From positions 11,573 through 75,572 of the IMG/VR virus record IMGVR_UViG_3300023313_000004: a stretch of DNA of 64,000 nt. One strand, given 5' to 3'. Below, piece after piece: positions 1 to 64,000 of this stretch. How positions within the stretch are numbered: position 1 is the stretch's first letter; the number at the start of each line of letters is the position of its first letter. The DNA comes from a virus. The notes below the pieces were generated by a model. The model ran no database searches, was not told where the DNA came from, and was given only the letters and a program-made list of their open reading frames with translations. A program made the translations under genes and the position numbers.

Positions 1-1653
1 GTGAGGAGGGTGGTCTACCTTACCTTTCTTTGTGTCTAGTTCTAGTTGTACCAGCTCTGTACAAAGCCTCTCGTGGTAGGGCATCTCTATTCTACCATCA
101 TACAAGGCCTGCTTAACAACGTCATAGGGCGCGGTTGTTCTATCTATAGACTGTACCCCTGCCCTAAAATTCTTAGTCCTTAGGATTTGGATAGTGTCTG
201 CTGACTGATATGTATCTAGTGACACCCACCCGATAGGTATCCCTAGCTGGTCTCTTAATGCGTATATCAGCTCCCTTATCTTCCAGAACTGTATTTCTCC
301 CCCTAGAGGTGGTGCTATCTCTAAGGTCATATCTATTACAAATTTGGGGAGTATCTCAAACGTACCACCTCTATCTACTTTAACAAACCTCTCTATGTGC
401 CCCATAGCAAAGCCTGCGCTATCCCCCGTGAGAGCTAAATCCATATGAATCCAGCGTTTAGCTGTGGGGTTTAGGAGGTTCAAGGTACTAAGTTCTGCTG
501 AAGTACTAACAAAATCAACCTCTACATTCGATGCTATAGACTCTAAGGTGCAGGCATCAAATATCTTCGTGCTATCTAAGATGAAGGGGTGCAGAGCCAT
601 GGTGGCTTTGCCAGCAATATCTCTTAGGCTACTCATCATATCATTTTGGAAATCTTTTCTGAAGTCCTCTGGGATACGGTCATACAGCTCTTCCTCCCCC
701 TCAGGGATAACAAAGTCTGGCTCTTCTATTCTGGGTGCTCTAGTTAAGTCTCCTGTGAATATCGTAAACCACCCAGACACAAACTCTTGGGGTTTAATAT
801 CCCACAACCTTTTAGAGTATATAAATATACTGGGGTCATTTACTGCCTCTTTCTCTTTGCATTCAGTGAAGTCTCCGGGGTAATGCTTAGAGGAAACTAG
901 GCATAGTACTCCCGGAAGGTTTCCTTTCTGCATAAACCTAGATTTCCTTCTCCTAGCTATAGAGTTATATATCTCTACTGCTTGGTCGAAGGTGTCTCCC
1001 GTTCTGCTCTGCTTGGATTTCTCTGTGATGCTAAAGAAGTTAATCTCATCTATCACACCTCCAAATACATTCTGCCCTATCGTGGCGGTAGAGGAGGCTG
1101 ATACGGGGCGCACATACACCCTATTAGGGAATTGTAGTTCTGACTCTATATCTTTATTGTAAGGGTAGTGGTTCTTAAAATAAGGGGAGTTATCTATGAG
1201 AGCCTTGAACCTCGCATAGTCTACCTGCTTGGCCACCTTCTCCGTTACCGATTGGAATATGAATACTATCTCTGAGGCAGGGTCTAACCCGTATTCTGCT
1301 TGGGGGTCTACTAAGCAGCTTAATAGGTACAGTTGGTATCCTGTGGTGGCAAGGGCTGCTGTGGACTTACCTACCCCAATAGCCCCTGTAAAGACTCCTT
1401 CATCGTACTTGCCTGTATTAAGTTCTATCATGTCAGTCATGACAGAGGGGTATAGTGCCCCTTCATAATTAAAAAGGTTAGGGTCTGTAATAAATGTTTC
1501 AAAAGATACAGGTATATCTCTGTACTTACCTAAAGTATGAAGGGGTGCTGCATCCCCCTTCATGGCTGCCTGTAAGGCCTTATATATCTGAGCCCTAGCT
1601 TCTGGGTCAGGGAGTCTCGCTACCTCTGGGAATAGACCCTCAATGTTCTTCAT
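1..1653 (-). CDS. terL: Terminase large subunit (3' end runs off the window)
   Basis: Missing from the ORF track because it has no stop in the window. Manual translation from ATG at 1653 (MKNIEGLFPEV...) is open to base 1. Walker A GAIGVGKST, Walker B GGVIDEINFF, RNase H-like HMDLA...GDSAG, C-terminal KVDHPP. Confidence 0.9.
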   Translation of the reverse strand, partial: MKNIEGLFPEVARLPDPEARAQIYKALQAAMKGDAAPLHTLGKYRDIPVSFETFITDPNLFNYEGALYPSVMTDMIELNTGKYDEGVFTGAIGVGKSTAALATTGYQLYLLSCLVDPQAEYGLDPASEIVFIFQSVTEKVAKQVDYARFKALIDNSPYFKNHYPYNKDIESELQFPNRVYVRPVSASSTATIGQNVFGGVIDEINFFSITEKSKQSRTGDTFDQAVEIYNSIARRRKSRFMQKGNLPGVLCLVSSKHYPGDFTECKEKEAVNDPSIFIYSKRLWDIKPQEFVSGWFTIFTGDLTRAPRIEEPDFVIPEGEEELYDRIPEDFRKDFQNDMMSSLRDIAGKATMALHPFILDSTKIFDACTLESIASNVEVDFVSTSAELSTLNLLNPTAKRWIHMDLALTGDSAGFAMGHIERFVKVDRGGTFEILPKFVIDMTLEIAPPLGGEIQFWKIRELIYALRDQLGIPIGWVSLDTYQSADTIQILRTKNFRAGVQSIDRTTAPYDVVKQALYDGRIEMPYHERLCTELVQLELDTKKGKVDHPPH

Positions 1654-2314
1654 CTATAATTGCCTCTTGGAACACCGTAGCTGCTTCATCAGGGACTATG
1701 TTGGATAGCTTAGTCTCGATGGACTTAAGCACGTCTTGCATAGATATAGTGTCACTCTGTAACAGGTTAGAGTATGCTTTATCTGGGTTGATAGCTTTGT
1801 ACATACCTGCTTGGGATAGGAATCTGTGCTTACTATCCTCGGCACTAACTGCCGCCCCTAGTGCTTGTAGTCGCACCTTCTTATCCTTCTCTGTTTCGTC
1901 AGTAGCTATTCTCAGAGCTACCTGCTTAGCTTCCTCGTAGAACCCCATTGTCTCCCCCACAAAAAGGGGGAAGTCTAACTGCATAACATTTTGTCGTATC
2001 TGCTTCTTCATAGCATTTATATCAGAGTACACTGTCTTTAGGTGTATGCCTAACTTCTCTGCTATGTCATTCTTATGTATGCCTCGCATTAGAAGTTGTT
2101 GTACCTTTGTCCTGCGTACAGCTAATTCCTCTTTGGTTATTTTTGCAAACCTCTCTCCTCCCGTATCCCCATGAGACTCCTCTGTTAGCTCTCCCAGAAT
2201 AGTGTCCATCTCCTCGGAGCTGGCATGTTTATATACCTTGCCCCCCTTGGACTTCTTCCCTGTTATGAGCTCCACATCTAACTCTGCCCCTCTTCTTTGT
2301 ATTTTTACGCTCAT
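1640..2314 (-). CDS. terS: Probable terminase small subunit (HTH protein)
   Basis: HTH-like KNDIAEKLGIHLKTVYSDI; overlaps the terL start. ATG at 2314 forms a TAATG overlap with the upstream stop (track start 2347 is probably too long). Confidence 0.65.
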   Translation of the reverse strand: MSVKIQRRGAELDVELITGKKSKGGKVYKHASSEEMDTILGELTEESHGDTGGERFAKITKEELAVRRTKVQQLLMRGIHKNDIAEKLGIHLKTVYSDINAMKKQIRQNVMQLDFPLFVGETMGFYEEAKQVALRIATDETEKDKKVRLQALGAAVSAEDSKHRFLSQAGMYKAINPDKAYSNLLQSDTISMQDVLKSIETKLSNIVPDEAATVFQEAIIDEEH

Positions 2315-2781
2315 TATGTTCCCCTCAGGATAGTGGTTAAGCACCACTCCCCTTTTTTTGGGTAGGGTAGTGTTGCTATCTTAATTTGTCCAACCTCATG
2401 AATAGAACTGTCTATGCGAATCCGCCCATTAAGGGTGTATATCCCTACTGAACTTAAGTGCAGAGTGCAGGTGTTCTTATCTAAGATAAGCGGCACAGGG
2501 GCTAGTATAGGCAGCCCTACTTTAGGGTGCTCCTTAAACCCTTGGGAGGCACTATAGATAGCATTACATACCATCTGTGCCCCCAGTGGGGATGACCTCC
2601 TTATAGAGGCATACATTTCTTTATGGAGTGTTGTTCTGCCGTAACGGTGTAGGGCCTTCCCTCTTTTTGTTACTTGGGCACACTGATTCTTATACTCCTG
2701 CAACAGGGCATAAAGCTTAGACTCCTGCTCCTCTGAGGGGTATAATATTATCTCTTGGGTGTGGGTGCGGTGCTCCCTCAC
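2314..2781 (-). CDS. TnpB/Cas12f-like N-terminal (WED/REC) protein lacking RuvC
   Basis: Motifs YPSEEQ, LHKEMYASIR..LGAQMVCNAI, LDKNT, VGIYTLNGRIRI and KKGEWCL follow the order of the IS605 TnpB N-lobe. The ORF stops before any RuvC-I GxDxG motif. Confidence 0.6.
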   Translation of the reverse strand: MREHRTHTQEIILYPSEEQESKLYALLQEYKNQCAQVTKRGKALHRYGRTTLHKEMYASIRRSSPLGAQMVCNAIYSASQGFKEHPKVGLPILAPVPLILDKNTCTLHLSSVGIYTLNGRIRIDSSIHEVGQIKIATLPYPKKGEWCLTTILRGT

Positions 2782-3245
2782 CTAGAGTAACTAGGGGGTA
2801 GTTTGTTGATACCTTTTTTTATACAGGCTTGTATTAGGGGATTAGTAGACTCCTTGGGTAAACCTGCTTTAGGTGCAGCTATCCGTGGAACTACATACCC
2901 CGTAGTGTTCTTTTTGGGTATTTTCTTTCTTGCTTTAGTTACTTTAACCTTGGTGGTGTCGGTTGAGGGCTTTTTCTCTAGGCTTCTTAGGTCTAGCCAC
3001 CGCCGCCGCAGCTCCTTAGCTGTGTGGTGGTACTCTAGGCTCAGCCCTTTAAAGCTCCTCCCTGATTTTACATATCGTTGGAGTAGTTCATCTGGGAGGG
3101 CAATTCTTGGGTCATCAAATACTTCCCCTGCTGCCTCCAGTACCTCAACTACCCTAGCCACACTCACTCTAAAAGTGAGTGCTACATGCTTAATCTTCAG
3201 CCCTCTTCGGTGGAAGGCTACGACTCTATTGCTTAAATCATCCAT
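2778..3245 (-). CDS. Putative DNA-binding protein with two HTH-like segments
   Basis: GLKIKHVALTFRVSVARVVEVL and GRSFKGLSLEYHHTAKELRRRW; Lys-rich tail; AGGAG RBS upstream. Confidence 0.45.
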   Translation of the reverse strand: MDDLSNRVVAFHRRGLKIKHVALTFRVSVARVVEVLEAAGEVFDDPRIALPDELLQRYVKSGRSFKGLSLEYHHTAKELRRRWLDLRSLEKKPSTDTTKVKVTKARKKIPKKNTTGYVVPRIAAPKAGLPKESTNPLIQACIKKGINKLPPSYSR

Positions 3246-3285
3246 ACTCGTGGTTGCTCTCCTATTCTTGTCCGTCCTTAACTTA

Positions 3286-3356
3286 TAGGTGGCTACAGGT
3301 CACACTTATTACTGCTCTGTATTGTTTACTATACTTGGGTGTGCCTGTAGCCCCTA
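3286..3356. other. Long intergenic inverted repeat / stem-loop
   Basis: TAGG-T-GGCTACAGG-T-CACAC (3286-3305) pairs with GTGTG-CCTGTAGCC-CCTA (3339-3356): 18 bp stem with two single-base bulges. Confidence 0.75.
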
Positions 3357-3410
3357 ACTGGTGGAGGGGGGGGGGGGTGTTGTTGTGCCCTTATGCCCTG
3401 CCCCCTTATG

Positions 3411-4247
3411 TTACAATGTTGCTGTGATGGATACCTCTGGGAACACCCTATCAAATACCTGTAGTACCTCTTCGGCTGATGATTCCTGCATTAAGGATAC
3501 CATAGTTACCTTAGCACCACTACTGCCAGCAGATGTATTAGTGCTGCCCATGTAGTCCATACAAATATACTCTAAGGCTACCCCATCATACTCAGTGTCT
3601 GCTGCATCCTTAGCCTGACCTATAGCATCCTGCACTATCTCCTTCTGGTCATCGTGAACTTTGAAAGTGAGGGTGGTAACAGTAGAGGCCTCTTGCTCTA
3701 ACGCAACAGTGTCTGTCTCTTCCCCCTCAGAATCTTTCATAGCACGGATAAACTCTTGAATTTGTAGTACGGTCATGCCTGCTGCTCGCTCCGCCCACTC
3801 ATCTACGTTATCTAAATTTAGGATTGAGCTTAGTACTCTGAGTTTTGTCCACCCCAGCCCTGAGACTTTTTCCCATGGAATCTCGTTCTCCACAATATCA
3901 TTGTAAATCTTCATAAGGTACATGGCTTTTCGTAGCTTCATACCAAACATATCTTCTACTAAATCTTTAAACCCATCATACCCTGTGTGCCATGCATTTG
4001 TGTATATGGCATCTAGTATGCCCCCTAAGACAAACAGGTTCTCATCTGCTGAGTCTAGGGCATCCTTTGCTTTTTTTAGTGCGGTGCTCTCATCCAAAGA
4101 CTCAATTAGGTGTGTTGATTGTTGTAGTACGTCCAGATGCCCTACCTTCTCCATAGCTCTCTGTGTTTTTTTCGTCATGGTGCCTTTAGCCCCCTTTGTT
4201 AATAGGGCTAAGGTGGTGCTTCCTGTACTATTATCTACTGTACTCAT
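3411..4247 (-). CDS. Hypothetical protein, probably DNA-binding (DUF3102-like helical core)
   Basis: ORF with RBS and its own promoter. FKDLVEDMFGMKLRKAMYLMKIY...LGWTKLRVL resembles DUF3102-type phage proteins. Confidence 0.45.
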   Translation of the reverse strand: MSTVDNSTGSTTLALLTKGAKGTMTKKTQRAMEKVGHLDVLQQSTHLIESLDESTALKKAKDALDSADENLFVLGGILDAIYTNAWHTGYDGFKDLVEDMFGMKLRKAMYLMKIYNDIVENEIPWEKVSGLGWTKLRVLSSILNLDNVDEWAERAAGMTVLQIQEFIRAMKDSEGEETDTVALEQEASTVTTLTFKVHDDQKEIVQDAIGQAKDAADTEYDGVALEYICMDYMGSTNTSAGSSGAKVTMVSLMQESSAEEVLQVFDRVFPEVSITATL

Positions 4248-4274
4248 ATGTCTATACTCCTATGGTATGTCGTC

Positions 4275-4303
4275 ATGTTACTGTTCTTTCTTTCACTTGT
4301 CAA
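4275..4303 (-). promoter_or_regulatory. Sigma70-type promoter
   Basis: TTGACA-17 nt-TAACAT upstream of the 4247 start. Confidence 0.7.
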
Positions 4304-4306
4304 TGC

Positions 4307-4837
4307 TTAAGCCTTGTTCAAGAAGGATGTTATATACTGCACCTTCTCCAAAGCCTCTAGGTTAATCTTAGGCATAGGTATTCCGTGCCCTCTTAGGGAT
4401 AGTCCTATGTGGGCTAAGCCTATCGCATCGGCCACGTTATCATTACTGGTCTCAAAGCCAAACCGCTTATACGCCTCCAGTATCATAACATCCTTTTTGC
4501 AGTTTCCTTTCCCACTCACAAACTTCTTCAGTGCGGTGGGGGCAACCTCATACCAGTTTAGATGGTTAACATGCCAATACAAGCGCATAACCGTGCCTAG
4601 TTCTACCATAGTGGCAAGGTTAAACTTGGCATGGAGGGCGTACCCCTCCGTAACTATTATGTCAGGTTTGTACTCCTGTACCCTAGCAAGAATACTCTCT
4701 GCTATGTTTGTCGCCCTCTCTATCCCTTTCATGCCCTTAGGGTAAGCTAATTCTTCTTGCTGTAGTACCTCCCCTTCTTGGGATACTAGGGCTAGCCCTG
4801 TTTTTGTGGAGGCATCAACGCCTAGGCAGGTAATCAT
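4307..4837 (-). CDS. ruvC: Holliday junction resolvase RuvC
   Basis: CLGVDASTKTG, IVTEG, PTALKKFVSGKGNCKKD, DNVADAIGLA. ATG at 4837 forms an ATGA overlap. Confidence 0.9.
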   Translation of the reverse strand: MITCLGVDASTKTGLALVSQEGEVLQQEELAYPKGMKGIERATNIAESILARVQEYKPDIIVTEGYALHAKFNLATMVELGTVMRLYWHVNHLNWYEVAPTALKKFVSGKGNCKKDVMILEAYKRFGFETSNDNVADAIGLAHIGLSLRGHGIPMPKINLEALEKVQYITSFLNKA

Positions 4838-5769
4838 GCTGGTTCTTCCTCTGGGGTACTCTCTTCTGGTCGCCATTTAAGACCTATAGGGTGATTCCCA
4901 GAGAAGCAGGCTGCTGTTACATGGCATTGGGTAGCCCTTTTGCAGAATGCTACTGAGCATATGCCCTCAGGAATAACCCCCAAGTCCCTAGAGGTTCTGA
5001 CCGCCCATGCTCGCCTAACAGGTAAGTCCGTAAGCGTGTCGTCTCTATGGACAATGAACTCCTTAAACGGGCTTATCCTATCATCCCTAAAATCATAGTC
5101 CCCCACCTCCGTATCCTTAACTCCATGACCTTTAGACCTATAAAGTATTACTGCGGTGTTGGTGTCTATCTTATCCTTATTTGGGTTGTTGCTTTCTGCT
5201 ATAGAGCGCAAGTATAGGCACGTTCTCTGCTTATGCTCGGCTAGCGGTGCTTTTAGCCCCCCTTTCTTTTTTGGGTCAGGGTCTTTAAATTTATTTCTAT
5301 CTATAGTCTTTAGCTCTACAGGGCATAGTAATGGTCTGCCTACGTCTAGGAATAGGTCTATTCCACAAGACACGCCGCTCTTTTCTGATGTGAACCTTAC
5401 CTCTCTATACACTAGGCTTCTACTATTACACTTAACGCAGGTATGCGGTACTTTTGTGAATAGGTGGAGATGCCCACACTCCTTACACAACCAATCCCCT
5501 ACGGCTAAGTCTCTTAACCACCTGTCCGCTACCATAGAGTTATTTTCTTCTCCATGGTCGAATGTGATAGCAAGGGCTGTCCCTATAAACTCATCCTTAG
5601 CCTTTACGTTAAGCACATCCATTAGCCGTACTTCTCTAGGACAGTACTCTGGCTTGGTAACATCAGAGGCATGTATCCTCTTATACCCCCTAGCCTCTCG
5701 AAACCCTGATAGCCTTTCGTGGATTAGTCTCTTTATTGATATTTTCTTTACATGCTTTGTTATTTTCAT
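4834..5769 (-). CDS. Cas4/AddB-like PD-(D/E)XK exonuclease with Cys clusters
   Basis: IHASD..YCPRE, GIDLFL..VELKT, C-terminal C..C..C..C, inserted CKEC..CVKC. Confidence 0.7.
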   Translation of the reverse strand: MKITKHVKKISIKRLIHERLSGFREARGYKRIHASDVTKPEYCPREVRLMDVLNVKAKDEFIGTALAITFDHGEENNSMVADRWLRDLAVGDWLCKECGHLHLFTKVPHTCVKCNSRSLVYREVRFTSEKSGVSCGIDLFLDVGRPLLCPVELKTIDRNKFKDPDPKKKGGLKAPLAEHKQRTCLYLRSIAESNNPNKDKIDTNTAVILYRSKGHGVKDTEVGDYDFRDDRISPFKEFIVHRDDTLTDLPVRRAWAVRTSRDLGVIPEGICSVAFCKRATQCHVTAACFSGNHPIGLKWRPEESTPEEEPA

Positions 5770-5789
5770 ACCTGTGCCTCCCAACCTAA

Positions 5790-6137
5790 CTAAGTAGTGA
5801 GCTCTCTAAACTCAGACTCCCTCACTAACACCCACTTTCCCCCTCTAACTGGGGAGCCTGTAGCGTCAACAAAAGTTACTGATAGTGCTGGCATCTTTTG
5901 TTCTGCTAAAGCCTCAGCCTCTATCTTTAGCAGCCAATCTAATTTTACGCTCATACTCTTGTGTATCGTACTCTTTGCCTCTAGCAAGTAGGTGTTGAGT
6001 TCAACGTCCCCCTTGCACCCCTCTAACGCCCCAGAGGCAGGTCTAGTCCTGCCCCCTAAGCGTTTTGCTACCAACCTCTCGGAGTTAGTGCCGTGGCACC
6101 TCTTATTCCTTCTTGCTAGGTACAGGCTGCTACTCAC
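5790..6137 (-). CDS. Small PD-(D/E)XK endonuclease (Hjc-like resolvase)
   Basis: SERLVAKRLGG..PASGA..KGDV..LLEAKST. Confidence 0.7.
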   Translation of the reverse strand: MSSSLYLARRNKRCHGTNSERLVAKRLGGRTRPASGALEGCKGDVELNTYLLEAKSTIHKSMSVKLDWLLKIEAEALAEQKMPALSVTFVDATGSPVRGGKWVLVRESEFRELTT

Positions 6138-6390
6138 CTTCAGCTTCTGGTAAGGGTAACAGTAGCCCTCTCTTGTGTAACTCCCAATTAGTAATGGCCT
6201 TTACAATCATACTCCTAGTTTTTGATGAGGGGTACATATACTCCGCTACTTTTTTTGCCTCTTCCCCTGTGCTTTCAATAACATTTGCTTCCACAGCCGC
6301 CGCTTTAGTAGGGTATTCTTTCCCTTCTGAGGTGACATATACATCTCTACTTTCCACACTAATTTCTGGTACTTCATAGTTAATAGTCAT
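6130..6390 (-). CDS. Hypothetical protein
   Basis: Coupled ORF in the operon; YVTSEGKEYPTKAAA motif. Confidence 0.6.
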   Translation of the reverse strand: MTINYEVPEISVESRDVYVTSEGKEYPTKAAAVEANVIESTGEEAKKVAEYMYPSSKTRSMIVKAITNWELHKRGLLLPLPEAEGE

Positions 6391-7430
6391 TCTCTTTCTC
6401 CTTGTGCTTCTTCTATAGCTCTCGCAAAAATAGCAGCCTTCACCTTATCTAGGTTTTCTACCGTGCCATACACTGTCTCCATACACTGCTTCTGGGTATC
6501 ATGCTCTTCCCCAAATAGCTGCCACCCTTTGCCGCCCTCTACCTTACCTAACCACCCGTACTGCTTTAGGTACGCTTGTATAGCAGGGTAATCATGGCAC
6601 TGCCCTGCAAGTAGCCCGTTGTGTCCTACCATGGCCATTTCAAACTTACAGGTGCCCCCTGTGGTTTGTACTTTTTTCTTCTTAATAATTACACTCGTCT
6701 CTTTCCTGCAAGCCAAGTCAGGGTGTACATGCTTCTCTATAATATCCTTACCATAAAACCGTAGGCTTAGGGATGCTGCAAACTTAGGGGCATTCCCGCC
6801 GGGAAGGGTCTCAGGGTTCCCAAACATTACTCCTATCTTCAGGCGTATCTGGTTTATATATATGACTGTGGGGGCTCTCCCCTCTCTCCTCGCTACGGCA
6901 AGACCCTTAATCACTTTCCTAGTTAGTTTCCCTACTACTAACGCATTTCCTCCTACCACCGCTTTCTCTGCGGAGGAGCTGCCCTCATTTGCGGTCATCA
7001 TGGCTGCCAGAGAGTCGATAGCTATTAGCCCCACATCTTCTGCCTCTAGGAATGCGTCTACCATATCCACTACTTCTTCTGCATAATCAGTTTGGATTAG
7101 TACCAGCTTTTTAGGGTCTACCCCCAATTTAGTTGCCCATACAGGGTCAAAGGCATTCTCCATGTCAACAAAAATACATTTAAGGTGGGGGTGTATCCTC
7201 TGGTGACTAGCGATAGCTTTGAGGACAGTGTTTGTCTTATTGCTCGACTCTGTACCGTACACTATAGATAGCTTTCCTCTGGGGAATCCTCCTCCTGTGA
7301 TAAGGTCTAGGGAAAAGATGCCTGTAGGTACACGCTCCAAGTCTATAACCGTGTCCGCCTTAGTTACAGCTGCTTCCCCGTAATCCTTCCGCATAGCTGT
7401 CATTAGCTCGTCTACTGTAGGCCCAGCCAT
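6387..7430 (-). CDS. recA: RecA/UvsX recombinase
   Basis: PTGIFSLDLITGGGFPRGK, IDSLAAM, YINQIRLKIGVMFGNPETLPGGNAPKFAAS. Walker A reads GTESSNKT. Confidence 0.95.
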   Translation of the reverse strand: MAGPTVDELMTAMRKDYGEAAVTKADTVIDLERVPTGIFSLDLITGGGFPRGKLSIVYGTESSNKTNTVLKAIASHQRIHPHLKCIFVDMENAFDPVWATKLGVDPKKLVLIQTDYAEEVVDMVDAFLEAEDVGLIAIDSLAAMMTANEGSSSAEKAVVGGNALVVGKLTRKVIKGLAVARREGRAPTVIYINQIRLKIGVMFGNPETLPGGNAPKFAASLSLRFYGKDIIEKHVHPDLACRKETSVIIKKKKVQTTGGTCKFEMAMVGHNGLLAGQCHDYPAIQAYLKQYGWLGKVEGGKGWQLFGEEHDTQKQCMETVYGTVENLDKVKAAIFARAIEEAQGERE

Positions 7431-7729
7431 TAAGTAGCCTCTTGGACTTCGTCTAATAGTGCTCCTAGTTTGGTGTCACACCAGTCCTGAGCAAACTCAA
7501 ATACTCCATCCTGCTCCCCAATAGTGCAGGGGCAATGGCAACTAACCTGTAGCTTTATATTCTCATAGTTACCTAGGTTTACTGTTTTTGACATAGAGAT
7601 GCCTACATTCATTACCTGCTCGCTACTTACCACCTCCGAGATAATGTGGGTGTCTTGTGTCGTACTATTTGTCCTGCTATCAGAAGTTGACGTACTTCCT
7701 GTGCCTAGGTATTTGTCTTTATCTATCAT
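7430..7729 (-). CDS. Hypothetical phage protein
   Basis: Coupled ORF; KTVNLGNYENIK motif. Confidence 0.6.
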   Translation of the reverse strand: MIDKDKYLGTGSTSTSDSRTNSTTQDTHIISEVVSSEQVMNVGISMSKTVNLGNYENIKLQVSCHCPCTIGEQDGVFEFAQDWCDTKLGALLDEVQEAT

Positions 7730-8121
7730 AATTCACTCCATGTTATAAAAGGGTCTGACCCATCTTTAAAGTACCTCTTTAGTAGTTCTACTTGGTGCTC
7801 TGTATAGTACCTCTGACTACTAGGAAGGGTGTGTTTAGGTATGGCATTACTTCTCTCTAAGGGTAGTAGTCCGTGTATCGAGACGGGGCTGTCTAGTACT
7901 ACCCTTCTGGCGTTATGCCCTACTACCTCTCGCCCTCCAACAATGAATACCTTTGTCCTGCTCTCTGCCTTGGGTTTTCCAGACCTATACCTATCGCACT
8001 GCTTTATTGAGGTGTCTCTGTACACCTTATCCTCTTTATATCGCTCTCTACGCTTAGCATTATACTCGTCCTTCTGCTTGTCATACCACGCTTTAAATCG
8101 TCCTGCATCCGCATCTGTCAT
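7726..8121 (-). CDS. Putative MerR-like HTH protein
   Basis: Charged N-terminal helix, then IPKH..QRYYTEHQVELLK; paralogous to the next ORF. Confidence 0.45.
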   Translation of the reverse strand: MTDADAGRFKAWYDKQKDEYNAKRRERYKEDKVYRDTSIKQCDRYRSGKPKAESRTKVFIVGGREVVGHNARRVVLDSPVSIHGLLPLERSNAIPKHTLPSSQRYYTEHQVELLKRYFKDGSDPFITWSEL

Positions 8122-8555
8122 CTAGGCCTCCATTTACTATGCATCTCTCTTAGGGCATCTATCTCCCTCTGCCCCCCTACCCTCCTAGCCGAGAAATAAG
8201 ACTTTATAAGCCTAAACTGGGAGGGTGTGTATCTCTTAGCCTGTGTGTCTAAAGTGTGGGGGGGTATCACCTTCTTTTTACACAATGAATAGAATCTGTT
8301 AAGGCTTATGCCTAGGGATATGGCTACATACCTTACTGGGTATTGGGTTTTACCCCCCCTAACCAACTGCTGAACCGCCTTTTTATGCCCATTCTTTAGT
8401 CGGGTGTAGTAGTCAGCAACCGCCGCCTTTAGGGTGTCCTTCTTTAAGGCATACAGTTCCTTCCGACTATTAAGTATGTGCTCTTTATTTCTCGCATACC
8501 ATTGCCTGTTGTTTTCCCTAAGCTGTTTCCTTCTCCGTGCTGATACTTTGGGCAT
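8118..8555 (-). CDS. Putative MerR-like HTH protein
   Basis: YVAISLGISLNRFYSLCKKKVIPPH..KRYTPSQFRLIK. Confidence 0.5.
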   Translation of the reverse strand: MPKVSARRRKQLRENNRQWYARNKEHILNSRKELYALKKDTLKAAVADYYTRLKNGHKKAVQQLVRGGKTQYPVRYVAISLGISLNRFYSLCKKKVIPPHTLDTQAKRYTPSQFRLIKSYFSARRVGGQREIDALREMHSKWRPR

Positions 8556-10336
8556 TAGTACACCTTTCTCTTGATGACCTCTGCCCCCACCTTTCTATAC
8601 CACCTGAGGCGTTTATTGTAGTACTGCTCAAAGAGAGAAGAGTCTGGGTCTCTAATATCAAGAACCATTGGTGTTTTTTTGCTAGGATACTCCCGTAATA
8701 TCCTGCCAATAATCTGCACTACATCTGAGCGAGGGGTGCATAATACGCAGGTGTCTAACCAAGGAATGTCTGTCGCCATTGAGCACATTTTATAGGTAGC
8801 TAGGATAACTGGTGCTTGCTTTGCCTTCTCCCTAGCCTTCTCACTCATACCCCCAACATAGTAGGCTATATCCTTGTCCTTAATACCTAATGACCTTAAT
8901 ATTGGGTGTAATTTCTCTAGGTGATTCTCCCTAAGGTCTGAGAATAATATAGTCCTCCTGCCTTTTTTATAGGCAGCAGCGGTAAACTTAGCAATCATAT
9001 TGTTTCTATCTCTATCCGCCCCCAATAACTTATTAACATGCATAGTTTTTCCTGCGTTAATAGGCATAGGTACTATAACAGTGATAGGCTTATTCGTTTT
9101 ATTGCACTTGGTAGTCCTCCTTACACGAGGTAATTTGAAGGAGCTGCATACCGTCATTACCGTGGGGGTAAGCATAAGGGATTCACTTACTACTTTTATC
9201 TCCCCGATATGGCTTTTAAATATAACATCCTTACCATCTGACCTATAAGGAGTAGCGGATAGACCTAACCTGTATTTAGAGGCGTACATCCCACATGCCT
9301 TACTAAAGCTCTCCGCCCCCATCACATGACAGTTATGCACTATAAGCCCATTAGCCACAAAATTATGGTTATCTCTTACGCTTATATCGTACACCCTAGT
9401 TTCTGTATGTGGTGCTATCTCAACCACCCTCTCAGGTCTATGCGTCCCCTCAACACTCTCTGGGGTTTTTAGGTTATCCCCTATTAGTAGGTCTTTAGCT
9501 TCTACCCACGAGCCGCCTACTAAGAGGAGCTTATGGTCAGGGGTGCACACTATCGTTACCCCCGATTTAGTGCGGATACATAGGGTTTTTCGCACCCCCT
9601 TATCGAAGGCTTTTGTTACAGGCTTATACTCTACGCACTTAAGTTCTTCATTATAAGTAAGTACATCTATCTTGGTGTTAGCGGCTACGGCCTTACACAG
9701 GGTATCCAGTCTCAGTAATCCTGTGGAGGTGCGTATCTTGGCTGCCCCTGATATGCACTCATCAAAGATGGTAAGCCCAAACTCCCTCTTTACAGCAGAA
9801 GGGTACTTATCTTTGGCTAGGGAGTGTACCATCGCTATAACTACTTTCTTACCCTTAATGTCGCACCTATCCTGCTGCATGTACCCTATATCTTTATCTG
9901 TCAGACCTAGGAACTTCTTAGCTGCGTCTCTCCACATACCCATAATATCCTGCTTGGGTACCACCACTAGGGTTTTTAGCCCTAATTTACCTGCTATAAA
10001 CATCCCCATAAATGTTTTTCCTACGCCAGTGGCAGCCTGCATAATATGGGACTCATCTTTATTAAATAACTGTATGCTCTCCGTAATTAGACGTACCTGC
10101 TCCTCATTCCTAGGTTGCCCTATAGGAGGCATGGGTAATATTGGGGTACCTGTGACCCTCTTATCCTCTAAGCCCATGGGGTTTCCTTCTCTGGGTACAT
10201 ATATAAACCCGTCCTTCTCCCTGTAGGAATGGTACTCCTCGCCATACCTAGAGGTATAGGTGTACTTCGTCTTTAATTTCTGGGTGCTTTTATACACGGA
10301 ACAGGCACCTGTCCACAAGGGGGTACTACTCGCCAT
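8555..10336 (-). CDS. SF2 DExH helicase (UvsW/XPB-like) containing an intein
   Basis: AATGVGKT, DE[intein]CH, GLSATPYRSDG, QIIGRILR. Confidence 0.9.
   Translation of the reverse strand: MASSTPLWTGACSVYKSTQKLKTKYTYTSRYGEEYHSYREKDGFIYVPREGNPMGLEDKRVTGTPILPMPPIGQPRNEEQVRLITESIQLFNKDESHIMQAATGVGKTFMGMFIAGKLGLKTLVVVPKQDIMGMWRDAAKKFLGLTDKDIGYMQQDRCDIKGKKVVIAMVHSLAKDKYPSAVKREFGLTIFDECISGAAKIRTSTGLLRLDTLCKAVAANTKIDVLTYNEELKCVEYKPVTKAFDKGVRKTLCIRTKSGVTIVCTPDHKLLLVGGSWVEAKDLLIGDNLKTPESVEGTHRPERVVEIAPHTETRVYDISVRDNHNFVANGLIVHNCHVMGAESFSKACGMYASKYRLGLSATPYRSDGKDVIFKSHIGEIKVVSESLMLTPTVMTVCSSFKLPRVRRTTKCNKTNKPITVIVPMPINAGKTMHVNKLLGADRDRNNMIAKFTAAAYKKGRRTILFSDLRENHLEKLHPILRSLGIKDKDIAYYVGGMSEKAREKAKQAPVILATYKMCSMATDIPWLDTCVLCTPRSDVVQIIGRILREYPSKKTPMVLDIRDPDSSLFEQYYNKRLRWYRKVGAEVIKRKVY
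9332..9757 (-). mobile_element. Mini-intein (142 aa, no homing endonuclease) in the helicase DECH motif
   Basis: Starts CISG, block B CTPDH, block F VYDISV, ends VHN followed by +1 Cys. Confidence 0.93.
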
Positions 10337-10370
10337 TATCCTACCTCTCGATTAGTAATATAAGTGTAAA

Positions 10371-10394
10371 TAAAGGGGGCAATAGCCCCCCTTA
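10371..10394 (-). terminator. Intrinsic terminator after ssb
   Basis: GGGGGC-TATT-GCCCCC followed by TTTATTT on the minus strand. Confidence 0.65.
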
Positions 10395-10409
10395 CCATGT
10401 GAGTAATGC

Positions 10410-11111
10410 TTATAAATCCTTATTAAAGTCAGGGATACTTGCATCTGTAGCTGTGCTTATGGCATTAGCAGGAGACGTGCTCATCCCTAGGAGATTACGC
10501 ATATCCTCTGCCTTGGTGTACACAACTTCCTCCTCATAATTAAGAGGTTCTGCTTTTTTCCCCCACTTTTCAACCAGCTGGTCTCGGTCTAATTTGGCGG
10601 AGAAATCAAATAAGTCTCCGACTGCTGGTACCTTATCTCCCTCTTGTCGAGATACATCGAAGGTAGCACCTGCAAGACCGCCTCGTTTAGTCGCAAGACG
10701 TTGTAGTATTTTTCTAGTGCCTTGCTTCATCACAAAGAGTTTAACCGTGTCAGAGTACTCCTTTCCGTCCTTCTTAGACACATAGGTAGAGTGGTCAATA
10801 ATGGTCATTATGGCTACGCAAGCAGGGTTATCTCCTGACTCACAGATAGGGCAAGGCTCAACATCCCCTGTACAAGTAAATAGATTGCCCCATTTACCGT
10901 TTAGCTTTAAGTTATGTTCATAGAAAACAGGTACATCTAGTAACCCATTAGCATCTAGTTCTCCATCCACAAACGTAATTTGTGTTTCCCCACCAGAAGG
11001 TAGCCAGAACCTAAAGGCACCGTGCTCTTTCTCTCTGAGGTCTGCTTTTAACTTCTCTTTCTTCAGTATCTCTTGTGCATCTGCACCTTTCTTTAAAAAA
11101 CTAACGGCCAT
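10410..11111 (-). CDS. Single-stranded DNA-binding protein (gp32-like)
   Basis: H..FTC..CPIC zinc motif, OB-like strands, acidic C-terminus; lies between primase and helicase. Confidence 0.7.
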   Translation of the reverse strand: MAVSFLKKGADAQEILKKEKLKADLREKEHGAFRFWLPSGGETQITFVDGELDANGLLDVPVFYEHNLKLNGKWGNLFTCTGDVEPCPICESGDNPACVAIMTIIDHSTYVSKKDGKEYSDTVKLFVMKQGTRKILQRLATKRGGLAGATFDVSRQEGDKVPAVGDLFDFSAKLDRDQLVEKWGKKAEPLNYEEEVVYTKAEDMRNLLGMSTSPANAISTATDASIPDFNKDL

Positions 11112-11128
11112 ATCATCACTCCTAATTT

Positions 11129-11166
11129 GCTGTACCTAGACAGCTTATTTCTCGTACCTAGACGAG
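11129..11166 (-). promoter_or_regulatory. Twin 5'-UTR hairpins with identical CUAGGU loops
   Basis: CTCGT-CTAGGT-ACGAG and GCTGT-CTAGGT-ACAGC between the promoter and RBS of ssb. Confidence 0.6.
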
Positions 11167-11173
11167 TTGTGGT

Positions 11174-11202
11174 AGGCTATTCCTGACCTTACCACTTGTC
11201 AA
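11174..11202 (-). promoter_or_regulatory. Sigma70-type promoter
   Basis: TTGACA-17 nt-TAGCCT. Confidence 0.65.
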
Positions 11203-12158
11203 GGGGTATTAAGTTTCAATACATCCCCTAGCAATTCTTGTAATTCTACTACGGTCATATCTCCTGCATCACTCTTGGGGGTGTACTGGGCAGTGACAGT
11301 GTTCCCTAGATACTTCCTCATGTTCTTCCTAGCAATATCGCCCCCATGCCCCGCGTCAAAGAGAGTTACTATCTCCACCGCGTCAGCTAGGCGTAGGGTT
11401 TTCTTCTTACTAAATGAGCATGAAAATCCTGCCACCACATTTGGGTACACCCTCTTGATGCTCGCTACATCAAATACAGACTCTGTGACTAATAGGGGTT
11501 TGTCTAGGGACATAGTGTCCTCTCCATACCAGAGGTGTAAATTTGTTTTGCCCTCGTACTGGTACTGGTAGTACCTTAGGGTATTGCTATCTAGGATAGC
11601 CCTCCCATTCATACCCACTAATAGACCTTCTTGGTTCCTGTAGGGAAAGCAGACTCTTTGTTGTTGTTCATCCCACCGCATATCTAAGTCCACAGCTACA
11701 TCTGGTGTTATCTCCCTAGTAGTTAGGTAGGCGCAGGCAGACTCGGACTCCAAGACAGGGGGGTAATTGTTTAGCCACCAATCAGGAAAATCCCAGTCTA
11801 TAGTAGGGACTTTAGAGTACTCCTCATAATCAGGGATGCTATCTGCAGATACCATAACCTCGTCCGCTGCCCCTGCACAAACCTCCATAAGTAACTTAAT
11901 ATTCATCGTAGTAGGCTTGCCTGAGTACAGTGTTGCGACTTCTATCGCTAAGTCCATTAAATCCCCACTGCTGTTGCAGGAAAAGCAATGGTATCTGCCA
12001 GTAGGGTCATCACATTGGATGCCAAAGCTAGGGTTGCTATCCTTACCACTATCATGCTTAAAGGGGGCAAAGGGGCAGGGTAGGATTACCCACGCCCCCC
12101 TTTCTGTATGCCCATTCCCAAGGATGCTAGCTATATTTAGGGCTGTAGCCCTATGCAC
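11199..12158 (-). CDS. DNA primase (CHC2 zinc domain + TOPRIM)
   Basis: CPF..H..DSNPSF..YHCFSC, VTESVFD, LFDAGHGG, KSDAGD. Confidence 0.88.
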   Translation of the reverse strand: MHRATALNIASILGNGHTERGAWVILPCPFAPFKHDSGKDSNPSFGIQCDDPTGRYHCFSCNSSGDLMDLAIEVATLYSGKPTTMNIKLLMEVCAGAADEVMVSADSIPDYEEYSKVPTIDWDFPDWWLNNYPPVLESESACAYLTTREITPDVAVDLDMRWDEQQQRVCFPYRNQEGLLVGMNGRAILDSNTLRYYQYQYEGKTNLHLWYGEDTMSLDKPLLVTESVFDVASIKRVYPNVVAGFSCSFSKKKTLRLADAVEIVTLFDAGHGGDIARKNMRKYLGNTVTAQYTPKSDAGDMTVVELQELLGDVLKLNTP

Positions 12159-12603
12159 TCTTAACTACTACTTTTCTCGCACCACTCTGGTTGGATTCCA
12201 AGACTGTGCCCCTTTGTTCTGGGGTGAGGTAATCATCCACATCACTTAATTTTATGGAGACCAACTCCATAAATACCTCTTCCCCCAGTAAGTCTCTAAT
12301 GCGGTGCATATCCTTCACTGACCTAGAGGTGGCTTTAGCCCCTACAGTAACAACACTTGTCCCGTCATTATACACTTGGGACTCCTCCGCATCATGGGCA
12401 GTATCAAAAGCCGATATGAGGGCTTTTTTTGTTGAGGCCTCTAATTTCTTGGCTGACAGGTACTCAGGACTAGCGTTTAGCTTAGTGAATGTACTTTTAG
12501 CTTTGCCAAAGGCTTCAGCTAAGGATGTAATCTCCTCTTCCGTGGTAGTTGTGGGGGTGATTGTGTCCTGCTTACTTTTTTTCTTTAAAATGTTTACTGG
12601 CAT
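12151..12603 (-). CDS. Hypothetical protein
   Basis: ORF with RBS, overlapping the primase start. Confidence 0.6.
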   Translation of the reverse strand: MPVNILKKKSKQDTITPTTTTEEEITSLAEAFGKAKSTFTKLNASPEYLSAKKLEASTKKALISAFDTAHDAEESQVYNDGTSVVTVGAKATSRSVKDMHRIRDLLGEEVFMELVSIKLSDVDDYLTPEQRGTVLESNQSGARKVVVKSA

Positions 12604-12662
12604 ATTGTGTTTCTCCTTGTCCCCCTTTAGGTATCTGGGGGGTTTTTTATTAGGTATGTGTA

Positions 12663-13130
12663 TTACTTGTTCCCGCTAGAGCCAAACCCTTCTGCGCCCC
12701 TGTTGGACTCAGATAGTTCAGTTGTCTGTTGTAGGCGCACATTGACTAGAGGTACTAGGAGCATTTGTGCTATCCTATCCCCCTTAGTTATATGATATGG
12801 TGTATTTTTCTCCCCCATACCCCCCAATTTAGTTAGGAGTACCCCTACTTCCCCTCTATAATCTGAGTCGATAGTTCCAACACCGTTAACTAGCATTATC
12901 CCTTGCTTGTATGCCAAGCCTGACCTTGCGCGTATCTGCAGTTCGTAACCCTCTGGTACCTCTACTGCGAACCCCGTCCTTACCAATGTGCAAACCCCTG
13001 CAGGTATATCAGCACTCTCTGCTGCTCTAATATCCATCCCTGCCGCCCCTACCGTCTCATACTGGGGTGGTACTCCCCCTTCCAGTAAAATAATAGGTAG
13101 GTCAATAATATTTCCTGCATAATTTTCCAT
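12663..13130 (-). CDS. dut: dUTPase (trimeric)
   Basis: AAGMD, RARSGLA, GTIDSDYRGEV, GDRIAQ, RGAEGFGSSG. Confidence 0.97.
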   Translation of the reverse strand: MENYAGNIIDLPIILLEGGVPPQYETVGAAGMDIRAAESADIPAGVCTLVRTGFAVEVPEGYELQIRARSGLAYKQGIMLVNGVGTIDSDYRGEVGVLLTKLGGMGEKNTPYHITKGDRIAQMLLVPLVNVRLQQTTELSESNRGAEGFGSSGNK

Positions 13131-13154
13131 AGGATTCCTCGTATGTATCATTAG

Positions 13155-13493
13155 TTAGTATTGCCCCTGCTGCTGTAGATGTGTCATCCACTCAGGGTCT
13201 TTATCTTCGTGCTCTTCTTCTGTGCTGGGAGGGTTGGACATATATTCTAGTAGTTCCACCCTAGTCTCTTCCTCTAGGTCATGGAGAACACCTAAGAAAG
13301 GGTTTCCTAGAATGTTATTCTCTGGGGTGTAGGTGGTCGCCTCTAGCCCCACTGTAACGGCTTCTAGGGTAGTGTCCCCATCTGCATCATCCCACGAGAA
13401 GAATACATTTATGGGCTGTTCTTCTACCCCTACATAAGTACTCGTGAATAGCACCGCGCTAGTTTGACCTAGTATCTGTATCTTTTTTTGCAT
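13155..13493 (-). CDS. Hypothetical acidic protein
   Basis: ORF with GGAGG RBS downstream of a promoter. Confidence 0.6.
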   Translation of the reverse strand: MQKKIQILGQTSAVLFTSTYVGVEEQPINVFFSWDDADGDTTLEAVTVGLEATTYTPENNILGNPFLGVLHDLEEETRVELLEYMSNPPSTEEEHEDKDPEWMTHLQQQGQY

Positions 13494-13517
13494 AATAACC
13501 TCCTTGTCTTGGGTGGT

Positions 13518-13546
13518 AGTCTGACAGACCTATCTTAACTTGTCAA
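13518..13546 (-). promoter_or_regulatory. Sigma70-type promoter
   Basis: TTGACA-17 nt-CAGACT. Confidence 0.55.
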
Positions 13547-13553
13547 CATGGGA

Positions 13554-13715
13554 TTATAGGAAGGCATTTATTTGTTTCTTCCTCCACTTTTTAGATTGGT
13601 GCTCAAACTTAACTAAGGCTTGTGCTGCACCTAGGCACCATTCCCTCCCCCAATGTAACACTGCTTTCGCTTTAGCCTGTACTTTCTTATTCTCTGCTTG
13701 TGTGTCAGTACTCAT
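13554..13715 (-). CDS. Small hypothetical protein (53 aa)
   Basis: Manual translation MSTDTQAENKK...QINAFL; ATGA overlap and RBS. Confidence 0.55.
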   Translation of the reverse strand: MSTDTQAENKKVQAKAKAVLHWGREWCLGAAQALVKFEHQSKKWRKKQINAFL

Positions 13716-13876
13716 ACTGCTTTTCTCTCCTGTGTATAGACCCTTGCGTTGGTCTGGTTATCAAAAACAGTGCGATACCCTGCTTCTATATCTATGCCTC
13801 TCTCTTGTAAGTAAGTAAGTAAGGCTACTCGGTCTAGCCCTTCAGCCTTGTGCTCTGGTATTATAACAGTAATCAT
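13712..13876 (-). CDS. Small hypothetical protein (54 aa)
   Basis: Manual translation MITVIIPEHK...ERKAV; ATGA overlaps at both ends. Confidence 0.6.
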   Translation of the reverse strand: MITVIIPEHKAEGLDRVALLTYLQERGIDIEAGYRTVFDNQTNARVYTQERKAV

Positions 13877-14253
13877 TCTTCCTCCGCTGGGGACTCAAAA
13901 TCCTCATTTATGTAATCGTCACCAAATCTCTCTACTTGTCTGGCTCTTAAATTATCTGGGTCGTAGTCTGCCAATAAAAAAGTGGCGTGGGGTATTAACG
14001 CCTTAATAAAGTTACGCTGTGCCTTCTTAGGGGTTATAGCAGCAATGCACACACTTACCCCTTGTTCTGACAGTAGTGCTGCGACTCCTGCCAGTGTTCT
14101 TACATTAGTGTCTCTAGCTTCTGCACTTAATGACCAATTTTTAGACCTAACCCTTACGGCGTGGGAGTCTAACTTAACCCCTTGGAATTGATTAAGTATC
14201 TTTGTTTTTCCTGAGCATGGAGGGCCATAAACCCAAACGACTTTGCCTTTCAT
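13873..14253 (-). CDS. cysC: Adenylyl-sulfate (APS) kinase-like protein, compact
   Basis: VVWVYGPPCSGKT, SLSAEARDTNVRTLAGVAALLSEQGVSVCIAAITP..QR and terminal FESP match the CysC layout. LDGD reads LDSH and the lid is shortened. Confidence 0.7.
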   Translation of the reverse strand: MKGKVVWVYGPPCSGKTKILNQFQGVKLDSHAVRVRSKNWSLSAEARDTNVRTLAGVAALLSEQGVSVCIAAITPKKAQRNFIKALIPHATFLLADYDPDNLRARQVERFGDDYINEDFESPAEEE

Positions 14254-14828
14254 ACCAACACCTCTCTCTTTATACTATCTGCTATTACCTTAATTTTAGC
14301 TAGGTAATGTGTTAAGCCTTTACTATTTATAACCCTTACTGTCTTATACTTGTCTGGGTACCCCTTCTCTGAGGCGTGTTCCTCCCCCCCTGTAGTAGTA
14401 AAGGGGTTATTGGGGCGAATGACATGGATTATTATGCCTCCAGTAGCCCTTACCCACGCTGCCTCATCCTCAAACCTGCAATCACTAAGTACAACATACT
14501 TACTCCCAGCAGCCCCAGCAGCCTCTATCGCCAGCTTTGCTCGTAATACCCAGAAATCACCCCCGAAAGTGCCCCTAATAGCTTCTGTCCCAAACTTCTG
14601 AAGCATATCCCTATGGGTTAGTCCCCACTTAGGGCTCATAGCGGCTTTCCCTTCCTGTGTGTGGAAGGTACTAACGTCCACTCCAAATAAAATAGCTGCT
14701 GCCTTCTTTAGGGGGTCTGCAAAGGCTATCTCTGTTGCATGTAGTGCTGTTACTAGCTCTGAAGCCATAGTGGACTTACCAGAGCCCATAGCACCAGATA
14801 TAGCTATAATTTTAGGTTTAGTCTGCAT
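14250..14828 (-). CDS. Deoxynucleoside monophosphate kinase
   Basis: ISGAMGSGKST, AFADPLK, RDMLQKFGTE, SDCRFEDE, HASE. Confidence 0.92.
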   Translation of the reverse strand: MQTKPKIIAISGAMGSGKSTMASELVTALHATEIAFADPLKKAAAILFGVDVSTFHTQEGKAAMSPKWGLTHRDMLQKFGTEAIRGTFGGDFWVLRAKLAIEAAGAAGSKYVVLSDCRFEDEAAWVRATGGIIIHVIRPNNPFTTTGGEEHASEKGYPDKYKTVRVINSKGLTHYLAKIKVIADSIKREVLV

Positions 14829-16071
14829 TCAAATCTCCAAAATCTTCTTCTTTCCACTCAGAAAAATCCATATTGCTGAAGTCCCAGTTTATCTTAAACG
14901 TGCCTTGTTCACCACTCCTTCCTTTTAGTACACTAACCTCTCTTGATTGGAGGGTTTCCACTGTGTCACTTTGTAACATCCCTAGGACAATACTGGACAG
15001 CTGCCCTATAGCATCTGACCCTGCGATATGTTCTAGCCCAGTGCTATCCCCCGTAGAAGTTTTTACTTTTGTGGCTTCCCTGTTTAGTTGGTACGATAAA
15101 CATGCAGGTATATCTAATTCCGTGGCTAGGTTCTTAAATAACTCGCAGTTTGCCTCTATCCTTGCAGGCTTAGATAAGTAGGTGTCCTTATGCCTAACTA
15201 AGTACGCCCCATCAATAAATAAAACGTCAGGTGTTAGCTGCTGGGATAGCATCCATATATCTTCAGCTGTTGAGCTGAGTGCCCCATCAATAACATAAAA
15301 GGGTACATTAGACTCTTTTACTTCCATCATGGCATGAAAAAAGTCTTTATAGTCTTGGGTGATAAACCCTGCTTTCATTAAGTGCGTTAGGTTTTTGCGA
15401 GTGTACATGGCAGCTAGTCGTTGAAAAATCACCAAGGGCTTCATCTCCATAGACACGAACACTACCGCCTTACCATGCTTCTTCCACGCATTTAGAGCGA
15501 CAAACAACAGTAGGAATGTCTTTCCCATAGCAGGGCGACCAACTATAGAGAGTACATCTCCTCCACCAATACCCCCTGTCATATCATCTAGGAACTCCCA
15601 CCCAAAAGTTAGGGCATAGTCATCCCCCTCCATAATGGTCTGTTTGTATGTACCAAGTAGAGACTCTCTTGCCTCCCTAAAATCCATAATTTTACTACCA
15701 TGGTTTACCCTTACTAACGCCATCACGTCTGCCATGAGAGAATCTAATGCCTTCTCTGGGTTCATATCCCTGAGGGATGTGCTAGCGGATACCACTGCCC
15801 TCTTTAGCATACCATGTAGGTGTTTCTTCTTAACCGCATCCTCGTAGTACTTTAGGGGTTCTGCAGGGGCACTAACTTGCAGCCCGAACTTATGCTCCAC
15901 CGTCTCTACCGCAGGGATAGTGCCGTATTTGGTGACGTGGGTGTGGATGTAATCGTACACCTCTGCCTCATTGGCACCCAAATAAGATGCATCAACATCA
16001 AGGTGTGCAAAGGGGGCTACCTTAGCCCCGATAAGGACACTGTGTATTAAACTCATTCCTGCACTACTCAA
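14818..16071 (-). CDS. dnaB: Replicative helicase DnaB-like
   Basis: GRPAMGKT, VSMEM, FIDG, YQLNRE, GSDAIGQ, LKGRSGE. Confidence 0.92.
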   Translation of the reverse strand: MSSAGMSLIHSVLIGAKVAPFAHLDVDASYLGANEAEVYDYIHTHVTKYGTIPAVETVEHKFGLQVSAPAEPLKYYEDAVKKKHLHGMLKRAVVSASTSLRDMNPEKALDSLMADVMALVRVNHGSKIMDFREARESLLGTYKQTIMEGDDYALTFGWEFLDDMTGGIGGGDVLSIVGRPAMGKTFLLLFVALNAWKKHGKAVVFVSMEMKPLVIFQRLAAMYTRKNLTHLMKAGFITQDYKDFFHAMMEVKESNVPFYVIDGALSSTAEDIWMLSQQLTPDVLFIDGAYLVRHKDTYLSKPARIEANCELFKNLATELDIPACLSYQLNREATKVKTSTGDSTGLEHIAGSDAIGQLSSIVLGMLQSDTVETLQSREVSVLKGRSGEQGTFKINWDFSNMDFSEWKEEDFGDLNAD

Positions 16072-16085
16072 AATAACACCTCCTC

Positions 16086-16670
16086 TTAATCAATTATGTT
16101 CTTAAAATGGTTGGTAATATGGCTCTTAAAAGGTGCTCCGTAATCATCAGATAGTGCTCGCATATCCTCTACATATATCACGGTCTGCTGCCCTTTAGCA
16201 TACCTACTGTACAGCATCCCTAAAATAAGGGACGTTTGCCAGTCTGGAACTCTCCCCCCAGAGGACTGCCTGTAAAAGAAGTTAGGTATAAGTAACACTG
16301 TGGCATCGACTGTGCCTCCCTTCTTATACACCTCTATAACCTCTTGTATGGTGAATACCTGTGCTCGAACAAAGTTACGAAGGAAGCAGCCTGCTAAAGC
16401 AAACATCTTAACCCCTACATCTCCACATGCACCAGAGTAAACCAATCCCCCGTTCTCGGAGAGGGGGAGCTTCCTTAGTGCCCGAACCCAGCACCTCTCC
16501 TCCTCACCACAAAAATCCGATAGCTTAGTGTACACCATCTGCTTAGGGATATGGGCATCAGTAACGATACTCTCCAACTCTCCTACCAGCCTAGCATGTT
16601 TAGTGGGGTCTAGTACCCCAGAGGAGTAGCACTCCTTATACCGCAAGACGTGGGCATCAATATCATCCAT
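16086..16670 (-). CDS. Probable helicase loader (degenerate DnaC/IstB-like)
   Basis: Between initiator and DnaB. GLVYSG and LLIP..ILGMLYSRY..TVI follow the DnaC layout, but the Walker motifs are degenerate. Confidence 0.5.
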   Translation of the reverse strand: MDDIDAHVLRYKECYSSGVLDPTKHARLVGELESIVTDAHIPKQMVYTKLSDFCGEEERCWVRALRKLPLSENGGLVYSGACGDVGVKMFALAGCFLRNFVRAQVFTIQEVIEVYKKGGTVDATVLLIPNFFYRQSSGGRVPDWQTSLILGMLYSRYAKGQQTVIYVEDMRALSDDYGAPFKSHITNHFKNIID

Positions 16671-17727
16671 GTGTGTCTCCTTGTAATTCAAGTTCTATTG
16701 CTTCCATCTCTGCTAAAGTCACTTTCTTAGCCAAGTTACTGCTACTAATGCTAACGGAGGGGGAAGAAGGCTTAGGATTTAGGGTACCCAAGGACACTGA
16801 AGGGGTATAGAGGCTCTGCTTAAAGAATTGGGGGATGTAGTCTACACTAACCAACATAAAACCTAACTGTGGCTGTTTAGGGGGGTTATGCCCTCCAGAC
16901 TTAGACTTAACAAAGTAAGAGAACGAATCCCAGTTTAGCAAAGCATACTGGTAAGCCTCTGAGTTCTCAGCCCCCAATTTGGAGATAAGGTGCTTAAATT
17001 GCCCAATACTCTTAGAAGTTAGGGGTAAAGGGGTCATATCGTACTCCTGCCTACAAGTTTCTAACCAGAATTTAGACACATTATTGTACGAAAAATCCCC
17101 TAGTAGGGAAGGTTTTGCCTTCTCTAGGGAAATATCTAAAATATCAGTAACAGTAACAGAAGCCTTTATATACTTAGGTTTCTTCCCTGATTTTAGGGTT
17201 GTCCCTAGAGGTTTGTCAGGGAAAGATTCATCTTTTCCTTGTATTCTCTTGGTAGTCTCTGTAGAAGTATAATGGTTGCATAGTGCCATTTTGGCATTAT
17301 GCATAGTGCCATTTTGGCACTTTGGGATAGTGCCATTTTGGCACTTTGGGAAATATTCCCCTTTCTCCTCTTTTTCCTGTTCTACAGCCCAGTCCTCTAC
17401 AGCCTTATTTAGGGTGATTTTCTCTAGGCAATACCACTTTGTTCTATCCGTATTCATCCTATTGTATTTTGAGGTGCTTAGTATTACCCCTGCCTCCTCT
17501 AGCTCCTTCATATCCCTCTTAAGGGTTCTTTCTGAATAGAAGGGTAACTGCTCTATCCATGCAGGGTATGTATTCCACACCCACGAGATACCATCCCTGA
17601 TATTCTTTTGGTATTTAGCCCAGTACTGTATTTGTTGTATGAGTATCGCTTTCTTTAGTCCAAATACCTTTATTAGGGTAGGTTGTACTACTAAAGGGGA
17701 CTCCTCTATTAAGTATTTCATGTTCAC
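16663..17727 (-). CDS. Replication initiator (lambda O/DnaD-like wHTH)
   Basis: GLKKAILIQQIQYW..WVWNTY..W..QLPFYSERTLKR..DRTKWY; carries internal iteron repeats. Confidence 0.8.
   Translation of the reverse strand: MNMKYLIEESPLVVQPTLIKVFGLKKAILIQQIQYWAKYQKNIRDGISWVWNTYPAWIEQLPFYSERTLKRDMKELEEAGVILSTSKYNRMNTDRTKWYCLEKITLNKAVEDWAVEQEKEEKGEYFPKCQNGTIPKCQNGTMHNAKMALCNHYTSTETTKRIQGKDESFPDKPLGTTLKSGKKPKYIKASVTVTDILDISLEKAKPSLLGDFSYNNVSKFWLETCRQEYDMTPLPLTSKSIGQFKHLISKLGAENSEAYQYALLNWDSFSYFVKSKSGGHNPPKQPQLGFMLVSVDYIPQFFKQSLYTPSVSLGTLNPKPSSPSVSISSSNLAKKVTLAEMEAIELELQGDTHG
17277..17351. repeat. Three iteron-like repeats (candidate replication origin)
   Basis: ATAGTGCCATTTTGGCA at 17280, 17303 and 17327; each core TGCCA-TTT-TGGCA is palindromic. 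Confidence 0.75.
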
Positions 17728-17942
17728 CCCCTCCCATAATAGGGTAGCCCTGCTATGAAACCCCCCAATGTCGCCTTAGTAGTACTAGGTATCTCTTTTT
17801 TCTTTTGTGGTCTTAGGGTTGCCCTGAGCCGTTGTACTGTTGTGGCACTACGACCTAGCTCTAGTCCTATCGCCTTATTGGACTCCCCTCTCGTGATACC
17901 CTCTGCCATAAGGGTTAGTTCCTCTTTAGTAACCCTACCCAT
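17724..17942 (-). CDS. Small HTH protein
   Basis: GESNKAIGLELGRSATTVQR. Confidence 0.65.
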   Translation of the reverse strand: MGRVTKEELTLMAEGITRGESNKAIGLELGRSATTVQRLRATLRPQKKKEIPSTTKATLGGFIAGLPYYGRG

Positions 17943-18447
17943 TAGTAGTATCTCCCTGTAAGCTACCCAACACCCCTAGCCTTTCTTTACTAGAAGTGCC
18001 CCACAAGTAGTCCTCAGCAACCCCCAGTACCATCTCTTTGAGTTCCTCTGTCTTCCTCTTCACCTCTTGCAGCCCAAGGATTGAGTCTAGTTCAAATAAT
18101 AGTTGGTCTACAATACTGGAGGCACTCTTTATAGCACTTCCAAACTCTACTCTCTCTGATAATAGTATTGCGGACACCTCCATACTTAAATAACCTACCC
18201 CCATGTAGTCATAAAGGATTGGTAATGTTTTTCTCGCGTAGTCCTTATCTACTTCCCCTCCTACTCCTGCTACAGTAAGAACAAAAACTATACGCAATAA
18301 CTTACTGTCCTTAGGGTATGCAGATACTCTTGCTGATACCTGCATCTTACTATCAACATACACCAATACTTCCTCTGCCGTCTTGCTCATACTTAACTCT
18401 CCCTTTGTTCCCATACACCCCTTTAAACTGCCCGTTACTTCATACAT
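17935..18447 (-). CDS. Hypothetical protein (start may be 18390)
   Basis: ORF in the operon. Confidence 0.55.
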   Translation of the reverse strand: MYEVTGSLKGCMGTKGELSMSKTAEEVLVYVDSKMQVSARVSAYPKDSKLLRIVFVLTVAGVGGEVDKDYARKTLPILYDYMGVGYLSMEVSAILLSERVEFGSAIKSASSIVDQLLFELDSILGLQEVKRKTEELKEMVLGVAEDYLWGTSSKERLGVLGSLQGDTTNG

Positions 18448-18462
18448 ACGAATACCCCTCTC

Positions 18463-18552
18463 TCATAGCATCCAATCTAGGGCATAAATATATAACCCTA
18501 AGGCTAGGTATCCTGCCGCTGCGTTGCGTATGTTGTACCAATGTAGTTCCAT
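18463..18552 (-). CDS. 29-aa hydrophobic peptide
   Basis: MELHWYNIRNAAAGYLALGLYIYALDWML; AGGAG RBS; first ORF after a promoter. Confidence 0.45.
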   Translation of the reverse strand: MELHWYNIRNAAAGYLALGLYIYALDWML

Positions 18553-18585
18553 ATATCTCTCCTATCTATTTATGCACTTAAGGGC

Positions 18586-18614
18586 ACAGTACCCTCTTTT
18601 CTTTCACTTGTCAA
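18586..18614 (-). promoter_or_regulatory. Sigma70-type promoter
   Basis: TTGACA-17 nt-TACTGT. Confidence 0.6.
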
Positions 18615-19758
18615 CTAGCAACTCTCTTTTTACACAGACCAAACAATGCTGCACTACTTCTGCAGGGGTGTACCACCCTTTGTGTTCTTCTGGGGGGAAT
18701 ATAGGGGCAACAGGCGTGTCTAAGCACAAGGAGGTGATGTACTCCTCCGCAAAGAGTATAGCCTCTGCACGGGGCATCCCTGCAAAGGTGATAATCGTGT
18801 CTACTCGTCCTGCCCTGTATAGCTCTAGGGGCAAGGCCTTTACGTCATTAGTTGTCATAATCGTCAGGACTCTAGTGGTGTGTTCTTGTAGCCACCATAG
18901 GATATGGGATAGGAGTCTATATTGAACCCCATCATCGTCCTTGTTATTAAATATCTTTTCTACTTCGTCAATGAGCATTATGCAGGGAGCTTCGTTATCT
19001 ACTTGGTTAAGTGCTTTTGTTAAGTTACCCTCACTCTCCCCTACATATTTGCCCATAAGACCCCCTATATCCAATCTGTATAGGGGTATATTTAGCTCGT
19101 TCGCTAAGTGCTTAGCACCTAGAGTTTTACCTGTCCCTGCATCCCCACCAAATAAAAGTCCTCTAGGGGTAAGGGCGGCATGGGGGCTATCTAAAAAGAA
19201 AGGTGCTTCTTCCATAACCCATTTCTGTACAGTCACCTGAGGCGCATAGAAGGGGGTGGTAGTATCTACTTGGGTAAGTCCTCTTGTAGTTGGGGTATAG
19301 AGCCTTCTAGTCTTAGCCACCCCTGTAGCAGTAAGGCTACCATCCCTAGACATAGTAAGCCTAGCCACTTCCCCCACATCCTTTAAAGTTAATCCACCCA
19401 TAAAAGGAAGGATACCATTGACGGAGGAGTCGTCTGGCAATACTGAGCGCAGGAGCTGACCTACCATAGTCTTGGGGGTAGGGATAACCCCTGCATCATA
19501 GGCAGAGATATTATGCCCCTCTGGGTTTATAATTATTAGAACACACTCTTTTTCTACCAGCAAACTATACAGTCTTTCTGGTGAGGGTTTACTCATATAC
19601 CCAATGCAGTACGTAAACTCATGGGCTGTGGGGCTGGAGGGGGTGAACGGAACAAAATCTTTTCCTGTTACATGAGATAACACCTCAACCACATTAACTA
19701 GGTCTGTGGTGCTAACTTCTATAAGAGGGATACCTGATTCTACAACTAACTTAAGCAT
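18604..19758 (-). CDS. AAA+ ATPase (Ycf46/SpoVK-like)
   Basis: GDAGTGKT, MGKYVGESE, LIDEVEK, TTN, RAGRVD. ATG at 19758 has an AGGAG RBS. Confidence 0.88.
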   Translation of the reverse strand: MLKLVVESGIPLIEVSTTDLVNVVEVLSHVTGKDFVPFTPSSPTAHEFTYCIGYMSKPSPERLYSLLVEKECVLIIINPEGHNISAYDAGVIPTPKTMVGQLLRSVLPDDSSVNGILPFMGGLTLKDVGEVARLTMSRDGSLTATGVAKTRRLYTPTTRGLTQVDTTTPFYAPQVTVQKWVMEEAPFFLDSPHAALTPRGLLFGGDAGTGKTLGAKHLANELNIPLYRLDIGGLMGKYVGESEGNLTKALNQVDNEAPCIMLIDEVEKIFNNKDDDGVQYRLLSHILWWLQEHTTRVLTIMTTNDVKALPLELYRAGRVDTIITFAGMPRAEAILFAEEYITSLCLDTPVAPIFPPEEHKGWYTPAEVVQHCLVCVKRELLVDK

Positions 19759-19789
19759 ATACTGACTCCTTGTATTGACACTGGGAATC

Positions 19790-19818
19790 AGTCTACACCT
19801 CTTTATTTCATTTGTCAA
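19790..19818 (-). promoter_or_regulatory. Sigma70-type promoter
   Basis: TTGACA-17 nt-TAGACT. Confidence 0.7.
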
Positions 19819-19826
19819 CGGAGGGG

Positions 19827-20267
19827 CTACTTTATAAGTAGGAGTATCCCTAGTAGCACCTCTAAGGCTGTATGCTTAATGTCATTTATCTCTGCCCATT
19901 TACGCTCCTCTGCTAGGGCATCTCGCAGCCTCTCCGCAGCTCTCAAAGTAGCTCTATCCGCCACTTCTATATTTTTCATCGCGTCCCTTAACAGGCGTAG
20001 CTGTCTAGCCTTATCGGATAATGCCTTATCTAGGGCAGTAACGGTAAGCCTATCTAACTTGTGCTGCTCGTGCCGTAGGGACACGGATGAAGGGGTTAGG
20101 TCAGGCATACTAACTAGGGGGGCTAACCTAGTTTCAGTGTATGGGGCTATAGCAATAGCATCTGCCAGATAGGGTTGTGCATCTATAGCCTCTAACCTAT
20201 CTATCAAAGTATTGTTAGCACAGCCGCCCAATAAGAGCAGCACCACGACCAACCACCTATTATTCAT
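19827..20267 (-). CDS. Lipoprotein, probable o-spanin
   Basis: Signal peptide with lipobox LLGGC; last gene of the lysis cassette. Confidence 0.6.
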   Translation of the reverse strand: MNNRWLVVVLLLLGGCANNTLIDRLEAIDAQPYLADAIAIAPYTETRLAPLVSMPDLTPSSVSLRHEQHKLDRLTVTALDKALSDKARQLRLLRDAMKNIEVADRATLRAAERLRDALAEERKWAEINDIKHTALEVLLGILLLIK

Positions 20268-20619
20268 TATTTAAGTACGCCAGTAGTTCTTTGGTGGTTC
20301 TCTTAGGGTACTTTCGTAAATGTACTCGTGCTGCCCTTTGTTGTAGGGCCACCGCCTCTTTTTTATGTTCTTCTGATAACGTACCTGCAGTTACGGATTC
20401 CCGTACACTGGTCTGTGCCGCAGCCATCGCTGTAGCTCGTAGTATATCTTCTTCCATATCTATCGCAGCAGCCCTAGAGGCAAAGCTTTCTTTAGCCGCA
20501 GAGAACTTAGCCCTACCTAGGAGTGCAAAAAGCAATACTACTACTGCTCCTGCCAGTAACCCTGTGTGCGCTTTAATAAAGGCCCACCCTTCTAATAACA
20601 TATAATTGACTTTATTCAT
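20260..20619 (-). CDS. Probable i-spanin
   Basis: One N-terminal TM helix plus Ala-rich coiled coil; precedes the lipoprotein. Confidence 0.55.
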   Translation of the reverse strand: MNKVNYMLLEGWAFIKAHTGLLAGAVVVLLFALLGRAKFSAAKESFASRAAAIDMEEDILRATAMAAAQTSVRESVTAGTLSEEHKKEAVALQQRAARVHLRKYPKRTTKELLAYLNNE

Positions 20620-20926
20620 TTAGTATCTCCTCCTTCCTTTTCTCATGTATTACTATTTCATCAGTAATATCATCTAAATCATCTCGGAGGGAGTTTTGCT
20701 CCTCCCTATCCTCGGCTCTACGCAAGGCTCTTTTAATTTCTCGTTTTTCTTTATTATAGGAGTTTATCTCCATCTGGATTATGGAGGCTTTTACTTGCCT
20801 CATATCCGCAGCCTCTGCAAAAGTTGCTTGCATCCAGAAAACAGAACCTACTAACGCACTAGCCACCCCTACTACACCCATAATAACCCCCATGTACACT
20901 CTTAGTTTCTCCGCGAAAGAAGGCAC
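20612..20926 (-). CDS. Membrane protein (TM + coiled coil) in lysis cassette
   Basis: N-terminal hydrophobic helix followed by a charged coiled coil. Confidence 0.5.
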   Translation of the reverse strand: MPSFAEKLRVYMGVIMGVVGVASALVGSVFWMQATFAEAADMRQVKASIIQMEINSYNKEKREIKRALRRAEDREEQNSLRDDLDDITDEIVIHEKRKEEILNE

Positions 20927-21177
20927 TATTTACTCGTCTTAGCAGACATTTTTGATTCAATAACATTAAAACCAAAGTAGGCTACTACTATCCCAGAGAA
21001 GGATATATACATCCAATCAATGATACCCTCCGCAGCCGTAACCCTACTTACAGGGACGATAGAGGTGTCTACCAATACCATGATGGATATTATCACCTGC
21101 ATAACTAAGGCAGTGTAGGACATTCTCCGTCTATGTTTCCACCTTTTACTCTCTAACTCTAACTCATCGGTACTCAT
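20926..21177 (-). CDS. Probable holin
   Basis: 83 aa, two TM helices, basic ends; follows the endolysin. Confidence 0.6.
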   Translation of the reverse strand: MSTDELELESKRWKHRRRMSYTALVMQVIISIMVLVDTSIVPVSRVTAAEGIIDWMYISFSGIVVAYFGFNVIESKMSAKTSK

Positions 21178-21205
21178 AGTTACTCTCCTATAGGGGGTTA
21201 TTTAT

Positions 21206-21811
21206 TTACGCTAAGCTAGCAAGTATGCCTGCAGCCATGGCCTCTGCCAAATAAGAGTGCTTATTGGATAATAGCCACTCCTCACAAAAACCATTATTAT
21301 CTATATACCCTATTTCTGGGATAAAGGCAGGGCAGTTAGTCTTCCTTAAGAAATAATCCGCTTGTTCTGGAGGGTTATTACCCCAGTACCACCCCTGCCT
21401 AGCACCTAAGTCCTCTAGCCCTATGTACTCGGACATGCGATAAGACATCTCAGCAGCCTCTCCCCGCCTAATGTAAGCTAGGCTATCCTGCTGACCATAA
21501 GAACCATGAGGGCAGTACATAACCATACAGCCATGACCCCTTGTGTCATCCCTATCCTCAGGGTCTAACCTATCGAAGTCAGCATTAAAGTGTACGTCCA
21601 CAGCCATATCAAAAGAGCCAGCATTTATAGTATTAACCTTTCTCCTCAGACCCCCACCAACCACTACGGGGGTATGCCCAAGTGCCTTTAGCAGGTCGAA
21701 CAACACCCCTACTACTACACTAGCCTCATCAAACTCATTTAAGGAGTACTTCTTATTAACTGCACCTTTTGCAGATTGCTTATGCCCAGCGCACAACGCT
21801 ATTTTAGCCAT
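21206..21811 (-). CDS. Endolysin, N-acetylmuramoyl-L-alanine amidase (Amidase_3)
   Basis: IALCAGH, NEFD, VDVHFNA, FLRKTNCPAFIPEIGYIDN. Confidence 0.9.
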   Translation of the reverse strand: MAKIALCAGHKQSAKGAVNKKYSLNEFDEASVVVGVLFDLLKALGHTPVVVGGGLRRKVNTINAGSFDMAVDVHFNADFDRLDPEDRDDTRGHGCMVMYCPHGSYGQQDSLAYIRRGEAAEMSYRMSEYIGLEDLGARQGWYWGNNPPEQADYFLRKTNCPAFIPEIGYIDNNGFCEEWLLSNKHSYLAEAMAAGILASLA

Positions 21812-22280
21812 GATTATAACCCTTAGCCTCACCTACATATATCGGTTGGGGGTTTCCCATAACCGAAAGTATTGCCTTTGCCTTCAGCCTTTTAATCGGC
21901 GCGTAGGGGATATTAAGTTTTTTGGATAGCACTTCTAGTACCCACTCATGGCAGTACACTTTACTACTATCCTCTACCCCTGCTAGCCACCCAAAGACAC
22001 CTAACCAATCATACTTCCTACCCATTTGGGCATTTACCCACCGCAGTACCTCTTCTTGGGTAGCAGCGGTATCAGGAGCACCCACATCATAAATGGCTAC
22101 CTGCCTAGAGCCATAATCTGATAATCTCTTGCCAAACCACACATACCCTCGTACCTCAGAGGCATCATATATCTGACCACCCACTACTACTGCAGAGTGG
22201 GAGTAAGGACTCCTAGTTATAATAGATATAAATATGGAGGCTAAGCTTGTGTAATCCGTGTTAAAAAATACTACTTTCAT
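21804..22280 (-). CDS. Permuted papain-like amidase (YaeF/YiiX, NlpC/P60)
   Basis: TRSPYSHSAV, GRKYDW, YCHEWV. Confidence 0.8.
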   Translation of the reverse strand: MKVVFFNTDYTSLASIFISIITRSPYSHSAVVVGGQIYDASEVRGYVWFGKRLSDYGSRQVAIYDVGAPDTAATQEEVLRWVNAQMGRKYDWLGVFGWLAGVEDSSKVYCHEWVLEVLSKKLNIPYAPIKRLKAKAILSVMGNPQPIYVGEAKGYNHG

Positions 22281-22282
22281 AA

Positions 22283-22567
22283 TTACCTCCACGCCGCATA
22301 AACTTTGAGAGTAGTTACATCCCCCATACCTGTCCACCCCGGCAGGGTTAAGTGCGCCTGTAGCTTATACTTTCCTGCTAGAGGTATATCAGCACTGCTA
22401 GTAATATGCTCAATAGTATTTTTATCTGCACCCACAACAGCAGGCCAAGAGGAGATTACCCCTAGTGGGTTCTTCACCTGTATAGTTATGGCGGATGCAA
22501 GGCTCATATCTGCACCCATATTCAATATTACTCTTGTGCCATCGTCCCCTGCATATATTTTAGCCAT
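22283..22567 (-). CDS. BppU-like Ig-fold virion protein
   Basis: KIYAGDDGT..P.G..W..AGKYKLQA pattern. Confidence 0.55.
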   Translation of the reverse strand: MAKIYAGDDGTRVILNMGADMSLASAITIQVKNPLGVISSWPAVVGADKNTIEHITSSADIPLAGKYKLQAHLTLPGWTGMGDVTTLKVYAAWR

Positions 22568-25500
22568 TACTTACCCCGTCTATTATCGCCGTATTGAGTG
22601 CTATTTCAGTAGTTACATCAGTAGTTAATGCCACACTTAAGGTAATGAAGGTATCAGCCCTAAATATTTCTTTTACTGTTACCCCTACGGTGGCAGAGGC
22701 TAGCCCTACATCACCTGATTGGGCTAAGATTATATGGTTGCCCTTAATGGTACCTACTAGGACACCTATATCCCCTTCTTGTTGTACTACCATATGGGAT
22801 AGTATTCCAGAATGGGTCAAGGAGCTTAGGGCAGAGACCCCTTCTTCATAAGAACTAATGGCACCCTTGCCCTCTATGGTAGAGTCCCATAAGGTATAGT
22901 CCCCTTCTGGAATCCCTACCCCTCCGCCCTCTATAATCGCTGTGACTCCCTCAGAGGTTACATCGCCATGCTGTATAGAGGATAATACCCCCATTAGGGT
23001 ACTTGACCCTACAATTAAGGTCGTATCCCCCTCTAGTAAACCAGTTATAGCACCTTTGGTACTACTGACGGATAGGACGGAGGAGTTATTCCCTTCTTGG
23101 GTCAACCCAGAGTACAACCCTACCAATGGGATAGGGGTTATAAGGCTTGTAATCGCAGTATTATTCCCCTGAGAAGATTGAACAGTTGCTGCAAGAGGGG
23201 ACAGTGCCCCTACTGTAGAGGTATTACCGTCCTGTACCACAACCCCATAGGATAGAAGAGGTGTAGCCGCTGACACTACTGACGTTACAGAGTCCACCCC
23301 ACTACTACTATAGGTATTTAGAACGGAAGTGGTGTACACCGTTCCAACATCCCCCCCTTGGGTAGTGTCCACCCCTAGGAATACCTGTGCAGTATTACTC
23401 GCAGTAAGAGGGGTGTCCCCTTCTTGCTGTATTACCACTCCTGCCTGTGCTAGGACGGTTAAACCCTCGGAGGATATATCTCCACCTTGGTAAACGCCTG
23501 ACAACGCATGTATCTGACCAGAAACCCCACTAGAGGAGGTATTATTACCCTGAGTACCTAGGGTAGTTGCTAAGAGGGCACTGTTACTATGTATAATAAC
23601 TGTATCAGACTCTTGACCCGACAGGGAAGTACCTGCGGGGGTGGTAGCACCTGTAATTATGGTCGTGTTGCCGTCCTGTAAAAGAGATATAACACTATTA
23701 GGGGTGGATTTAATAACCCCTGTATCACTCCCTTGTACACCCACGAATACTGATACTAAGCTAGTAGTACTAACACTAATAGTAGAGTTGCTACCCTGAG
23801 GGGAGACACTACCTGATTGTATTAGGGTGGTTAAACCCTCGGAAGCGGTGTCACCCCCCTGATTAGAAAGTATGCCTGCAGGGAGGGCAGAGGTTATACC
23901 TCCTATAGAACTATCACCCCCCTGAGGTAAGGATACCACAACAGCAATAGGGACTAGGGCACTAGAGCTAGAGCTATCGGATACTTGGGTACTACTACCC
24001 CCCGATTGGACTAAGGTGGTGACACCCTCGGAGGATATATCTGACCCCTGCAGGGAGGACACCCCAGAGTTATTGTCTAGGTACCCGTATATGGAGGCAC
24101 CATCCCCCTGCTGGGAGCTAAGGATAGAACCACTACTAGATGCTAGACCAGCATACCCACCGTAATCCCCCTGTTGGAGGAGCACACCTGTAAGGACAGG
24201 TACTACTTGTGCACTATAAATACTAGTATTACCACTTTGGGTATTTACTACATATATTGCCCCTGCCCCCCCTATAATAAAGGAAGGGCTAATATCATTA
24301 CCTGCAGTAGAGACCACACCCGATTGGGCAATAGTTGTAGCACCCTCTGTTGATGTATCCCCTACCTGTAAGGCTTGTATTTGTGCTTGGGTACTAGAGG
24401 AGGACTGACTTAGACCCCCATCCCCCTGCACATACACTAAGGAGTACACATTACCAGAGGTGGCTGCAGAAGAGGCAGTGCCGTCCCCCTCCTGTGAGTA
24501 ACTACCCTCAGCATTAGTGGTACCATCAAGAGTTGTTGCACCTACATCCCCTGCCTGCTCCGCCAGAGCTAAACCTTTAATGCTGGCTTTTGCAGCCTCA
24601 GATGAGATATTATCCTCTAAGAATACAAAGGAGGCGGATTCAAGGCTAGAGAAGGAGGCTATAAAAGTAGTGTCCCCGTCTTGGTACAAGGATATTTTAC
24701 TTTTAGGTGTTGCCTGTGCAGCCATACCAGAGGTGTGGGCATCCTGAGAGGATACTATCCCCCCAGTAGTGGCACCTATAGTTACCGTGGTTATGGAGGT
24801 GTTACTCGTCTGGGTAATAACCACCCCAGATTGGATGAGAGCATTAAGGTATTCTACGGCAATATCGCCTGCTTGCACTACAGTTACGGACGCAGTAAGG
24901 GCACCTGCTATACTGCCCATAACACCGAAATCTCCTTCTTGGGTAGATATACAATTAAGGGCAGAGACACTCGTTATCCCTGCGGAGAGGGTAACGTCTG
25001 AGGTCTGCAGAGATAAGACACTGCCTGTAGTTAGTGCCGACCCCACAAAGGTAATCCCTACCTGCCCCTCCTGAGGAGTAGTTATACCCCCCTGTAAGGT
25101 AGAGGTAGTTCCTTCTGTGGTAATATCCCCCCCTTGGGTGTTCACTACATGGGAGGTGATAGCCCCTGATTGCACCGCTATAAGAGAGGTATCCCCTTCT
25201 TGTGCACTTAAGGTCACAGAGTTGGAGGGGGTAGAGGAAGATGTAATAGAGAAATAACTCTCTTGGGTTGATACTATTACCCCAGAGACTGCACCTGAGG
25301 TAGCAGAGGTAACACTGACCCCATTATCTTGGGTAAGTACGACCCCTGCTTGAAGGGGAGCTAGAGCTACTTCAGTACCTACATCCCCTGCCTGTGCCGA
25401 GGCCATGTTCGCCGTTATAGCACCAGACGATATACTTATAGTGGTGCTATCCCCCCCTTGGGGAGTGGTACTTAACGCCACCAAAGTAATGGCAGCATAT

Positions 25501-25817
25501 CCTTGTAGGAAATCCCCTTCTTGTGGGGATATAATCACACAACTTGCTTCAGTTAGGGAGGTGGATAGAGCGGCATTAGACCCCTGATAAGACACGCTGC
25601 TGGCGGTGGCGGATACGCTTGCCTGAGCAACAGATATATCACCCCCCTGCGCCCCTGTAATAACGGCGAGCGCGAGGGCAGCTACTGTAACTAGACTACT
25701 ATTACCTTCCTGAGCTATATCAGAGACGGACTGAGGGTTTGTATTTCCTGCTACAGTAGTATCGTGTAGGAGTACGCCCCCAATTATAGTAGGGTCTCCT
25801 AAGTATATATTAGCCAT
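22560..25817 (-). CDS. Long Ser/Thr/Gly-rich repeat protein (about 21-22 aa QxG[DN] repeats), probable fibre scaffold
   Basis: Roughly 45 regularly spaced Q[EGA]G[DN] motifs over about 1000 aa (estimated by eye). Confidence 0.7.
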   Translation of the reverse strand: MANIYLGDPTIIGGVLLHDTTVAGNTNPQSVSDIAQEGNSSLVTVAALALAVITGAQGGDISVAQASVSATASSVSYQGSNAALSTSLTEASCVIISPQEGDFLQGYAAITLVALSTTPQGGDSTTISISSGAITANMASAQAGDVGTEVALAPLQAGVVLTQDNGVSVTSATSGAVSGVIVSTQESYFSITSSSTPSNSVTLSAQEGDTSLIAVQSGAITSHVVNTQGGDITTEGTTSTLQGGITTPQEGQVGITFVGSALTTGSVLSLQTSDVTLSAGITSVSALNCISTQEGDFGVMGSIAGALTASVTVVQAGDIAVEYLNALIQSGVVITQTSNTSITTVTIGATTGGIVSSQDAHTSGMAAQATPKSKISLYQDGDTTFIASFSSLESASFVFLEDNISSEAAKASIKGLALAEQAGDVGATTLDGTTNAEGSYSQEGDGTASSAATSGNVYSLVYVQGDGGLSQSSSSTQAQIQALQVGDTSTEGATTIAQSGVVSTAGNDISPSFIIGGAGAIYVVNTQSGNTSIYSAQVVPVLTGVLLQQGDYGGYAGLASSSGSILSSQQGDGASIYGYLDNNSGVSSLQGSDISSEGVTTLVQSGGSSTQVSDSSSSSALVPIAVVVSLPQGGDSSIGGITSALPAGILSNQGGDTASEGLTTLIQSGSVSPQGSNSTISVSTTSLVSVFVGVQGSDTGVIKSTPNSVISLLQDGNTTIITGATTPAGTSLSGQESDTVIIHSNSALLATTLGTQGNNTSSSGVSGQIHALSGVYQGGDISSEGLTVLAQAGVVIQQEGDTPLTASNTAQVFLGVDTTQGGDVGTVYTTSVLNTYSSSGVDSVTSVVSAATPLLSYGVVVQDGNTSTVGALSPLAATVQSSQGNNTAITSLITPIPLVGLYSGLTQEGNNSSVLSVSSTKGAITGLLEGDTTLIVGSSTLMGVLSSIQHGDVTSEGVTAIIEGGGVGIPEGDYTLWDSTIEGKGAISSYEEGVSALSSLTHSGILSHMVVQQEGDIGVLVGTIKGNHIILAQSGDVGLASATVGVTVKEIFRADTFITLSVALTTDVTTEIALNTAIIDGVSNG

Positions 25818-26274
25818 TGCCGTTTCCAGTTACTTGGGGATTTAGAGGTATAGATACCGCTGTCTCAAAGCCTACAGTAGTACCTTGGTCGGGTATCATC
25901 ATAACCATAGGTAGGTGGTCATCAGGGAGTGCTAGTTTAGAGAAGGCTACCCAACCAGTATCTGCGGTTGTCTGGGTAGGGTGCCCTGTAGGATGAAAGG
26001 AGGTGTATATACCTAGAGGGTAGTCCGTATCTAAGACCCCCGTAATGCTATTGATAATAAATACCCTGATTCCATTTGCCGCCAAAGAGGCATCTGCATT
26101 GAATACTGTTGCAGTGTAATACCTAATAACAGGCTGTATGACCACCCCAGAAGAAGAGCCTGTAAACGAGCCCAAACTCCCCTGTGCAGTAGCCTGCAAC
26201 CCTCCCGGTATAGTTTGGTTAGCTGCAGCCCAGTTCCCCGCAGTCGATACGTTCCTAGCATACCAAGTAGCCAT
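25810..26274 (-). CDS. Hypothetical virion protein
   Basis: Coupled ORF in the fibre module; beta-rich composition. Confidence 0.55.
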   Translation of the reverse strand: MATWYARNVSTAGNWAAANQTIPGGLQATAQGSLGSFTGSSSGVVIQPVIRYYTATVFNADASLAANGIRVFIINSITGVLDTDYPLGIYTSFHPTGHPTQTTADTGWVAFSKLALPDDHLPMVMMIPDQGTTVGFETAVSIPLNPQVTGNGNG

Positions 26275-27617
26275 TAGTCATACGCCTTATCAGCGGTTAT
26301 TGTCCATACAATAGTACCGTCTGTTACTAAATCACCCACTGCTAGTCCAGTCCATACAGGAGGGGTAAGCCCTGAGACCCCTGCTGTAGTACACACCGCA
26401 TGTTGCCCTGCTGAGGTAGGAGCAACTAAAGTGGCAGGTATGCCCACGGCTGCTACTACACCTGTCATACTAGCTGACCAAAAACCTAGCTGGTATCCTT
26501 TTACGGCGTTGGTGCATATAGTTTCAACGGTACGCATTGTCCACACGACTGCACCATCAGTAACAGTACTCCCCTCTACTAAGTTTAAGGTACCCCATAA
26601 AGGCTCAGACGCGCCTGTTGCACCCCCCGTTGTACATAAAGCAACTAATTTAGCATACTCCGCTGGGTTAATTTGAGCACCCACACCATATACTGCTGCT
26701 TGCCATAAGTTGCCACTGGCTGGGTCGGGCACAACATAAAAATACTCTGCTACATCACCAAAGGCTCTCGTGAATACCACCTCCCCAACACCAGTTGCTG
26801 GAGGCGCAATATTGGGGTCTGCAGAACCAATACCTGCAACGCCAAAGCCTATTAGCCCCACATTACCCGTATGCGCCATAGTCAAAGCATCGTACTCGTA
26901 AACCTTTGTTCCTATAGGTAGGGGCACCCCTTTGGAGTCGTGAAAACGCTCCCTGTTTTCTACGAGAGCCCCTGTAACGGCGGGGGTCTCAGTAGTTATT
27001 AGTATGTATGCTGCCAGTAACCCACCTGCCGCCCAGCCTGTTGTAAACTTAATACCAGAGGATGTGCCGCCATTCCCTACAGCCCTCATTACTAGGTGCC
27101 CACCTACGGGGACGGTCACTGTTTTTGCCGCAGTACCCGTAGTAGCAAAAACACCTGTAGGGTTCACCCAAGAACTAGCAGACCCAACATATGTACCTAA
27201 GGGCACAGATGCCACGCGAGTAGACGCAGTACCTGCACCATTAACTGAGTACGCATCCACAAAGTACTTATGAGAGGCTGAGCGTTTTAGGCTACCCCTA
27301 AATTTATCTACCCTTACTTTAGTGGCTTTCGTATAGGCAGCCCCTAAACAAAAAGAGCCAACGGAGTAGTATGTTGCAGCCCCTGTAGATATACCAGACA
27401 TTAACTGAGTTGTAGAGGCTACAGTCATACCCCCTGCAGCACTGGGAGGGGCAGTAAGCGCAGTGTTTTGTACAGGGGCAAGGATTAAGTGGTCTTTCCA
27501 TGCGGCGTTCTTTGTTACGGCCGTGTTGGCAGGCTTAGCAGCTGCAGCACCCGGAGTAACAAACCCCGGCATTAACGTGGTAGCCGCTGCACCAATAATA
27601 CCAAAATACTTAGACAT
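26274..27617 (-). CDS. Fibre/adhesin-like structural protein
   Basis: Two CTT.G..G...P.W...G..VTDG.VVWT repeats typical of phage fibre proteins. Confidence 0.6.
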   Translation of the reverse strand: MSKYFGIIGAAATTLMPGFVTPGAAAAKPANTAVTKNAAWKDHLILAPVQNTALTAPPSAAGGMTVASTTQLMSGISTGAATYYSVGSFCLGAAYTKATKVRVDKFRGSLKRSASHKYFVDAYSVNGAGTASTRVASVPLGTYVGSASSWVNPTGVFATTGTAAKTVTVPVGGHLVMRAVGNGGTSSGIKFTTGWAAGGLLAAYILITTETPAVTGALVENRERFHDSKGVPLPIGTKVYEYDALTMAHTGNVGLIGFGVAGIGSADPNIAPPATGVGEVVFTRAFGDVAEYFYVVPDPASGNLWQAAVYGVGAQINPAEYAKLVALCTTGGATGASEPLWGTLNLVEGSTVTDGAVVWTMRTVETICTNAVKGYQLGFWSASMTGVVAAVGIPATLVAPTSAGQHAVCTTAGVSGLTPPVWTGLAVGDLVTDGTIVWTITADKAYD

Positions 27618-27629
27618 AGTTATAACCCC

Positions 27630-27980
27630 TTACTTAAATGAGAATCTAGCATCAAACATAGTAACCACTTGTAGCTCATCCAGCTTCCAAGTGTGTAGGG
27701 CACTAGAAACGCCTGCAGTAGGCTTCCCATTAGTGCATTTATCTATCTCTTTGAACACTACAGAGAACACGTCATACCTGTCTAATTTACCATTAGGTGT
27801 GCCAAGAGCATAATGCTTCGCTGCAAAGACAAAAGCCTCTAGCTGCATCTTGGTTACAGTCCTTGACCTAGCATTTTCTAAGGTACTACCTTTAACGTAC
27901 ACAATAAGCTCATCGAACAATTCTTCTAAAGGGTAGGCACTACGAACCTCGCCCCTGCTTCTAAATCTAGTGATTGCCAT
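27630..27980 (-). CDS. Hypothetical protein
   Basis: Overlaps the sulfotransferase stop. Confidence 0.55.
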   Translation of the reverse strand: MAITRFRSRGEVRSAYPLEELFDELIVYVKGSTLENARSRTVTKMQLEAFVFAAKHYALGTPNGKLDRYDVFSVVFKEIDKCTNGKPTAGVSSALHTWKLDELQVVTMFDARFSFK

Positions 27981-29484
27981 GTAAGACCTCTAATAACTCT
28001 GAAAGATATTTCTTATAGGGTGTCGCCCTGTTCACGCTAGAACTATACAAAGGCTTAACTACTTGGGCTAAGGACGCTGTACGCACGTTCCTTTTTAGGT
28101 TATAAAAGGATGTGCATCCCTCCTCAAAAGGTACCCCTATATAATTAAGAATGCCTTGGGTGGTCTCCCTCTGGTTAGTGACCATATCCTCATAGTTAAC
28201 TTGATGTATCGTTCCTTTGGGAAGGATACTGCCCCATAAGTCCATTAGCCATAGGTGGTGATTGTACTCCTTGCCTAACTCTGTTTGGTCAAAGGAATAA
28301 TCATGCCTATGTGCAAAGAGGGTAGTAAGGCAAGAGAAACAGTTATCTACTGCATCTCTTTTACAATAAATAAATTTGGCAGTTGGGAACATTGCGTAGA
28401 TAAGAGGGATAAACTTGTAGTTTGCAGGCATTTTATCCACCGCAAATTTAGTGTCAAAATGCCTCACCCTATCGGATAAGTATGTCTCTGCTAGGTCTTC
28501 TGGGCAGGAAGGAACATCACTACTATGCTGCGCCCAGAGCTTACTAAAATCATGGGCGGACTCTGATACAGACATTAGTTCCCCAAGGGCAGTAATATCA
28601 CTATGGCTACCTAGTATCTGCTCTACCAAAGTAGTACCACTTCTTGGCATACCAAAAACAAATACTAAGGGGGATTCACCCTCTGTAGGAGGCATCTCTT
28701 TAAAGAAGTCCTTAGTGAATACCTCTTTATACTTCGTAGCTATATCTTTATAGTTAGGATAATTAACCCTACTCTTCTTCACAGTGTCATTGGCGGTGTT
28801 GTACGCCCCCCAAGAACCCTCTACATCCCCTCTTTGCTCCAAGAGCCTACCTAGCCCATTATATAACATAGGTAATTTATCTTTAGGGGTGGAAAGCCTT
28901 GATAAGACCTCTCGTACTTTCGTCTCTGTGCATACAGAGGAAGCGGCATGGTCAAATAGAGGGAGTGCGTGGCAGTACGCTAGCCAAGAATCAGGCCTAG
29001 CAGAGATAATATCTTCAAGGTAAGAACAAGAGACTTTTATCTCAGAGCACTCAACTAATAACTCCGCCACCACCAATTTTAGTTCAAGGTTCTCTCCGCA
29101 GTTTATACCCCTCAATACTTCAGATGCTTTAATAGACTCAAATTCAGAGATAAGGGCTTTAGCATATCCTAGTCCTATACTAGCATCAAAGGGGTTAAGG
29201 GTGTATGCCCTCCCCATTAGAGAGGTATCCCCCATTAGGCTGCCTACGATAATAAGGACACTAGGGTCATCACTATAAAGGCGTAGTAGTGTAGCAGCCA
29301 CTTTTTTAGCTTCATCTATATGCCCCTGAGCGTGGGCAATTTGTGCCATACCTATCAAAGCATCCTTATTGTCTGGGTCTTGGGATAATACGATATTAAA
29401 CCCCTGCTCCGCAGCGAGGGGGTTTCCTTGGTCTAAATACATGGTCGCGCTATTTAGGTGCTCTATAAGCTGCCCTTTTTTCAT
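27967..29484 (-). CDS. TPR-repeat sulfotransferase
   Basis: N-terminal TPR helices; PAPS loop FVFGMPRSGTTLVEQIL, DKMP.N, R...DNCFS, YEDMV, VRTAS..QV..PLY. Confidence 0.93.
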   Translation of the reverse strand: MKKGQLIEHLNSATMYLDQGNPLAAEQGFNIVLSQDPDNKDALIGMAQIAHAQGHIDEAKKVAATLLRLYSDDPSVLIIVGSLMGDTSLMGRAYTLNPFDASIGLGYAKALISEFESIKASEVLRGINCGENLELKLVVAELLVECSEIKVSCSYLEDIISARPDSWLAYCHALPLFDHAASSVCTETKVREVLSRLSTPKDKLPMLYNGLGRLLEQRGDVEGSWGAYNTANDTVKKSRVNYPNYKDIATKYKEVFTKDFFKEMPPTEGESPLVFVFGMPRSGTTLVEQILGSHSDITALGELMSVSESAHDFSKLWAQHSSDVPSCPEDLAETYLSDRVRHFDTKFAVDKMPANYKFIPLIYAMFPTAKFIYCKRDAVDNCFSCLTTLFAHRHDYSFDQTELGKEYNHHLWLMDLWGSILPKGTIHQVNYEDMVTNQRETTQGILNYIGVPFEEGCTSFYNLKRNVRTASLAQVVKPLYSSSVNRATPYKKYLSELLEVLHGNH

Positions 29485-29897
29485 AGAGTTACACTCATAG
29501 AGGAGATAGATACTTTATCAGAGGTAGTAATGACTGTCCCAGCAGCCCCGTCTGCCAGCTCCATATCCGCACCTGAGCCTACAGCCCCAACATCCCCATC
29601 CATAATGTGGGCGGCTAAGGAAGGCACAATATTGTCGTACATTCTGAACCATGTAGCTGACCCATTAGCATCCCCTAGTAAATCGGAGGCGGTTGCGTTT
29701 AGGGTCGCTGTGCGTAAAACAGAAGCATTAAATGGCGATGCACTTAATGGTATAGTTGCTAAGGTTATGCCTGTGGCGGCAGTGTCAGGTGTTAAAGGTC
29801 TAACCCCAGTGCGTAGCTCTAAGCAGCCATTGGAGAAAGGTATTAGGAAGGAATCTATAGCTGTATTCGCCCCCAAAATTGAAATAGAATAAGCCAT
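29481..29897 (-). CDS. Small virion structural protein (paralog of next ORF)
   Basis: LELRTG.RP, ATWFRMYD, DGDVG..GSGADM. Confidence 0.65.
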   Translation of the reverse strand: MAYSISILGANTAIDSFLIPFSNGCLELRTGVRPLTPDTAATGITLATIPLSASPFNASVLRTATLNATASDLLGDANGSATWFRMYDNIVPSLAAHIMDGDVGAVGSGADMELADGAAGTVITTSDKVSISSMSVTL

Positions 29898-29920
29898 TAT
29901 TAGTCCTCTAAATGATTAAG

Positions 29921-29949
29921 AAAAAAGGAGGGCTGTGAAGCCCCCCCTA
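29921..29949 (-). terminator. Intrinsic terminator
   Basis: GGGGGGCTTCACAGCCCTCC followed by TTTTTT. Confidence 0.7.
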
Positions 29950-29956
29950 GTGGGTA

Positions 29957-30376
29957 TTATGCGTTACCAGCTGTGCGAGTCAAAGTGTTAATGTTTACCG
30001 TTTGAGTATTAGCTACAGATACGTTATCCATAGTCATATCACCACCACCGCCTGTAGCAGTTACCGTTCCTTGCTCATGGCATACTGTGCCTGCTGAGTC
30101 ATAGATACGGTAGGCTAACACTGCTGTACCTGCTGCGGCTGCTGCGATACCAGTAACGGTAAACGGTGCGCCCAAGATAGTTTTTGCACCTGCTGATGCA
30201 GTAGTAGACCAATCTGCAGGTAGTGTGCCTGTAGCGATAGAGACAGCTGTAGGTGCTGTACCGCAGTTTACAGGGTTTGCTCCGTCATATAAACGAACAA
30301 TAGGAGAGGTACCAATAGTGGTCTCCCATGCGTCTAGCTGAGCATTTCTTACGGATACTGAATATTGTAATGCCAT
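29957..30376 (-). CDS. Small virion structural protein, probably high copy
   Basis: MALQYSVSVRNAQLDA..YRIYDS.GTVCHEQGTVT..GGGGDM; strong AAGGAGG RBS; own terminator. Confidence 0.7.
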   Translation of the reverse strand: MALQYSVSVRNAQLDAWETTIGTSPIVRLYDGANPVNCGTAPTAVSIATGTLPADWSTTASAGAKTILGAPFTVTGIAAAAAGTAVLAYRIYDSAGTVCHEQGTVTATGGGGDMTMDNVSVANTQTVNINTLTRTAGNA

Positions 30377-30430
30377 GGCGTATAGCCTCCTTACTTAAGT
30401 GCGACCAACCCTAGATGCCCCGAATAGTCT

Positions 30431-30838
30431 TTACAACTCTCTTACGATAGGAGGGTCGCCCTTCCTACGGTGGGGGTACAAGGCTAAACCTTCTTCCCCT
30501 AGCACAATAAACCTACGAATAGCTATGATATATGCGTAGGCAAATAGCGTTAGAGACAGGGAGAGCAGTTCTTCTACAATAGCATAGGCCTTATCCTCAG
30601 GGGCTATTAGGGTATAATAAATATGCAGTGTTTGTAATACACAGACTAGGGATGCCGCGACTGCACCTGAGAACACTACAAGGATATTAGCATACATCTG
30701 TAGCCTTTCGTACACACTACGTTGGGGGTTGTTTGAGTATTGTTCCTTAGGTTGAGTATAAATATTAGCTAGCTTATATAGTAGGCAGATACACCCTATG
30801 TATGCGGCTAGGTTTATTATATCAATATATAGGTACAC
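30431..30838 (-). CDS. Membrane protein (3 TM)
   Basis: Three hydrophobic helices. Confidence 0.55.
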   Translation of the reverse strand: MYLYIDIINLAAYIGCICLLYKLANIYTQPKEQYSNNPQRSVYERLQMYANILVVFSGAVAASLVCVLQTLHIYYTLIAPEDKAYAIVEELLSLSLTLFAYAYIIAIRRFIVLGEEGLALYPHRRKGDPPIVREL

Positions 30839-30840
30839 CC

Positions 30841-31158
30841 TTAGCTCTTCCCTACTGCGACTAGAGCCGCTGCTGCGAAGCCCAGAAATATTATAGCAGC
30901 AATACTTTTTCCTAATGAGGAGAAGAACCCTTCCCCCATACTATCCATCCTATGCATCCAAGTCTGAAGAAACTTATGCTCCTCGTCATGGGTGGTGTGT
31001 AGCTCCGCCTTTATAACCTCTGCCACTCTTCTTAGCTCTGAGGCTTCGTGCTCTTGTATCATTACTTTTACAGCGGCAAGAGTCTCTTCCCTAGACCTAG
31101 AGTGTTCTTCCTTAATAAGTTGCATAAGTACCTGTAAGTCTGAGCCCTCAATAGCCAC
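30841..31158 (-). CDS. Coiled-coil protein with C-terminal TM
   Basis: Charged helix followed by a C-terminal hydrophobic segment. Confidence 0.55.
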   Translation of the reverse strand: MAIEGSDLQVLMQLIKEEHSRSREETLAAVKVMIQEHEASELRRVAEVIKAELHTTHDEEHKFLQTWMHRMDSMGEGFFSSLGKSIAAIIFLGFAAAALVAVGKS

Positions 31159-31162
31159 CCTA

Positions 31163-31480
31163 CTACACCTGTACTTGTACTACTACAGCACCTGTACCTG
31201 TTCTAACTGCCTGCACAAAGTTGTACTTAGCTGGGAGAACGTAAAGAGACCCTACGGTGGTCAAAGCAGCAACTGTATAAATATCTACCCATGGGGCGAG
31301 GGGGGTTAACTTAGCCTGTACCACTACGGATGTAGCTGCAGGGGTAGGGGATACTTGGACTATACTAGGGGCAGAGGCCACCAAAGATGTGTTAGCGTCT
31401 ATACCTGTAATAGCTAGGGCTGTATCTAGTATCGTGTATGCAGGGCTCTCCTGCTTATCTTGCATAGTAATTAAAGGCAT
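31163..31480 (-). CDS. Hypothetical virion protein
   Basis: Beta-sandwich-like composition; RBS before ATG at 31480. Confidence 0.55.
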   Translation of the reverse strand: MPLITMQDKQESPAYTILDTALAITGIDANTSLVASAPSIVQVSPTPAATSVVVQAKLTPLAPWVDIYTVAALTTVGSLYVLPAKYNFVQAVRTGTGAVVVQVQV

Positions 31481-31528
31481 ATATCTCTCCAAAGTGTTGC
31501 GCTACGGTAGCCCCTCCTAGGGGGGCAA

Positions 31529-31753
31529 TCAAATATAGAATATGGGCAGGGTGCTAACCCCTTTTACTTGTCCTGTGATAATACCATTCCTCACCCTTAC
31601 ATCCACACCTACAGGGTGCGACCCCTCTAATTCCACCGTACCCTTGATGGTAGAAAGGAGGACTTTAGACCCCTGACTAGATAGGACGGTGCCAGTATAA
31701 GAATCCCCCGATGATAATAGGAGTCTTAAGGACGCTAGGCTGTTAGTAGGCAT
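31529..31753 (-). CDS. Small tail-tip protein
   Basis: OB-like short strands; end of the tail-tip operon. Confidence 0.5.
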   Translation of the reverse strand: MPTNSLASLRLLLSSGDSYTGTVLSSQGSKVLLSTIKGTVELEGSHPVGVDVRVRNGIITGQVKGVSTLPIFYI

Positions 31754-32048
31754 ATCTAAGGACTTGTAACTCTGTAACTGTATCTGTAGCACTGCTTAGG
31801 TGTCTTATGCGGATTATCTTGCCTCTCCATGAAGACCCTGTGAGGGCATCAAAGGCTTCCAACAACATACCCCTAACAACCCCTGCGCTATAAATAACCG
31901 TCAAAGTTACGGTACTACCCGCCAAAGAATTGGCATCTAGCTCACTAGCACCTCTAGCCAAGGCTACGGAGGTGGTAGAAAGAAGGGGGGACACTATGCC
32001 TTCACCAAAGGTACTTCCCCCCACCCTAGATACAACAATATCTATCAT
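31743..32048 (-). CDS. Tail-tip protein
   Basis: Coupled ORF; A.ARG..EL..WRGKI pattern. Confidence 0.55.
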   Translation of the reverse strand: MIDIVVSRVGGSTFGEGIVSPLLSTTSVALARGASELDANSLAGSTVTLTVIYSAGVVRGMLLEAFDALTGSSWRGKIIRIRHLSSATDTVTELQVLRYAY

Positions 32049-32563
32049 ACAATAGGGTCTATAGAGGCGTTGCCAGTAATATATACTACTATGGAGAACA
32101 CTGATTCTCCTCCCATAGTGGCAGGAGATGCAATTTTAAATGCTTCAAAACCAGTAGTGTACACTACTTTTAATGCCCCTACTCCTGTCGTAGAAGCCAC
32201 AAGTTGGTTCTCCTCTGTAACAGTTATGGAGCCTAGGCTTTTCCCTAGCCATGTGAAGCTACTAAGGGATTTTACAGGTTTGCTAGAGGTAGCAACATTA
32301 GAACCCGCATATGTGAGTATCTCTGTTACCTCCATAGTCCCAGAACCCATACTAATAACAGAACCATAAGAGGCCTCCTGAGTTATCAGGTTTTGGGATA
32401 CTGAAGCAGTGGTGTATAGTAGGTAATATGCATCGTCTCCCGGAAAAAAAGAGGTCTTGCCTTTGTTATATCCGTCTGCCCTACCGTCTATTTCTGCAGA
32501 AAGTATGCCTGTGGCATCTAAGGTACCAAATTGGACTACTATGCTAGTGGTTACTTCACCCAT
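32045..32563 (-). CDS. Tail-tip protein
   Basis: EILTY..SKPV..FTWLG..V.Y.T segment is similar to the C-terminus of the 32563-34485 protein. Confidence 0.55.
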   Translation of the reverse strand: MGEVTTSIVVQFGTLDATGILSAEIDGRADGYNKGKTSFFPGDDAYYLLYTTASVSQNLITQEASYGSVISMGSGTMEVTEILTYAGSNVATSSKPVKSLSSFTWLGKSLGSITVTEENQLVASTTGVGALKVVYTTGFEAFKIASPATMGGESVFSIVVYITGNASIDPIV

Positions 32564-34485
32564 TACGTTGCCTCCACGACAAATTGTGCTTTACTTCCTA
32601 CTACGCCAGAAACTCGATACTTTTGGTACTTAGTGGCGTATGTTACCTCTGCTAAGGACTCTGAAGGTGTGCTGGACGTTAATGTGTTGCTTCCAGCGAC
32701 AAAAGTAACGCCGCCTAACGGAACATTCAACCAAAGCACCTTGGATAGGGTATAGATAGGCTTGCTTAGGGAGGCACTACCCCTAACAAATTCCACCGTT
32801 TCTGTTAGTGTCTCAGAGACCCTACCCTTGTTTACCATAGTGGTGTTTGCACCAGAGGTGTGACGCACAGAGTAGTTACTTCTTAGTGGGCTCAAAAAGA
32901 CTTTTAAGTCCCCTACTGAGGGGTCTAGCTGGTCAGCTTTATATTCTGCACTATCCCCGTATGATGCATCAGAATCAGCTATCCGTATCTTATCGAATTT
33001 TTTGGTGATATTAGCTGATTCTGAGGAAGAAAGGACATCCGTATAGTCACTATATACCCTATCTGGGACATGCTCTGCATATTGTTGTACAGGTATAGGG
33101 AATTTCTTTCTGGCATACAGCTTCCCATCAGGGGCGCACTCCAGAACCCCCCCAGCGGCGGTCACTATATTTTTTACTATAGATAAAGGGGCTGCGCTAG
33201 AGGCACTCAATCTGTTAGGGGGGATAATCCAATCCACAATACCCCAAGTAACAGTACCTACCCCCAGTAACTCATCTGCGACACTACTTGCTAATGTGGG
33301 GGTGCTCCATACTTTAGTCACAGCCTCGGCATAGTCACCTGTGTAGAGGATAGTGGGGCTAATACCTGTAACAGTAAACGTCCTCTCGGAGGGGGAGGAC
33401 TGACCCCTAGATTTAGAGGGGGTAATCATAGCGTACACTTCCCCCATTAAGTGCAGGGAAAAAGGCTCCCCTAGCACAAAAAGGGCTAAAGCCCCTTCTG
33501 AGACCAAGCCTAAAGTACAGTTCCATGCAGGGTTGCCCTCCTCCGCTACTACCTCCGCAGATAACAAGGGTATCTTTGCATTGCCTATCATAACGTAGGG
33601 GGGGATATTTGTTATAGTGGTAGTAGCCTCATCTCTTAAGCTCCATCTCCCAGAGATAGACGTAGAGACTTTGTTACCTGTACCAAGGGAGTAAGGTATA
33701 TCGACTCCTGCCTCCACAGGAAAGGTGAAGTCACATAATGACTGAAGGCTAGAAGCGGCTACGCTCCGTAGGGTATAGGGCATACTAATATGCGAGCCAA
33801 GAGTAAGACTAAGAACATCATATCCTATGGCCACATCAGACCCAACCACACTTGCATTACTATATTGAAAAGATACTGACCCCTGCGTAGTGCTCCGTAA
33901 TGAGTAAAGGCTCTGGGTGTAGGCTGCTACAGTCACAGAGTTCCCATACACCCCCGTATTAGAGGAGGCAACCTTACTTCTTAGGGTGTACACCCCTCCT
34001 GTAGAAGACAATACGGTAGCAGCGTTGGAGTAGGTAGATTTTGCTGTGGAGGACACTTTGCTCCTTAAAGTATAACTGCTCCCCACAGAGGCAGATACGG
34101 TAGTACTATCGGAGTATGTTGTTAGGGCGGAGGAGGCAACCTTACTTCTTAGGGTGTACTGGGCGGAGGCACTGGAGGCTACCGTAGCGGCATCACCATA
34201 GACCCCCGTAGTACTAGACCCTGTGATACCAGTGTAGGTGGATGTTAGGCTACCCTCTACTGGGGTGTATAATAAAAGGTCATATACTCCCAGACCCCCA
34301 CCACTATACACCTTAGAGGTGGATATATAAGGCAAGGCTAAAGAGCTGCCCATAGGAGCACTCCAATTACCCTTAAGTGCAGAGGATACCAGCAGCCCAT
34401 ATTCCGAGGGGAGGGCACTACCTACCCTAACCACCATGGCTGACCCATTTATATACCCAGCATTTATTGCACTTATATTAGGCAT
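32563..34485 (-). CDS. Tail hub-like protein with N-terminal 14-aa Tyr-periodic repeats
   Basis: YTLRSKVASS-type repeats followed by a hub-like domain (IVTAAGGVLECAPDGKL). Confidence 0.6.
   Translation of the reverse strand: MPNISAINAGYINGSAMVVRVGSALPSEYGLLVSSALKGNWSAPMGSSLALPYISTSKVYSGGGLGVYDLLLYTPVEGSLTSTYTGITGSSTTGVYGDAATVASSASAQYTLRSKVASSALTTYSDSTTVSASVGSSYTLRSKVSSTAKSTYSNAATVLSSTGGVYTLRSKVASSNTGVYGNSVTVAAYTQSLYSLRSTTQGSVSFQYSNASVVGSDVAIGYDVLSLTLGSHISMPYTLRSVAASSLQSLCDFTFPVEAGVDIPYSLGTGNKVSTSISGRWSLRDEATTTITNIPPYVMIGNAKIPLLSAEVVAEEGNPAWNCTLGLVSEGALALFVLGEPFSLHLMGEVYAMITPSKSRGQSSPSERTFTVTGISPTILYTGDYAEAVTKVWSTPTLASSVADELLGVGTVTWGIVDWIIPPNRLSASSAAPLSIVKNIVTAAGGVLECAPDGKLYARKKFPIPVQQYAEHVPDRVYSDYTDVLSSSESANITKKFDKIRIADSDASYGDSAEYKADQLDPSVGDLKVFLSPLRSNYSVRHTSGANTTMVNKGRVSETLTETVEFVRGSASLSKPIYTLSKVLWLNVPLGGVTFVAGSNTLTSSTPSESLAEVTYATKYQKYRVSGVVGSKAQFVVEAT
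33962..34159. repeat. 30-bp exact direct repeat, 168 nt apart
   Basis: GAGGAGGCAACCTTACTTCTTAGGGTGTAC at 33962-33991 and 34130-34159. Confidence 0.85.
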
Positions 34486-34531
34486 AGAAACCCCTCATCA
34501 AAAAAGCCCACTTTACAGGGTCATAATACTA

Positions 34532-35341
34532 TTATCTATCGGGGTAGAATAACTCATAGAACCATGAGCCTCTGGCTTTTATATCAGAGCTTATATGCTC
34601 CCCTAGTATATCGTCCCAGTCTGTGGGGGGCGCGGATACAGAACCCTGTACCTCATGCTCTCCGTAGGGGGCATGAATATGGTCATGCTCGAAGGTAGTC
34701 CCCACTACCCCCTCATAAGTGTGCCCCTCAAACCATGGCAGACCGCAGTAATCATACACTCTTTTTAGCTCTCGCTCTGGGTCAGCACCCAAGTCCTCCG
34801 CTCTTACCACTAGCATACTAGAAAGAAACCCTCTCTGGTGTGCTTCCAATAACATTTCTAACGCATTACCTAGGGGGGAGTCAGAGAGATACCCCTCCAC
34901 CCTATTTTGCAGGGTAATACCTTTGTTATCCTTCCCTAGCGGTGTAAGAAGAGTAGGATTGCCTCTATGTAACTTTTCTAAACTGGCAACACACCCTCTA
35001 ATATCCCTAATAGGAACTATCACTTTTGGTTGGGGGTACATTGCTAGCAGAAGGTCAAACTTCCCTAACCAACCCCTACTCTTATCAAAACATTCGCCTT
35101 TAGCTGTGTCTGCAAAGTAACCTCGTACTACTCCTCTCATAGCACCTAGCATACTCCTATCTAAGGTGTCCTTATCTAGGGCTCTACAGGTAGAGGAGTT
35201 ACTCCTTGTCCCCACCATACCAGTAAGTAGCTCCACAAGGGGGCTAGTAGGTGTGGTGTGGAACTCAGGGTTTTGTGCCAATAATGCAGTCAAGATAGTG
35301 GAGTTAGACCTAGGGAGTCCTCCTAGGAAGTGTACCGTCAT
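34532..35341 (-). CDS. Sulfotransferase
   Basis: FLGGLPRSNSTIL..LLAQNP, FDKSRGW, RDIR..VASLEKL, RAEDL..DP. Confidence 0.88.
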   Translation of the reverse strand: MTVHFLGGLPRSNSTILTALLAQNPEFHTTPTSPLVELLTGMVGTRSNSSTCRALDKDTLDRSMLGAMRGVVRGYFADTAKGECFDKSRGWLGKFDLLLAMYPQPKVIVPIRDIRGCVASLEKLHRGNPTLLTPLGKDNKGITLQNRVEGYLSDSPLGNALEMLLEAHQRGFLSSMLVVRAEDLGADPERELKRVYDYCGLPWFEGHTYEGVVGTTFEHDHIHAPYGEHEVQGSVSAPPTDWDDILGEHISSDIKARGSWFYELFYPDR

Positions 35342-35658
35342 ATATCCACTGCCCCAACGTAATCCCCTTGTTTAAGTATCCCATAGCATTTTTTTAAAAT
35401 ATCCGAGGTGAGGACACCCGTAGTTGGGGGGTTAAGGGATACAGGGGTTGCAACCTCATCTAGGTGGGAAAAAGGGACTATCTTCCTCTCTTTAGACAAA
35501 GGAGTAGGGATATATTCTACTGCAGGGGAGGTACTCCCAGAGGGGATACTGTGGGTAAACACCCTAAAGCCCACTTTCTTCTCATCGTTATTAACCCTCA
35601 CCACTGCTATGCGTACTACAGTTTCCACCCCATTAGTATCTGTAACTAATAATGCCAT
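35338..35658 (-). CDS. Hypothetical protein (possible fibre assembly/chaperone)
   Basis: Directly follows the tail fibre; CYGILK..GAVD C-terminus. Confidence 0.5.
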   Translation of the reverse strand: MALLVTDTNGVETVVRIAVVRVNNDEKKVGFRVFTHSIPSGSTSPAVEYIPTPLSKERKIVPFSHLDEVATPVSLNPPTTGVLTSDILKKCYGILKQGDYVGAVDI

Positions 35659-38600
35659 TACCCATCTCCTATCAATATACCTTTAAAGTATGCTCGTACA
35701 AATCCTGTTCCAGCTATAGTCACTTCTGTATCTAAGACAGCTAAACCACTGCTGACTAAGGGGGTGTAACTAACCTTACCCCCATCAGCCATAATACCTG
35801 TAGCTACAGGTGCGACAATACTACCCACCGAGCCCCACTGCAAGGTGGCGGAAGTAGTAGCCCCATTATTAGCTATGACACCACACTCCGACAGGTAAAA
35901 TCTAGTCCCTACGGGTAGGGCTATGGAGGTGATACCAATCAATGAAAGGTCTATATAGTCTGTTAGCAGTACCACCTCTGCTGTATTTCCCCCCACATGC
36001 GTAGCAGGGACTGCAGCTAAAGGGAGGGTATTCCCCACGGAAGGGGCAATTAGAGGCTTAGAAAGTACGCTAGTATAAGGGATGCTATTAACCGCACCAG
36101 ACCCTAACGCCATAGCATCTACAGCACTTACAGAAGTATTTGCACCTAGGGCAGTAGCATTAACGGCACTTGCTGAAGCATACGACCCTAACGCCATAGC
36201 ATCTACCCCTGAGGAGGCAGTACTTCTGCCCATGCCTATAGCCCTCGTACCCCCCACAATAGATAGGTGTCCGATGGCTGTGGCATCTAGCCCTGAGGTG
36301 GAGGCTCTATTCCCTACTGTTACTGTACTCTCTGCAGTAGAGGTAGCATAGTTTCCTAATGACAGCCCCAGATGTGCGCCAGAAGTAGTACTAGTCCCTA
36401 TGCATATAGAGTTAGCCCCCGCGTAACCAGTGCCCCCTGCGGAGGTACCTATAGCGATAGCACTACTACCGTGACGAATGGGGGTAAGAAGGGTGCCTAT
36501 AGCTATACCTGAGTAGGAGGTGCAGTAAGTATCGTACCCTATACCCACCCCATACTCCTTACTCGTCCCTGCTCCATACCCTACCGCAGTGCCTTGGTAG
36601 TAAGCATATGCCCCCCTACCTATAGCAGTGCCGTACTCCTCCGCCCCTGCAAAGGCACCTACTACCGTGGTATCGCCACCCTTAGTATAGGATTCATACC
36701 CTAAGGCCACCACATGGCGGGAGCTGGAGGTAGATACCTTGGTTAATAACCCTAATGAGCCAGTGCCTAGGGCTAGATTGGAGATACCTCCAAAGGAGGA
36801 GGCTGTAGACCTAATACCAAAGTTGCTTTTAAAAGGCCATTCCTTAGCTGTTGTGCCCTCTAATGCCCTCTCTATTAGGGCAGTACCAAGATTAGACCAT
36901 AGCACTTTCACTATCTCAAAGGAGTCCTCATTGGGGGTAGACAATGTAGCAATATAATAGTCTAGGGTAGACACAGGGATAGAGGTTCCCCACCCCTGCA
37001 CCCCAGTCATACCTAAATACCCCGTATAAAAATTATTTGAGGGCATATACCTTGCCATATATGTAAATTGTGCGCCTAAGTATTTGTGGGTTATCCCATC
37101 TGGGGTTACAGAGGCTCCTACTACAACCCCCCCAGAGGAATACTGCATAAAGCAATAAATACTATCTCTTCCGGGGTAAATGGCAGTAATATCCCCTAAT
37201 GCGTTCCCTGATGATAATGCCCAAGAAATACCACTATCAAAAGACCTTAGTAGTTTAGCTCCTGCTGCACCAGCGTACCCTATGCCTCTATGGAACCCTA
37301 CAGAGTGCATATCCGATGCCCATCCTACGGGAGTACCAGCTTCCGTCCAAGTAATGAAGTCATCTGTGTAAAGGACTACGCCCCCTGCGCCAACACCCAC
37401 CCATCTTGAAGTATTATCAACATTTCTTAGGTCTGAGAACCCCCCTAGAGGTATGCCGGGAACTATATGTTGCACCCAAGTATCTACTTCCTTAACCCAC
37501 ACTGAAGAAACATCATCCCAAGCTACGGTAGTACCAGAGTCTAGTGTTTGCACCCCTATAAGGTTCTCTGTCGTAAACTTTTTCATCGTCCTTTCTTGGG
37601 AAGCTAACCATATCCCTGCTGGGCCTACCACTATACCAGCACTACCTTGTTTTAATCCTGTAGGGGGGCCGTATATATCTACCCATGTAGCCCCAGTATC
37701 AGTAGTCTTAATAACGGAGCCACCCTCACAATCTAGGTATGTTGTCGTGCCGTCCGATACTAACGCACCCATCGCCACAGTATTTCCTGCCCTTACTATG
37801 GGCATAGCAGTAGCTGCTGTAAATGTAACGACATTATCCACACTGTAGTATATAGACCTAACCAGTCCATCCACACTACCCAAAAGGAATACGTTTCCTG
37901 CAGCACTACGCACACCATAAAAGTTGGTTAGTGTGGGTGCGAACGTCTGGGTCGTCCAAGTAATACCATCTGGGCTAGTCACTACTACGGGGGCTGTACC
38001 TGCCGCACCATGCCCTGCCACCACAAAGACAAACCCATTATGGGTGATGCTGAGGTCAGTCATAGTATCAATAGCAGTGCCTGTAGTCAGGGTTGTAAAA
38101 ATCGCCCCCCCTGTGACAGTGCTCTGCAACCCTGCTATGGAGGAGGTGATTATACCAATAGTACCATCCGTCTTGAAGTCAGTGGGCGTACCTATAGGGT
38201 TGCCTGTGGCATTTTGGTAGATTATACCATCACTACTATACATGCAGGTATTATTGTTTGTAATCAGGTAGACCCCATTACTATAGTGCAGGCGAGACCC
38301 TACAGAAATAACGGTAGGGGTTGGGTTATTAGGGGCGTGGGTAGCCCAAGACCCCTCAAGTCCTGTTAGGCTAGAGGTCACTAGGGGGTCGCCCACTATC
38401 CCAGCGTCCAGTACCCCCATATATTTAGACCCATCAAAAACAACAGAGTGGGGGGCATGGCGCAAGGGTAAAGAATACCAGTAGTCAAGAGTGGATTCAA
38501 GAATTTGGGGTGGTTGTATTGTACCAGAACCAGAAAATAATACATTGCCTGTGGAGGATACACCCCCTCCTACTAGGGAAGGAGTGTGGGCATCTATAGG

Positions 38601-38858
38601 GTAATAAATTGACCCCTCATAAATGGTGTCATCCGCCCTAATGGTTCTTAGTCCCCCCCTTGCAATGCCTTCATCCCAAGCATCTATAACTGCGGAAGTC
38701 CCATAAGAAGCGATATATGTGGGCACGAAGTTAGGTATGTAATTTAGGGTAGGGAAGTTAGCACTATCAGATAGCCCCATAGACACTACAGACCCTGTAG
38801 CGGAAAGGTGTGCTGTGGTAGTACCTGCAGCATTATTAGCGTAAATTCTGTTTCCCAT
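35658..38858 (-). CDS. Tail fibre / receptor-binding protein with BNR-like and YadA-head-like repeats
   Basis: S.DG.TW / SFDSGISW Asp-box repeats; AIG/ALG 14-aa repeats around aa 700-930. Confidence 0.75.
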   Translation of the reverse strand: MGNRIYANNAAGTTTAHLSATGSVVSMGLSDSANFPTLNYIPNFVPTYIASYGTSAVIDAWDEGIARGGLRTIRADDTIYEGSIYYPIDAHTPSLVGGGVSSTGNVLFSGSGTIQPPQILESTLDYWYSLPLRHAPHSVVFDGSKYMGVLDAGIVGDPLVTSSLTGLEGSWATHAPNNPTPTVISVGSRLHYSNGVYLITNNNTCMYSSDGIIYQNATGNPIGTPTDFKTDGTIGIITSSIAGLQSTVTGGAIFTTLTTGTAIDTMTDLSITHNGFVFVVAGHGAAGTAPVVVTSPDGITWTTQTFAPTLTNFYGVRSAAGNVFLLGSVDGLVRSIYYSVDNVVTFTAATAMPIVRAGNTVAMGALVSDGTTTYLDCEGGSVIKTTDTGATWVDIYGPPTGLKQGSAGIVVGPAGIWLASQERTMKKFTTENLIGVQTLDSGTTVAWDDVSSVWVKEVDTWVQHIVPGIPLGGFSDLRNVDNTSRWVGVGAGGVVLYTDDFITWTEAGTPVGWASDMHSVGFHRGIGYAGAAGAKLLRSFDSGISWALSSGNALGDITAIYPGRDSIYCFMQYSSGGVVVGASVTPDGITHKYLGAQFTYMARYMPSNNFYTGYLGMTGVQGWGTSIPVSTLDYYIATLSTPNEDSFEIVKVLWSNLGTALIERALEGTTAKEWPFKSNFGIRSTASSFGGISNLALGTGSLGLLTKVSTSSSRHVVALGYESYTKGGDTTVVGAFAGAEEYGTAIGRGAYAYYQGTAVGYGAGTSKEYGVGIGYDTYCTSYSGIAIGTLLTPIRHGSSAIAIGTSAGGTGYAGANSICIGTSTTSGAHLGLSLGNYATSTAESTVTVGNRASTSGLDATAIGHLSIVGGTRAIGMGRSTASSGVDAMALGSYASASAVNATALGANTSVSAVDAMALGSGAVNSIPYTSVLSKPLIAPSVGNTLPLAAVPATHVGGNTAEVVLLTDYIDLSLIGITSIALPVGTRFYLSECGVIANNGATTSATLQWGSVGSIVAPVATGIMADGGKVSYTPLVSSGLAVLDTEVTIAGTGFVRAYFKGILIGDG

Positions 38859-38926
38859 AGTAGTACTCTCCTAAAAAAAGGAACTGTAACGGCTCTTACG
38901 CCCTAGGTCACTAATGTATCCTTCTG

Positions 38927-40177
38927 TTATATATCGAAGAGTATAGACCTGCCATTACCTAAGATGCTACCCCTATCCAATAGAGCCCCTATACTGGATG
39001 TACCTGTGTACCTATACCGTTTTATACCAGCTAGGTCTAATTCATACCGCACAGGGTTAGCAGCATCCGTGAACGTAATATCTAACCCGTTAATAACGAG
39101 ACCCTCTGACTCAATAGTGATAGTTGGGGTATCAGGCCTACCATAATACCTAGTATTTAGGGATACAGCCTTGCATAGCTGGAAGTACTTATTGCCATCT
39201 ATCCATACTCCCGGCGTGTACACCACGGCACCCCCCATCCAAGAGACGACAACAGCCCTAGCCTCCACCGTTCCTAGGTAGGGAGGGGAGAGCACCCCCC
39301 TTATATATTCTGGTATCCCTGCTGCAGAGACACCAAAGTAGGCTCTACTATCCACATCAACAGTATCTATGAGAGGAGAAGTGGTACTCCTTTCCTCTGC
39401 GGCAATTACAGTAGCATAGCTTTTAAAATCAGTTCTTATTTTCTGGTATATGCGTGTTGTACCTGCATCAACGGTACCATTCCTTATCTCCCAAGAGGTG
39501 GTTACACCTTCTGTAACTCTCTCAAATACTCCACCGATATACCCTGTATTCTCCCCCCAATTAAAGGTTTTCCAATCCCCATACACCCCCCCAGCTATAG
39601 GGATAGAGCGTTGGTACTGTAGTACCTCCCCTGTTTGGGGAAAAGCATCGGGCACTAGATTAAAGGCATGAAGGATAGCACCCTCTGAGGCTGTACCATA
39701 GGCACCAACTGCTATCAATCCTACCCCTCCCCCTCCTGCCATGGGATGCACTACCACATCATACTTATCCATATACAGAGCGTTATTAACAGTACCTCCC
39801 GGAGGGGGTATGGTTACATTAGGTCCCACAGGCCCTACAGTTAAGTCTATTGTTACCCTGCCAAACCTATAGCTAGAAGGGTTTAATATATCTATCTCCT
39901 CATAGGAGATGTCTAGCCCATCGGGCTGCTGATTCCCCGTAGATTGACTATCCCACACCCTCGTTGTAGCGTAAGTAGTAGGCCCTATTTTCACCATCCT
40001 ATCCACACTCCCCCCGAAGAAATAAGTGTAGTAATTAGCTAGGGGGTAGGGGCTGGTCAGATATAGCTGCCTAGTATCATCAGGAATGGCGGGGGTACCA
40101 CCACCTCCACCACCAGAAGCAGGGGGGATATACTTTATAGGGCTAGAGAAAGGGTTAATACAATTATTTGACAGCAT
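38927..40177 (-). CDS. Minor tail protein
   Basis: Tail module position; beta-rich. Confidence 0.55.
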   Translation of the reverse strand: MLSNNCINPFSSPIKYIPPASGGGGGGTPAIPDDTRQLYLTSPYPLANYYTYFFGGSVDRMVKIGPTTYATTRVWDSQSTGNQQPDGLDISYEEIDILNPSSYRFGRVTIDLTVGPVGPNVTIPPPGGTVNNALYMDKYDVVVHPMAGGGGVGLIAVGAYGTASEGAILHAFNLVPDAFPQTGEVLQYQRSIPIAGGVYGDWKTFNWGENTGYIGGVFERVTEGVTTSWEIRNGTVDAGTTRIYQKIRTDFKSYATVIAAEERSTTSPLIDTVDVDSRAYFGVSAAGIPEYIRGVLSPPYLGTVEARAVVVSWMGGAVVYTPGVWIDGNKYFQLCKAVSLNTRYYGRPDTPTITIESEGLVINGLDITFTDAANPVRYELDLAGIKRYRYTGTSSIGALLDRGSILGNGRSILFDI

Positions 40178-40442
40178 AACTCTGCCTAAGCTCTGCCTTC
40201 GCCATTAAGGCTGAGGAAGTAATAGTGGTAGTAAGTACGGCTGCAACAGGTAAATCTCTAAACGTCAGCTCTAGGGTGTGCCCTGCACCATCTACCATAG
40301 TAACGGACTTCACTACCTCTACAGCTATTGCGGAGGAGTCTTGGGGGTATGTTGCAGACACCCCACCAGAGTAAACCCAGACTGTCCCAGACACCCTTTT
40401 TCCCTCAGAGTAGTTACGGATAGGACTATTATTCTCTGCCAT
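40164..40442 (-). CDS. Minor tail protein
   Basis: Coupled ORF in the tail module. Confidence 0.5.
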   Translation of the reverse strand: MAENNSPIRNYSEGKRVSGTVWVYSGGVSATYPQDSSAIAVEVVKSVTMVDGAGHTLELTFRDLPVAAVLTTTITSSALMAKAELRQSYAVK

Positions 40443-40452
40443 GGTTTATCTC

Positions 40453-41694
40453 CTAGGAGGATGGGTTATTATCAGGAGCACTAATAGTATAGTTACCTGT
40501 AGCTCCTGTAATACTAGAGGAGAATATCACAGTCTCAGAGGATATACTAGAGGATGCAGGTAATGGGAGCGTGTACACCCAAGATTGTACTGTGTACTGG
40601 TAGGAAACCCTTAACTGCCCCGTCATAGGTAGGGCTACCCCGTCATAGAGCAGGGCTATCTCGTTAAGCTTTAGGGTTGTTGCACTGGTTATGATATACC
40701 TTTTTGTCGCACCCTCTGCCTCTGAGGGAGGCAACCAAGACCCTATTTGTATTACGTCCCCACCCACGGCTATAACAGGGGACATCTGCCCTCCATTCAT
40801 ATTGGTCATAGACCCTGCATATACCGTTTTAGGTAAGCCTAGAGCAGTATCATTAGGGGTATTAGATAAAGTGAACCTAGAAGTATTCTCAGCAACAAAA
40901 GACTCATCTAACTCCCTATCCGTCTGGCCTAAATACTTAACTACTGCTAGGGTGTTAGATGCTTTGGCAGACACTAAGGAGGAAGCCACAACATCTATAT
41001 AAGACACTAGGCTCATAGTGCTACTAGCGGTATCATGGACAAATCGAGAGGGGGTTATAACCCCTGCCCCAGACCCTGTTCCTTTAGTGGTGGCTAGAGG
41101 AGGCAGTCCACCATAGGACTCTAAGGGCTCAAACGCTGGGGAAGTGTATATGGCAGTCAGCCCAGAGGAGGACTCCACAGCTACTATAGAGGCAGATTCA
41201 AAGGGTGCTTTCCCTACAGGCCCACCCCTATGGGCTATGGAGACTAGGGCGTAAGTGTAATCATAATCTAGCCTCATCACTAAGGCATACTCTGCATCAA
41301 GAATAATCGTATTAGAGGGTGCGTCATAAGTCATGCTGATACTGCGGAAAGGCACTGTCGCGCCTTGCCTGTTAAGTGCAGTACCTACCCCCTGCATAGA
41401 GACAAGACCCCCCTTAGGTATATGGGGTACAGCCACGGAATTAGAGAACTCCACTACTACCTCCGTGGAGGCATGGGCAACATTACCCGTGCTGTCTATG
41501 GAGGTGGAGGCGGCAGTTAGTAACTTTATGGTAGGGGTAGGTAGGTTGCCTGACACCAACCTCACATACTTATACCCCAACTGGGGGTGGGATGCTTTAT
41601 GCGCCTCAAAAGAGACACCCGTAGTCTTCCCTCCTACCCCCTCTGCTTTTAAGGGGGCAAAGGAGGTCGCTAAGGAAGCATTAACCTCTGCCAT
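40453..41694 (-). CDS. Minor tail protein
   Basis: Tail module position. Confidence 0.55.
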   Translation of the reverse strand: MAEVNASLATSFAPLKAEGVGGKTTGVSFEAHKASHPQLGYKYVRLVSGNLPTPTIKLLTAASTSIDSTGNVAHASTEVVVEFSNSVAVPHIPKGGLVSMQGVGTALNRQGATVPFRSISMTYDAPSNTIILDAEYALVMRLDYDYTYALVSIAHRGGPVGKAPFESASIVAVESSSGLTAIYTSPAFEPLESYGGLPPLATTKGTGSGAGVITPSRFVHDTASSTMSLVSYIDVVASSLVSAKASNTLAVVKYLGQTDRELDESFVAENTSRFTLSNTPNDTALGLPKTVYAGSMTNMNGGQMSPVIAVGGDVIQIGSWLPPSEAEGATKRYIITSATTLKLNEIALLYDGVALPMTGQLRVSYQYTVQSWVYTLPLPASSSISSETVIFSSSITGATGNYTISAPDNNPSS

Positions 41695-41697
41695 TAG

Positions 41698-42699
41698 TTA
41701 GGCACTCTCTCCTTCTACGGCAATAACCATGCTATTACCTGCTAATGACCCTGCCAAAGGAGGTACAACCCTTTTTAACCATACAGGTTGTGCCGCAGGG
41801 GTAGAAGTGAAAGTGATAGTATCACCTGAGGTAAACACTCCTGTAAAGCCGTTGGATACCATACTGAAATACGGAAGCCCATAGTCTGGGTTATTGATAC
41901 TTACGCCTGAGGTGGTATTACCCCCTCCTATAACACCCAATGTAGCACCTACCACATCAAAGGCAGTAGATGAAGTGAAGGTGAGTGTCCAATCTTCGTG
42001 AACCGCAGCCATATTCTCAGTTGTAATAGGGTTTAGTAGCGCATCATAAGCACCTGTTCCCACAGCATTTACAGTCAACGTACCTACAGAGGATGCTACA
42101 TCCCCTACCGCCATCATAGAGGAGACTTTACTATTTGATGCTAAATAAGAACCTGTAATCGTGCTAACTAGAGTAAGCGTTGCAACATTACCTGTAATCG
42201 CCACACCCCCTACCGCAATAATACCATATTCCGTCTGGCCAGTAGTCACTAAATCAGGCTGGTTGGAGATACGGACTCTATCCCCATCCCTAAAGATGGT
42301 GACAGTACCATCTTCAAGGAGTACAGAGATAGTCGTGTCTAACGCTGTAATATCCGCATTAAGCTTTGCCGCACCGTAGAGGGGCTCAGACCCTGTTATG
42401 TCAAACTGAGTATCTATCTGGGTACCTGCAAAAGCAGTAACGCTATCATCCCCTGCAGTAAGAGCCTCTAGGAATACATAAGCACTAATCAAATCTAGGT
42501 TTGCGGAGTTATCTACCTTCATAAATATTTTACGATAGTTAGTTACCCCTGCTGTACGGTCAGCCAAAGACACATCAGGGAATATATTGTTTTTTACCCC
42601 TGTGCTAATAGGGGAGACAGATAGCACCCCACCGTTAGTTGCGGTGTCGTTCATATTTTTTGACCTGTACCATACTAATTCACTTGTTGTAATTGCCAT
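41698..42699 (-). CDS. Minor tail protein
   Basis: GVKNNIFPDVS..R.AG...YRKIF..N and PVWLKRVVP motifs seen in phage tail proteins. Confidence 0.65.
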   Translation of the reverse strand: MAITTSELVWYRSKNMNDTATNGGVLSVSPISTGVKNNIFPDVSLADRTAGVTNYRKIFMKVDNSANLDLISAYVFLEALTAGDDSVTAFAGTQIDTQFDITGSEPLYGAAKLNADITALDTTISVLLEDGTVTIFRDGDRVRISNQPDLVTTGQTEYGIIAVGGVAITGNVATLTLVSTITGSYLASNSKVSSMMAVGDVASSVGTLTVNAVGTGAYDALLNPITTENMAAVHEDWTLTFTSSTAFDVVGATLGVIGGGNTTSGVSINNPDYGLPYFSMVSNGFTGVFTSGDTITFTSTPAAQPVWLKRVVPPLAGSLAGNSMVIAVEGESA

Positions 42700-42711
42700 G
42701 ACCTGCTCCTG

Positions 42712-43095
42712 TTATACCGTTATAAGTTTTATGCTACCTGTGTAGTAATCTGTGCTTAAATATACTTGCTTGCTTAATATAGGGGATGCCACTACAGCAG
42801 ACCCCTCACTATGAAAGAACATCACGGTATGAGTGCTCCCATGTATATCTAGGGGGTAGGTGCTTCCTGCTACAGAAGCCAAGGTTATTAACTCGTCTAC
42901 TTGCGCTTTTGTTAGCCACCCTTGGTCAGAGACTGCATCGAGGGTTATTCGCCGCCCTTTGGTAGTAGCACTACTGGTTATAACGGCTGCACCCCCCAAG
43001 GTACGCGCCGTACTTTGTACTACAGGCTGGTAATTAAGTGCATCAGACCAAATCATATGAGGGGACAAACTTAAACCGCCTAAAGTAATAGCCAC
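42712..43095 (-). CDS. Distal-tail-like protein
   Basis: Directly after the tape measure; W.D..VQS..RTLGG..GRRITL. Confidence 0.6.
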   Translation of the reverse strand: MAITLGGLSLSPHMIWSDALNYQPVVQSTARTLGGAAVITSSATTKGRRITLDAVSDQGWLTKAQVDELITLASVAGSTYPLDIHGSTHTVMFFHSEGSAVVASPILSKQVYLSTDYYTGSIKLITV

Positions 43096-46000
43096 TACAC
43101 ACCCTCTTGCTGTAACATTTTAAGGGCATTAACTAAGCCATCTACTTGGTCTCTGTCCCCTTGGACGGCAAACCTACCACCGCCTAAAGTGATATTCAAA
43201 TCAACAGAGTCCCTCTGTGCGGAGGATACTAGACCCCCTGCTGCAAACTTCTTAATGCTAGGGCTTCTAAATGAGGGGGCAGACACAATACCTCCAGCGG
43301 CAAAAGCAGGTCTGGGGGCGGACATAGTATTTATCATATCCATGAAATTAGTTCCATACTGCCTTACTGCCGCAGCAGTCATAACAAACTCCCCATTAGA
43401 AAGCATAGCAGGGATGGAGTCAGATGTGCCTGTACCTGCCCCTGTAACCTGCCCCCCCTCAGCGAAGGTAGGGGCACTTTTATAACCCCCCGATATAGCA
43501 TTCTTAGCCTTAACTATCGCCTCTAGGATGATAGGGTGGGATTTATTTAGGGATTGTACCTTGTTTAGTACCTTCTCATACAGTGTAAGAGTAGAGGCAG
43601 GGTCATAGGCTACTTTTACAGGGACTATAGGTGCAGCATCTGCAAGGGGCTGGAGGGCATCCTTTAGAGTACCATTGTCTACAACTACGGGGACTACGAT
43701 AGACTCCCCTAATGCATTTTTAATTTTAGACTGCTCCACCTTAACTGCAGTATCTACACCCTCAATAGCCTTTAGCTCTGCTATTATAGGGATGGTAACG
43801 CCCTCTACACTTTTAGCTATAAGGGCAGCCTTCTCAATCTGGGTTATTAACCCCCCTATATTTGTGTCCTCCAGCCCTGCCACCACAATCTGTATCTTGA
43901 TAACCCTGTCCTTTATCTTATACAAAGAAGCTAGACGCTCCTCAACAGAGGCTATCTTCTCTAGCGCAGATTGCTCGCCTTCAATAACCCTAGCCATATT
44001 CAAAGGTTTGCCTGCAGCCTCTACGGCTTTAGCCAGTGCCACAAATTGTTTAGCTTGGTATTTACTCTTACGCGCAAAAGCAGGATTATCTTGGGCTAGT
44101 TTGGCATACAGCTCTGAGTTTACTTTTAGCAGGTCTTTGGCTTTTTTGTAAGCGGCAGCCTTATCATCTGAGCTTGCACCTGTATCGTTAATGGTGCTAA
44201 GCAGCCCTCTTAAAGTTCTGGCATCAGCTATTGCTTCCTTATTATAAGCCCTCTCTTTCCCCCTCTTCTCAGATGCGGTATCTTGTACTTGGTAATTATC
44301 TTGGATACTGGCTAAGTAATCGGCGGAGGCTTTTGCCAACCCCTCCTTCTCTTTTAGAAAGCCTTTATACTGGGTAACAGCCTGATTAAGGAGGGATTGC
44401 TCCAATGCAATATTCTTACCCAACTCCGCCCTTAGAGCAGAATAGTTATCTTGTGCAGCGGACTTTAGGGCTTTCCCATCAGTCCTATACTTACTGACAA
44501 TATGCGTGAATCTCTTTGAGAAGGCTTGCATATGACTATTAAGCCTTACACTAGCATTAGCCATACTGGAGACAGATTTATTGTTGAAGTCCTTAAATGC
44601 GGCGAGACCATCAACGGCAGCCCCCTTAATACTTTTAGAAAAAGATGTTATTGCCGCAGCATTCTTTGCATATGTGGAATCTATCTCCACCTTGGATAAT
44701 TCATGCACCCTCTTCGTGAAGTCTCCTGCAGACAAAGCAGCTGCTCCATAAGAGGACACCAGCCTAGATAGGGCTAGAGTAACCCTCTTCAGAGAGATGC
44801 TATCTCGTACTGCAGCTAATGCTACGGCGGCGGAGGATGCAGCAATCCTAGCCTTGGCTAACTTTAAGTAGACCTCAGCATTCTGAGCTGTGCTCCTAAG
44901 GAGGAATACATTATGTGCCCGAACCACATCTTTATCTTTACTTAGTAGGTCTTTATGCTGACTAAAGTGGGAGGCTACTTTTTTAGTTAGCTCCTCTTGC
45001 GCCCTAGCTGTTTTATTGGCGGCGGAATTATAGTTGTCAAACCAAGAGCCTATTTTAGTCCCCCAATCGAAAGCCGACCCTAATGCGAGTAGAGCAACGG
45101 TTATGGCTGCTATAGCTAACCCTACAGGGTTGGCTAGTAGGGTTAATCCAGCAGCAGCTACAGTCCTGAGAGTAAGAGCCAGTGTAGCTAAGAACCCTGA
45201 TGCTGTGGCTGCGCCTGCCGCGACACCACCAAACCTAACTACCATGGCGGCTAGGGCAGGATTGGCAACCAATAACTTAGCAGTGATAGCTACTAGCCCT
45301 GTGCTCATAGCAGCTAGTAACCCTTTGCCCACCATATAGGCTAGAGCTACCCCCAAAGCGGCGAAGGAGATAACAAGGGCATCCACGAGGCGAGGCATTG
45401 CTGTAAAGACAGTCGTTACACCCTCCATAATGTGAGACAGTATCTCTAACGCAGGTACCACGGTACGGAGGACTAAATCCCCTATTTTTGCGAAGGATAC
45501 CCCCACACTATTTGCAGCCACATCAAATCGAGAAGCTAAGGTGTCTGATATTTTACCGAAAGCCTTGTCTGTTGCCCCTGCCTTATTGGTTTGGTCTTCT
45601 AGGGCAGCAGTAAACCCCTTCATGCCATTTCTAGTCAGGGCTAGGGTTGCTAGTAGGGCCTCATCAGTACCTACTAATACCTTTAGAGCCCCCACATTGC
45701 CTTTGGATGCCTCACTTACTTTCTCTATAGCAAAGGCTAGTCCTCTAGTTTTTATGGCAGCCTGTGCGTTACCACCAAAATCATGGAATATTTTATTCAA
45801 TTCTGTAGAGGGGCGTATCAGACCTGAGATAACACCTTTAAGTTGAGTTATAGCTTCTGGGGTCTTTGTGCCGCCGATAGTAATATCAGCGATAGCAGCA
45901 TTTACTTCCTCTAGGGATACTCCTGCAGCAGCCGCGATAGGGGCTACTTGGGCAAAGGATGCAGATAACTCTGTAAGTGTCGTGCCGCCGCCTTTAACCG

Positions 46001-47288
46001 CTGTGAAGAACGAATCAGACACCAGCCCTGCAGATAGCATACTCATACCAAAAGAGTTAATAGTAGATGCTAATAATTTAGTAGTGGTCTCAACATCGGA
46101 TACCCCAGCCTTAGCTGATTTCATAGCCGTACCTAAAAGCCCTTGGGCAGATGCGGCATCACTAGCACCTAAGGATATAGCCTGATACATAGCCTTAGCT
46201 GAGGAGGTTAAGTCCTGACCAAAGGTGGAAGATAATTCCGATACTATATCTGCATATTGAGCTGCTTCTTCTGCCCCCCCAGACAAAAGTGTATTTACCT
46301 CCCCCATTGCCCTACCAAACTCTAAGGCTTTTACTACTGCAAAGGCTGCACCTGATAGAGAGGCGATAATCGTTAAGGCTTGTTGGGTCTTGAATAAAGA
46401 GAACCCCACTTGGTCTACCTGCTCTTTAAACCCTATGGCAGCGACACCACCCTCTTTAAATCCTCTCTCTAGGGAGTTTAATCTTTCATTAGAAGACAAC
46501 TTCCCTACTGAGGCAGAAAGCCCTTTGACGCTATTAGCGGTTATAGCTGCGGATACTTTTACATTAGCGGCAGCGGCAGATACTTTCTTTAAGGACGCGC
46601 TGGCCTTGCCCCCCTTCTTAGACATACTCTCCATAGAGGAGGATAATCCTTTTACAGCAGAGCTGGCTTCTTTTGCGGTAGCCCCTAATTTCTTACTTGC
46701 AGCCCCTAGAGCACTTAAGGAAGTCCCTTTTATTTTTCCTAGGGAGGTAGCAGCACTATTGGTCACGGCATTAAATGCCAGCATAGACGCACTAATATCT
46801 TTTACTTGTATATCTAGGGTGTCTAATTGGGCGGTAAATGTACCTAGCTTATGCCCCTTCCCTAGACCTTTTATAGCTGCCCTAAGCTCTTTTATTGATT
46901 TTGTTAGGGCAACACTAGAGGTAAGAACCCTATCTAGGTCAGACCCCACAGCACTAACCTTAGTCCCAGTATTGAAAGTGCCTAATAAAGTCCGTACCTC
47001 TTTTAGGGGGTTGTGTACTTTCGTGGCAGCTTCGCCTATGGACTCCAGAGTTACTTTTAGGGACGTTAATTTTGTGGTTACGGAGACGGAGTTTACTGCT
47101 TTGGATAAAGCCCTGATACCTTTTGCAGTATCTTGTACTGGTATCTTTATGTTCCTAAATGCTAGGGATATAGATTTAGCCTTTGAGGACGCTACCTTAG
47201 ACGTGGCAAGGAGAGCCTTAGTTACCTCTTGCAAGTCTGCAGATACAGTAGACTTTATGGAAATAGGTATCTCTAATTTATCTACCAT
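43095..47288 (-). CDS. Tail tape measure protein
   Basis: 1397 aa, Ala-rich and helical; TP901-like core (YQAISLG, GTTLTELS); C-terminal GTGTSDSIPAMLSNGEFV. Confidence 0.92.
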   Translation of the reverse strand: MVDKLEIPISIKSTVSADLQEVTKALLATSKVASSKAKSISLAFRNIKIPVQDTAKGIRALSKAVNSVSVTTKLTSLKVTLESIGEAATKVHNPLKEVRTLLGTFNTGTKVSAVGSDLDRVLTSSVALTKSIKELRAAIKGLGKGHKLGTFTAQLDTLDIQVKDISASMLAFNAVTNSAATSLGKIKGTSLSALGAASKKLGATAKEASSAVKGLSSSMESMSKKGGKASASLKKVSAAAANVKVSAAITANSVKGLSASVGKLSSNERLNSLERGFKEGGVAAIGFKEQVDQVGFSLFKTQQALTIIASLSGAAFAVVKALEFGRAMGEVNTLLSGGAEEAAQYADIVSELSSTFGQDLTSSAKAMYQAISLGASDAASAQGLLGTAMKSAKAGVSDVETTTKLLASTINSFGMSMLSAGLVSDSFFTAVKGGGTTLTELSASFAQVAPIAAAAGVSLEEVNAAIADITIGGTKTPEAITQLKGVISGLIRPSTELNKIFHDFGGNAQAAIKTRGLAFAIEKVSEASKGNVGALKVLVGTDEALLATLALTRNGMKGFTAALEDQTNKAGATDKAFGKISDTLASRFDVAANSVGVSFAKIGDLVLRTVVPALEILSHIMEGVTTVFTAMPRLVDALVISFAALGVALAYMVGKGLLAAMSTGLVAITAKLLVANPALAAMVVRFGGVAAGAATASGFLATLALTLRTVAAAGLTLLANPVGLAIAAITVALLALGSAFDWGTKIGSWFDNYNSAANKTARAQEELTKKVASHFSQHKDLLSKDKDVVRAHNVFLLRSTAQNAEVYLKLAKARIAASSAAVALAAVRDSISLKRVTLALSRLVSSYGAAALSAGDFTKRVHELSKVEIDSTYAKNAAAITSFSKSIKGAAVDGLAAFKDFNNKSVSSMANASVRLNSHMQAFSKRFTHIVSKYRTDGKALKSAAQDNYSALRAELGKNIALEQSLLNQAVTQYKGFLKEKEGLAKASADYLASIQDNYQVQDTASEKRGKERAYNKEAIADARTLRGLLSTINDTGASSDDKAAAYKKAKDLLKVNSELYAKLAQDNPAFARKSKYQAKQFVALAKAVEAAGKPLNMARVIEGEQSALEKIASVEERLASLYKIKDRVIKIQIVVAGLEDTNIGGLITQIEKAALIAKSVEGVTIPIIAELKAIEGVDTAVKVEQSKIKNALGESIVVPVVVDNGTLKDALQPLADAAPIVPVKVAYDPASTLTLYEKVLNKVQSLNKSHPIILEAIVKAKNAISGGYKSAPTFAEGGQVTGAGTGTSDSIPAMLSNGEFVMTAAAVRQYGTNFMDMINTMSAPRPAFAAGGIVSAPSFRSPSIKKFAAGGLVSSAQRDSVDLNITLGGGRFAVQGDRDQVDGLVNALKMLQQEGV

Positions 47289-47587
47289 TACTCGCTCTCC
47301 CTCACAACCTTATCCACGTCCTCCTTGTCCCCATGCTGGGCTAGTCGGCTAAGGAGCATAGCTGTTATGCTCTCTCTAGTTTTACGCTGTCTTACGGAGT
47401 GTATAAACACTTCTACTTGTTCAAGCGTGTATTGCATCACCTCCGACTTTAGGTGTCCACAGGATATTAGTTCTTCTACATTGTGTACAAGCTGTGAACA
47501 CCAGCCTAAGGTTACAGAGGGCTCTTTAGAGGGGGTAGGTTTACTTCTGGAGGAAGCTCCACTCCCGTCAATGACAGTAGGTTTTTT
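47288..47587 (-). CDS. Tail assembly chaperone -1 frameshift extension (GT product)
   Basis: In-frame slippery A AAA AAC at 47587-47581. The -1 frame is open (..GHLKSEVMQYTLEQVEVF..) to a TAA overlapping the tape measure ATG. Confidence 0.85.
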   Translation of the reverse strand, partial: KKPTVIDGSGASSRSKPTPSKEPSVTLGWCSQLVHNVEELISCGHLKSEVMQYTLEQVEVFIHSVRQRKTRESITAMLLSRLAQHGDKEDVDKVVRESE

Positions 47588-47931
47588 ACTACTGCCATAA
47601 ATTCTTTTGGGTCATATACTGTAAGCCCCCATATCTTGTCTAATGCTATGACTTGGGCACTTAATGGTAAGGCTCTAGCGTTCTCTGTTAAGACCTCTAA
47701 ATCTCCTTCCTCATGCGTAGATACAGCAATTATAGCCGCCACAAAACTAGGGGCTTCCACTACCATAGCAGGGACTTCCATCTCCCCACTGAATAGGGCA
47801 TTAAGGGACTCTTTATGAGAGCTAATTAGAGTTGCTAGGTTATCTACTGTTAGAGGGTGGACAGTAAAGCTATCCGCCCCTACGGTTACTTTTTCTGATT
47901 TTGCGGTCAGGCTGGCTAATGACATGTACAA
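47512..47931 (-). CDS. Tail assembly chaperone
   Basis: Between major tail protein and tape measure; contains the slippery site. Confidence 0.85.
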   Translation of the reverse strand: MYMSLASLTAKSEKVTVGADSFTVHPLTVDNLATLISSHKESLNALFSGEMEVPAMVVEAPSFVAAIIAVSTHEEGDLEVLTENARALPLSAQVIALDKIWGLTVYDPKEFMAVVKNLLSLTGVELPPEVNLPPLKSPL

Positions 47932-47961
47932 CTCCTAATACCCCCATGAACTTAAGTGCAT

Positions 47962-47994
47962 AAAAAAAAGGGGCTGTTTTTCAACAACCCCCCC
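47962..47994 (-). terminator. Intrinsic terminator after major tail gene
   Basis: GGGGTTG-TTGAAAAA-CAGCCCC followed by T8. Confidence 0.7.
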
Positions 47995-48014
47995 AATATA
48001 ACTACACCTAATGC

Positions 48015-48791
48015 TTAGGCAAGGATTCTTTGACGGAAATACTTAGACCCTGTAGTTTTAGTATTATCAGCTAGTGCGCCACCTGCTAGTTGAATTTGAC
48101 CAATATCTTCAGAGATAAGAGCCAATTCTGCTAGAGGGTCAGCAGTGAATTTAAACACATCCACAGTTACTGATTTATTACCTGATGCAGTGTTAAGACC
48201 TTCAAAGCGCAACCATCTTTCTGGTTGTGATGTAGTGAGGGCATCTACTTGGTCGTAAGCAGCGTAGTTGTATGTTGCTTCTAACGCCTGACCTGCAACA
48301 ATACTACCCCCAACGAGGATATTTATAGAGCCTACTTCTGGGTTCATAGTGTAGTCTGTACCCTCTACATAAGTGGTTACAGCACCTGTGTCTGTAAGAA
48401 CTAGAGGAGTAACGGTGTCCACACCAATATGCGCTAATGCTACTGTCTGACCTAGAACCAAAGGAGCAGTTACTGCTTCAGATACTACTGCGCCGCCTGC
48501 CATAGTAGTGTCCGTACCATAAAGACCCAAGGACAAGTTCTTAATATCAAAGCTTTCCATAGTTACATTAACAGAGGCCTTAACTTCAGTGGTTAATCTA
48601 AGGTCAATGCCACGCGCTCCAGAGGTAGATTCTTTGTGTTCTACAACAGAGGTAGCAATAGCAATGGAGAGGGCGGAGCAGTTACCGATAGGAGTAAACC
48701 CTGTAGGGTTTCCTGCAACATCACGGCTCGCCATGAGCACAGTTCCTTGCCCTGAGTAGTATTCTGATACAACATTATTCTGTGCAGCCAT
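48015..48791 (-). CDS. Major tail (tube) protein
   Basis: YYSGQG.V..IGNC..L, EHKES.SG, LRFEGLNT motifs. Confidence 0.85.
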   Translation of the reverse strand: MAAQNNVVSEYYSGQGTVLMASRDVAGNPTGFTPIGNCSALSIAIATSVVEHKESTSGARGIDLRLTTEVKASVNVTMESFDIKNLSLGLYGTDTTMAGGAVVSEAVTAPLVLGQTVALAHIGVDTVTPLVLTDTGAVTTYVEGTDYTMNPEVGSINILVGGSIVAGQALEATYNYAAYDQVDALTTSQPERWLRFEGLNTASGNKSVTVDVFKFTADPLAELALISEDIGQIQLAGGALADNTKTTGSKYFRQRILA

Positions 48792-48803
48792 TATGGTCTC
48801 CTG

Positions 48804-48992
48804 TTACTTTTTACTAGGTTTATTCTTTTGGCGAGAAAAGCGGCTAATAGGGGCTGCCTCTACAGCAACCTCAGCCCTTTTCCCACTTATAAGACTATCT
48901 GCTGCAGGGTCACTAATATCTACTACTGTCCCAGCAAGGCAAATAACCCCACGCAATTCAATATCTACTAAAAGTTTAACTTTCATGGGCAA
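48804..48992 (-). CDS. Small hypothetical virion protein
   Basis: MKVKLL..AGTVVDI...AADSLI..KRAE; GGAGG RBS. Confidence 0.55.
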   Translation of the reverse strand: MPMKVKLLVDIELRGVICLAGTVVDISDPAADSLISGKRAEVAVEAAPISRFSRQKNKPSKK

Positions 48993-49029
48993 ACATTACC
49001 TCCACCTTATAATGTTGACTAGCACTACT

Positions 49030-49476
49030 TTAGCTAGTAAGGATGACATTAGTTTGCCATCGTTGTATGTATATAAGGTTATTATCCTCGTCATAGGGGT
49101 AGGGTGCTTCCGAAACAAACTGCCATTTATGACCTGTAGGGTTACTACTATTCCTAAAAGATGCTCTAATCTCATCTAGGGTAAGAGTAATGTCATGCTT
49201 ATCCTCTACAATACTGGTGTACTGGGCAGGTGCGCCTAAAACAAATAAGCTCAGTCCTAATGTAGCGGCTAGACCAGAGTTGTTCTTTGTAGCCTGAGGT
49301 ACTAGCCCCTCATACCACACCCCTACAATAGGGTAGGTGGATAGGTGCTCCGCCTTGTCCACAAACTCGGCATCGGAATACACATACATCACGTTATCTT
49401 TATTTATGGTGGGTATATCTTTTAGTTTGTTTTCTGCCTCCACCATCACCTGAGAGACAATATTTATACCTGCCAT
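49030..49476 (-). CDS. Tail terminator-like protein
   Basis: Position before the major tail gene; size. Confidence 0.6.
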   Translation of the reverse strand: MAGINIVSQVMVEAENKLKDIPTINKDNVMYVYSDAEFVDKAEHLSTYPIVGVWYEGLVPQATKNNSGLAATLGLSLFVLGAPAQYTSIVEDKHDITLTLDEIRASFRNSSNPTGHKWQFVSEAPYPYDEDNNLIYIQRWQTNVILTS

Positions 49477-49949
49477 TACTTAAACCTCCTTTTAAACCTA
49501 GAGCGCATAGTATTAAAGGCTCTTCTTTCATCCTTCTTAGTTGCAAATAGGAAGGGTCTAGCAGGGTTTTGTATTTTAGCACCGCTTACAGTAGTGCTCT
49601 CACCCCCAAAATGGTGTATTCTTCCATACACAGCCGCCGCAGGGTCATTGATATACACCGCCAGCCCCCCTCTTTGGGTCTCTCTTATAGCTAGGCTGTT
49701 ATACAGTCTCCCAGTATCCTGTAGGGTACTATTAGTCCCTCGTTTTTTTCTACGCCTGCGCGAGGCAGTACTCTCTGACCACTTAGCCCCTGTAGGGGAT
49801 ATATGCTTTAGGAACCGTTCCTTTATGTACTTTAGCTGTAACTCGGCTACCTCAGATAAAAGCCCTGCTCCACCTACCTCTTTCTGTATCTGCTCTGTCC
49901 TAGCAGCCATAAAAGCTTTAATGGACGCAGGGCTAAAAGGTCTGCTCAT
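49476..49949 (-). CDS. Virion morphogenesis / tail completion protein (Mu gpG-like)
   Basis: SPTGAKW, LQDTGRLYNS, YGRIHHFGG, PARPFL. Confidence 0.85.
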   Translation of the reverse strand: MSRPFSPASIKAFMAARTEQIQKEVGGAGLLSEVAELQLKYIKERFLKHISPTGAKWSESTASRRRRKKRGTNSTLQDTGRLYNSLAIRETQRGGLAVYINDPAAAVYGRIHHFGGESTTVSGAKIQNPARPFLFATKKDERRAFNTMRSRFKRRFK

Positions 49950-50551
49950 AGAATAGGCTTATTAGCATGAGGGTACATTCTTACATGGGCAGCCAACAAT
50001 GCTTTCAGCATAACTGGTTCCCCTGCCATAGCCTCTTTCTTTTGTGCCTTACGGAAAGGGGCTTGGCTGTTAACCCTATACACCACATATTGCGTAGCCA
50101 GCTCTTTGAGCCAAGAGGGTACTTCCAAAGGAGTGTAGACACCCCCTAGAGAGGTAAACCCATAAGAGTACTCAACCTGCAAGTACCTAGGGGTGCGAGG
50201 AGTATTGTACAGTACGCACACACCATCCTCACTCATCTCATACTCAGAGGCAGGGAGGACGATAGGGGATGCTTTTAGTGCCCCTAAAGTATTGGCGTAG
50301 GACACTGTTACGGTAGCAGTATCCACAAACCCATTTTTTACTGCCAGCGTCCCATGGGGTAGCGTTGTTCTAACCCCCTCAAAGTAGAATATATCCTTTG
50401 TAGTGGCGGCATCAAAAGAGGTAAGGAGCTCCCCCTCCAAAAAGAGGCTAGCGGCTAAACCCATTGTCTCCAATAGGTCTGCCACCTCAGGTATATCCCT
50501 TTGCCCTGTCCTAACCATCAACTGGTCAGTATCTATTAACATGCTAGGCAT
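49946..50551 (-). CDS. Head-tail adaptor
   Basis: VEYSYGF..VPSWLKELA motif; position after the capsid gene. Confidence 0.7.
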   Translation of the reverse strand: MPSMLIDTDQLMVRTGQRDIPEVADLLETMGLAASLFLEGELLTSFDAATTKDIFYFEGVRTTLPHGTLAVKNGFVDTATVTVSYANTLGALKASPIVLPASEYEMSEDGVCVLYNTPRTPRYLQVEYSYGFTSLGGVYTPLEVPSWLKELATQYVVYRVNSQAPFRKAQKKEAMAGEPVMLKALLAAHVRMYPHANKPIL

Positions 50552-50566
50552 GATATACCCCCTGTA

Positions 50567-50914
50567 TTATACTTTAGCCTGCACAATATTAGCTTTGTGT
50601 GGGGCATGACGCTTCCCTTTTTCAGACTTCTCTTTGTCATGCTTCCCTTTCTTTTGTGAAGGGTGCTCACCTTTCTTAGCTAAAGGGGCAGCTTTATCAG
50701 TATCAGTCCCAGCAGAATCATTATCATCCCTATTCTTAGACTTAGCTCCTCCATTCTCTGTCGCTCCCTTAGCGAAGTATTCCTTACCTTCAGCGTCACA
50801 GCTATCTAGCAATGTAGCTGCTAGGGTATCACTAACAACGTAAGACTTCCCTGCTATAAATAATTTGTCTTGTATTGCGTATCTCTGTGCGCCAACTAAT
50901 TTAACTGTGTGCAT
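50567..50914 (-). CDS. Hypothetical protein with Lys-rich tail
   Basis: ORF with AGGAG RBS. Confidence 0.55.
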   Translation of the reverse strand: MHTVKLVGAQRYAIQDKLFIAGKSYVVSDTLAATLLDSCDAEGKEYFAKGATENGGAKSKNRDDNDSAGTDTDKAAPLAKKGEHPSQKKGKHDKEKSEKGKRHAPHKANIVQAKV

Positions 50915-50965
50915 ATGTATCTCCTATTTATGTATTTCTAGGGGGGTATAATAGACTACACCACT

Positions 50966-51010
50966 AAAAAGATAAAGGGAGCCTAGCATAAGCTAAGACC
51001 CCCCTTTTTT
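50966..51010 (-). terminator. Intrinsic terminator downstream of capsid gene (possibly bidirectional)
   Basis: GGGGTCTTAGC-TTAT-GCTAGGCTCCC flanked by A and T tracts. Confidence 0.55.
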
Positions 51011-51085
51011 CTATACCACTTAATCATTGCATCCCTGAGTACAAGTAAGTACTACAGGAGGAGGAGGGCCTAAGCCCCCCAACTA

Positions 51086-52075
51086 TTAACCAATGTTAGA
51101 GTATTTAACTACAGCAAGCTCTTCTTCGATTTTGAAGTCAACTCTTGCAGTTAGTACAATAATGTACTCACGAGCGCGAATATCTTTCTCAACTTCGATA
51201 GAAATGTCACGTTGGATACCAAAAATCAAGTTTTGTGGGTCACACAACAAACCGCTGGCTGCTGGCATTAAAGCAACTGGCTCAATGCCTGTGCCGAATG
51301 CGAATAGACGGTTTTGACCTTGCAAGTTTGCATCGCCCAATGCTGTTTGACGGTTAGCCAAAGTATCACGATACTCTGTTTCATTATCAATGCTGATGTA
51401 GTTGCGTAAAGATGAACGATTACGCAAGTACTGGTCAGGCATAGCGATAACGCCTGCTTTAAAGATACCTTTATTGATAGGTGCAGCTAATGCATCTACA
51501 ACATTAGAGACAGACTGTGTTAAGTAGCCGTCTTTAAGTGCCAAATAAGGGTCTGCAACATTAGCAGTATTACCCAAGAGTGCTAACTCTTCTAAGTCAA
51601 GTGCCGCACGTTCAGCAATCATATCCATGATTACATCTTTAATGCCGCCAGATGTGCCTGTAGCACCGCTGTCGCCCTGTACGCCTACGTTCCCACGCTC
51701 AATGTTGTCTTCAATAACATCATAAGGCAGGCGAATCTCAGCAATAACTTCGCTAGTGTTCAACAACACTTTGCTAGTCTGGGCTTTAGCGCGTAATGTT
51801 GCTTCCACTACTGGGTCAAATACGCCATCTACAGCAGCACCTGATAGAGGTACACCAGCACTAGCTGCGCGTAAAATACGCTTACCAAAACCGATTTTAT
51901 TGATTTCTTTTTGTGAACCTGTCATTACCACTGTGCGAGCAGCGTTAAGTAATGTAGGTTGTACTAGCAACTTCTTAATGAAAGCATTTGATTGCTCTGG
52001 GTTTAACAACCCGCCGTTAGCTGCCAAATCTGCAACAGCCATATCAGCCTTTTGAATTAGATTACCGTTTTGCAT
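51086..52075 (-). CDS. Major capsid protein (HK97 fold)
   Basis: GGLLNPEQSNAFI, EDNIE, ALDLEELALLG, P.NLIFGIQRDI, ARVD..EE..AVV. Confidence 0.9.
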   Translation of the reverse strand: MQNGNLIQKADMAVADLAANGGLLNPEQSNAFIKKLLVQPTLLNAARTVVMTGSQKEINKIGFGKRILRAASAGVPLSGAAVDGVFDPVVEATLRAKAQTSKVLLNTSEVIAEIRLPYDVIEDNIERGNVGVQGDSGATGTSGGIKDVIMDMIAERAALDLEELALLGNTANVADPYLALKDGYLTQSVSNVVDALAAPINKGIFKAGVIAMPDQYLRNRSSLRNYISIDNETEYRDTLANRQTALGDANLQGQNRLFAFGTGIEPVALMPAASGLLCDPQNLIFGIQRDISIEVEKDIRAREYIIVLTARVDFKIEEELAVVKYSNIG

Positions 52076-52115
52076 AATAAAGGACTCCTCATCTCTTTTT
52101 TTAGGTTTTTAATTA

Positions 52116-53273
52116 TTAGCGGTCAAGAATGTCAAGCGCAGTACCTGTAAATAAACCGCCCTCTTCAAACTTAGCTACTGTAGTGCTAGGTACTTCTTCT
52201 TCCGTAGAACCTGACATCACTGTGCCAGACACTGCATCCATAGCTAACGTAGCATTACTGTCAGCTTTCGCTACTTGCTCGCCCAAAGCTTGATTGCTCG
52301 TTACGAGAGAATCAACCTTTTCCGATAAGGCTAGTATAGTGGCTGCCATGCCAGTAATAGTTTCTAGTAGTGCCTTGTGTGCGTCTACCTCAGGCTCTGG
52401 GTCATCCTCTGCTGTAGGCATATCTGCCATATCGGAAGGAGCGTCTGCCATATCAGATGGTGTATCCATCTTGGCCACTACCACTTCTTCTGACTCAGAT
52501 GCGCCTACCTCTACTTCGTCTAGTCCCTCTACCGTGCCTTGATGCTTTTGTACTGAGTCCTTACTAGGCTCGTCCACAGGCTCAGACTCAATAGCACCCT
52601 CCTCGTCCTTAACCACCACAGGGTTGGTTACAGGGGTGTCTACAGGGGGGATACGAACATACTTAGCCAACTCGAAAGCGGATACAGGGAGATTAGCAGT
52701 CAATGAGACCACATACCCTTTAAATGCATCACAGGCTGCGGATACTTCAGAAGCCTTAGCCTCTGCAGGAATCTCACTACCATACATAATATTCTCAATA
52801 GTTTCCTCTAATACCTCTTGTGCCATATCCACAGAAGGGAAGAATGAATTTTGGGCTAGGTTATCAGAAAAGTCAGTGCCTTCTGGGTAGCTGTAAAAAG
52901 CTTTTTTAACTGTGCTTAGTACCACGGCACAGCCATTATCCATTTTTACTACAGCAGAGTCATCTCTGTACTCAGCAGCCTTAAAGACTACATCTGTATC
53001 ATCCTTACCTGCCTCTTGCGGCGCATAGCCTTGGGCTTCTAATTTTACAGTCAGCTCAGGCGTAACACTTTCTTTAGATACTACTACTGCTACAACTACA
53101 GGCGACTCCGCCTTTTTAGTTGAGAATAGCTTTCCTAGGTCTAAGTTCATCCCATCCTCCTTTAGTGATTTAATAATACGAAACGGTATGCGATTCGCCC
53201 CTCTTGCTACTAGGGACACAAACGATACGTCCACATTATCTAGCTTTCTAGCATCCATTTTTATCATTGTCAT
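52116..53273 (-). CDS. Capsid scaffold-like protein
   Basis: Acidic with a C-terminal coiled coil; just upstream of the capsid gene; N-terminal VSFVSLVARGAN motif. Confidence 0.65.
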   Translation of the reverse strand: MTMIKMDARKLDNVDVSFVSLVARGANRIPFRIIKSLKEDGMNLDLGKLFSTKKAESPVVVAVVVSKESVTPELTVKLEAQGYAPQEAGKDDTDVVFKAAEYRDDSAVVKMDNGCAVVLSTVKKAFYSYPEGTDFSDNLAQNSFFPSVDMAQEVLEETIENIMYGSEIPAEAKASEVSAACDAFKGYVVSLTANLPVSAFELAKYVRIPPVDTPVTNPVVVKDEEGAIESEPVDEPSKDSVQKHQGTVEGLDEVEVGASESEEVVVAKMDTPSDMADAPSDMADMPTAEDDPEPEVDAHKALLETITGMAATILALSEKVDSLVTSNQALGEQVAKADSNATLAMDAVSGTVMSGSTEEEVPSTTVAKFEEGGLFTGTALDILDR

Positions 53274-53851
53274 TACATACCTTCTACAAAACTAAAATTA
53301 TGCTTGTGGTCTTGGGAGCCACAAGTCTCTGTTCCATGTACTATTTTATGGCTATGCCCCAATACGACATCCGTATGCCCCCCCAGAAATATACCGTCTT
53401 CATCGAAGGAGACATAGAAGGTATGGGTATGCCCTTCTACCTCTGTGGTACCCCCAGTTATGACATCTGGTACTTGTAGCTCTAAGGTGGTTAAGGTCTT
53501 CTCTACAGTAGCCTCTAAGGAGAATCCATTTATATCCCCCTCTTTAATCTGCCTCCATAATTCCTTGTCGGGCACCTGCACCCCCAGCACCCACGCACCC
53601 TCTATAAAATCAGGGTCTCCTTCTCTCGCTATAAACGATTCCACAACATACGACCCTGTTAGGGTGTTATCATGCTGTTTATCTACGTTATGAATATTGT
53701 GGTTTTGTAGGAACTTATGTGCGGCGGCTTTTATAGTGTCGGCATCCATAAACTCACCATCTGAGTCAGGTACCATAGGGACATAAACCTCCCCGTACAC
53801 TATTTGCTGGTCATCATCAGCCTTAGTTATATTAGATTGTTTAGTTGTCAT
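53273..53851 (-). CDS. XkdF-like prohead protease
   Basis: QIVYGEVYVP..DSDGE, DKQH, VVESFI, GAWV, IKEGDINGFS; His-rich C-terminus. Confidence 0.8.
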   Translation of the reverse strand: MTTKQSNITKADDDQQIVYGEVYVPMVPDSDGEFMDADTIKAAAHKFLQNHNIHNVDKQHDNTLTGSYVVESFIAREGDPDFIEGAWVLGVQVPDKELWRQIKEGDINGFSLEATVEKTLTTLELQVPDVITGGTTEVEGHTHTFYVSFDEDGIFLGGHTDVVLGHSHKIVHGTETCGSQDHKHNFSFVEGM

Positions 53852-53907
53852 ACCCGAAATGTACCCCCACATATCACCCCTAGCAACTTAAGGCTATGCA
53901 CTTAAGT

Positions 53908-54735
53908 TCACTCACCCTTTTTCTGCAGGTGACATCTGCATCGGGGGTGGCTAGGCACAGCATCCAAGCCCTGTGCAGAAATATCAGCTGAAGTCATACC
54001 TTTTAGGAGTAGGACACTCTCTTTTGTCTGGGATGCCCATGGCTGCAAGAACTTTAAATCCTCAGGGGTGGAAGCACTCATAGCAGCAGATACACGACTA
54101 AGGGCAGGGGCTACTGAGAACTCTTTTCCATCTAGTAAGGAGCAGATAGGGCAGGTGTGGTTATCCAGTTGCGCTGTCCGTACATAAGTGGTTATTCCTT
54201 TACTGGCGGCAGTGAGGAGGAATCCATAAGAAGCCACCCTAGATACATGCAGCCCATTGGCCACCAATAATGCTTGGTGTACAGAGGTCTTTATATCTTT
54301 TGTAATGGTGGGTGCGGATATACTCGTTAATAGACTAGGCTGGGACTGCCCTATCTTTGCTTTGATGGTTGCGGCTACTAAGGTCTTACGGATAGCGGAG
54401 GTAACACCTGCCATAACCATAGACCCCGCCATAATATTAGCTGCCCCCAATAAATTCTGGGGGTGTTCCTGTAGAAGTACCGACTTATTAAAGGAAGGGT
54501 CTACTTGGCTAGCCCCAAATAGTAAGGAGGCAAGCCCTATCCGCCCCAAGTAAGAGGTGTCTAGGTCAGACACTGAGAATGCCTGTAACTTCTCTGCGGC
54601 GAGGTCTACCTCCCCTAGGTCTAATAAGGTTAGTATCTCTGTAATATCATCTCTTATGGTCTTGGATAATGCTCGCAGCGTTACCTGAGTCAGGCTTTTT
54701 TCTAGGACAAGAAAGCTTTTTAGTGAGATAGCCAT
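53908..54735 (-). CDS. Head morphogenesis protein (Mu gpF/SPP1 gp7-like)
   Basis: D.HTCPICSLLDG..PSHPRCRC. Confidence 0.8.
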   Translation of the reverse strand: MAISLKSFLVLEKSLTQVTLRALSKTIRDDITEILTLLDLGEVDLAAEKLQAFSVSDLDTSYLGRIGLASLLFGASQVDPSFNKSVLLQEHPQNLLGAANIMAGSMVMAGVTSAIRKTLVAATIKAKIGQSQPSLLTSISAPTITKDIKTSVHQALLVANGLHVSRVASYGFLLTAASKGITTYVRTAQLDNHTCPICSLLDGKEFSVAPALSRVSAAMSASTPEDLKFLQPWASQTKESVLLLKGMTSADISAQGLDAVPSHPRCRCHLQKKGE

Positions 54736-54736
54736 A

Positions 54737-56518
54737 TTATTGGGATAACGCAGTTATTTCTGCCAAGGTGCAGGCTAGTTCCCCTGCCCCAGCTAAGTCA
54801 TCCTTATTATCTGGGAATACCAGCCCCCCTAGGTCAACCAAGAACTCATCCCTCTCTTCTCCCATAAGGGCTTCCACTTCCGCATGTGCCCGTAAAATAA
54901 CATCTTTAGGAGGGCACTCATCTAACGCTACAGCCGCCCAGACAGAGGCCAGAGCACTTCTATCCATTTTCTTTATATCAGTCTTATCTAGCCCTTTACC
55001 CGAATCTAAGGAAGGGTACTCCTGCTCAGGGGTTAAGGCATCAGGCTTTTCTCCTATAAGGGCTTTACCTGCATCCGCATTATTTTTTGCGAGGGTCAGG
55101 TTAAGCTCATTCTCATCAAACTCTATAGCTACACCAGCCACTTCCGCAATCGCTTTAACTATACTCTCAGGGGAGACTGCGCCTGTACTACGAGCTACGG
55201 CGATACCCTTCATCTGTAGCGTACCATCTTTAGGGGTATTCTTCTTAGATACGAACTTGTATGCGCCGCCTGCCAACTCCTTCATAATAGTCATATTCAT
55301 TTGGGTATCAAACTCTAACCTTTCTGGGTTAAACACCTGTGCTTCTGCGAGCATAGAGGCAGCCCTACTGGCGGCAAAGTTACCTGTATTCTTGCCCACA
55401 TATAACTCTGGCAGCCTAAAAGACCCTCGTGTGCGGACTTCACACTTGCTATCGTAGTTCTCAAACATGGAGTCATTCTGCTTCTCAGCCCCGAACCTCT
55501 CCACATTTATTTTAACAGACCCAGAAGAGTCTAGTGATGTGCCCGATGCATAAGCCTCTAAAATAGCAGCCCTATGCTTACTTTCCCCTGTGCCGTTTAG
55601 ATACTGCTCTAATGCTTTTTTTGTGTCGCCCACCATCGTACCGCCAGAGATAGTGATAAGCACAGGGGGAAGACCGCCACTATTAAAGAAGTCCAAATTA
55701 TGTTCTTCTGCTTTCCTAGACCCTAATATAGAAGGGAGCTGGTTTATCCATCGGGGGACACCGTAGGGGGATGTACCATCTAGTACTGCAGTAAAGTGTA
55801 TTATCTCGGTAGCCCTATCCCCATAGGGTACTGCTCCCTGCTTATACTCCCCTGTTTTCTTATTCATAACCCTAGATGTACCATATTGGGCGAAGTAAAC
55901 AGCTTTAGTGTTTATCACCTGCACATACGTTCTTTCTCTAACCATAATATATAGAGAGGTGGGTTTACCTCCCCTCACCAGCTCTTTCTTTACTTTGACG
56001 GGGCTAGATAGCCTACCTAAACGCATAGACACCGCTGGGATATGGTTCAGCATGAGTATCTTGCCCTCTGCGTTCCGCATCACCTCCATGAAGCCATTAC
56101 CAACACTCTCTATATCCCTGCGTATAGCTCTACGGATGGACACCATGGACTTCTCAGGGTAAGGCTCCTTGAAGAACCCTTCTAGTACCTTCTCAGGGGA
56201 ATTAGATGCCGCAGTCGCCCCTATAGCCATAATATCATGCCCTGTCCCGTCTATGTTTACTTCCATGGCTTCTACGCACTGGGAGAGGGTGTTGTTGTGT
56301 TGTACCAACTGGAGGAGATTACCTATATCATAAGGTGGGCTTATTACTTGCCCTGCCCCCGTAGAGGTGTACATGCCTGCGAACTTATCATCTGCACCCC
56401 TAGCATTACTCCCTATAATATCCTGCTCTGCCTTTAGTGCCTTGCTAGGGGCGGACTTAATAGTGGTCACTCTGGAGGACATAATGCTGCCTTTATCTAA
56501 TTCACCTTGTTTAGTCAT
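54737..56518 (-). CDS. Portal protein (PBSX-like)
   Basis: DIESVGNGFMEV.RN, YGVPRW, NLDFFNSGGLP, FRLP..YVG. Confidence 0.9.
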   Translation of the reverse strand: MTKQGELDKGSIMSSRVTTIKSAPSKALKAEQDIIGSNARGADDKFAGMYTSTGAGQVISPPYDIGNLLQLVQHNNTLSQCVEAMEVNIDGTGHDIMAIGATAASNSPEKVLEGFFKEPYPEKSMVSIRRAIRRDIESVGNGFMEVMRNAEGKILMLNHIPAVSMRLGRLSSPVKVKKELVRGGKPTSLYIMVRERTYVQVINTKAVYFAQYGTSRVMNKKTGEYKQGAVPYGDRATEIIHFTAVLDGTSPYGVPRWINQLPSILGSRKAEEHNLDFFNSGGLPPVLITISGGTMVGDTKKALEQYLNGTGESKHRAAILEAYASGTSLDSSGSVKINVERFGAEKQNDSMFENYDSKCEVRTRGSFRLPELYVGKNTGNFAASRAASMLAEAQVFNPERLEFDTQMNMTIMKELAGGAYKFVSKKNTPKDGTLQMKGIAVARSTGAVSPESIVKAIAEVAGVAIEFDENELNLTLAKNNADAGKALIGEKPDALTPEQEYPSLDSGKGLDKTDIKKMDRSALASVWAAVALDECPPKDVILRAHAEVEALMGEERDEFLVDLGGLVFPDNKDDLAGAGELACTLAEITALSQ

Positions 56519-56603
56519 ACATACCCCTACACATATAAATATCTTGTGCAGGACTATAACGATACCTTAACTAATTGGCTACATGCCCCCAAAGGGGTTG
56601 ACC

Positions 56604-57707
56604 TTAAGTGCATAGATGGGGGGTGCTAGTGTAGTAATCTCTGAGGGCAGAGACACCGTCTTTTTCTCTCGATACTAGGTTACGACAACTACATTTAGGG
56701 CACGACTCTAACTCTTCCATGGTAGCTAGGGACTTCCCTATCTCTGGGTCAGCAGAGAATGTTAGTTTAGGCTTCCAACCAAAATCCCTTTCTAAAGGCA
56801 GGGTACTCATTACTTCACAGACCCTATCTGCCCACAGCAAGGCCTCATCCTCTGGGACGTAGAACTTTAAATCATCATGTACCATCATCATAGGCTTTAG
56901 TACGTCAAAGCTGTACCGCTTCTTTAACTCCCATAGGGATAGCTGGGTTAGGTCAGATAGTGTGCCTTGCACAGGGGCATTGATAGCATTCCTCTCTTGC
57001 TTAGACCTTGTAGCACCATCATAACAGTTAATCATAGGTAGGTTTCTTACCCTACCTAGGGGAGACCGTATATAGCCATGCCTTTTTGCAAAGGCTTTAT
57101 ACCTATCATGCCATGCCACTAGGGCAGGGTACATGGCAAAAAAAGCCTCCCTGTCTGCTGATGCCTCTTGCTCGGATAATACCACCCCATAACTAATCTC
57201 GGCGTAGGCTCTATACCCGTTCACACCCATACCATATAGTAGCCCAAAATTACCTGCTTTAGCCCCCTGCCTCTTGCTCTTAAACCACTTGGGGTCACTG
57301 GATTTCTTCTCCATAAATTTGCCTAAAGGCAACCCTAGTAGCCCTGCAGCGGTGGCGGAGTGAATATCTACGTCATTGTTAAACGCTGCAATCATAGCTG
57401 TCTCATTAGCAATATCTGCAGCCACCCTTAATTCCCCAGCTGCATAATCACAGGATAATATCAGTTTCCCCTCTGGGGCAATATAGGCGGCGCGTAAAGG
57501 CTTAGCCCATGTTGTGTGCTTGGGGATAGTATTATGAACCACCACATCATCTGCCACGAAAGAGTGGCTATTCTTGATGGTTAAGTCATACGTCTCCTCC
57601 GCAGGAATGTGGGAGATGCATTGTATCTTTGCCTCCCTAAAACCTGCGGCTTTGGCTAGGAGGCTATCCTTATTTTCTATTTTGTTATTCATACTAGTGT
57701 ACCCCAT
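56604..57707 (-). CDS. polA: DNA polymerase A C-terminal half, fused to split-intein C-part
   Basis: YDLTI..HSFVADDVVVHN|TIP, then motif A DYAAGELR, motif B RQGAKAGNFGLLYG, motif C VHDD. Confidence 0.92.
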   Translation of the reverse strand: MGYTSMNNKIENKDSLLAKAAGFREAKIQCISHIPAEETYDLTIKNSHSFVADDVVVHNTIPKHTTWAKPLRAAYIAPEGKLILSCDYAAGELRVAADIANETAMIAAFNNDVDIHSATAAGLLGLPLGKFMEKKSSDPKWFKSKRQGAKAGNFGLLYGMGVNGYRAYAEISYGVVLSEQEASADREAFFAMYPALVAWHDRYKAFAKRHGYIRSPLGRVRNLPMINCYDGATRSKQERNAINAPVQGTLSDLTQLSLWELKKRYSFDVLKPMMMVHDDLKFYVPEDEALLWADRVCEVMSTLPLERDFGWKPKLTFSADPEIGKSLATMEELESCPKCSCRNLVSREKDGVSALRDYYTSTPHLCT

Positions 57708-57988
57708 TATTTAATCATCAGGGTGTAATCAGCAGTTATATCTTTTGCTAACACAAACCCTTCTGTAGTTAGGAGGGGGTGGTTTCCTGTGCACTGCACC
57801 TTTTTTCCATCCTCCAGTACAAATTCATACAAGGGCTGCACCCCATTTCTATATACATCCGTGATAGGTTCCCATATCCCTGTGTGGGTAAGCACATCCA
57901 TAGGTAGACCTCCCTCAACATGCTCAACCACATCTAAGAGAGGAACTGCACCTAAATCCGTAGTTACAAGGGTGTGTCCCGGCATACA
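57531..57988 (-). mobile_element. Split intein: IntN 57988-57710 (93 aa), IntC 57707-57531 (up to 59 aa)
   Basis: CMPG..CTGNHP..stop, then a new ORF ending in VHN|T; joined by TAATG. Confidence 0.8.
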
Positions 57989-60259
57989 CTGTAGGGCTGG
58001 GTCTTTACAACTGGTATTATGCACTACTATACCATTAGCAACATAGGAGTGGTCGCCCTCTACAGTTATATCATACGTTTCATGCCGCCCATAGGGTTGT
58101 ACCTTGTGTACCCTCTCAGGCAAGAACCCCACCATGCTACCATCTCGTGACCCCGCTGTTTTATCCCCTAGAAGGGCTGCTCTCAAAGGAGCTAGGGCAT
58201 CATCTGCCGCACAACATAGATTAGACACCCAGTTGCAGCCTTTATCCCCATTTAGATGGTACACCCCTCCCCTAGGGTCTACATCTTCTGGTGCAAAGGT
58301 TTGATATACAAGGTCAGCTACCTTGTACACTTCATACTCCCACGCAGTAGTCCAGAGTAGTACTGTTGTATCCCCTGTTGGGGATATTACTTGGGGCAGT
58401 CCTAGGAAGTGCTTACGAGGGGAGGCTAGGCTCTTCTCTCTTATGATAACCCCTAGGGTAGAGATATAAAAGGGGTGTCCTGCTATAGGGAGCCACTCCT
58501 CTTTTGGTTCTGGGGTAAGGGTATAGGCATAGTCTCCTACCTCTAGGTTCCCTGCCTCTATCCAAGAAGGGGTACTCATTACTGGGTGGTTATGCGTCAC
58601 CACAACCTCTGAAGACCCCACCCCTAATAATAGGGTATCCTTAACACCATTAGTATGTGTCCCTACCATATCCATCCACCTAGCCTTATGCGTCCAAATC
58701 TGGAATGGCTCTCCTTCTTTAAACCTAGATATAAGGGTAGTCACCTCTACCTCCCCCTTGTTGGTAAGTATCTTCGTCCCGGCAATGACGCACCTACCTG
58801 TATCCGTACCCGAATCATCCGCCCCATTATATTCACCCTTATGCAACATATAGCTAGGATGAAACCTGTTATCAGAGCACAGGTGCTTATTAAACCCCAC
58901 AACATAGGTGCTCATAGTTTTACTGGCACTACCATGACGCTTCAATTCTTTAACGAAAGTTACTGCCTTAGGTTCATCCTTAAACATAAGGAAATGGTCT
59001 AGTGCCGTGGAAGGCTGCTTAGTTTTTTCTGTGAAGAGCTTTGGTGTTAGCCCTAGCCCTCTCGCCCCAAAGAAATAGTCCTTTAGTATCGCGGGGCGTA
59101 GGTCTAATTTGGCGGCATGTTTAAGACGTAACTTAACAGGGAATCTCTTAATCATACTCTCTGCTAGCCCCTCTAACTCAGCACATAATGAGCCTTTGAG
59201 CTCAGTTTGGCACTCTGTATCTAAGAGTACCCCCTCTACCTCCATAGCTAAGAAGGTCTCACTGCTTTTATGTAAGAGGCGGACATAAAAACGGGCTAAA
59301 AAAGGGTCGGCTAGTAACTCCGCTTTCAACTCATGGTACACCCTTAGGCAGGCATCTACATCTCCAGCAGAATAAACTAAGAAGTCATCATCAGGGATTA
59401 AATCCATCCGCCCCTTATCATAGGTATTGTTCATATTGGAGTCATACCCCCCCATGGAAGTATAAATCTTCGCATGGGTCTCTAGGCTATTCGACCTGTT
59501 CTCATCTAATAGTGACCCCACTAATGTAGTATCAAATACATAGTTATCGCAGTGGATGCCCCACTTATGGATAATCCAACGCATATCATATTTAAAATTT
59601 GCCCCCACTATTTTTACTCTGGGGTCTGTGAGCAGCCATTGAATCTGGTTCCACACCTCTTGGTGGGGTTGGGGTTGCCCCTCCTCACCTCTAAAGCGCA
59701 TAACACAGCCATACCCCACTCTGTGACTGAATTGAATAGCCTCAATCCATTTGTCATCCCTATAAGGAACTAAACCTATAGTTTCCGTATCACAGGCAAC
59801 AACGACTGCCTCCCCTGTGCGCTCATAGGTAGTAGTTATATCCTGTATTAGGGGCGCAAAGGAGGACACATACTCATAACTCCCTATAGTAGGGGATAAC
59901 GTCCCAGTACTCTCTAGTCGGTGCGCTAGTCTAATATCCCAAGTTACCCTAGATTTTTTAGTGTAGTCTACTGTTATCAGAAAAGGGTCAAAGGTCAGCA
60001 ACCACTGGCTGCCTTCCACTAAGGTAGCGGTCTCCCTAAGGGATTGGATAGCCCTGTTTTTAGGCACTAGACCTAGAGCCTTTAGCTTATCCAATATTTT
60101 GTTCCCCATGGCTAACACCACGCTGCCGCTAGGTATAGGGGGGAGGGGCTGTCCTTCAGTATAACTAAGGTACTCTACCTTTGCGCCACAACTTTTTACG
60201 GTGGGGGTCACATGCTCTCTTACCAAGGAGGCTTTAGCTCCTGTTATTATGTACATCAT
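57707..60259 (-). CDS. polA: DNA polymerase A N-terminal half (UDG-like remnant, 3'-5' exonuclease, intein, IntN)
   Basis: ExoI CDTET, ExoII NFKYD, ExoIII YSAGD, TGR[intein]TSCKDPALQ[IntN]. Confidence 0.92.
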   Translation of the reverse strand: MMYIITGAKASLVREHVTPTVKSCGAKVEYLSYTEGQPLPPIPSGSVVLAMGNKILDKLKALGLVPKNRAIQSLRETATLVEGSQWLLTFDPFLITVDYTKKSRVTWDIRLAHRLESTGTLSPTIGSYEYVSSFAPLIQDITTTYERTGEAVVVACDTETIGLVPYRDDKWIEAIQFSHRVGYGCVMRFRGEEGQPQPHQEVWNQIQWLLTDPRVKIVGANFKYDMRWIIHKWGIHCDNYVFDTTLVGSLLDENRSNSLETHAKIYTSMGGYDSNMNNTYDKGRMDLIPDDDFLVYSAGDVDACLRVYHELKAELLADPFLARFYVRLLHKSSETFLAMEVEGVLLDTECQTELKGSLCAELEGLAESMIKRFPVKLRLKHAAKLDLRPAILKDYFFGARGLGLTPKLFTEKTKQPSTALDHFLMFKDEPKAVTFVKELKRHGSASKTMSTYVVGFNKHLCSDNRFHPSYMLHKGEYNGADDSGTDTGRCVIAGTKILTNKGEVEVTTLISRFKEGEPFQIWTHKARWMDMVGTHTNGVKDTLLLGVGSSEVVVTHNHPVMSTPSWIEAGNLEVGDYAYTLTPEPKEEWLPIAGHPFYISTLGVIIREKSLASPRKHFLGLPQVISPTGDTTVLLWTTAWEYEVYKVADLVYQTFAPEDVDPRGGVYHLNGDKGCNWVSNLCCAADDALAPLRAALLGDKTAGSRDGSMVGFLPERVHKVQPYGRHETYDITVEGDHSYVANGIVVHNTSCKDPALQCMPGHTLVTTDLGAVPLLDVVEHVEGGLPMDVLTHTGIWEPITDVYRNGVQPLYEFVLEDGKKVQCTGNHPLLTTEGFVLAKDITADYTLMIK
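58016..58792 (-). mobile_element. Intein (259 aa) with NUMOD4/HNH-like insert
   Basis: CVIAG..VTHNHP..YDITV..VHN|T; internal EEWLPI..YISTLG and HLNGDKGCNWVSNL. Confidence 0.88.
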
Positions 60260-60301
60260 ATATTTATACCTCTGGTGGGGGTCTGCCCCTAATAATTGGG
60301 T

Positions 60302-60559
60302 TTACTGGTACAAATCTTCTCTAAGGATAGGTATGCTTCTGGGAGCCTTGATTATTAGTCTGGCAAGATTGGCTGTACCCCGCCCTGCTTTTAGCCCTAC
60401 ATGAGGAAGCACAGCTGTTACTTCCTCAGACCCTATAAGGATGTCAACGCCCCCCACTGTCACGGTAAATGCGCGAGCATCCTGTATATGTGATACTGTA
60501 ATAGGGGTGTCCCCTGCATAGAATACCTTATGCAATTTTAGTCCTAATACTAACGCCAT
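60302..60559 (-). CDS. CsrA-like protein
   Basis: C-terminal ARLIIKAPRSIPILREDLYQ resembles CsrA VRIGI.AP..V.VHREEIYQ; longer than CsrA. Confidence 0.5.
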   Translation of the reverse strand: MALVLGLKLHKVFYAGDTPITVSHIQDARAFTVTVGGVDILIGSEEVTAVLPHVGLKAGRGTANLARLIIKAPRSIPILREDLYQ

Positions 60560-60579
60560 CTGGCCACCTCTCGCTTATT

Positions 60580-61014
60580 CTATTTATCAGGAGGAGTAAC
60601 TCCTAATAGTTCCCTCGCCCTAGGGGTGAGTACCCATGTAGAGCCTCCGGGAAGCCCTCTTAGGTATGTTGTTCTAGTTATGAGCCCTCTACCACCTAGT
60701 ATCGTTAATTGTGTTGCTGTATCCCCAGAAGGACAAGACACTACATGGGCTACCTCAACGGTTCTAATGGGGTAGTTACGAGCCACTGCTAGGAGGCATT
60801 TGGATAGCATAGTGCCATCCCTAGGTATAGTAATGTTGTTATTACTATCGGGGGAGGGGACTATCACGTTCCCATGGAGGTCTACGGTGTATGCTACTTT
60901 CCTGTACCCACAGTAACAGTATAACCATACAACCACTCCCTCTATTTGGTACTCAGCCTCTCTCCCACACCCTTTAGGGCATTCCCCTGCGACATACTGG
61001 TTATCTACTATCAT
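60580..61014 (-). CDS. Zn-ribbon plus winged-helix protein
   Basis: CPKGC..CYCGY; wHTH-like C-terminal half ending GGSTWVLT. Confidence 0.55.
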   Translation of the reverse strand: MIVDNQYVAGECPKGCGREAEYQIEGVVVWLYCYCGYRKVAYTVDLHGNVIVPSPDSNNNITIPRDGTMLSKCLLAVARNYPIRTVEVAHVVSCPSGDTATQLTILGGRGLITRTTYLRGLPGGSTWVLTPRARELLGVTPPDK

Positions 61015-61070
61015 AGGCTACACTCCCTAACACTGGGAGGGCAAGATACCCTTTTGGGTGTTAAGTGCAA

Positions 61071-61241
61071 TTACCCTTTGGTGTGGGTGTCCCAGTAATA
61101 TAGGGGGTACGCGCAGATAGTTAGCCATATAGCTTTGAATTGTAGGACTAGGGCTAGTGAGTCGCTCTCAACAATAAAGCTTCCCACCCCTGAGGCCACA
61201 GTTATTATAGCGTATAAAGTATAGCGTAGCAGGATAGGCAT
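61071..61241 (-). CDS. Small membrane protein (56 aa)
   Basis: Manual translation MPILLRYTLYAIITV...DTHTKG; two hydrophobic segments. Confidence 0.45.
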   Translation of the reverse strand: MPILLRYTLYAIITVASGVGSFIVESDSLALVLQFKAIWLTICAYPLYYWDTHTKG

Positions 61242-61245
61242 ACCC

Positions 61246-62184
61246 TTACCCTCTTACCTGAGCTAGGTCATCTGAATAAAACCCCTCATGTGCCCCGTCC
61301 TGCCCTGTCGGAGTACCACCCCCCTCTAGGGATAGCATAATATCCATGACCTCTTCCCCCGTGAAGGTGTCTTGGGGGTTGTAAGAGAAGTAGTCCCAAA
61401 GTGCCTCTATGGTGTCCTCAGGCTCTAGGCTTGCTATACCGTACACCTCTTGGGTAGGGGCTACCTCGGATAACTCTTCCCAACGCACCCCAGTTGCAGC
61501 AGGGAGCAATACTTCTAGGAGATAAGTAGAATCTAACGTCTCCCTTTTTGAGTGCTCATTATAATACCCTACTGAAATGTTAGTATAATTGATAACTTTA
61601 TTAGAGAAGGACATGGAATCTGTTACTGAGCCTGTAGGGTCAGCTTCCCACACATGAGTAGAGGTCTTACCTAATTCCCTAGAGAGTGAGGACGTAAAAC
61701 TATCCGAGGCACAATTACCTGCTGCCATAGCTGTGATAATGGATGCAGTTCCTTTTCTATCGAAGGATATAGCTTGTTTGATTCCTGTCATATCTAGTGT
61801 CTCAGCTAGGAAGCCTGAGCCGATACACCCTACTTCCTCCTGTACACAAAAGGCATACACTCCTGCCACTCCCTGTTTAATAAGATGGAGCATGACTCTA
61901 ACACCTGCTTTATCATCAGCCCCTAACGCTCTCTGGGCACACCCCTCCCCTAGAGAGATAATACCTTGATTGTCCGTGTGTAGTACCACCTTTTCATGGT
62001 TATGTACTGAGTCCATGTGGGATAGGAATAGGGTCTTGGACACCCCTACCCTAATCACGAGGTTCTTTAGGGCATCTTCAGTGATATTAGCTGATGACCC
62101 TACTTCTCTTTTGATAATATCACTTACAGGTGTCTCATACCCTGCTGGTGTAGTGGTGGATAATAATTCTTGTAATAGCTTCAT
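61246..62184 (-). CDS. M20/M28/M42-family metallopeptidase
   Basis: SHMDSV, GADDKAG, QEEVG, SFDRKG, GYYNEH. Confidence 0.88.
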   Translation of the reverse strand: MKLLQELLSTTTPAGYETPVSDIIKREVGSSANITEDALKNLVIRVGVSKTLFLSHMDSVHNHEKVVLHTDNQGIISLGEGCAQRALGADDKAGVRVMLHLIKQGVAGVYAFCVQEEVGCIGSGFLAETLDMTGIKQAISFDRKGTASIITAMAAGNCASDSFTSSLSRELGKTSTHVWEADPTGSVTDSMSFSNKVINYTNISVGYYNEHSKRETLDSTYLLEVLLPAATGVRWEELSEVAPTQEVYGIASLEPEDTIEALWDYFSYNPQDTFTGEEVMDIMLSLEGGGTPTGQDGAHEGFYSDDLAQVRG

Positions 62185-62215
62185 AATAGGCTACCTCCGT
62201 GTAGTTTATACACCC

Positions 62216-62243
62216 ATTATAATCCCTTCCCTTCACTTGTCAA
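62216..62243 (-). promoter_or_regulatory. Sigma70-type promoter
   Basis: TTGACA-16 nt-TATAAT. Confidence 0.75.
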
Positions 62244-62246
62244 CTA

Positions 62247-62549
62247 CTATCTTTGTGTCTGTAGTTTTTTAGGAGGTACCCCTAGGAGTTCTCCAAGCTT
62301 AGCAGGGTACCTTCCCACCCTGCACTTAATTGCCTTCTGTCGTAGTCCCTCTAGCCTCACCTTTTCTGTCGGAGAAACAGACACCCCCCAGCTATGGGAG
62401 CAGGTGCTGCTCTTGCACTTCAGCCCCCTGAGGTATTCCTCTTGTCCTAATAGGTATACATGCCCATATGTGTATAGGCATAATGGGCATTTAACATACT
62501 CCCAGAATACTGGCTCCATCCTATAGTCAGGGTGTCCTCCTAATATCAT
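62247..62549 (-). CDS. Hypothetical Zn-finger protein
   Basis: CPLC..CKSSTC; ATG at 62549 forms an ATGA overlap. Confidence 0.5.
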   Translation of the reverse strand: MILGGHPDYRMEPVFWEYVKCPLCLYTYGHVYLLGQEEYLRGLKCKSSTCSHSWGVSVSPTEKVRLEGLRQKAIKCRVGRYPAKLGELLGVPPKKLQTQR

Positions 62550-62725
62550 AACGCCCCTCCTAATATAAGAAGCACTCCTATTGCCCCAACGTACCACCAC
62601 CCCTGTAACCCTTTGTACTCAGGAGTACTCCTTTTAGGGGGGCGGCAATACGTCAGTAATAATGCCGCCAATACGAATAAGGTTATACACCCCCACCCTG
62701 CGATACTACATACTGCACTTACCAT
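62546..62725 (-). CDS. Small two-TM membrane protein (59 aa)
   Basis: Manual translation MVSAVCSIAGW...LLILGGAL; AAGGAG RBS. Confidence 0.55.
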   Translation of the reverse strand: MVSAVCSIAGWGCITLFVLAALLLTYCRPPKRSTPEYKGLQGWWYVGAIGVLLILGGAL

Positions 62726-62803
62726 ATATACTCCTTACTACATATAATTATTTATGCCAAACTGACCAGAGGTTAATAGGAGGGAACGTCAATTCCTCCC
62801 ACC

Positions 62804-63004
62804 TTAAGTCTTCTTTACTTCGTTTAGGGTAAACATATCGCACTTTTGTAATGTAGTGCCTTGTAAGAACTCGCTACCGTCTATTAAGGGCAGCATATCC
62901 TGCCCCCTCCCCTCAGGGGCGTACCTCGCACAGGTATCCCGACTAGGGCAAGGAGCTATGGTGGCTGCACACCTCGCCATGACAAAAGGCAGCTTCTTTT
63001 TCAC
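62804..63004 (-). CDS. Small Cys-rich hypothetical protein
   Basis: MARC..CPSRDTCARY..C; GTGA overlap with thyX. Confidence 0.55.
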   Translation of the reverse strand: MKKKLPFVMARCAATIAPCPSRDTCARYAPEGRGQDMLPLIDGSEFLQGTTLQKCDMFTLNEVKKT

Positions 63005-63579
63005 TCTGGCTCCCCAAATACTGCGGGGCATTCTTTCTGTAAAACATCTTGTATCATATTGGCGAGTTTTTGTATCTCCCCCTGAGCAGCTCTGTCTGTG
63101 CGTTTAGGCATTAGTTCCGCCCACGCTCGGAAGTTGGCAGTCACTACAAACTCTGTATGGCAAGCATTGGGTAGCACCCCTCTTGCATCCTCTGGCTTAA
63201 CACCAATACTGATAAGGTTGTTATACGTTGTTTGCGCTGAGTGCATAGCTGCGATAAAAGCATTCTTTGCATCTGATGTTAAGCTATCTGGGATGGTGTA
63301 GGTAAACGGGTTTTCCTTGCAGTACCTCTGGCTTCTCACGCAAAAGCTTAAATGCCTATGCCGCGTTAGTTGCGCCAGTAACGCCCTTGTAACTCCCGAT
63401 ACATAGAAGGACGCACTAGCATGTTCTGTAATGCTATGATGCCCTTTATTTACGCAAGCTCGCACTAACTTAGCCGCGCTACCTTCCTTAATCTTGTCAT
63501 GGCTATCATAGCAAAGTCTTGCATCCCATTCGATATGTTCTAGGGCATTGGGGGTTATCCATCTCAGTTCTACTTTCAT
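63001..63579 (-). CDS. thyX: FAD-dependent thymidylate synthase
   Basis: GHHSITEH, RHRHLSFCVRSQRY, EDARGVLP, AQGEI. Confidence 0.96.
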   Translation of the reverse strand: MKVELRWITPNALEHIEWDARLCYDSHDKIKEGSAAKLVRACVNKGHHSITEHASASFYVSGVTRALLAQLTRHRHLSFCVRSQRYCKENPFTYTIPDSLTSDAKNAFIAAMHSAQTTYNNLISIGVKPEDARGVLPNACHTEFVVTANFRAWAELMPKRTDRAAQGEIQKLANMIQDVLQKECPAVFGEPE

Positions 63580-63650
63580 CTTTTTGTCCTTGTTTTATCT
63601 TTAATAGTCAATATCAGGTACCTTGGTCTATGTATTACCTAGTTATATTT

Positions 63651-63935
63651 CTAAATTCTTTCGTGCCTTCCGAAAGGTAATACTCTAACAACCACACTCT
63701 CGTTGCCTAACAAGTTTTGCCAATATTTAAGATACCGTGCCGAGCGTATTCTTCTATAAATATTAGAGCGGTAATATGTGTGTTCGCTGTTGGAGAATTT
63801 GACACAACGACTGCCAAAATCCCCGATTAGATATGTAGGGTTCTCACCTATAAACAGGATAGTCCTGTTTTCCACCTTTATACCATGCATAATTAACATC
63901 GTAGGAAAGAGAAATTTCTTTATTCCTTGTAGCAT
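63651..63935 (-). CDS. Hypothetical protein
   Basis: ORF with AGGAG RBS. Confidence 0.45.
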   Translation of the reverse strand: MLQGIKKFLFPTMLIMHGIKVENRTILFIGENPTYLIGDFGSRCVKFSNSEHTYYRSNIYRRIRSARYLKYWQNLLGNESVVVRVLPFGRHERI

Positions 63936-64000
63936 ACGTCTCTCCTATATTTTATGCTTCAGTATAACAATTTCATCCAATGGACTACGCTTCGCTTGCC

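What the first reader, a model, noticed from the sequence alone, without database searches (positions are those of the whole stretch)
2314..2781. RuvC-less TnpB/Cas12f-like protein embedded in the terminase operon
Seen: a 155-aa ORF with motifs in the order of the TnpB WED/REC lobe, ending just after the last WED-like strand (GEWCL). It overlaps both neighbours (GTGA and TAATG), and I see no tnpA, IS ends or frameshifted RuvC remnant. Established: this lobe binds guide RNA and the TAM, and known dead TnpB derivatives such as TldR keep the RuvC fold. Inference: a domesticated half-TnpB acting as an RNA/DNA-binding regulator of packaging genes, or as a decoy against Cas12/TnpB systems, rather than a decayed IS.
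Basis: partly seen in the sequence, partly recalled or inferred. Interest (0 to 1): 0.75.

Follow-up and report, generated by a model that had tools for sequence, protein, structure and literature searches.

The report
Nuclease-less TnpB half in phage
A small gene wedged into this phage's DNA-packaging operon encodes only the DNA-motif-reading half of a transposon's RNA-guided nuclease (TnpB, the ancestor of Cas12). The cutting half and the guide RNA are gone, and the gene looks kept rather than decaying, a form of TnpB reuse I did not find described in the papers I could search.

Summary
The ORF at 2314-2781 (-) has 155 codons and overlaps both neighbours (GTGA upstream, TAATG downstream).

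**What it is**
- Its AlphaFold model (pLDDT 94.7) superposes over its whole length on ISDra2 TnpB residues 1-176, the WED+REC lobe (Z 13.7).
- Full-length relatives of 370-392 aa go on into RuvC and the zinc finger about 12 residues after the point where this protein stops.

**What is missing**
- The complete 75.6-kb phage genome has no RuvC/TNB remnant, no TnpA and no IS end.
- It also has no copy of the parent family's omega-RNA. I defined that RNA here: 34 of 40 pairs covary, and control loci score 143-192 bits.

**Why it looks kept**
- Two other proteins (147 and 152 aa, 31-39% identical) form a well-supported clade with it and end at the same strand.
- The family-invariant residues are retained, and composition matches the phage.

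**Likely function**
- Function is inferred: a guide-free reader of a TTCAT-type DNA motif serving the packaging operon.
- A separate RuvC-less clade heads betaproteobacterial T1SS operons, where inverted TTCAT-containing boxes bracket its own promoter.
- The phage has three CCCCTTCAT copies at the 5' end of terL. This is a weak lead only.

This scan has already noted RuvC-less TnpB halves in other genomes. I found none in the literature I searched.

The parts
2314..2781 (-). Gene for the 155-aa RuvC-less TnpB recognition lobe (WED + REC). GTG start, TAA stop, 17.5 kDa, pI 9.5.
   Evidence: ORF. Homology to the N-terminal lobe of full-length TnpBs. AF2 pLDDT 94.7. Z 13.7 to ISDra2 TnpB residues 1-176. 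pI and composition.
2778..3245 (-). Upstream 155-aa basic (pI 10.4) ORF, probably a small HTH DNA-binding protein. Its TGA stop overlaps the GTG start of the half-TnpB gene (GTGA).
   Evidence: Only weak family signals: Myb-like E 0.047, phrog_8446 E 0.003, and Atlas look-alikes with HTH_7/HTH_23 at score 0.85-0.88.
1640..2314 (-). Downstream 224-aa HTH protein, the putative small terminase subunit. Its ATG overlaps the TAA of the half-TnpB gene (TAATG), and its end overlaps the terL start by 14 nt.
   Evidence: HTH hits and weak terS PHROGs. 26% identity (E 3.5e-6) to the gene directly upstream of terL in Vibrio phage vB_VpS_PG28.
1..1653 (-). Large terminase subunit gene. The first 551 codons lie in the window and the gene runs off its left edge.
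   Evidence: 50% identity over 521 residues to the annotated TerL of Vibrio phage vB_VpS_PG28. Weak terL PHROGs.
1458..1563 (.). Three copies of CCCCTTCAT: + strand at 1458 and 1555, reverse complement at 1537. The last two form ATGAAGGGG-N9-CCCCTTCAT. All lie inside the 5' end of terL. Each contains TTCAT, the TAM of the parent TnpB family. This is a candidate binding site and a weak lead only.
   Evidence: It is the densest TTCAT/ATGAA cluster in the genome, and 1% of Markov-3 simulations reach it at the 300-nt window (window size chosen post hoc). It is the only non-tandem 9-mer with at least 3 copies within 120 nt, and 7% of simulated genomes contain some such cluster. The three copies sit in three different reading contexts of terL (read from the sequence).
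3246..3410 (-). Intergenic leader ahead of the four-gene overlapping block (HTH ORF, half-TnpB, terS-like, terL). It has an 18-bp bulged stem with a 33-nt loop, a run of C/G, CATAAGGG twice, and an AGGAGAG ribosome-binding site before the ATG at 3245.
   Evidence: Sequence. RNA fold -47.4 kcal/mol, z -2.37. No sigma-70-like promoter or terminator called inside it. No Rfam match and no omega-RNA model match.

Best explanation
The gene encodes the complete recognition (REC) lobe of a TnpB nuclease, that is WED plus REC. It descends from a TnpB subfamily whose transposons use the TAM TTCAT and a conserved omega-RNA. The nuclease lobe (RuvC + TNB), the guide RNA gene and the transposon ends have all been lost. 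What remains is kept as an ordinary phage gene, translationally coupled between a small HTH protein and the putative small terminase.

Shown here: the identity, the exact truncation point, the absence of any nuclease or guide remnant in the genome, and the existence of a small clade with the same architecture.

Inferred: it works without a guide RNA as a protein that reads a short TTCAT-type DNA motif in the WED/REC cleft. It probably acts as an accessory DNA-binding factor of the packaging operon, either marking or regulating DNA at the terS/terL region, and perhaps together with the co-translated HTH and TerS-like proteins.

My confidence is about 0.9 for identity and domestication, about 0.45 for guide-free DNA-motif binding, and about 0.2 for a specific role in packaging-site choice or regulation.
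For: Identity
-.
- Domain limits of ISDra2 TnpB (WED 1-12 and 117-176, REC 13-116, RuvC from 185), and the TAM duplex held in the WED/REC cleft, come from PMC10097598.

No nuclease, transposase or guide
- tblastn with six full-length relatives: nothing beyond the ORF better than E of about 1.
- Six-frame Pfam searches for PF07282, PF01385 and PF01797 in the whole genome were all empty.
- The omega-RNA model R1 scores 143-192 bits on control loci and at most 7.5 bits (E 0.38) on the window searched with filters off. With default filters it finds no match at E<=0.01 in the remaining 11.7 kb of the genome.
- nhmmer profiles of the left and right ends found nothing.

Retention
- The query, P0002 (152 aa) and P0003 (147 aa) form a clade with 99/98 support. 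They are 31-39% identical and all end 3-5 residues after the last WED strand.
- At the 57 positions that are at least 85% conserved in 48 full-length relatives, the query keeps 31 (54%), against 17 of 91 (19%) elsewhere.
- The block H53, Y57, R61, L66-G67, Q69-M70, C72-N73-A74-I75, D101, T104, T116, R120 is kept, apart from a conservative K for R61 in P0003, in all three clade members and in both other groups.
- GC is 0.470 against 0.458+-0.021, and CAI is 0.727 against 0.738+-0.027.

Mechanism by analogy
- An independent RuvC-less clade (100/100 support) heads T1SS operons in about 55 betaproteobacterial species.
- There TTCATATAGG lies 27-28 nt before a start codon embedded in the reverse-complement CCTATATG(AA).
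- TTCAT is the TAM at the left end of about 20 independent parent elements.
- That clade also lacks the omega-RNA.

Candidate site in the phage: the CCCCTTCAT x3 cluster at 1458-1563.
Against: - No DNA or RNA binding has been measured.
- The clade has only three known members. dN/dS could not be computed.
- A 5-bp motif gives little specificity on its own.
- The phage motif cluster is statistically weak and was partly found post hoc. Its geometry (ATGAA-N17-TTCAT) differs from that of the T1SS operator, and it lies inside a coding region.
- The query clade has replaced several residues that are conserved in both other groups (C46-W47-N48, H99, R103, Y105, E135, E137), so its specificity or function may have shifted.
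- The equivalence I draw between Q69/M70/N73, H53/Y57, T104 and the ISDra2 TAM-contact residues K76/F77/Q80, Y52/S56, T123 rests on spacing and position, not on a residue-level superposition.
Confidence: 0.55

Rival explanations
1. Inert leftover. A TnpB-carrying IS once inserted upstream of terS. A deletion removed its 3' half, and the remaining open frame is tolerated only because it carries translational coupling through the operon. On this reading the protein has no function of its own.
For: The clade is tiny: three singleton clusters among 5.8 billion. It sits on long branches of 0.86-3.6 changes per site. Several residues conserved in the parent family are lost. Full-length TnpBs of the same subfamily do occur on phage contigs.
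Against: Three proteins at 31-39% identity keep an uninterrupted frame, the same end point and the invariant core residues. A neutral fragment would be expected to have accumulated stops and indels long before reaching that divergence. The AF2 model is confident over the whole length. Composition is fully ameliorated. No trace of the left end, the TAM or the right end remains.
Confidence: 0.1
2. Decoy or inhibitor. The free REC lobe competes with TnpB- or Cas12-type nucleases of the host or of rival mobile elements. It could do so by occupying TAM/PAM sites on phage DNA or by sequestering their guide RNAs through its WED domain.
For: The parent TnpB family (TAM TTCAT) is common in the metagenomes sampled, occurs on phage contigs, and is present in several copies in one chlamydial genome. 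The phage comes from a microbial mat. The WED domain contributes to omega-RNA binding in ISDra2 TnpB (PMC10097598).
Against: TnpB cleaves only guide-matched sites next to its own transposon's excision scar, so it is not an obvious threat to a phage. Protecting about 139 TTCAT sites by occupancy is implausible. Most omega-RNA contacts are made by RuvC helices, which are absent here. There were no PADLOC hits. Placement in a late packaging operon is poor timing for a counter-defence gene. Nothing observed speaks positively for this idea.
Confidence: 0.08
3. RNA-guided or RNA-binding regulator, like TldR. The lobe still uses an RNA partner that does not resemble the parent omega-RNA, for example the structured leader at 3246-3410, to find or regulate its targets.
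For: The leader ahead of the operon folds into an 18-bp stem (z -2.37). The WED domain is an OB fold that touches omega-RNA stem 4 and the pseudoknot in ISDra2 TnpB.
Against: In TnpB the guide-target heteroduplex channel and most of the scaffold contacts need RuvC. No omega-RNA-like element is present and there is no Rfam match. The query clade is shortened by about 7 residues in the WED segment preceding the KEAEL motif, which I take, by position only, to be the part that faces the RNA. It has also lost the conserved KEAEL residues E135 and E137. The independent T1SS clade also lacks the RNA but keeps DNA boxes. The z-score of the leader is modest.
Confidence: 0.1
4. Protein-protein adaptor. 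The fold has been reused as a scaffold that binds TerS, TerL, the HTH protein or a host factor, and nucleic-acid reading plays no part.
For: Translational coupling with three packaging-module genes suggests stoichiometric co-production. Elsewhere in this scan the same lobe was reported fused to PspA (note e1-5508714, unchecked).
Against: The residues kept most strictly lie on the REC helices and WED strands that face the TAM duplex in TnpB. That placement is inferred from position. The protein is basic, pI 9.5.
Confidence: 0.1

Closest known systems
TnpB (OrfB) of IS200/IS605-type elements: structurally ISDra2 TnpB (PDB 8EXA, 8BF8, 8H1J); by sequence a subfamily of 363-392-aa TnpBs from Chlamydiota, Verrucomicrobiota, metagenomes and phage contigs (e.g. 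L008-L012, L145)
   Same: The whole protein is homologous to, and superposes on, the WED+REC lobe (Z 13.7, 149 residues). It is 28-38% identical to the subfamily's N-terminal 150-165 residues. It shares the subfamily's invariant residues.
   Different: It lacks RuvC, the TNB zinc finger, the C-terminal domain, the omega-RNA, TAM-flanked ends and any mobility. It cannot be a nuclease.
TldR (TnpB-like nuclease-dead repressors) and the other exapted TnpBs catalogued by Altae-Tran et al. 2023 (PMC10691335)
   Same: It is a TnpB derivative that has been immobilised and has lost nuclease activity, sits in a fixed operon context, and is carried by a phage, as some TldRs are.
   Different: The described cases keep the RuvC fold at least in part. 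The flagellin-linked ones lack only RuvC-III, and they keep a guide RNA encoded downstream. Here the whole NUC lobe and the guide are gone.
RuvC-less TnpB lobe at the head of betaproteobacterial T1SS operons
   Same: The same WED+REC-only architecture, derived from the same parent subfamily. No omega-RNA. First or early gene of an operon, with overlapping stop and start codons.
   Different: It is a separate clade (100/100 against 99/98). It is 198-240 aa long, with an acidic linker and a conserved C-terminal P[ED]Y[LIV]xVE tail. It is bacterial and chromosomal. Its own promoter is bracketed by TTCATATAGG / CCTATATGAA boxes, which the phage gene lacks.
Cas12f (e.g. AsCas12f, PDB 8J12, 8DZJ)
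   Same: The WED/REC lobes match with Z 13.3-13.6.
   Different: The phage has no CRISPR array, no RuvC, and no zinc-finger insertion in the lobe.

Membership tests
TnpB (IS200/IS605/IS607 RNA-guided nuclease) | N-terminal WED (OB-fold barrel) with the helical REC domain inserted | tested here: met
   AF2 model at pLDDT 94.7. Z 13.7, rmsd 2.8 A, 149 residues aligned to ISDra2 TnpB residues 1-176. Sequence homology to full-length TnpBs.
TnpB (IS200/IS605/IS607 RNA-guided nuclease) | RuvC domain with the D-E-D catalytic triad | tested here: not met
   The protein stops about 12 residues before the position of RuvC-I. There is no PF01385 match and no tblastn match to the RuvC halves anywhere in the 75.6-kb genome. 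The RuvC-family ORF at 4307-4876 matches the Holliday-junction resolvase family PF02075 (E 1.6e-4, just under the curated cut-off), not the TnpB RuvC.
TnpB (IS200/IS605/IS607 RNA-guided nuclease) | TNB zinc-finger domain | tested here: not met
   No PF07282 match in six frames of the genome.
TnpB (IS200/IS605/IS607 RNA-guided nuclease) | omega-RNA encoded at the 3' end of the gene and the right end of the element | tested here: not met
   The covariance model of the parent family's omega-RNA (34 of 40 pairs covary) scores 143-192 bits on control loci. It scores at most 7.5 bits on the window with filters off, and finds no match at E<=0.01 in the rest of the genome.
TnpB (IS200/IS605/IS607 RNA-guided nuclease) | Transposon context: TAM-flanked left end, right end, often tnpA | tested here: not met
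   No Y1 transposase. nhmmer and blastn with the ends of relatives gave only chance matches. There is no TTCAT on the coding strand upstream of the ORF.
TldR (TnpB-like nuclease-dead repressor) | Retained but catalytically dead RuvC fold, plus an adjacent guide RNA that targets a promoter | tested here: not met
   There is no RuvC fold at all and no guide-like RNA. The definition is taken from PMC10691335 and the abstracts listed.
Cas12f / type V CRISPR effector | Association with a CRISPR array, and a RuvC nuclease lobe | tested here: not met
   No repeat-spacer array in the window. No RuvC or TNB.
RuvC-less TnpB recognition-lobe proteins (informal class: T1SS-linked clade here; other lineages in scan notes) | Stand-alone WED+REC protein that ends at the WED/RuvC linker, conserved among diverged homologues, with no omega-RNA | tested here: met
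   This class is not a curated family, so membership is descriptive only.
RuvC-less TnpB recognition-lobe proteins (informal class) | Binds a TAM-type DNA motif without a guide | not testable with these tools
   Only indirect evidence is available: TTCAT boxes at the T1SS-clade promoters and a weak CCCCTTCAT cluster in the phage.

The most novel reading that the evidence does not exclude
A phage has recruited the guide-free TAM-reading lobe of TnpB as a sequence-recognition subunit of its packaging machinery. Made together with an HTH protein and TerS, it would recognise the CCCCTTCAT triplet at the terS/terL junction and so help define where packaging starts, or how the terminase genes are expressed. 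This would be a new way of building DNA-site specificity from an RNA-guided nuclease. Together with the T1SS-linked clade, it would point to a recurrent and undescribed class of 'TAM-reader' DNA-binding proteins.
Probability: 0.12. Interest if true: 0.85.

Novelty: new variant of a known kind. Interest (0 to 1): 0.65.

Why it matters
Exaptation of TnpB is an active topic (Cas12, TldR, sigma-factor-linked forms, Fanzor). Every described derivative I could find keeps at least part of the RuvC lobe and a guide RNA.

A stand-alone recognition lobe that is conserved without nuclease or guide would show that the TAM-reading module can be selected for on its own. That bears on how PAM/TAM recognition evolved, and it offers very small (17.5 kDa) natural DNA-motif readers.

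The phage setting, inside a terminase operon, would also add an unexpected component to packaging modules. The parent family's TAM (TTCAT) and omega-RNA, and the T1SS-clade operator, were worked out here, so the idea can be tested directly with purified proteins and defined DNA.

Tried and rejected
**Family and structure searches on the ORF**
- Pfam, PHROGs, NCBIfam and PADLOC gave nothing.
- phmmer and profile searches against PDB sequences gave only noise. The link to TnpB needed full-length intermediates and the fold.

**Homologues and their context**
- The word-indexed homologue search with the single protein returned only the protein itself.
- Scans of IMG/VR, JGI metagenomes and GTDB genomes with the clade alignment returned only full-length TnpBs and the T1SS clade, never a further clade member.

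**Related phages**
- Scans with the terS-like and TerL proteins found no related phage in IMG/VR.
- The nearest annotated phages are Vibrio phages at 50% TerL identity. They have a ParB/Noc-like gene where this phage has the HTH ORF plus the half-TnpB gene.

**RNA and transposon-end searches**
- Rfam on window 1-8000 gave no match.
- Searches for the omega-RNA, left end and right end were all negative.

**Mapping TAM-contact residues**
- Mapping ISDra2 TAM-contact residues by sequence failed, because PDB alignments of the relatives cover only RuvC/TNB.

**Motif counts**
- Genome-wide TTCAT/ATGAA counts are near expectation: 96 against 86, and 43 against 31.
- CCCTTATG, which occurs twice in the leader, occurs 7 times in the genome. 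I treat it as not significant.

**Other checks**
- No RNA holder was listed for the locus in public sequencing runs. I did not lay reads.
- The 127-bp terminal repeat is exact and probably an assembly overlap, so it says nothing about the packaging mode.
- I considered that the HTH ORF plus the half-TnpB gene might be a decayed IS607-type tnpA-tnpB pair. I dropped the idea because there is no resolvase or MerR signal.
Full report
**The sequence**

The window is bases 11573-75572 of a complete 75,572-bp IMG/VR virus record. The record comes from a microbial-mat metagenome. Nearly all genes lie on the minus strand.

Reading the sequence shows two overlaps. Its GTG overlaps the TGA of the upstream ORF 2778-3245 (GTGA). 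Its TAA overlaps the ATG of the downstream gene (TAATG, preceded by GAGGGGA), so that gene runs 1640-2314. That gene in turn overlaps the start of terL (1653) by 14 nt.

So four genes form one overlapping block behind a 165-nt leader (3246-3410): an HTH-like ORF, this ORF, a terS-like HTH protein and terL. The leader has its own AGGAGAG ribosome-binding site.

TerL is 50% identical to the annotated TerL of Vibrio phage vB_VpS_PG28. The 224-aa protein is a weak homologue (26%, E 3.5e-6) of the gene directly upstream of terL in that phage. Calling it terS is therefore reasonable but unproven.

**Identity**

Curated libraries see nothing in the ORF. An exhaustive phmmer search of 1.84 billion representatives found 93 relatives. 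The few that are 358-395 aa long carry Pfam OrfB_IS605 and Cas12f1-like_TNB. One of them matches solved TnpB and Cas12f chains at E 1e-16 to 1e-24 through its C-terminal half.

Full-length relatives were also recovered on phage contigs (374 and 392 aa). They align to the query over their first 165 or so residues only. The query ends at ...EWCLTTILRGT, opposite ...QWYFNLVIDIPD, and RuvC-I (GVDVGEN) follows about 12 residues later in the full-length proteins.

AlphaFold2 with this alignment gave pLDDT 94.7 and pTM 0.88. The model aligns over residues 3-155 to ISDra2 TnpB residues 1-176 with Z 13.7 and rmsd 2.8 A over 149 residues. All of the top 50 entries are TnpB, Cas12 or Fanzor.

In ISDra2 TnpB, WED is residues 1-12 and 117-176, REC is 13-116, and RuvC starts at 185. 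The TAM duplex lies in the WED/REC cleft, while the omega-RNA scaffold lies on WED plus RuvC (PMC10097598). The phage protein is therefore exactly the REC lobe and nothing else.

**What is absent**

- tblastn with six full-length relatives finds only the ORF itself (E about 1e-12). Nothing else is better than E of about 1.
- Six-frame searches of the whole genome for PF07282 (TNB), PF01385 (TnpB RuvC) and PF01797 (Y1 transposase) are empty, while the same searches ring in control genomes.
- The ORF at 4307-4876 is a member of the Holliday-junction resolvase RuvC family. It matches PF02075 over positions 2-145 of 148, at E 1.6e-4 and just under the curated cut-off. It sits in a recombination module with RecA and is not a detached TnpB nuclease lobe.

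I also defined the parent family's guide RNA. The last 135 nt of tnpB plus 45 nt downstream, taken from 41 elements, fold into a consensus with 40 pairs. Of these, 34 show compensatory changes. The element ends in ...ACCATAAAGC-hairpin-TTGTTTAC.

A covariance model built from this alignment scores 143-192 bits on control loci. On the window with filters off it scores no better than 7.5 bits (E 0.38). With default filters it finds nothing at E<=0.01 in the remaining 11.7 kb of the genome. Sequence profiles of the left and right ends find nothing either, and Rfam finds nothing. There is no CRISPR array.

**Is it kept or decaying?**

In a tree of recognition lobes, the query groups with P0002 (152 aa) and P0003 (147 aa) at 99/98 support, apart from everything else. 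A profile search of 5.8 billion clusters found no fourth member. The three are only 31-39% identical, yet each ends 3-5 residues after the same WED strand. They are recorded on contigs of up to 8.9 kb and 20 kb, so truncation by contig ends is unlikely.

Of the 57 positions that are at least 85% conserved in 48 full-length relatives, the query keeps 54%, against 19% of the remaining positions. H53, Y57, R61, L66-G67, Q69-M70, C72-N73-A74-I75, D101, T104, T116 and R120 are kept in all three clade members and in both other groups, apart from a conservative K for R61 in P0003.

GC content and codon adaptation are indistinguishable from the other phage genes. Together these points argue for long retention under purifying selection.

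The clade has also changed residues that the other groups conserve: C46-W47-N48, H99, R103, Y105, E135 and E137. It is shorter in the WED segment just before the KEAEL motif, which I take, by position only, to face the omega-RNA in TnpB. That fits a loss of RNA use and possibly a shifted specificity.

**A second, independent RuvC-less clade and what it suggests**

Most of the 190-260-aa hits are not fragments. They form a 100/100-supported clade. Its members are 198-240 aa long and consist of WED+REC, an acidic linker and a conserved C-terminal P[ED]Y[LIV]xVE tail.

In metagenome loci and in about 55 species-level genomes of Burkholderiales and Rhodocyclales, the gene is followed directly by a 570-630-aa ORF, often with a 4-nt overlap. 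Pfam identifies the downstream genes as two ABC exporters, an HlyD-type fusion protein and a TolC-type outer-membrane protein. In one locus a 2164-aa RTX-repeat protein lies upstream.

None of the 19 such loci tested has the omega-RNA.

The parent family's TAM can be read from insertion boundaries. Three copies in one chlamydial genome, and about 20 unrelated elements, all have TTCAT immediately left of the left end.

Upstream of the T1SS-clade genes, TTCAT/ATGAA occurs 101 times in 68 loci, against 31+-5 in shuffles, and 49 of these fall in the -50 to -25 bin. TTCATATAGG is present in 46 of 76 loci. The start codon sits in the reverse-complement CCTATATG in 65 of 76 loci. The usual spacing is 27-28 nt, spanning a -10-like TAnAAT.

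This is what one would expect of a guide-free TAM reader acting on its own promoter.

**Mechanism proposed for the phage protein**

By homology, the protein keeps the cleft that reads the TAM. The strictly conserved Q69-M70-x-x-N73 on the third REC helix, H53/Y57 on the second, and T104 at the start of the returning WED strand have the same spacing and approximate position as ISDra2 K76-F77-x-x-Q80, Y52/S56 and T123. Those ISDra2 residues contact the TAM. This mapping is an inference, not a superposition.

I therefore think the protein binds a TTCAT-type motif in double-stranded DNA without RNA. Where it acts is uncertain. There is no T1SS-style operator at its own start or in the leader.

The densest TTCAT/ATGAA cluster of the genome lies at 1399-1685. 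Six copies in 300 nt is reached by 1% of Markov-3 simulations at that window size, but by 5-25% at other window sizes.

Within that cluster, CCCCTTCAT occurs three times in 105 nt (1458 +, 1537 -, 1555 +). The last two form ATGAAGGGG-N9-CCCCTTCAT. The three copies sit in three different reading contexts of terL. It is the only non-tandem 9-mer with at least three copies within 120 nt, and 7% of simulated genomes show some such cluster.

Its position at the terS/terL junction, where pac sites often lie in other phages (my own knowledge), makes it a reasonable candidate site. It remains only a lead.

**Comparison with what is known**

The census of TnpB and Cas12 diversity describes many exaptations. 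The dead forms it reports keep RuvC at least in part (the flagellin-linked ones lack only RuvC-III), and they keep room for a guide downstream (PMC10691335). Searches for RuvC-less TnpB in 8.4 million full texts found only IshB, an IscB relative. No paper linked TnpB with T1SS.

Notes from this scan report stand-alone or fused WED+REC lobes in Thorarchaeota, Acidimicrobiia, Bradyrhizobium (fused to PspA) and T1SS operons. The phenomenon therefore seems recurrent, but those notes are unchecked apart from the T1SS one.

I file the phage gene as a new variant of a known kind (exapted TnpB), not as a TnpB, TldR or Cas12f. It fails their defining features: nuclease lobe, guide RNA, and transposon or CRISPR context.

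**Verdict**

Guide-free DNA-motif binding is the best-supported mechanism, at roughly 45%, with a packaging-related role less certain. Inert remnant, decoy, RNA-dependent regulator and pure protein adaptor remain as rivals, each at about 10%.

Noticed in passing
L058:7995-14752, L098:8001-10312, L071:227-13598 and about 70 further loci (L046-L174): A conserved 198-240-aa RuvC-less TnpB lobe with a P[ED]Y[LIV]xVE tail is the first gene of T1SS operons (two ABC exporters, HlyD, TolC; an RTX protein nearby in L071) across Burkholderiales and Rhodocyclales. Its promoter is bracketed by TTCATATAGG and the reverse-complement CCTATATG(AA) at the start codon.
   Followed up: partly
L145:8966-9146, with 40 other loci in alignment A4: The omega-RNA of this TnpB subfamily is well defined: 40 pairs, 34 of them with compensatory changes, a right end of ...TTGTTTAC, and TAM TTCAT at the left end. 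One chlamydial chromosome holds at least four near-identical omega-RNA/right-end copies, three of which were also seen as complete elements (L145, L146 with two hits, L155).
   Followed up: partly
window 8555-10336 (-): The 593-aa ResIII/DEAD-type helicase is interrupted by an intein (Pfam Intein_splicing E 3.9e-16, residues 225-335). The intein is inserted in the DE-x-H box (FDE|C...VHN|CH).
   Followed up: no
window 3246-3410 (-): The leader of the packaging block has an 18-bp bulged stem with a 33-nt loop (z -2.37), a run of 12 C (G on the + strand) and CATAAGGG twice. No promoter, terminator, Rfam or omega-RNA match was found, and its role is unknown.
   Followed up: partly
window 4307-7430 (-): A recombination module lies just upstream of the packaging block: a RuvC-family resolvase (PF02075), a 316-aa protein with a rubredoxin-like Cys cluster, and a RecA homologue (PF00154, E 2.7e-47).
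   Followed up: no
window 17280-17351: Three tandem copies of a 24-nt unit (ATAGTGCCATTTTGGCACTTTGGG), each containing a short palindrome. This could be a protein-binding array or an origin-like element.
   Followed up: no
genome ends (G000:C1:1-127 and 75446-75572): The 'direct terminal repeat' is an exact 127-bp overlap. That is typical of an assembly k-mer overlap on a circular or permuted genome rather than a physical terminal repeat.
   Followed up: partly
L175 (Vibrio phage vB_VpS_PG28, MT735630.2 12951-13718): In the nearest annotated phages, the slot upstream of the terS-like gene holds a ParB/Noc-like 'nucleoid occlusion protein'. This phage instead has the HTH ORF plus the half-TnpB gene there, so different DNA-binding genes occupy the same position.
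   Followed up: partly

Follow-up and report, generated by a model that had tools for sequence, protein, structure and literature searches.

Two sulfotransferases in the tail-fibre modules of an uncultured phage, with a mini APS-kinase relative, may sulfate the virion

An uncultured tailed phage encodes two sulfotransferases among its fibre genes, together with a miniature relative of APS kinase, and may sulfate its own virion. The window analyzed is a 64,000-nucleotide stretch (positions 11,573 to 75,572) of IMG/VR record IMGVR_UViG_3300023313_000004. The record is complete at 75,572 bp, with a 127-bp exact terminal repeat, and has a siphovirus-like gene set in which tape measure, major tail protein, capsid and portal were all found. 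The original prediction, made from sequence alone, placed in it a CysC-like kinase and two dissimilar sulfotransferases acting on virion fibres. The three genes are present as claimed. All three ORFs were confirmed on the minus strand with the coordinates given in Table 1, and their domain matches exceed curated cut-offs: 41.7 bits to APS_kinase for the kinase-like protein P0001, and 133.8 and 64.9 bits to Sulfotransfer_3 for the TPR-containing enzyme (TPR-ST) and the stand-alone enzyme (ST2), respectively. The two sulfotransferases are indeed dissimilar, with 24% identity over 222 aa. A literature search found neither a description of such cassettes nor a measurement of sulfation on a phage virion.

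Table 1. Positions in the window of the kinase locus, the TPR-ST cassette and the ST2 module
Feature	Position	Strand	Evidence
dUTPase	12663-13151		
P0001, 126-aa truncated APS-kinase-fold protein, LDSH subfamily	13873..14253	-	Pfam PF01583, AlphaFold, Foldseek
dNMP kinase gene (context)	14250..14828	-	Pfam DNMK 59.3 bits; phrog_139 153.7 bits
Amidase gene	21206-21832		
1085-aa periodic Ser/Thr/Gly-rich fibre-like protein, last gene before lysis	22560..25817	-	composition, motif
154-aa cassette protein	25810..26274	-	48% identity in G001, 35% in G002
447-aa T/G-rich cassette protein	26274..27617	-	64-65% identity in G001, G002
116-aa cassette protein	27630..27980	-	no family match; 67-69% identity in G001, G002
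TPR-ST (P0002), 505-aa TPR + Sulfotransfer_3 enzyme	27967..29484	-	profile matches
138-aa phrog_3758 paralogue, start/stop-coupled to TPR-ST	29481..29897	-	phrog_3758 59.1 bits
Terminator-like hairpin between 139-aa and 138-aa genes	29925..29948	-	10-bp stem, 6 GC pairs, T-rich tail; consensus match only
139-aa phrog_3758 'virion structural protein', first gene of cassette	29957..30376	-	phrog_3758 72.7 bits
640-aa tail protein, downstream of ST2	32563..34485	-	phrog_24698 + phrog_6079 'tail protein'
ST2 (P0003), 269-aa stand-alone Sulfotransfer_3 enzyme, phage-rich family phrog_27463	34532..35341	-	profile matches
orf106, 106-aa ORF between fibre gene and ST2	35338..35658	-	no family match
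1066-aa G/T/S-rich fibre-like protein, upstream of ST2	35658..38858	-	weak YadA_head repeat

Both sulfotransferases look catalytically intact, to judge from their residues. TPR-ST, which also matches TPR_19 (41.7 bits), retains PRSGTT, E302, K351, R376 and S384 in an alignment of 120 homologues; its Glu and Lys align with the catalytic residues of TPST2, and the Arg and Ser of the 3'-phosphate site are retained. ST2 scores 103.5 bits to phrog_27463 and keeps the residues invariant in its family (R11, K87, R89, R112, S120, E122, R147, E218, D220 and H229). Its motif reads PRSNST, as the original prediction cautioned, and the position with N in place of G also varies among the closest orthologues (S, L, G). 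Among solved structures, both enzymes come closest to TPST1/2 (PDB 3ap1, 5wri, 8w5z), with which TPR-ST shares PRSGTT, the Lys and the Glu base. Both resemblances are distant (E 5.8e-10, 3.8e-05), family membership being a candidate assignment only, and TPR-ST differs in having an N-terminal TPR domain. When the fibre proteins were scanned, acid-flanked tyrosines were not enriched and no tyrosine-sulfation-type sites were found. Two parts of the original prediction gain no support, namely fibre Ser/Thr/Tyr residues as acceptors and recognition of a fibre by the TPRs.

ST2 occurs directly behind a fibre gene in five related phages (G000, G002, G003, G004 and G006). In three of these (G002, G003 and G004) the tail-protein block has moved upstream of the fibre gene, and ST2 is still found behind that gene. 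In the window, orf106 abuts the 1066-aa fibre-like gene and overlaps ST2 by 4 nt; ORFs of 89-91 aa with unlike sequences take its place in G004 and G006. The C-terminal region of the fibre, about 400 aa, is what the fibre genes ahead of ST2 have in common in the five phages, the shorter ones of G004 and G006 included.

TPR-ST belongs to a seven-gene cassette with the order 139 / 138 / TPR-ST / 116 / 447 / 154 / fibre, where it shares 4 nt with the 138-aa gene and 14 nt with the 116-aa gene. The cassette is mobile. It appears, at 48-71% identity, in G001, a complete 37.9-kb phage that is unrelated, differing in terminase, portal and capsid. The 139-aa protein is 71-83% identical in G001, G002 and G003, and a homologue of it in Caulobacter phage Seuss carries the annotation 'virion structural protein'; the 447-aa protein has a short match to phrog_20658 'head decoration'. 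The 1085-aa protein, whose gene is followed by an amidase gene, is composed of S 15.9%, T 12.1% and G 12.9% with K 0.8% and R 0.1%, carries a recurring Q-[EG]-G-D motif, and has its N-terminus in common with a 285-aa protein of G001. That each sulfotransferase keeps its own fibre-gene neighbours across phages fits the proposal of one enzyme per fibre system, directed at the virion rather than at general metabolism.

The reading we prefer is that two PAPS-dependent sulfotransferases modify the fibre modules, using host PAPS with an optional kinase helper; taken as a whole it is plausible, and we hold it tentatively, as somewhat short of probable. TPR-ST and ST2 would be functional PAPS-dependent enzymes of the tail-fibre modules, expressed late and together with those modules. 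Within the infected cell, and no later than assembly, each would most likely sulfate a component of the fibre set it belongs to. The C-terminal domain conserved in the long fibre is the candidate acceptor of ST2, and that of TPR-ST could be either of the Ig-like proteins (138 and 139 aa), the 447-aa protein or the periodic fibre. The phage genome has no ATP sulfurylase, and PAPS would come mainly from the host. P0001 may be a minimal enzyme of the APS-kinase fold, an optional helper expressed early and probably topping up PAPS from host APS.

The kinase is where this proposal meets its strongest competitor. P0001 matches PF01583 (cut-off 21.1 bits, E 1.6e-10) over model positions 1-102 of 152 only. 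The AlphaFold model, built from a 38-sequence alignment, has a pLDDT of 91.8 and four strands, and the Foldseek matches listed are APS-kinase entries at TMq ~0.8, except for two ATP-sulfurylase entries and a gluconate kinase. Compared with canonical CysC (M. tuberculosis, PMC4373884; Synechocystis, 5cb6), P0001 has the same fold, P-loop, Mg-water Asp and I-[ST]-P strand, and the same pair of arginines holding the APS phosphosulfate. It differs in reading LDSH for LDGD, with His for the proposed catalytic Asp, a point on which the earlier caveat was correct. It differs also in a cut lid (about 30 residues), with Glu at the Lys562 position and the FTG phenylalanine absent, and in lacking strand 5 and the last helix, which are elements of the ATP-adenine pocket. 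Thus P0001 has an APS-kinase fold but is not an orthodox CysC, and its 40 bits to TIGR00455 fall far under the NCBIfam equivalog cut-off of 138.7.

These departures would suit a kinase-like protein that has nothing to do with the sulfotransferases, being either another 3'-OH or nucleotide kinase or a non-catalytic APS/PAPS-binding domain, with PAPS coming from the host only. We consider this possible, if rather doubtful. Domains of APS-kinase type whose role is confined to PAPS binding are known, and 1i2d, among the fold matches of P0001, is presumably such a case, a Penicillium ATP sulfurylase whose C-terminal APS-kinase-like domain binds PAPS without catalysis. The gene lies in a nucleotide-metabolism block, 14-21 kb from the sulfotransferases, where a 4-nt overlap couples it start to stop with the upstream dNMP kinase gene and a dUTPase is nearby. 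Besides this phage, 28 viral records were examined (MCP relatives plus sulfotransferase-bearing records) and all lacked the kinase, including the seven with a sulfotransferase (G028, the unrelated G001 and five MCP relatives); none was found at the syntenic places in G002 and G004, nor in G001, and since one of the seven is complete, the kinase must be dispensable. The co-occurrence proposed earlier therefore holds for the sulfotransferases and their fibre neighbours, but not for the kinase alongside them.

Against a separate role for P0001 stand the two retained arginines and the residue at the changed position, which across five known copies is His in four (counting the G029 fragment) and Glu in one; either can serve as a general base. 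Other viral contigs supply further evidence. Of 44 viral records that are 30 kb or longer and carry an APS-kinase-like gene, 18 also contain Sulfotransfer_3, and the two domain matches are less than 1 kb apart in 10 of those 18. A sulfotransferase ORF lies within 3 kb of a mini APS-kinase-like gene at 14 of 80 loci in other viral contigs. The kinase start coincides with the end of an ST2-family gene at five loci; at a sixth, a weaker Sulfotransfer_3-like ORF takes that place. The partner sulfotransferases score 300-365 bits to the st2 profile, and the partner kinases have a trimmed lid in common with P0001; in two of them the strand and helix at the C-terminus are missing as well. The LDSH subfamily has just one other viral member, on G029 (a single 6-kb fragment that ends inside the kinase gene), and this follows a homologue of the 138-aa gene with a GTGA overlap, which ties the subfamily to the partner gene of TPR-ST. 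The suggested link of kinase to sulfotransferase thus draws on this coupling and on adjacency elsewhere, while the absence of the kinase from the seven records speaks against it.

A second alternative accepts the sulfotransferases as real but gives them a target other than the virion: host envelope glycans (LPS, capsule or exopolysaccharide precursors) or small molecules, altered during infection to block superinfection or aid release, for example, with proximity to fibre genes reflecting a usual insertion site for accessory genes. TPR-ST copies in phage contigs are 56-64% identical, and next, at 27-41%, come uncharacterized cellular proteins, most of those named being proteobacterial. ST2 weakly matches NoeE, the Nod-factor sulfotransferase, and cultured cyanophages have ST2-family genes without fibre linkage: in Synechococcus phage S-SRM01 the homologue is within a glycan cluster, adjoining a glycosyltransferase and a sugar epimerase, and in S-SKS1 and S-SCSM1 it is away from fibre genes. 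We judge this alternative unlikely, given that the same neighbours persist despite rearrangement and in unrelated phage backbones, that start/stop overlaps couple the sulfotransferases to structural genes, and that both lie in a late block just ahead of lysis. Profile searches of the complete genome found no GT1, GT2 or integrase family, and without an integrase, the phage is unlikely to bring about lasting surface conversion in a lysogen. That the genes are recently captured passengers with no phage function is highly improbable: TPR-ST clearly descends from a large cellular family, and six complete, more distant relatives have no sulfotransferases, but several phages carry full-length orthologues at 38-64% identity, with invariant residues intact and neighbourhoods conserved.

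Bacteria have sulfation loci in which PAPS supply goes together with a dedicated sulfotransferase, among them rhizobial NodPQ with NodH/NoeE and Xanthomonas RaxPQ with RaxST. The phage, in a comparison drawn from general knowledge, likewise has an APS-kinase-family gene and PAPS-using Sulfotransfer-family enzymes in one genome. It differs in being a phage, in its 126-aa truncated LDSH kinase without ATP sulfurylase, and in that its genes are not adjacent, the sulfotransferases lying among tail-fibre genes. For fibre sulfation, a parallel in concept comes from work by Freeman and colleagues in 2023, in which a mycobacteriophage virion is reportedly glycosylated by glycosyltransferases encoded in the structural operon. 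The principle would be shared, with a phage decorating its virion proteins by means of an enzyme whose gene lies in a structural module; the chemistry in our phage would be sulfation, not glycosylation. The viral pairs of mini APS-kinase and ST2-type genes involve the same sulfotransferase family and a similarly trimmed lid. Unlike them, this phage has its kinase far from the sulfotransferases and in a separate subfamily, with DS[HE] for DGD, and it adds a TPR-bearing sulfotransferase in a mobile cassette of its own.

HMM searches bear out the two sulfotransferases of the original prediction. The region C-terminal to the TPR repeats in the first enzyme (TPR-ST) scores 133.8 bits to Sulfotransfer_3 and the second enzyme (ST2) scores 64.9 bits, both above the Pfam cut-off; ST2 also matches phrog_27463 at 103.5 bits. 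The pair had been called dissimilar and are only 24% identical, and the overlaps with neighbouring genes are as described. In TPR-ST, the 5'-phosphosulfate loop PRSGTT (280-285) and the 3'-phosphate motif R376...S384 are 94-100% conserved across 120 homologues. E302 and K351, which align with the GE and NK of TPST, are 97-99% conserved in the same set, and are counterparts of Glu99 and Lys158 of TPST2, which we take to be its catalytic pair. ST2 keeps RD...S and the invariant residues of its own family. Its loop reads PRSNST, raised earlier as a caveat; this is a minor one, since the Asn position is Ser, Leu or Gly in the nearest orthologues. Judged by these motifs, both proteins look like active enzymes.

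TPR-ST belongs to a very large cellular family, the "TPR-containing sulfotransferase family proteins", in which most of the named members come from proteobacteria; just three copies, all of phage type, exceed 41% identity. Nearly all members of the ST2 family are unnamed proteins from metagenomes, encoded on contigs as long as 340 kb; cyanophage proteins also belong to it. ST2-like genes occur in only 10 of 50,697 cultured-phage records, a figure to set beside the kinase pairings described below.

Features discussed in the text. Coordinates are those of the window unless a record or locus is named; G000 is the whole viral record and L-numbers are loci from the searches.
Feature	Coordinates	Strand	Description
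Two ORFs after kinase-like gene	13565-13876	-	~50 aa each; first starts in ATGA overlap with kinase stop
P0001	13873-14253	-	126-aa kinase-like protein
Amidase	21206-21832
Repeat protein	22560-25817	-	1085 aa
TPR-ST	27967-29484	-	505 aa
Terminator-like hairpin	29925-29948	-	10-bp stem, T-rich tail
ST2	34532-35341	-	269 aa
Tape measure	43095-47288		1397 aa
Capsid	51086-52075
850-aa ORF	57707-60259	-	Matches to DNA polymerase, HNH endonuclease and intein-containing PHROG families
PAPS_reduct-like protein	G000:3607-4377 (L077:1024-1794)	-	256 aa; outside the window
C-5 cytosine DNA methylase	G000:2777-3556		161.7 bits
Split large terminase	L158 (G029, IMGVR_UViG_3300023313_000070) 1299-4323		Three ORFs (170, 442, 345 aa)
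Extended APS kinase, sulfotransferase paralogues	L086 921-3691
Extended APS kinase, sulfotransferase paralogues	L140 1714-5197

The window spans positions 11573-75572 of a 75,572-bp IMG/VR virus record, whose 127-bp exact terminal repeat shows the genome to be complete. All genes of interest lie on the minus strand, and gene order, read from high to low coordinates, is siphovirus-like: portal, capsid, major tail protein, tape measure, distal tail genes, a 1066-aa fibre-like gene and more fibre-like genes ending at 22560, then the amidase and the replication and nucleotide genes. Siphoviruses of Stenotrophomonas, Vibrio and Rhodobacter have capsid proteins with 50-56% identity to that of this phage. 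A search for integrase families was negative, and so were searches for near-identical DNA among cultured phages.

The fibre-linked sulfotransferases are the solid part of the finding. Both genes occur in two related viral records, G002 and G003 (capsid 81% identical), and ST2 occurs in two more, G004 (77%) and G006 (59%); six complete, more distant relatives lack both. ST2 lies directly behind a fibre gene in all five phages that bear it, with or without a small ORF (~90-106 aa) between. In G002, G003 and G004 a 640-aa tail-protein block is found on the opposite side of the fibre gene, and the position of ST2 is unchanged. The preceding fibre genes range from 424 to 1066 aa and have their C-terminal ~400 aa in common. 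Across related phages each sulfotransferase stays with its own fibre genes, in line with the proposal of one enzyme per fibre system. The ST2 homologues of cultured cyanophages are not fibre-linked, and one sits inside a sugar cluster.

TPR-ST is part of a cassette encoding, in order, a 139-aa and a 138-aa phrog_3758 "virion structural" protein, TPR-ST itself, proteins of 116, 447 and 154 aa, and a periodic Ser/Thr/Gly-rich fibre. The cassette is found again, at 48-71% identity, at the end of the structural operon of G001, a 37.9-kb phage whose 239-bp exact terminal repeat marks it as a complete genome and whose terminase, portal and capsid are unrelated to those of this phage. Its presence on an unrelated backbone shows that the cassette moves as a unit between phage lineages. 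This mobility is the strongest argument that TPR-ST may work with the structural proteins of the cassette. An ESM Atlas look-up of the 447-aa protein returned low-confidence matches only.

Two further observations concern this region. The 1085-aa protein consists of numerous repeats that all bear a Q-[EG]-G-D motif, and contains 0.8% Lys, 0.1% Arg and 28% Ser plus Thr; its 1370-aa version in G002 aligns in many registers. The strong terminator-like hairpin falls between the 139-aa gene and the 138-aa/TPR-ST operon, and would fit high expression of the 139-aa protein with lower read-through into the cassette.

By its domain match and predicted model, P0001 is a protein of APS-kinase fold, not an orthodox CysC. 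It matches Pfam APS_kinase (PF01583) at 41.7 bits (cut-off 21.1), over model positions 1-102 of 152 only. To the NCBIfam model TIGR00455, an equivalog above whose cut-off (138.7) the same function is expected, it scores 40.3 bits, and it falls likewise far under the cut-offs of all other APS-kinase models. The single sequence folded with a pLDDT of 44; refolding with a 38-sequence alignment gave a four-stranded model with a pLDDT of 91.8. The Foldseek matches listed ahead of gluconate kinase (rank 38), with TMq 0.63-0.83, are all APS-kinase entries except 1i2d and 1m8p, which are Penicillium ATP-sulfurylase entries.

In CysC of M. tuberculosis, Arg483 and Arg497 hold the phosphosulfate; the first Asp of LDGD is a Mg-water ligand and the second the proposed catalytic base; a lid of ~30 residues carries Lys562 and a stacking Phe576; and strand 5 and the C-terminal helix shape the ATP-adenine pocket (PMC4373884). 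P0001 retains the P-loop GPPCSGKT, the first Asp, the I-[ST]-P strand and both phosphosulfate arginines, R34 being invariant and R47 conserved in 90% or more of the 38 aligned sequences. LDGD reads LDSH, with His for the second Asp; in this subfamily four copies have DSH, including one on G029, a 6-kb viral fragment, and one has DSE, while 71 of 80 other viral homologues have [ILV]DGD. The lid is shorter; it has Glu where CysC has Lys562 and lacks the FTG motif and its phenylalanine, the alignment across the lid being uncertain. The fifth strand and last helix are missing, and the chain ends just past the FE.P motif. The earlier call of a CysC-like kinase therefore holds for the family match and the fold, and is weakened by LDSH, the trimmed lid, the missing C-terminus and the score under the equivalog cut-off.

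Among 1.84 billion representatives searched, P0001 has only two close relatives (122-142 aa). There was no PHROG match and no tblastn match among cultured phages, and no locus emerged from viral and metagenome contigs when the query was P0001 by itself or a four-member alignment of the subfamily. The LDSH subfamily occurs in only one other viral contig, G029, which was recovered only by the broader 38-sequence alignment.

Evidence for the kinase belonging with the sulfotransferases cuts both ways. The rival explanation is that it is unrelated to them. In this genome its gene lies 14 and 21 kb from the two sulfotransferase genes, neither adjacent nor in one operon. The expected co-occurrence in relatives was not seen: a permissive profile search found an APS-kinase-like ORF in none of seven sulfotransferase-bearing viral records (one complete, six fragments), and the syntenic kinase position in G002 and G004 holds other genes. 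In G001, a complete genome, an APS-kinase-like gene is absent; retention of TPR-ST thus needs no kinase, and in that phage host PAPS must suffice.

On the other side, a broader search identified 295 viral stretches with APS-kinase-like genes. Records of 30 kb or more numbered 44 among those kept, and 18 of them also have Sulfotransfer_3, with the two domain matches less than 1 kb apart in 10 of the 18; because several of the 18 are mutually related, we count them not as 18 independent events but as an estimated 10 or more distinct arrangements. A sulfotransferase ORF is within 3 kb of the kinase at 14 of 80 loci. At five loci an ST2-family gene (300-365 bits to the ST2 profile) ends at the kinase start, and at a sixth a weaker Sulfotransfer_3-like ORF is so placed. 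Neighbourhoods of dNMP kinases, a negative control, came to 3 loci only and were left out. The partner kinases (111-170 aa) have the same trimmed lid as P0001, and two also lack the C-terminal strand and helix; trimming by itself thus does not count against involvement in sulfation. In G029, which comes from the sample that also yielded G002, the kinase gene starts by GTGA overlap directly behind a gene for a 138-aa phrog_3758 protein, 63-65% identical to the one preceding TPR-ST in G001-G003; the fragment is cut inside the kinase gene, which makes this a single, incomplete observation.

The complete genome contains no ATP sulfurylase and no CTP_transf_like gene, the kind of small nucleotidyltransferase proposed as a mini sulfurylase, so APS would have to come from the host. 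A mini HxGH nucleotidyltransferase, sought as a candidate ATP sulfurylase, was rejected on that result and because an HxGH motif is missing from the 112-aa ORF that follows the kinase. P0001 is plausible as a dispensable, unorthodox helper of the sulfotransferases. A kinase for DNA hypermodification, considered as one form of the unrelated-kinase explanation, finds no supporting gene in the scanned replication and nucleotide block (10.4-22 kb).

The proposed acceptors were Ser, Thr or Tyr of the fibres, or attached glycans. Acid-flanked tyrosines number 0-2 per fibre protein, not above other proteins of this phage. We know of no enzyme for Ser/Thr sulfation. Searches of the whole genome turned up no GT1/GT2 glycosyltransferase gene, and none of the tail-region proteins matched a Pfam glycosyltransferase domain, which makes a phage-built glycan acceptor unlikely.

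The original observation is confirmed, and its interpretation is partly supported. We regard it as possible, though rather improbable, that the phage adds sulfate straight to its tail-fibre proteins, with no glycan in between, each fibre system having a sulfotransferase of its own and a new minimal APS kinase of His type assisting. As a surface modification, sulfation is familiar from eukaryotes and from a small number of bacterial signals. Among known systems, those closest to this one are bacterial sulfation loci in which PAPS supply is coupled to a dedicated sulfotransferase; the nearest structural relatives of both enzymes, and the closest solved structures, are TPSTs, though remote; and the nearest concept is virion glycosylation in mycobacteriophages. 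Our literature search found no description of sulfation of phage particles and no account of phage sulfotransferases acting on virions; viral cysC is listed there as a metabolic gene.

Direct fibre sulfation, if true, would be the first case of a bacteriophage virion being sulfated post-translationally, and the TPR-ST cassette would be a mobile unit of fibre plus modifying enzyme exchanged between unrelated phages. Decoration of receptor-binding proteins by fibre-linked sulfotransferases would add an enzyme-encoded control of host recognition, and also of stickiness to sulfated or cationic surfaces and of particle stability. The locus is a clean test case, with a complete genome, two different sulfotransferases, few candidate acceptors for each and no GT1/GT2 found. 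The LDSH mini-kinases would reveal either how much of an APS kinase can be lost without loss of function, or that the fold has a new use in ligand binding.

Other loci provided minor observations. L086 and L140 encode APS kinases that are full-length and carry a hydrophobic extension of ~70-85 aa at the N-terminus. Sulfotransfer_3-like paralogues neighbour them: a tandem of three follows the kinase in L086, and in L140 one flanks it on either side; these loci look like a membrane-anchored PAPS supply with a battery of sulfotransferases. The large terminase of G029 is split, with an HNH-like 82-aa ORF between its parts, which suggests intein or homing-endonuclease insertions. Outside the window, the N-terminal half of a 256-aa protein matches PAPS_reduct at 26.8 bits, barely above the cut-off, making it a second PAPS-related fold in the same genome as P0001; its gene adjoins that of the C-5 cytosine DNA methylase, and it is more likely a DNA-modification-type than a sulfur-assimilation enzyme.

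Follow-up and report, generated by a model that had tools for sequence, protein, structure and literature searches.

The polA gene of an uncultured 75.6-kb phage is divided into two adjacent genes on the same strand, each of which carries half an intein. The locus lies in the window, the stretch of 64,000 nucleotides that was analysed (Table 1). Because each gene carries half an intein, the polymerase is most likely joined after translation. Judged by its sequence, the element is a naturally split class-1 intein with Cys1 and Thr+1 and with no endonuclease gene between its halves, and it adds a new member to a kind that is already known, the naturally split inteins. We consider it very probable that this family-A polymerase is made from two adjacent, co-directional genes that were broken inside a class-1 mini-intein and is completed by trans-splicing, and that the split is ancestral. 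It most likely goes back to a contiguous intein that carried an HNH gene.

Table 1. Features of the divided polA locus (positions in the window; slashes mark splice junctions)
Feature	Position	Strand	Remarks
Gene 1	57707..60259	-	850 aa; ends in ...TSCKDPALQ/CMPGHT...CTGNHPLLTTEGFVLAKDITADYTLMIK and a stop
N-extein	58793..60259	-	3'-5' exonuclease domain and N-terminal family-A polymerase up to ...GTDTGR; Pfam DNA_pol_A_exo1, E 4.6e-17
Intein 1, site a (TGR/C...VVHN/T)	58016..58792	-	contiguous, 259 aa; Pfam Intein_splicing E 1e-7, HNH_3 E 0.0075
Micro-extein TSCKDPALQ	57989..58015	-	9 residues between the two inteins; LSATDPAVQ or TSAKDPAVQ in intein-free relatives
IntN	57710..57988	-	93 aa, Cys1, block B TGNH, at the C-terminus of gene 1; 61% identical to L084 IntN
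TAA stop of gene 1	57707..57709	-	its final A also opens the first ATG in the frame of gene 2
Spacer TGGGGTACACTAGT	57693..57706	-	14 nt; Shine-Dalgarno-like GGGGT (57701..57705) ahead of the second ATG
Gene 2	56604..57692 or 56604..57707	-	opens with IntC ending VVHN/TIPKH
IntC	57531..57692	-	blocks F and G, end VVHN; 54 aa from the second ATG, 59 aa from 57707; 57% identical to L084 IntC
C-extein	56604..57530	-	Thr+1 (TIPKH...), palm and fingers, motifs A, B and C, Cys-rich C-terminal tail, stop; Pfam DNA_pol_A, E 1.6e-48

IntN and IntC are on separate translation units, and one part of the extein is fused to each. No ORF was found between them, and the halves are separated by 14 nt only or overlap by 1 nt, depending on the start of gene 2. 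A free-standing endonuclease between the halves, as in the fractured genes of Dassa et al. (2009), is absent here. At the sequence TAATG the stop codon of gene 1 overlaps the first in-frame ATG of gene 2. The second ATG follows 15 nt downstream at 57692 and has the GGGGT 9 nt upstream. The arrangement GGGG(T), then 6-9 nt, then ATG precedes many genes of the phage, and since GGGGT is the usual ribosome-binding site of this phage, the second ATG is favoured. In addition, the start methionine of gene 2 in the related phage sequence L084 aligns with it. From these comparisons the translation of gene 2 likely starts at 57692. The two genes are probably co-transcribed; in a scan for promoters and terminators, sites were no commoner than in shuffled controls.

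The N-extein aligns with the intein-free PolA of 813 aa from the relative L003, and the C-extein shares 40-50% identity with PolA from siphophages of Stenotrophomonas and Vibrio. Cultured relatives gave matches to the extein only. When the region was compared by megablast with 50,697 phage records no match was obtained, and a tblastn search of the phage records with IntC and the junction had the same outcome.

The two halves contain the motifs of a class-1 intein. IntN opens with CMPGHT straight after DPALQ, which provides the Cys1 nucleophile of block A, and its CTGNHP aligns with block B (TxxH) of the DnaE inteins. In IntC, blocks F and G lead to ...SHSFVADDVVVHN with the penultimate His and the terminal Asn, followed by Thr+1 of TIPKH. 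On the Pfam Intein_splicing profile, IntN covers positions 38-92 and IntC positions 121-155. Among the PDB sequences, the best matches of IntN were the DnaE split inteins 7qil, 4kl5 and 2keq (E 2e-7 to 7e-5), and IntC aligned with the DnaB mini-inteins of Ssp and Npu at their C-terminal ends (E 2e-3). Both halves can be aligned from end to end with the contiguous mini-inteins of the relatives, and the variable linker alone is missing. The break sits between blocks B and F in the canonical endonuclease-insertion loop. The atypical-split class (AceL-TerL, VidaL and PolB16 OarG) has an N-terminal break and an IntN of about 15-37 aa, whereas the IntN described here, with its 93 aa, is the whole N-lobe.

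The sole unusual traits are found in IntC, which is somewhat long (49-54 aa) and has no net positive charge. IntN has 13 D/E versus 5 K/R and IntC has 8 D/E versus 6 K/R, giving a net charge of -2 for the latter, and the pattern in L084 is alike. The halves therefore do not form a charge-complementary pair of the DnaE type, in which an acidic IntN meets a net basic IntC, and since IntC is not net basic, electrostatic pairing of this type may not apply. The first-pass annotation had proposed a polA split by an intein with no intervening endonuclease gene, and its reading of the end of gene 1 (a 93-aa IntN and a stop), of the TAATG overlap and the second ATG with its GGGGT, and of the charges agrees with the sequence, the Pfam matches and the lack of an ORF between the halves. 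It had also proposed that splicing between VHN and T would restore DPALQ-TIP, and the intein-free relatives indeed have DPAVQ-TIPKH at this place.

A second intein, intein 1, interrupts gene 1 at site a. Its insert is in-frame and NUMOD4/HNH_3-like with a weak match to HNH_3, and may be degenerate. Inteins homologous to intein 1 are present at site a in L004 and P0122.

The relatives were compared at the insertion site of the split intein (site b). L003, L014, L018 and many other intein-free relatives have the uninterrupted sequence ...DPAVQTIPKH, and the site is a genuine insertion point at which the intein interrupts a conserved host sequence in frame. About 50 distinct relatives have a contiguous intein at DPAVQ/TIPKH, including L004, the closest relative of the polymerase. 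Thr+1 is the native residue of the polymerase clade and is common to all contiguous relatives. The same split as in the window was observed in L084 and L085, which share an identical stretch of 7,180 nt and come from two different metagenomes. At their junction the genes overlap by 8 nt (ATGAATAG) behind a strong GAGGGGG ribosome-binding site, and the frame offset of the halves is +1 versus +2 in the window. In the tree, the split inteins of the window and of L084 are sisters with a support of 100/100, nested among contiguous inteins. We conclude from these sequence comparisons that the split is ancestral to the phage of the window and the phage of L084 and L085. These two are the only split lineages found at site b. 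Several short database proteins seemingly start at IntC (P0010, P0003, P0024, P0032 and others) and were not counted as split forms; for P0003 at least, truncation of the gene call is the probable reason, as its sequence recurs in L120 within an intein that is contiguous.

Between the window and L084, pN is 0.27 for IntN and 0.26 for IntC, and pS is 0.87, which is saturated. The exteins have a pN of 0.20-0.26, and the selection on both halves is the same as that on the polymerase itself. Since the split is shared across a saturated synonymous divergence with pN far below pS, it is old and selected rather than recent.

For the assembly of the polymerase, the following steps are proposed. The product of gene 1 would comprise the exonuclease, the N-terminal polymerase, intein 1, TSCKDPALQ and IntN, and the product of gene 2, started at the second ATG, would comprise IntC and the remaining polymerase. 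Intein 1 would be removed by cis splicing, and IntN and IntC would associate to a complete HINT fold. The thioester at Cys1 would then be attacked by Thr+1, and the terminal Asn would cyclise. This would join ...DPALQ to TIPKH..., restoring the DPxLQ-TIP motif and a full-length polymerase of about 800 aa. Both the trans-splicing of IntN and IntC and the start codon used are what we infer.

A reading in which the frameshift is real but splicing has been lost, leaving either a polymerase pseudogene or a non-covalent two-piece enzyme that is held together by the intein halves, is unlikely. Cys1, TxxH, HN and Thr+1 are all retained in both split lineages, and the purifying selection on the halves equals that on the exteins despite the saturated synonymous change. 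About 150 retained residues inside the conserved TGR...DPxLQ/TIP would probably be disruptive. On the other hand, the splicing of the pair is a prediction, IntC is not net positive as it is in the DnaE pairs that have been studied well, and some endonuclease-fractured phage enzymes do work as non-covalent pieces (cited in PMC2677866). With trans-splicing, which we prefer, a replicative polymerase would be kept dependent on one cis and one trans splicing event that are 9 residues apart.

The break is genuine in the DNA and is not an artefact of sequencing or assembly. Logan contig record 2 (389 nt, word depth 132.9) was independently built from the probable source run and covers the positions 57407-57795. 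The comparison, made at the contig level, showed no differences and no gaps. The loose ends of the contig are adapter sequence, which we take to be Illumina. Run X3 of the same study did not cover the junction, which does not argue for its absence there. With one A inserted the two frames would be joined, and contiguous inteins occupy the site in L004 and most other relatives. Nevertheless, an error by which an A was lost from the AAA run of a contiguous mini-intein of about 152 aa is highly improbable. The contig built from Illumina reads has the identical junction, L084 and L085 from two metagenomes have the same split with another junction sequence and another frame offset, and the C-half has an ATG and a ribosome-binding site of the kind typical for the phage.

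Just as improbable is a programmed ribosomal frameshift or other recoding at the junction that would give a contiguous precursor for cis splicing: the ORFs do abut or share one base, but the shift would have to take place within about 6 nt that contain no slippery heptamer, a TAA that lies two codons before the first ATG closes the frame of gene 2, and both lineages have independent initiation signals with a ribosome-binding site and an ATG. Since the shift needed is -1/+2 in the window versus +1 in L084, there is no conserved recoding signal.

The first-pass annotation had raised the possibility of a missing A at the junction. A contiguous frame is now excluded, both by the exact contig with its word depth of 133 and by a diverged phage that is split in another relative frame. 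The comparison with homologous phage polA genes, which it had also named, yielded the same split in L084 and L085 and contiguous or intein-free alleles elsewhere. From its description of a recently split or atypical intein using Thr+1, the Thr+1 stands. The split is not recent, being shared with L084 and L085 at saturated pS, and the term atypical is not supported, as the break falls in the canonical loop that separates block B from block F.

The contiguous relatives point to the origin of the split intein. In at least 18 of them, the intein linker harbours a nested +1-frame ORF of 143-218 aa, with its ATG 20-25 codons past the block-B His. When six of these nested ORFs were scanned with PHROGs, all six matched HNH endonuclease families (E 1e-21 to 1e-61); Pfam gave no match on the nested +1 ORFs. 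In L088 the nested ORF starts with G-ATG-AA at the codon where gene 2 of L084 starts with A-ATG-AA, and in the same frame. The position of the ribosome-binding site and ATG of the C-half at the start of the HNH gene suggests that the split arose by an HNH deletion. The ancestor would have been a contiguous intein whose linker was overprinted, in the +1 frame, with a homing-endonuclease gene of the HNH type. Once the body of the HNH gene was deleted, its ribosome-binding site and ATG would drive the C-half, and frame 0 would run into a stop. This route would explain why no endonuclease gene remains between the halves. Divergence has gone further at the junction of the window, which is longer by about 10 nt and in which the ribosome-binding site now follows the stop. 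The model is founded on the match in position, frame and ribosome-binding site; the stretch that was retained is too short for residual homology to be used. Taken together, we regard an origin by deletion of the overprinted HNH gene as reasonably probable.

Protein ligation relies mainly on naturally split inteins as its tools, and new natural pairs with other junction residues or association rules are usable alongside the existing ones. The gp41-1, NrdJ-1 and IMPDH-1 inteins use Ser+1, whereas the split intein of the window uses Thr+1. The features of the new pair are Cys1 and Thr+1, a Gln at -1 and a non-basic IntC. It could become an orthogonal tool for splicing, given its lack of a DnaE-like charge pattern, its Cys1 and Thr+1 and its neighbouring halves, whose translation is apparently linked. 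One insertion point occurs in several states within the clade, namely contiguous with an overprinted HNH gene, as a contiguous mini-intein and split, and the start signals at the start position of the HNH gene offer a concrete and testable route from a mobile intein to a split intein. In the open-access literature, no earlier report of a split intein in PolA or another family-A polymerase was found. There is a slightly better than even chance, in our view, that the window and L084/L085 are the end-point of a pathway that has so far only been predicted, from an intein with overprinted HNH gene to a split intein by one deletion, and at the same time the first reported family-A split pair and a possible orthogonal tool.

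Among the known systems, the closest comparison is with the fractured-gene split inteins gp41-1, gp41-7, gp41-8, NrdJ-1 and IMPDH-1 described by Dassa et al. (2009; PMC2677866). Like these loci, the window has a phage-type gene of replication or nucleotide metabolism with a break in a mini-intein at the endonuclease-insertion loop, and the halves are adjacent on the same strand. The intervening endonuclease gene is absent as at the gp41-7 locus, whereas at most of the Dassa loci a free-standing endonuclease still separates the halves (PMC2677866). A family-A DNA polymerase is not among their enzyme types (PMC2677866), and, unlike in these loci, the C-half here apparently relies on the 5' start signals, ribosome-binding site and ATG, of an overprinted HNH gene that has been deleted. 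With the Npu and Ssp DnaE split inteins the window shares Cys1, the canonical split position, an acidic IntN and the lack of an endonuclease. The DnaE halves, however, are encoded at distant loci and have Cys+1 and a basic IntC of about 36 aa, whereas here the halves are adjacent and have Thr+1 and a longer IntC with a net charge of -2.

A 2025 preprint predicted mini and split inteins as decay products of inteins with an HNH gene nested in the +1 frame. The contiguous relatives match this layout exactly, their HNH gene lying in the linker in frame +1. The split intein of the window, in contrast, is without a nested gene and would be the predicted relic in which the start signals are re-used. 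Within the same polymerase clade, split inteins also occur at site a (TGR/C) in L022, L038, P0179 and P0015/P0017. Their halves are likewise adjacent, with a gap of 44-52 nt and no endonuclease gene between them. Unlike the split intein of the window, they are inserted 9 residues upstream, have an IntC of 36 aa and belong to another intein lineage.

The IMG/VR virus record that contains the polymerase is 75,572 bp long, has direct terminal repeats and is rated 100% complete; the window covers its bases 11573-75572. All long ORFs of the window are on the minus strand, and the portal gene comes after the polymerase gene, in the same order as in relatives. A microbial-mat metagenome is the only public run containing the stretch. 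Among cultured phages, siphophages of Stenotrophomonas and Vibrio come nearest (40-48% identity), and only the extein matches them.

Gene 1 and gene 2 together encode one family-A DNA polymerase (PolA), interrupted by the N- and C-parts (IntN and IntC) of a split intein. The coding strand at the junction reads ATG ATT AAA TAA TGGGGTACACTAGT ATG AAT. IntC opens gene 2 and ends ...SHSFVADDVVVHN, after which the gene runs TIPKH... into the DNA_pol_A domain (Pfam E 1.6e-48). On Intein_splicing (Pfam, 155 positions), IntN covered 38-92 and IntC 121-155. The sequence matches were DnaE split inteins with solved structures for IntN (E 2e-7) and DnaB mini-inteins for IntC (E 2e-3). In an alignment with the mini-inteins of 160-200 aa that relatives carry in contiguous form, IntN and IntC left only the variable linker uncovered, which puts the break at the canonical loop for endonuclease-domain insertion.

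Features of the split polymerase and of related loci (window positions unless a locus is named)
Feature	Position	Strand	Size or remark
Gene 1	57707..60259	minus	850 aa
Gene 1, first part: 3'-5' exonuclease domain			Pfam E 4.6e-17
Gene 1, second part: N-terminal family-A polymerase portion			ends ...GTDTGR
Gene 1, third part: intein 1, complete	58016..58792	minus	259 aa
Gene 1, fourth part: residues between the inteins	57989-58015	minus	nine residues, TSCKDPALQ
Gene 1, last part: IntN			93 aa, CMPGHT...CTGNHP...DYTLMIK, then TAA
Gene 2	56604..57707	minus	367 aa from first ATG
Gene 2, Cys-rich tail	56604-56720	minus	CPKCSCRNLV...YYTSTPHLCT
Gene with a GGGGT-type ribosome-binding site	26274..27617		
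Gene 2 homologue of L084	L084:3456-5513		
HNH ORF in motif-B intein	L084:4066-4821		PHROG 374, E 8e-29
Example +1-frame ORF	L038:4046-4519		
Example +1-frame ORF	L120:1824-2498		
Site-a split polymerase	L022:2690-5460		44-nt gap
Site-a split polymerase	L038:1809-5451		52-nt gap
Polymerase with both inteins contiguous	L004:2644-6063		single 1139-aa ORF

The insertion point of the split intein (Q|T, site b) was compared among relatives. The intein-free locus L003, a single 813-aa ORF, reads ...TGRLSATDPAVQTIPKK and many other intein-free loci read ...TGRTSAKDPAVQTIPKH, while about 50 distinct relatives have an intein between Q and T. These sequences show that site b is a real intein insertion point. 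The +1 Thr is native across the polymerase clade.

A targeted IMG/VR scan for the IntC/extein junction recovered a second phage with the site-b split, on a 60.8-kb contig (L084) and a 42.5-kb contig from another metagenome (L085) that are identical across 7,180 nt. Its gene 1 ends ...CTGNHPILTTKGFILAKDITKEHTFMVRGTNE* and its gene 2 starts MNSDYEVSKKAGFKESK...VVHN|TIPKH; the genes overlap by 8 nt (ATGAATAG), with GAGGGGG 4 nt upstream of the gene 2 ATG. When 31 site-b inteins were placed in a tree, those of the window and L084 were sisters (support 100/100) on a long stem within the contiguous inteins, nearest to L120, L088 and L093. Between the two, synonymous sites were saturated (pS 0.87 for both IntN and IntC), whereas pN was 0.27 for IntN, 0.26 for IntC and 0.20-0.26 for the extein segments. 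The saturation and the sister placement imply that the split was ancestral to two well-diverged phages, and the pN/pS pattern that purifying selection acts on both halves as strongly as on the polymerase. A pseudogene is therefore unlikely. The first-pass annotation had interpreted the locus as a recently split or atypical intein; the split itself stands, but it is old and its position canonical.

The junction sequences differ between the window and L084, and the gene 2 frame offset is +2 in the window and +1 in L084. This rules out a conserved recoding signal and likewise one shared sequencing error. An assembler error was excluded by an independent Logan assembly of the probable source run, which gives contigs rather than raw reads and is not independent sampling. 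A 389-nt Logan contig with a word depth of 132.9 spans 57407-57795 with 0 differences and 0 gaps; the loose ends are adapter sequence, which we take to be from Illumina. An Illumina error in a 3-base homopolymer is implausible at such depth. The extra A that, it had been feared, would fuse the frames is thus not there, and the suggested comparison with homologous phage polA genes uncovered the split again, with another junction and offset. The split is confirmed as genuine.

No purine-rich motif was found upstream of the first ATG of gene 2 (57707). At the second ATG (57692), GGGGT ends 9 nt upstream, a form of ribosome-binding site that precedes many genes of this phage, for example the portal gene and the gene at 26274..27617. 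The corresponding Met (MNN...) aligns with the start Met of L084 gene 2 (MNS...). From this binding site and alignment, gene 2 likely starts at 57692, so that IntC is 54 aa long and a spacer of 14 nt separates it from the TAA. A scan between the genes revealed no promoter- or terminator-like site that stands out, so both genes are probably co-transcribed.

We propose that intein 1, at TGR|C nine residues upstream (site a), splices in cis and that IntN and IntC associate, with Cys1, Thr+1 and the terminal Asn performing standard class-1 splicing. This would link DPALQ to TIPKH within the conserved TGR...DPxLQ-TIP motif. IntC lacks a net positive charge in both split lineages, and a recount agreed with the earlier charge counts for both halves; association may for this reason depart from the DnaE-type electrostatic pattern. 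Cross-reaction between the two inteins is conceivable, since their C-lobes share 39% identity over 44 aa. Intein 1 has an in-frame NUMOD4/HNH_3-like insert (weak Pfam match, E 0.0075) with a Tyr in place of the His of HRLV in the homologous protein P0122. The insert may be degenerate; if active, it could co-mobilise both inteins.

At least 18 distinct inteins at site b, contiguous and 270-341 aa long (L006, L007, L011, L013, L020, L038, L039, L088, L093, L098, L102, L107, L120, L122, L125, L130, L131 and L135), have a dual-coding linker, where frame 0 is open and a +1-frame ORF encodes 143-218 aa. In PHROGs, the six site-b +1-frame ORFs scanned all fell into families of HNH endonucleases (3377 and 374; E 1e-39 to 1e-61). 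A seventh query, the +2-frame ORF of L052 from a different intein subgroup, gave no PHROGs match, and none of the seven matched Pfam. Mini-inteins of 160-200 aa have no nested ORF. From the block-B His it is 20-25 codons to the start codon of the HNH ORF, and the GGGG or GGAG before that start codon is formed by frame-0 codons. The HNH start of L088 (G-ATG-AA) and the gene 2 start of L084 (A-ATG-AA) are at corresponding codons and share both the +1 frame and the placement of the ribosome-binding site. Homology of IntC to contiguous forms picks up about 8 codons upstream of the conserved AGF motif. In the simplest reading, which position, frame and ribosome-binding site make moderately probable, a deletion removed the HNH body of an overprinted linker and fused the IntC coding sequence to the HNH initiation region, so that frame 0 stops at once. 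The window would later have gained about 10 extra nt, so that the ribosome-binding site now follows the stop.

Site-b inteins were recovered from 37 IMG/VR loci, about 18 JGI metagenome loci and the best 150 of 433 protein matches among 1.84 billion representative proteins; within these, only the window and L084/L085 were split. Splits at site a occur in L022, L038 and the protein P0179, with gaps of 44-52 nt and no endonuclease gene between the halves. In L022 and L038 the IntC is 36 aa (MFVKV...), and L038 also has a contiguous site-b intein. Of the polymerase relatives found, L004 and L084 are the two closest (about 62% identity); L004 has mini forms at both sites, the site-b one of 190 aa. 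In L084, motif B of the polymerase contains an additional intein (NFG|C...VSN|CLYGM), absent from the window, in which an out-of-frame HNH ORF is nested. The Cys-rich polymerase tail, CPNCGERNLV...YYTGDKHTCAQ in L084, may be a zinc-ribbon extension.

This IntC was not found in GenBank phage records, and no published split intein in a family-A polymerase was found in the open-access literature searched. Phage replication genes are already well known to carry split inteins, and the PolA intein is a further naturally split example. Out-of-frame endonucleases in inteins have been described, in Gorbalenya 1998 (as cited elsewhere) and in bioRxiv 10.1101/2025.01.02.630785, and the overprinted-HNH layout is known from 1998 and 2025-26 reports. 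The bioRxiv study expects inteins of this kind to leave split and mini inteins as decay relics, and it points out that a dedicated search has yet to be made. The hosts listed by Dassa et al. (PMC2677866) are gp41, NrdA, NrdJ, IMPDH, DnaE, DNA ligase, terminase and an unknown protein, without PolA. Compared with their model, the window shows the same end state, but the start signals would come from another donor.
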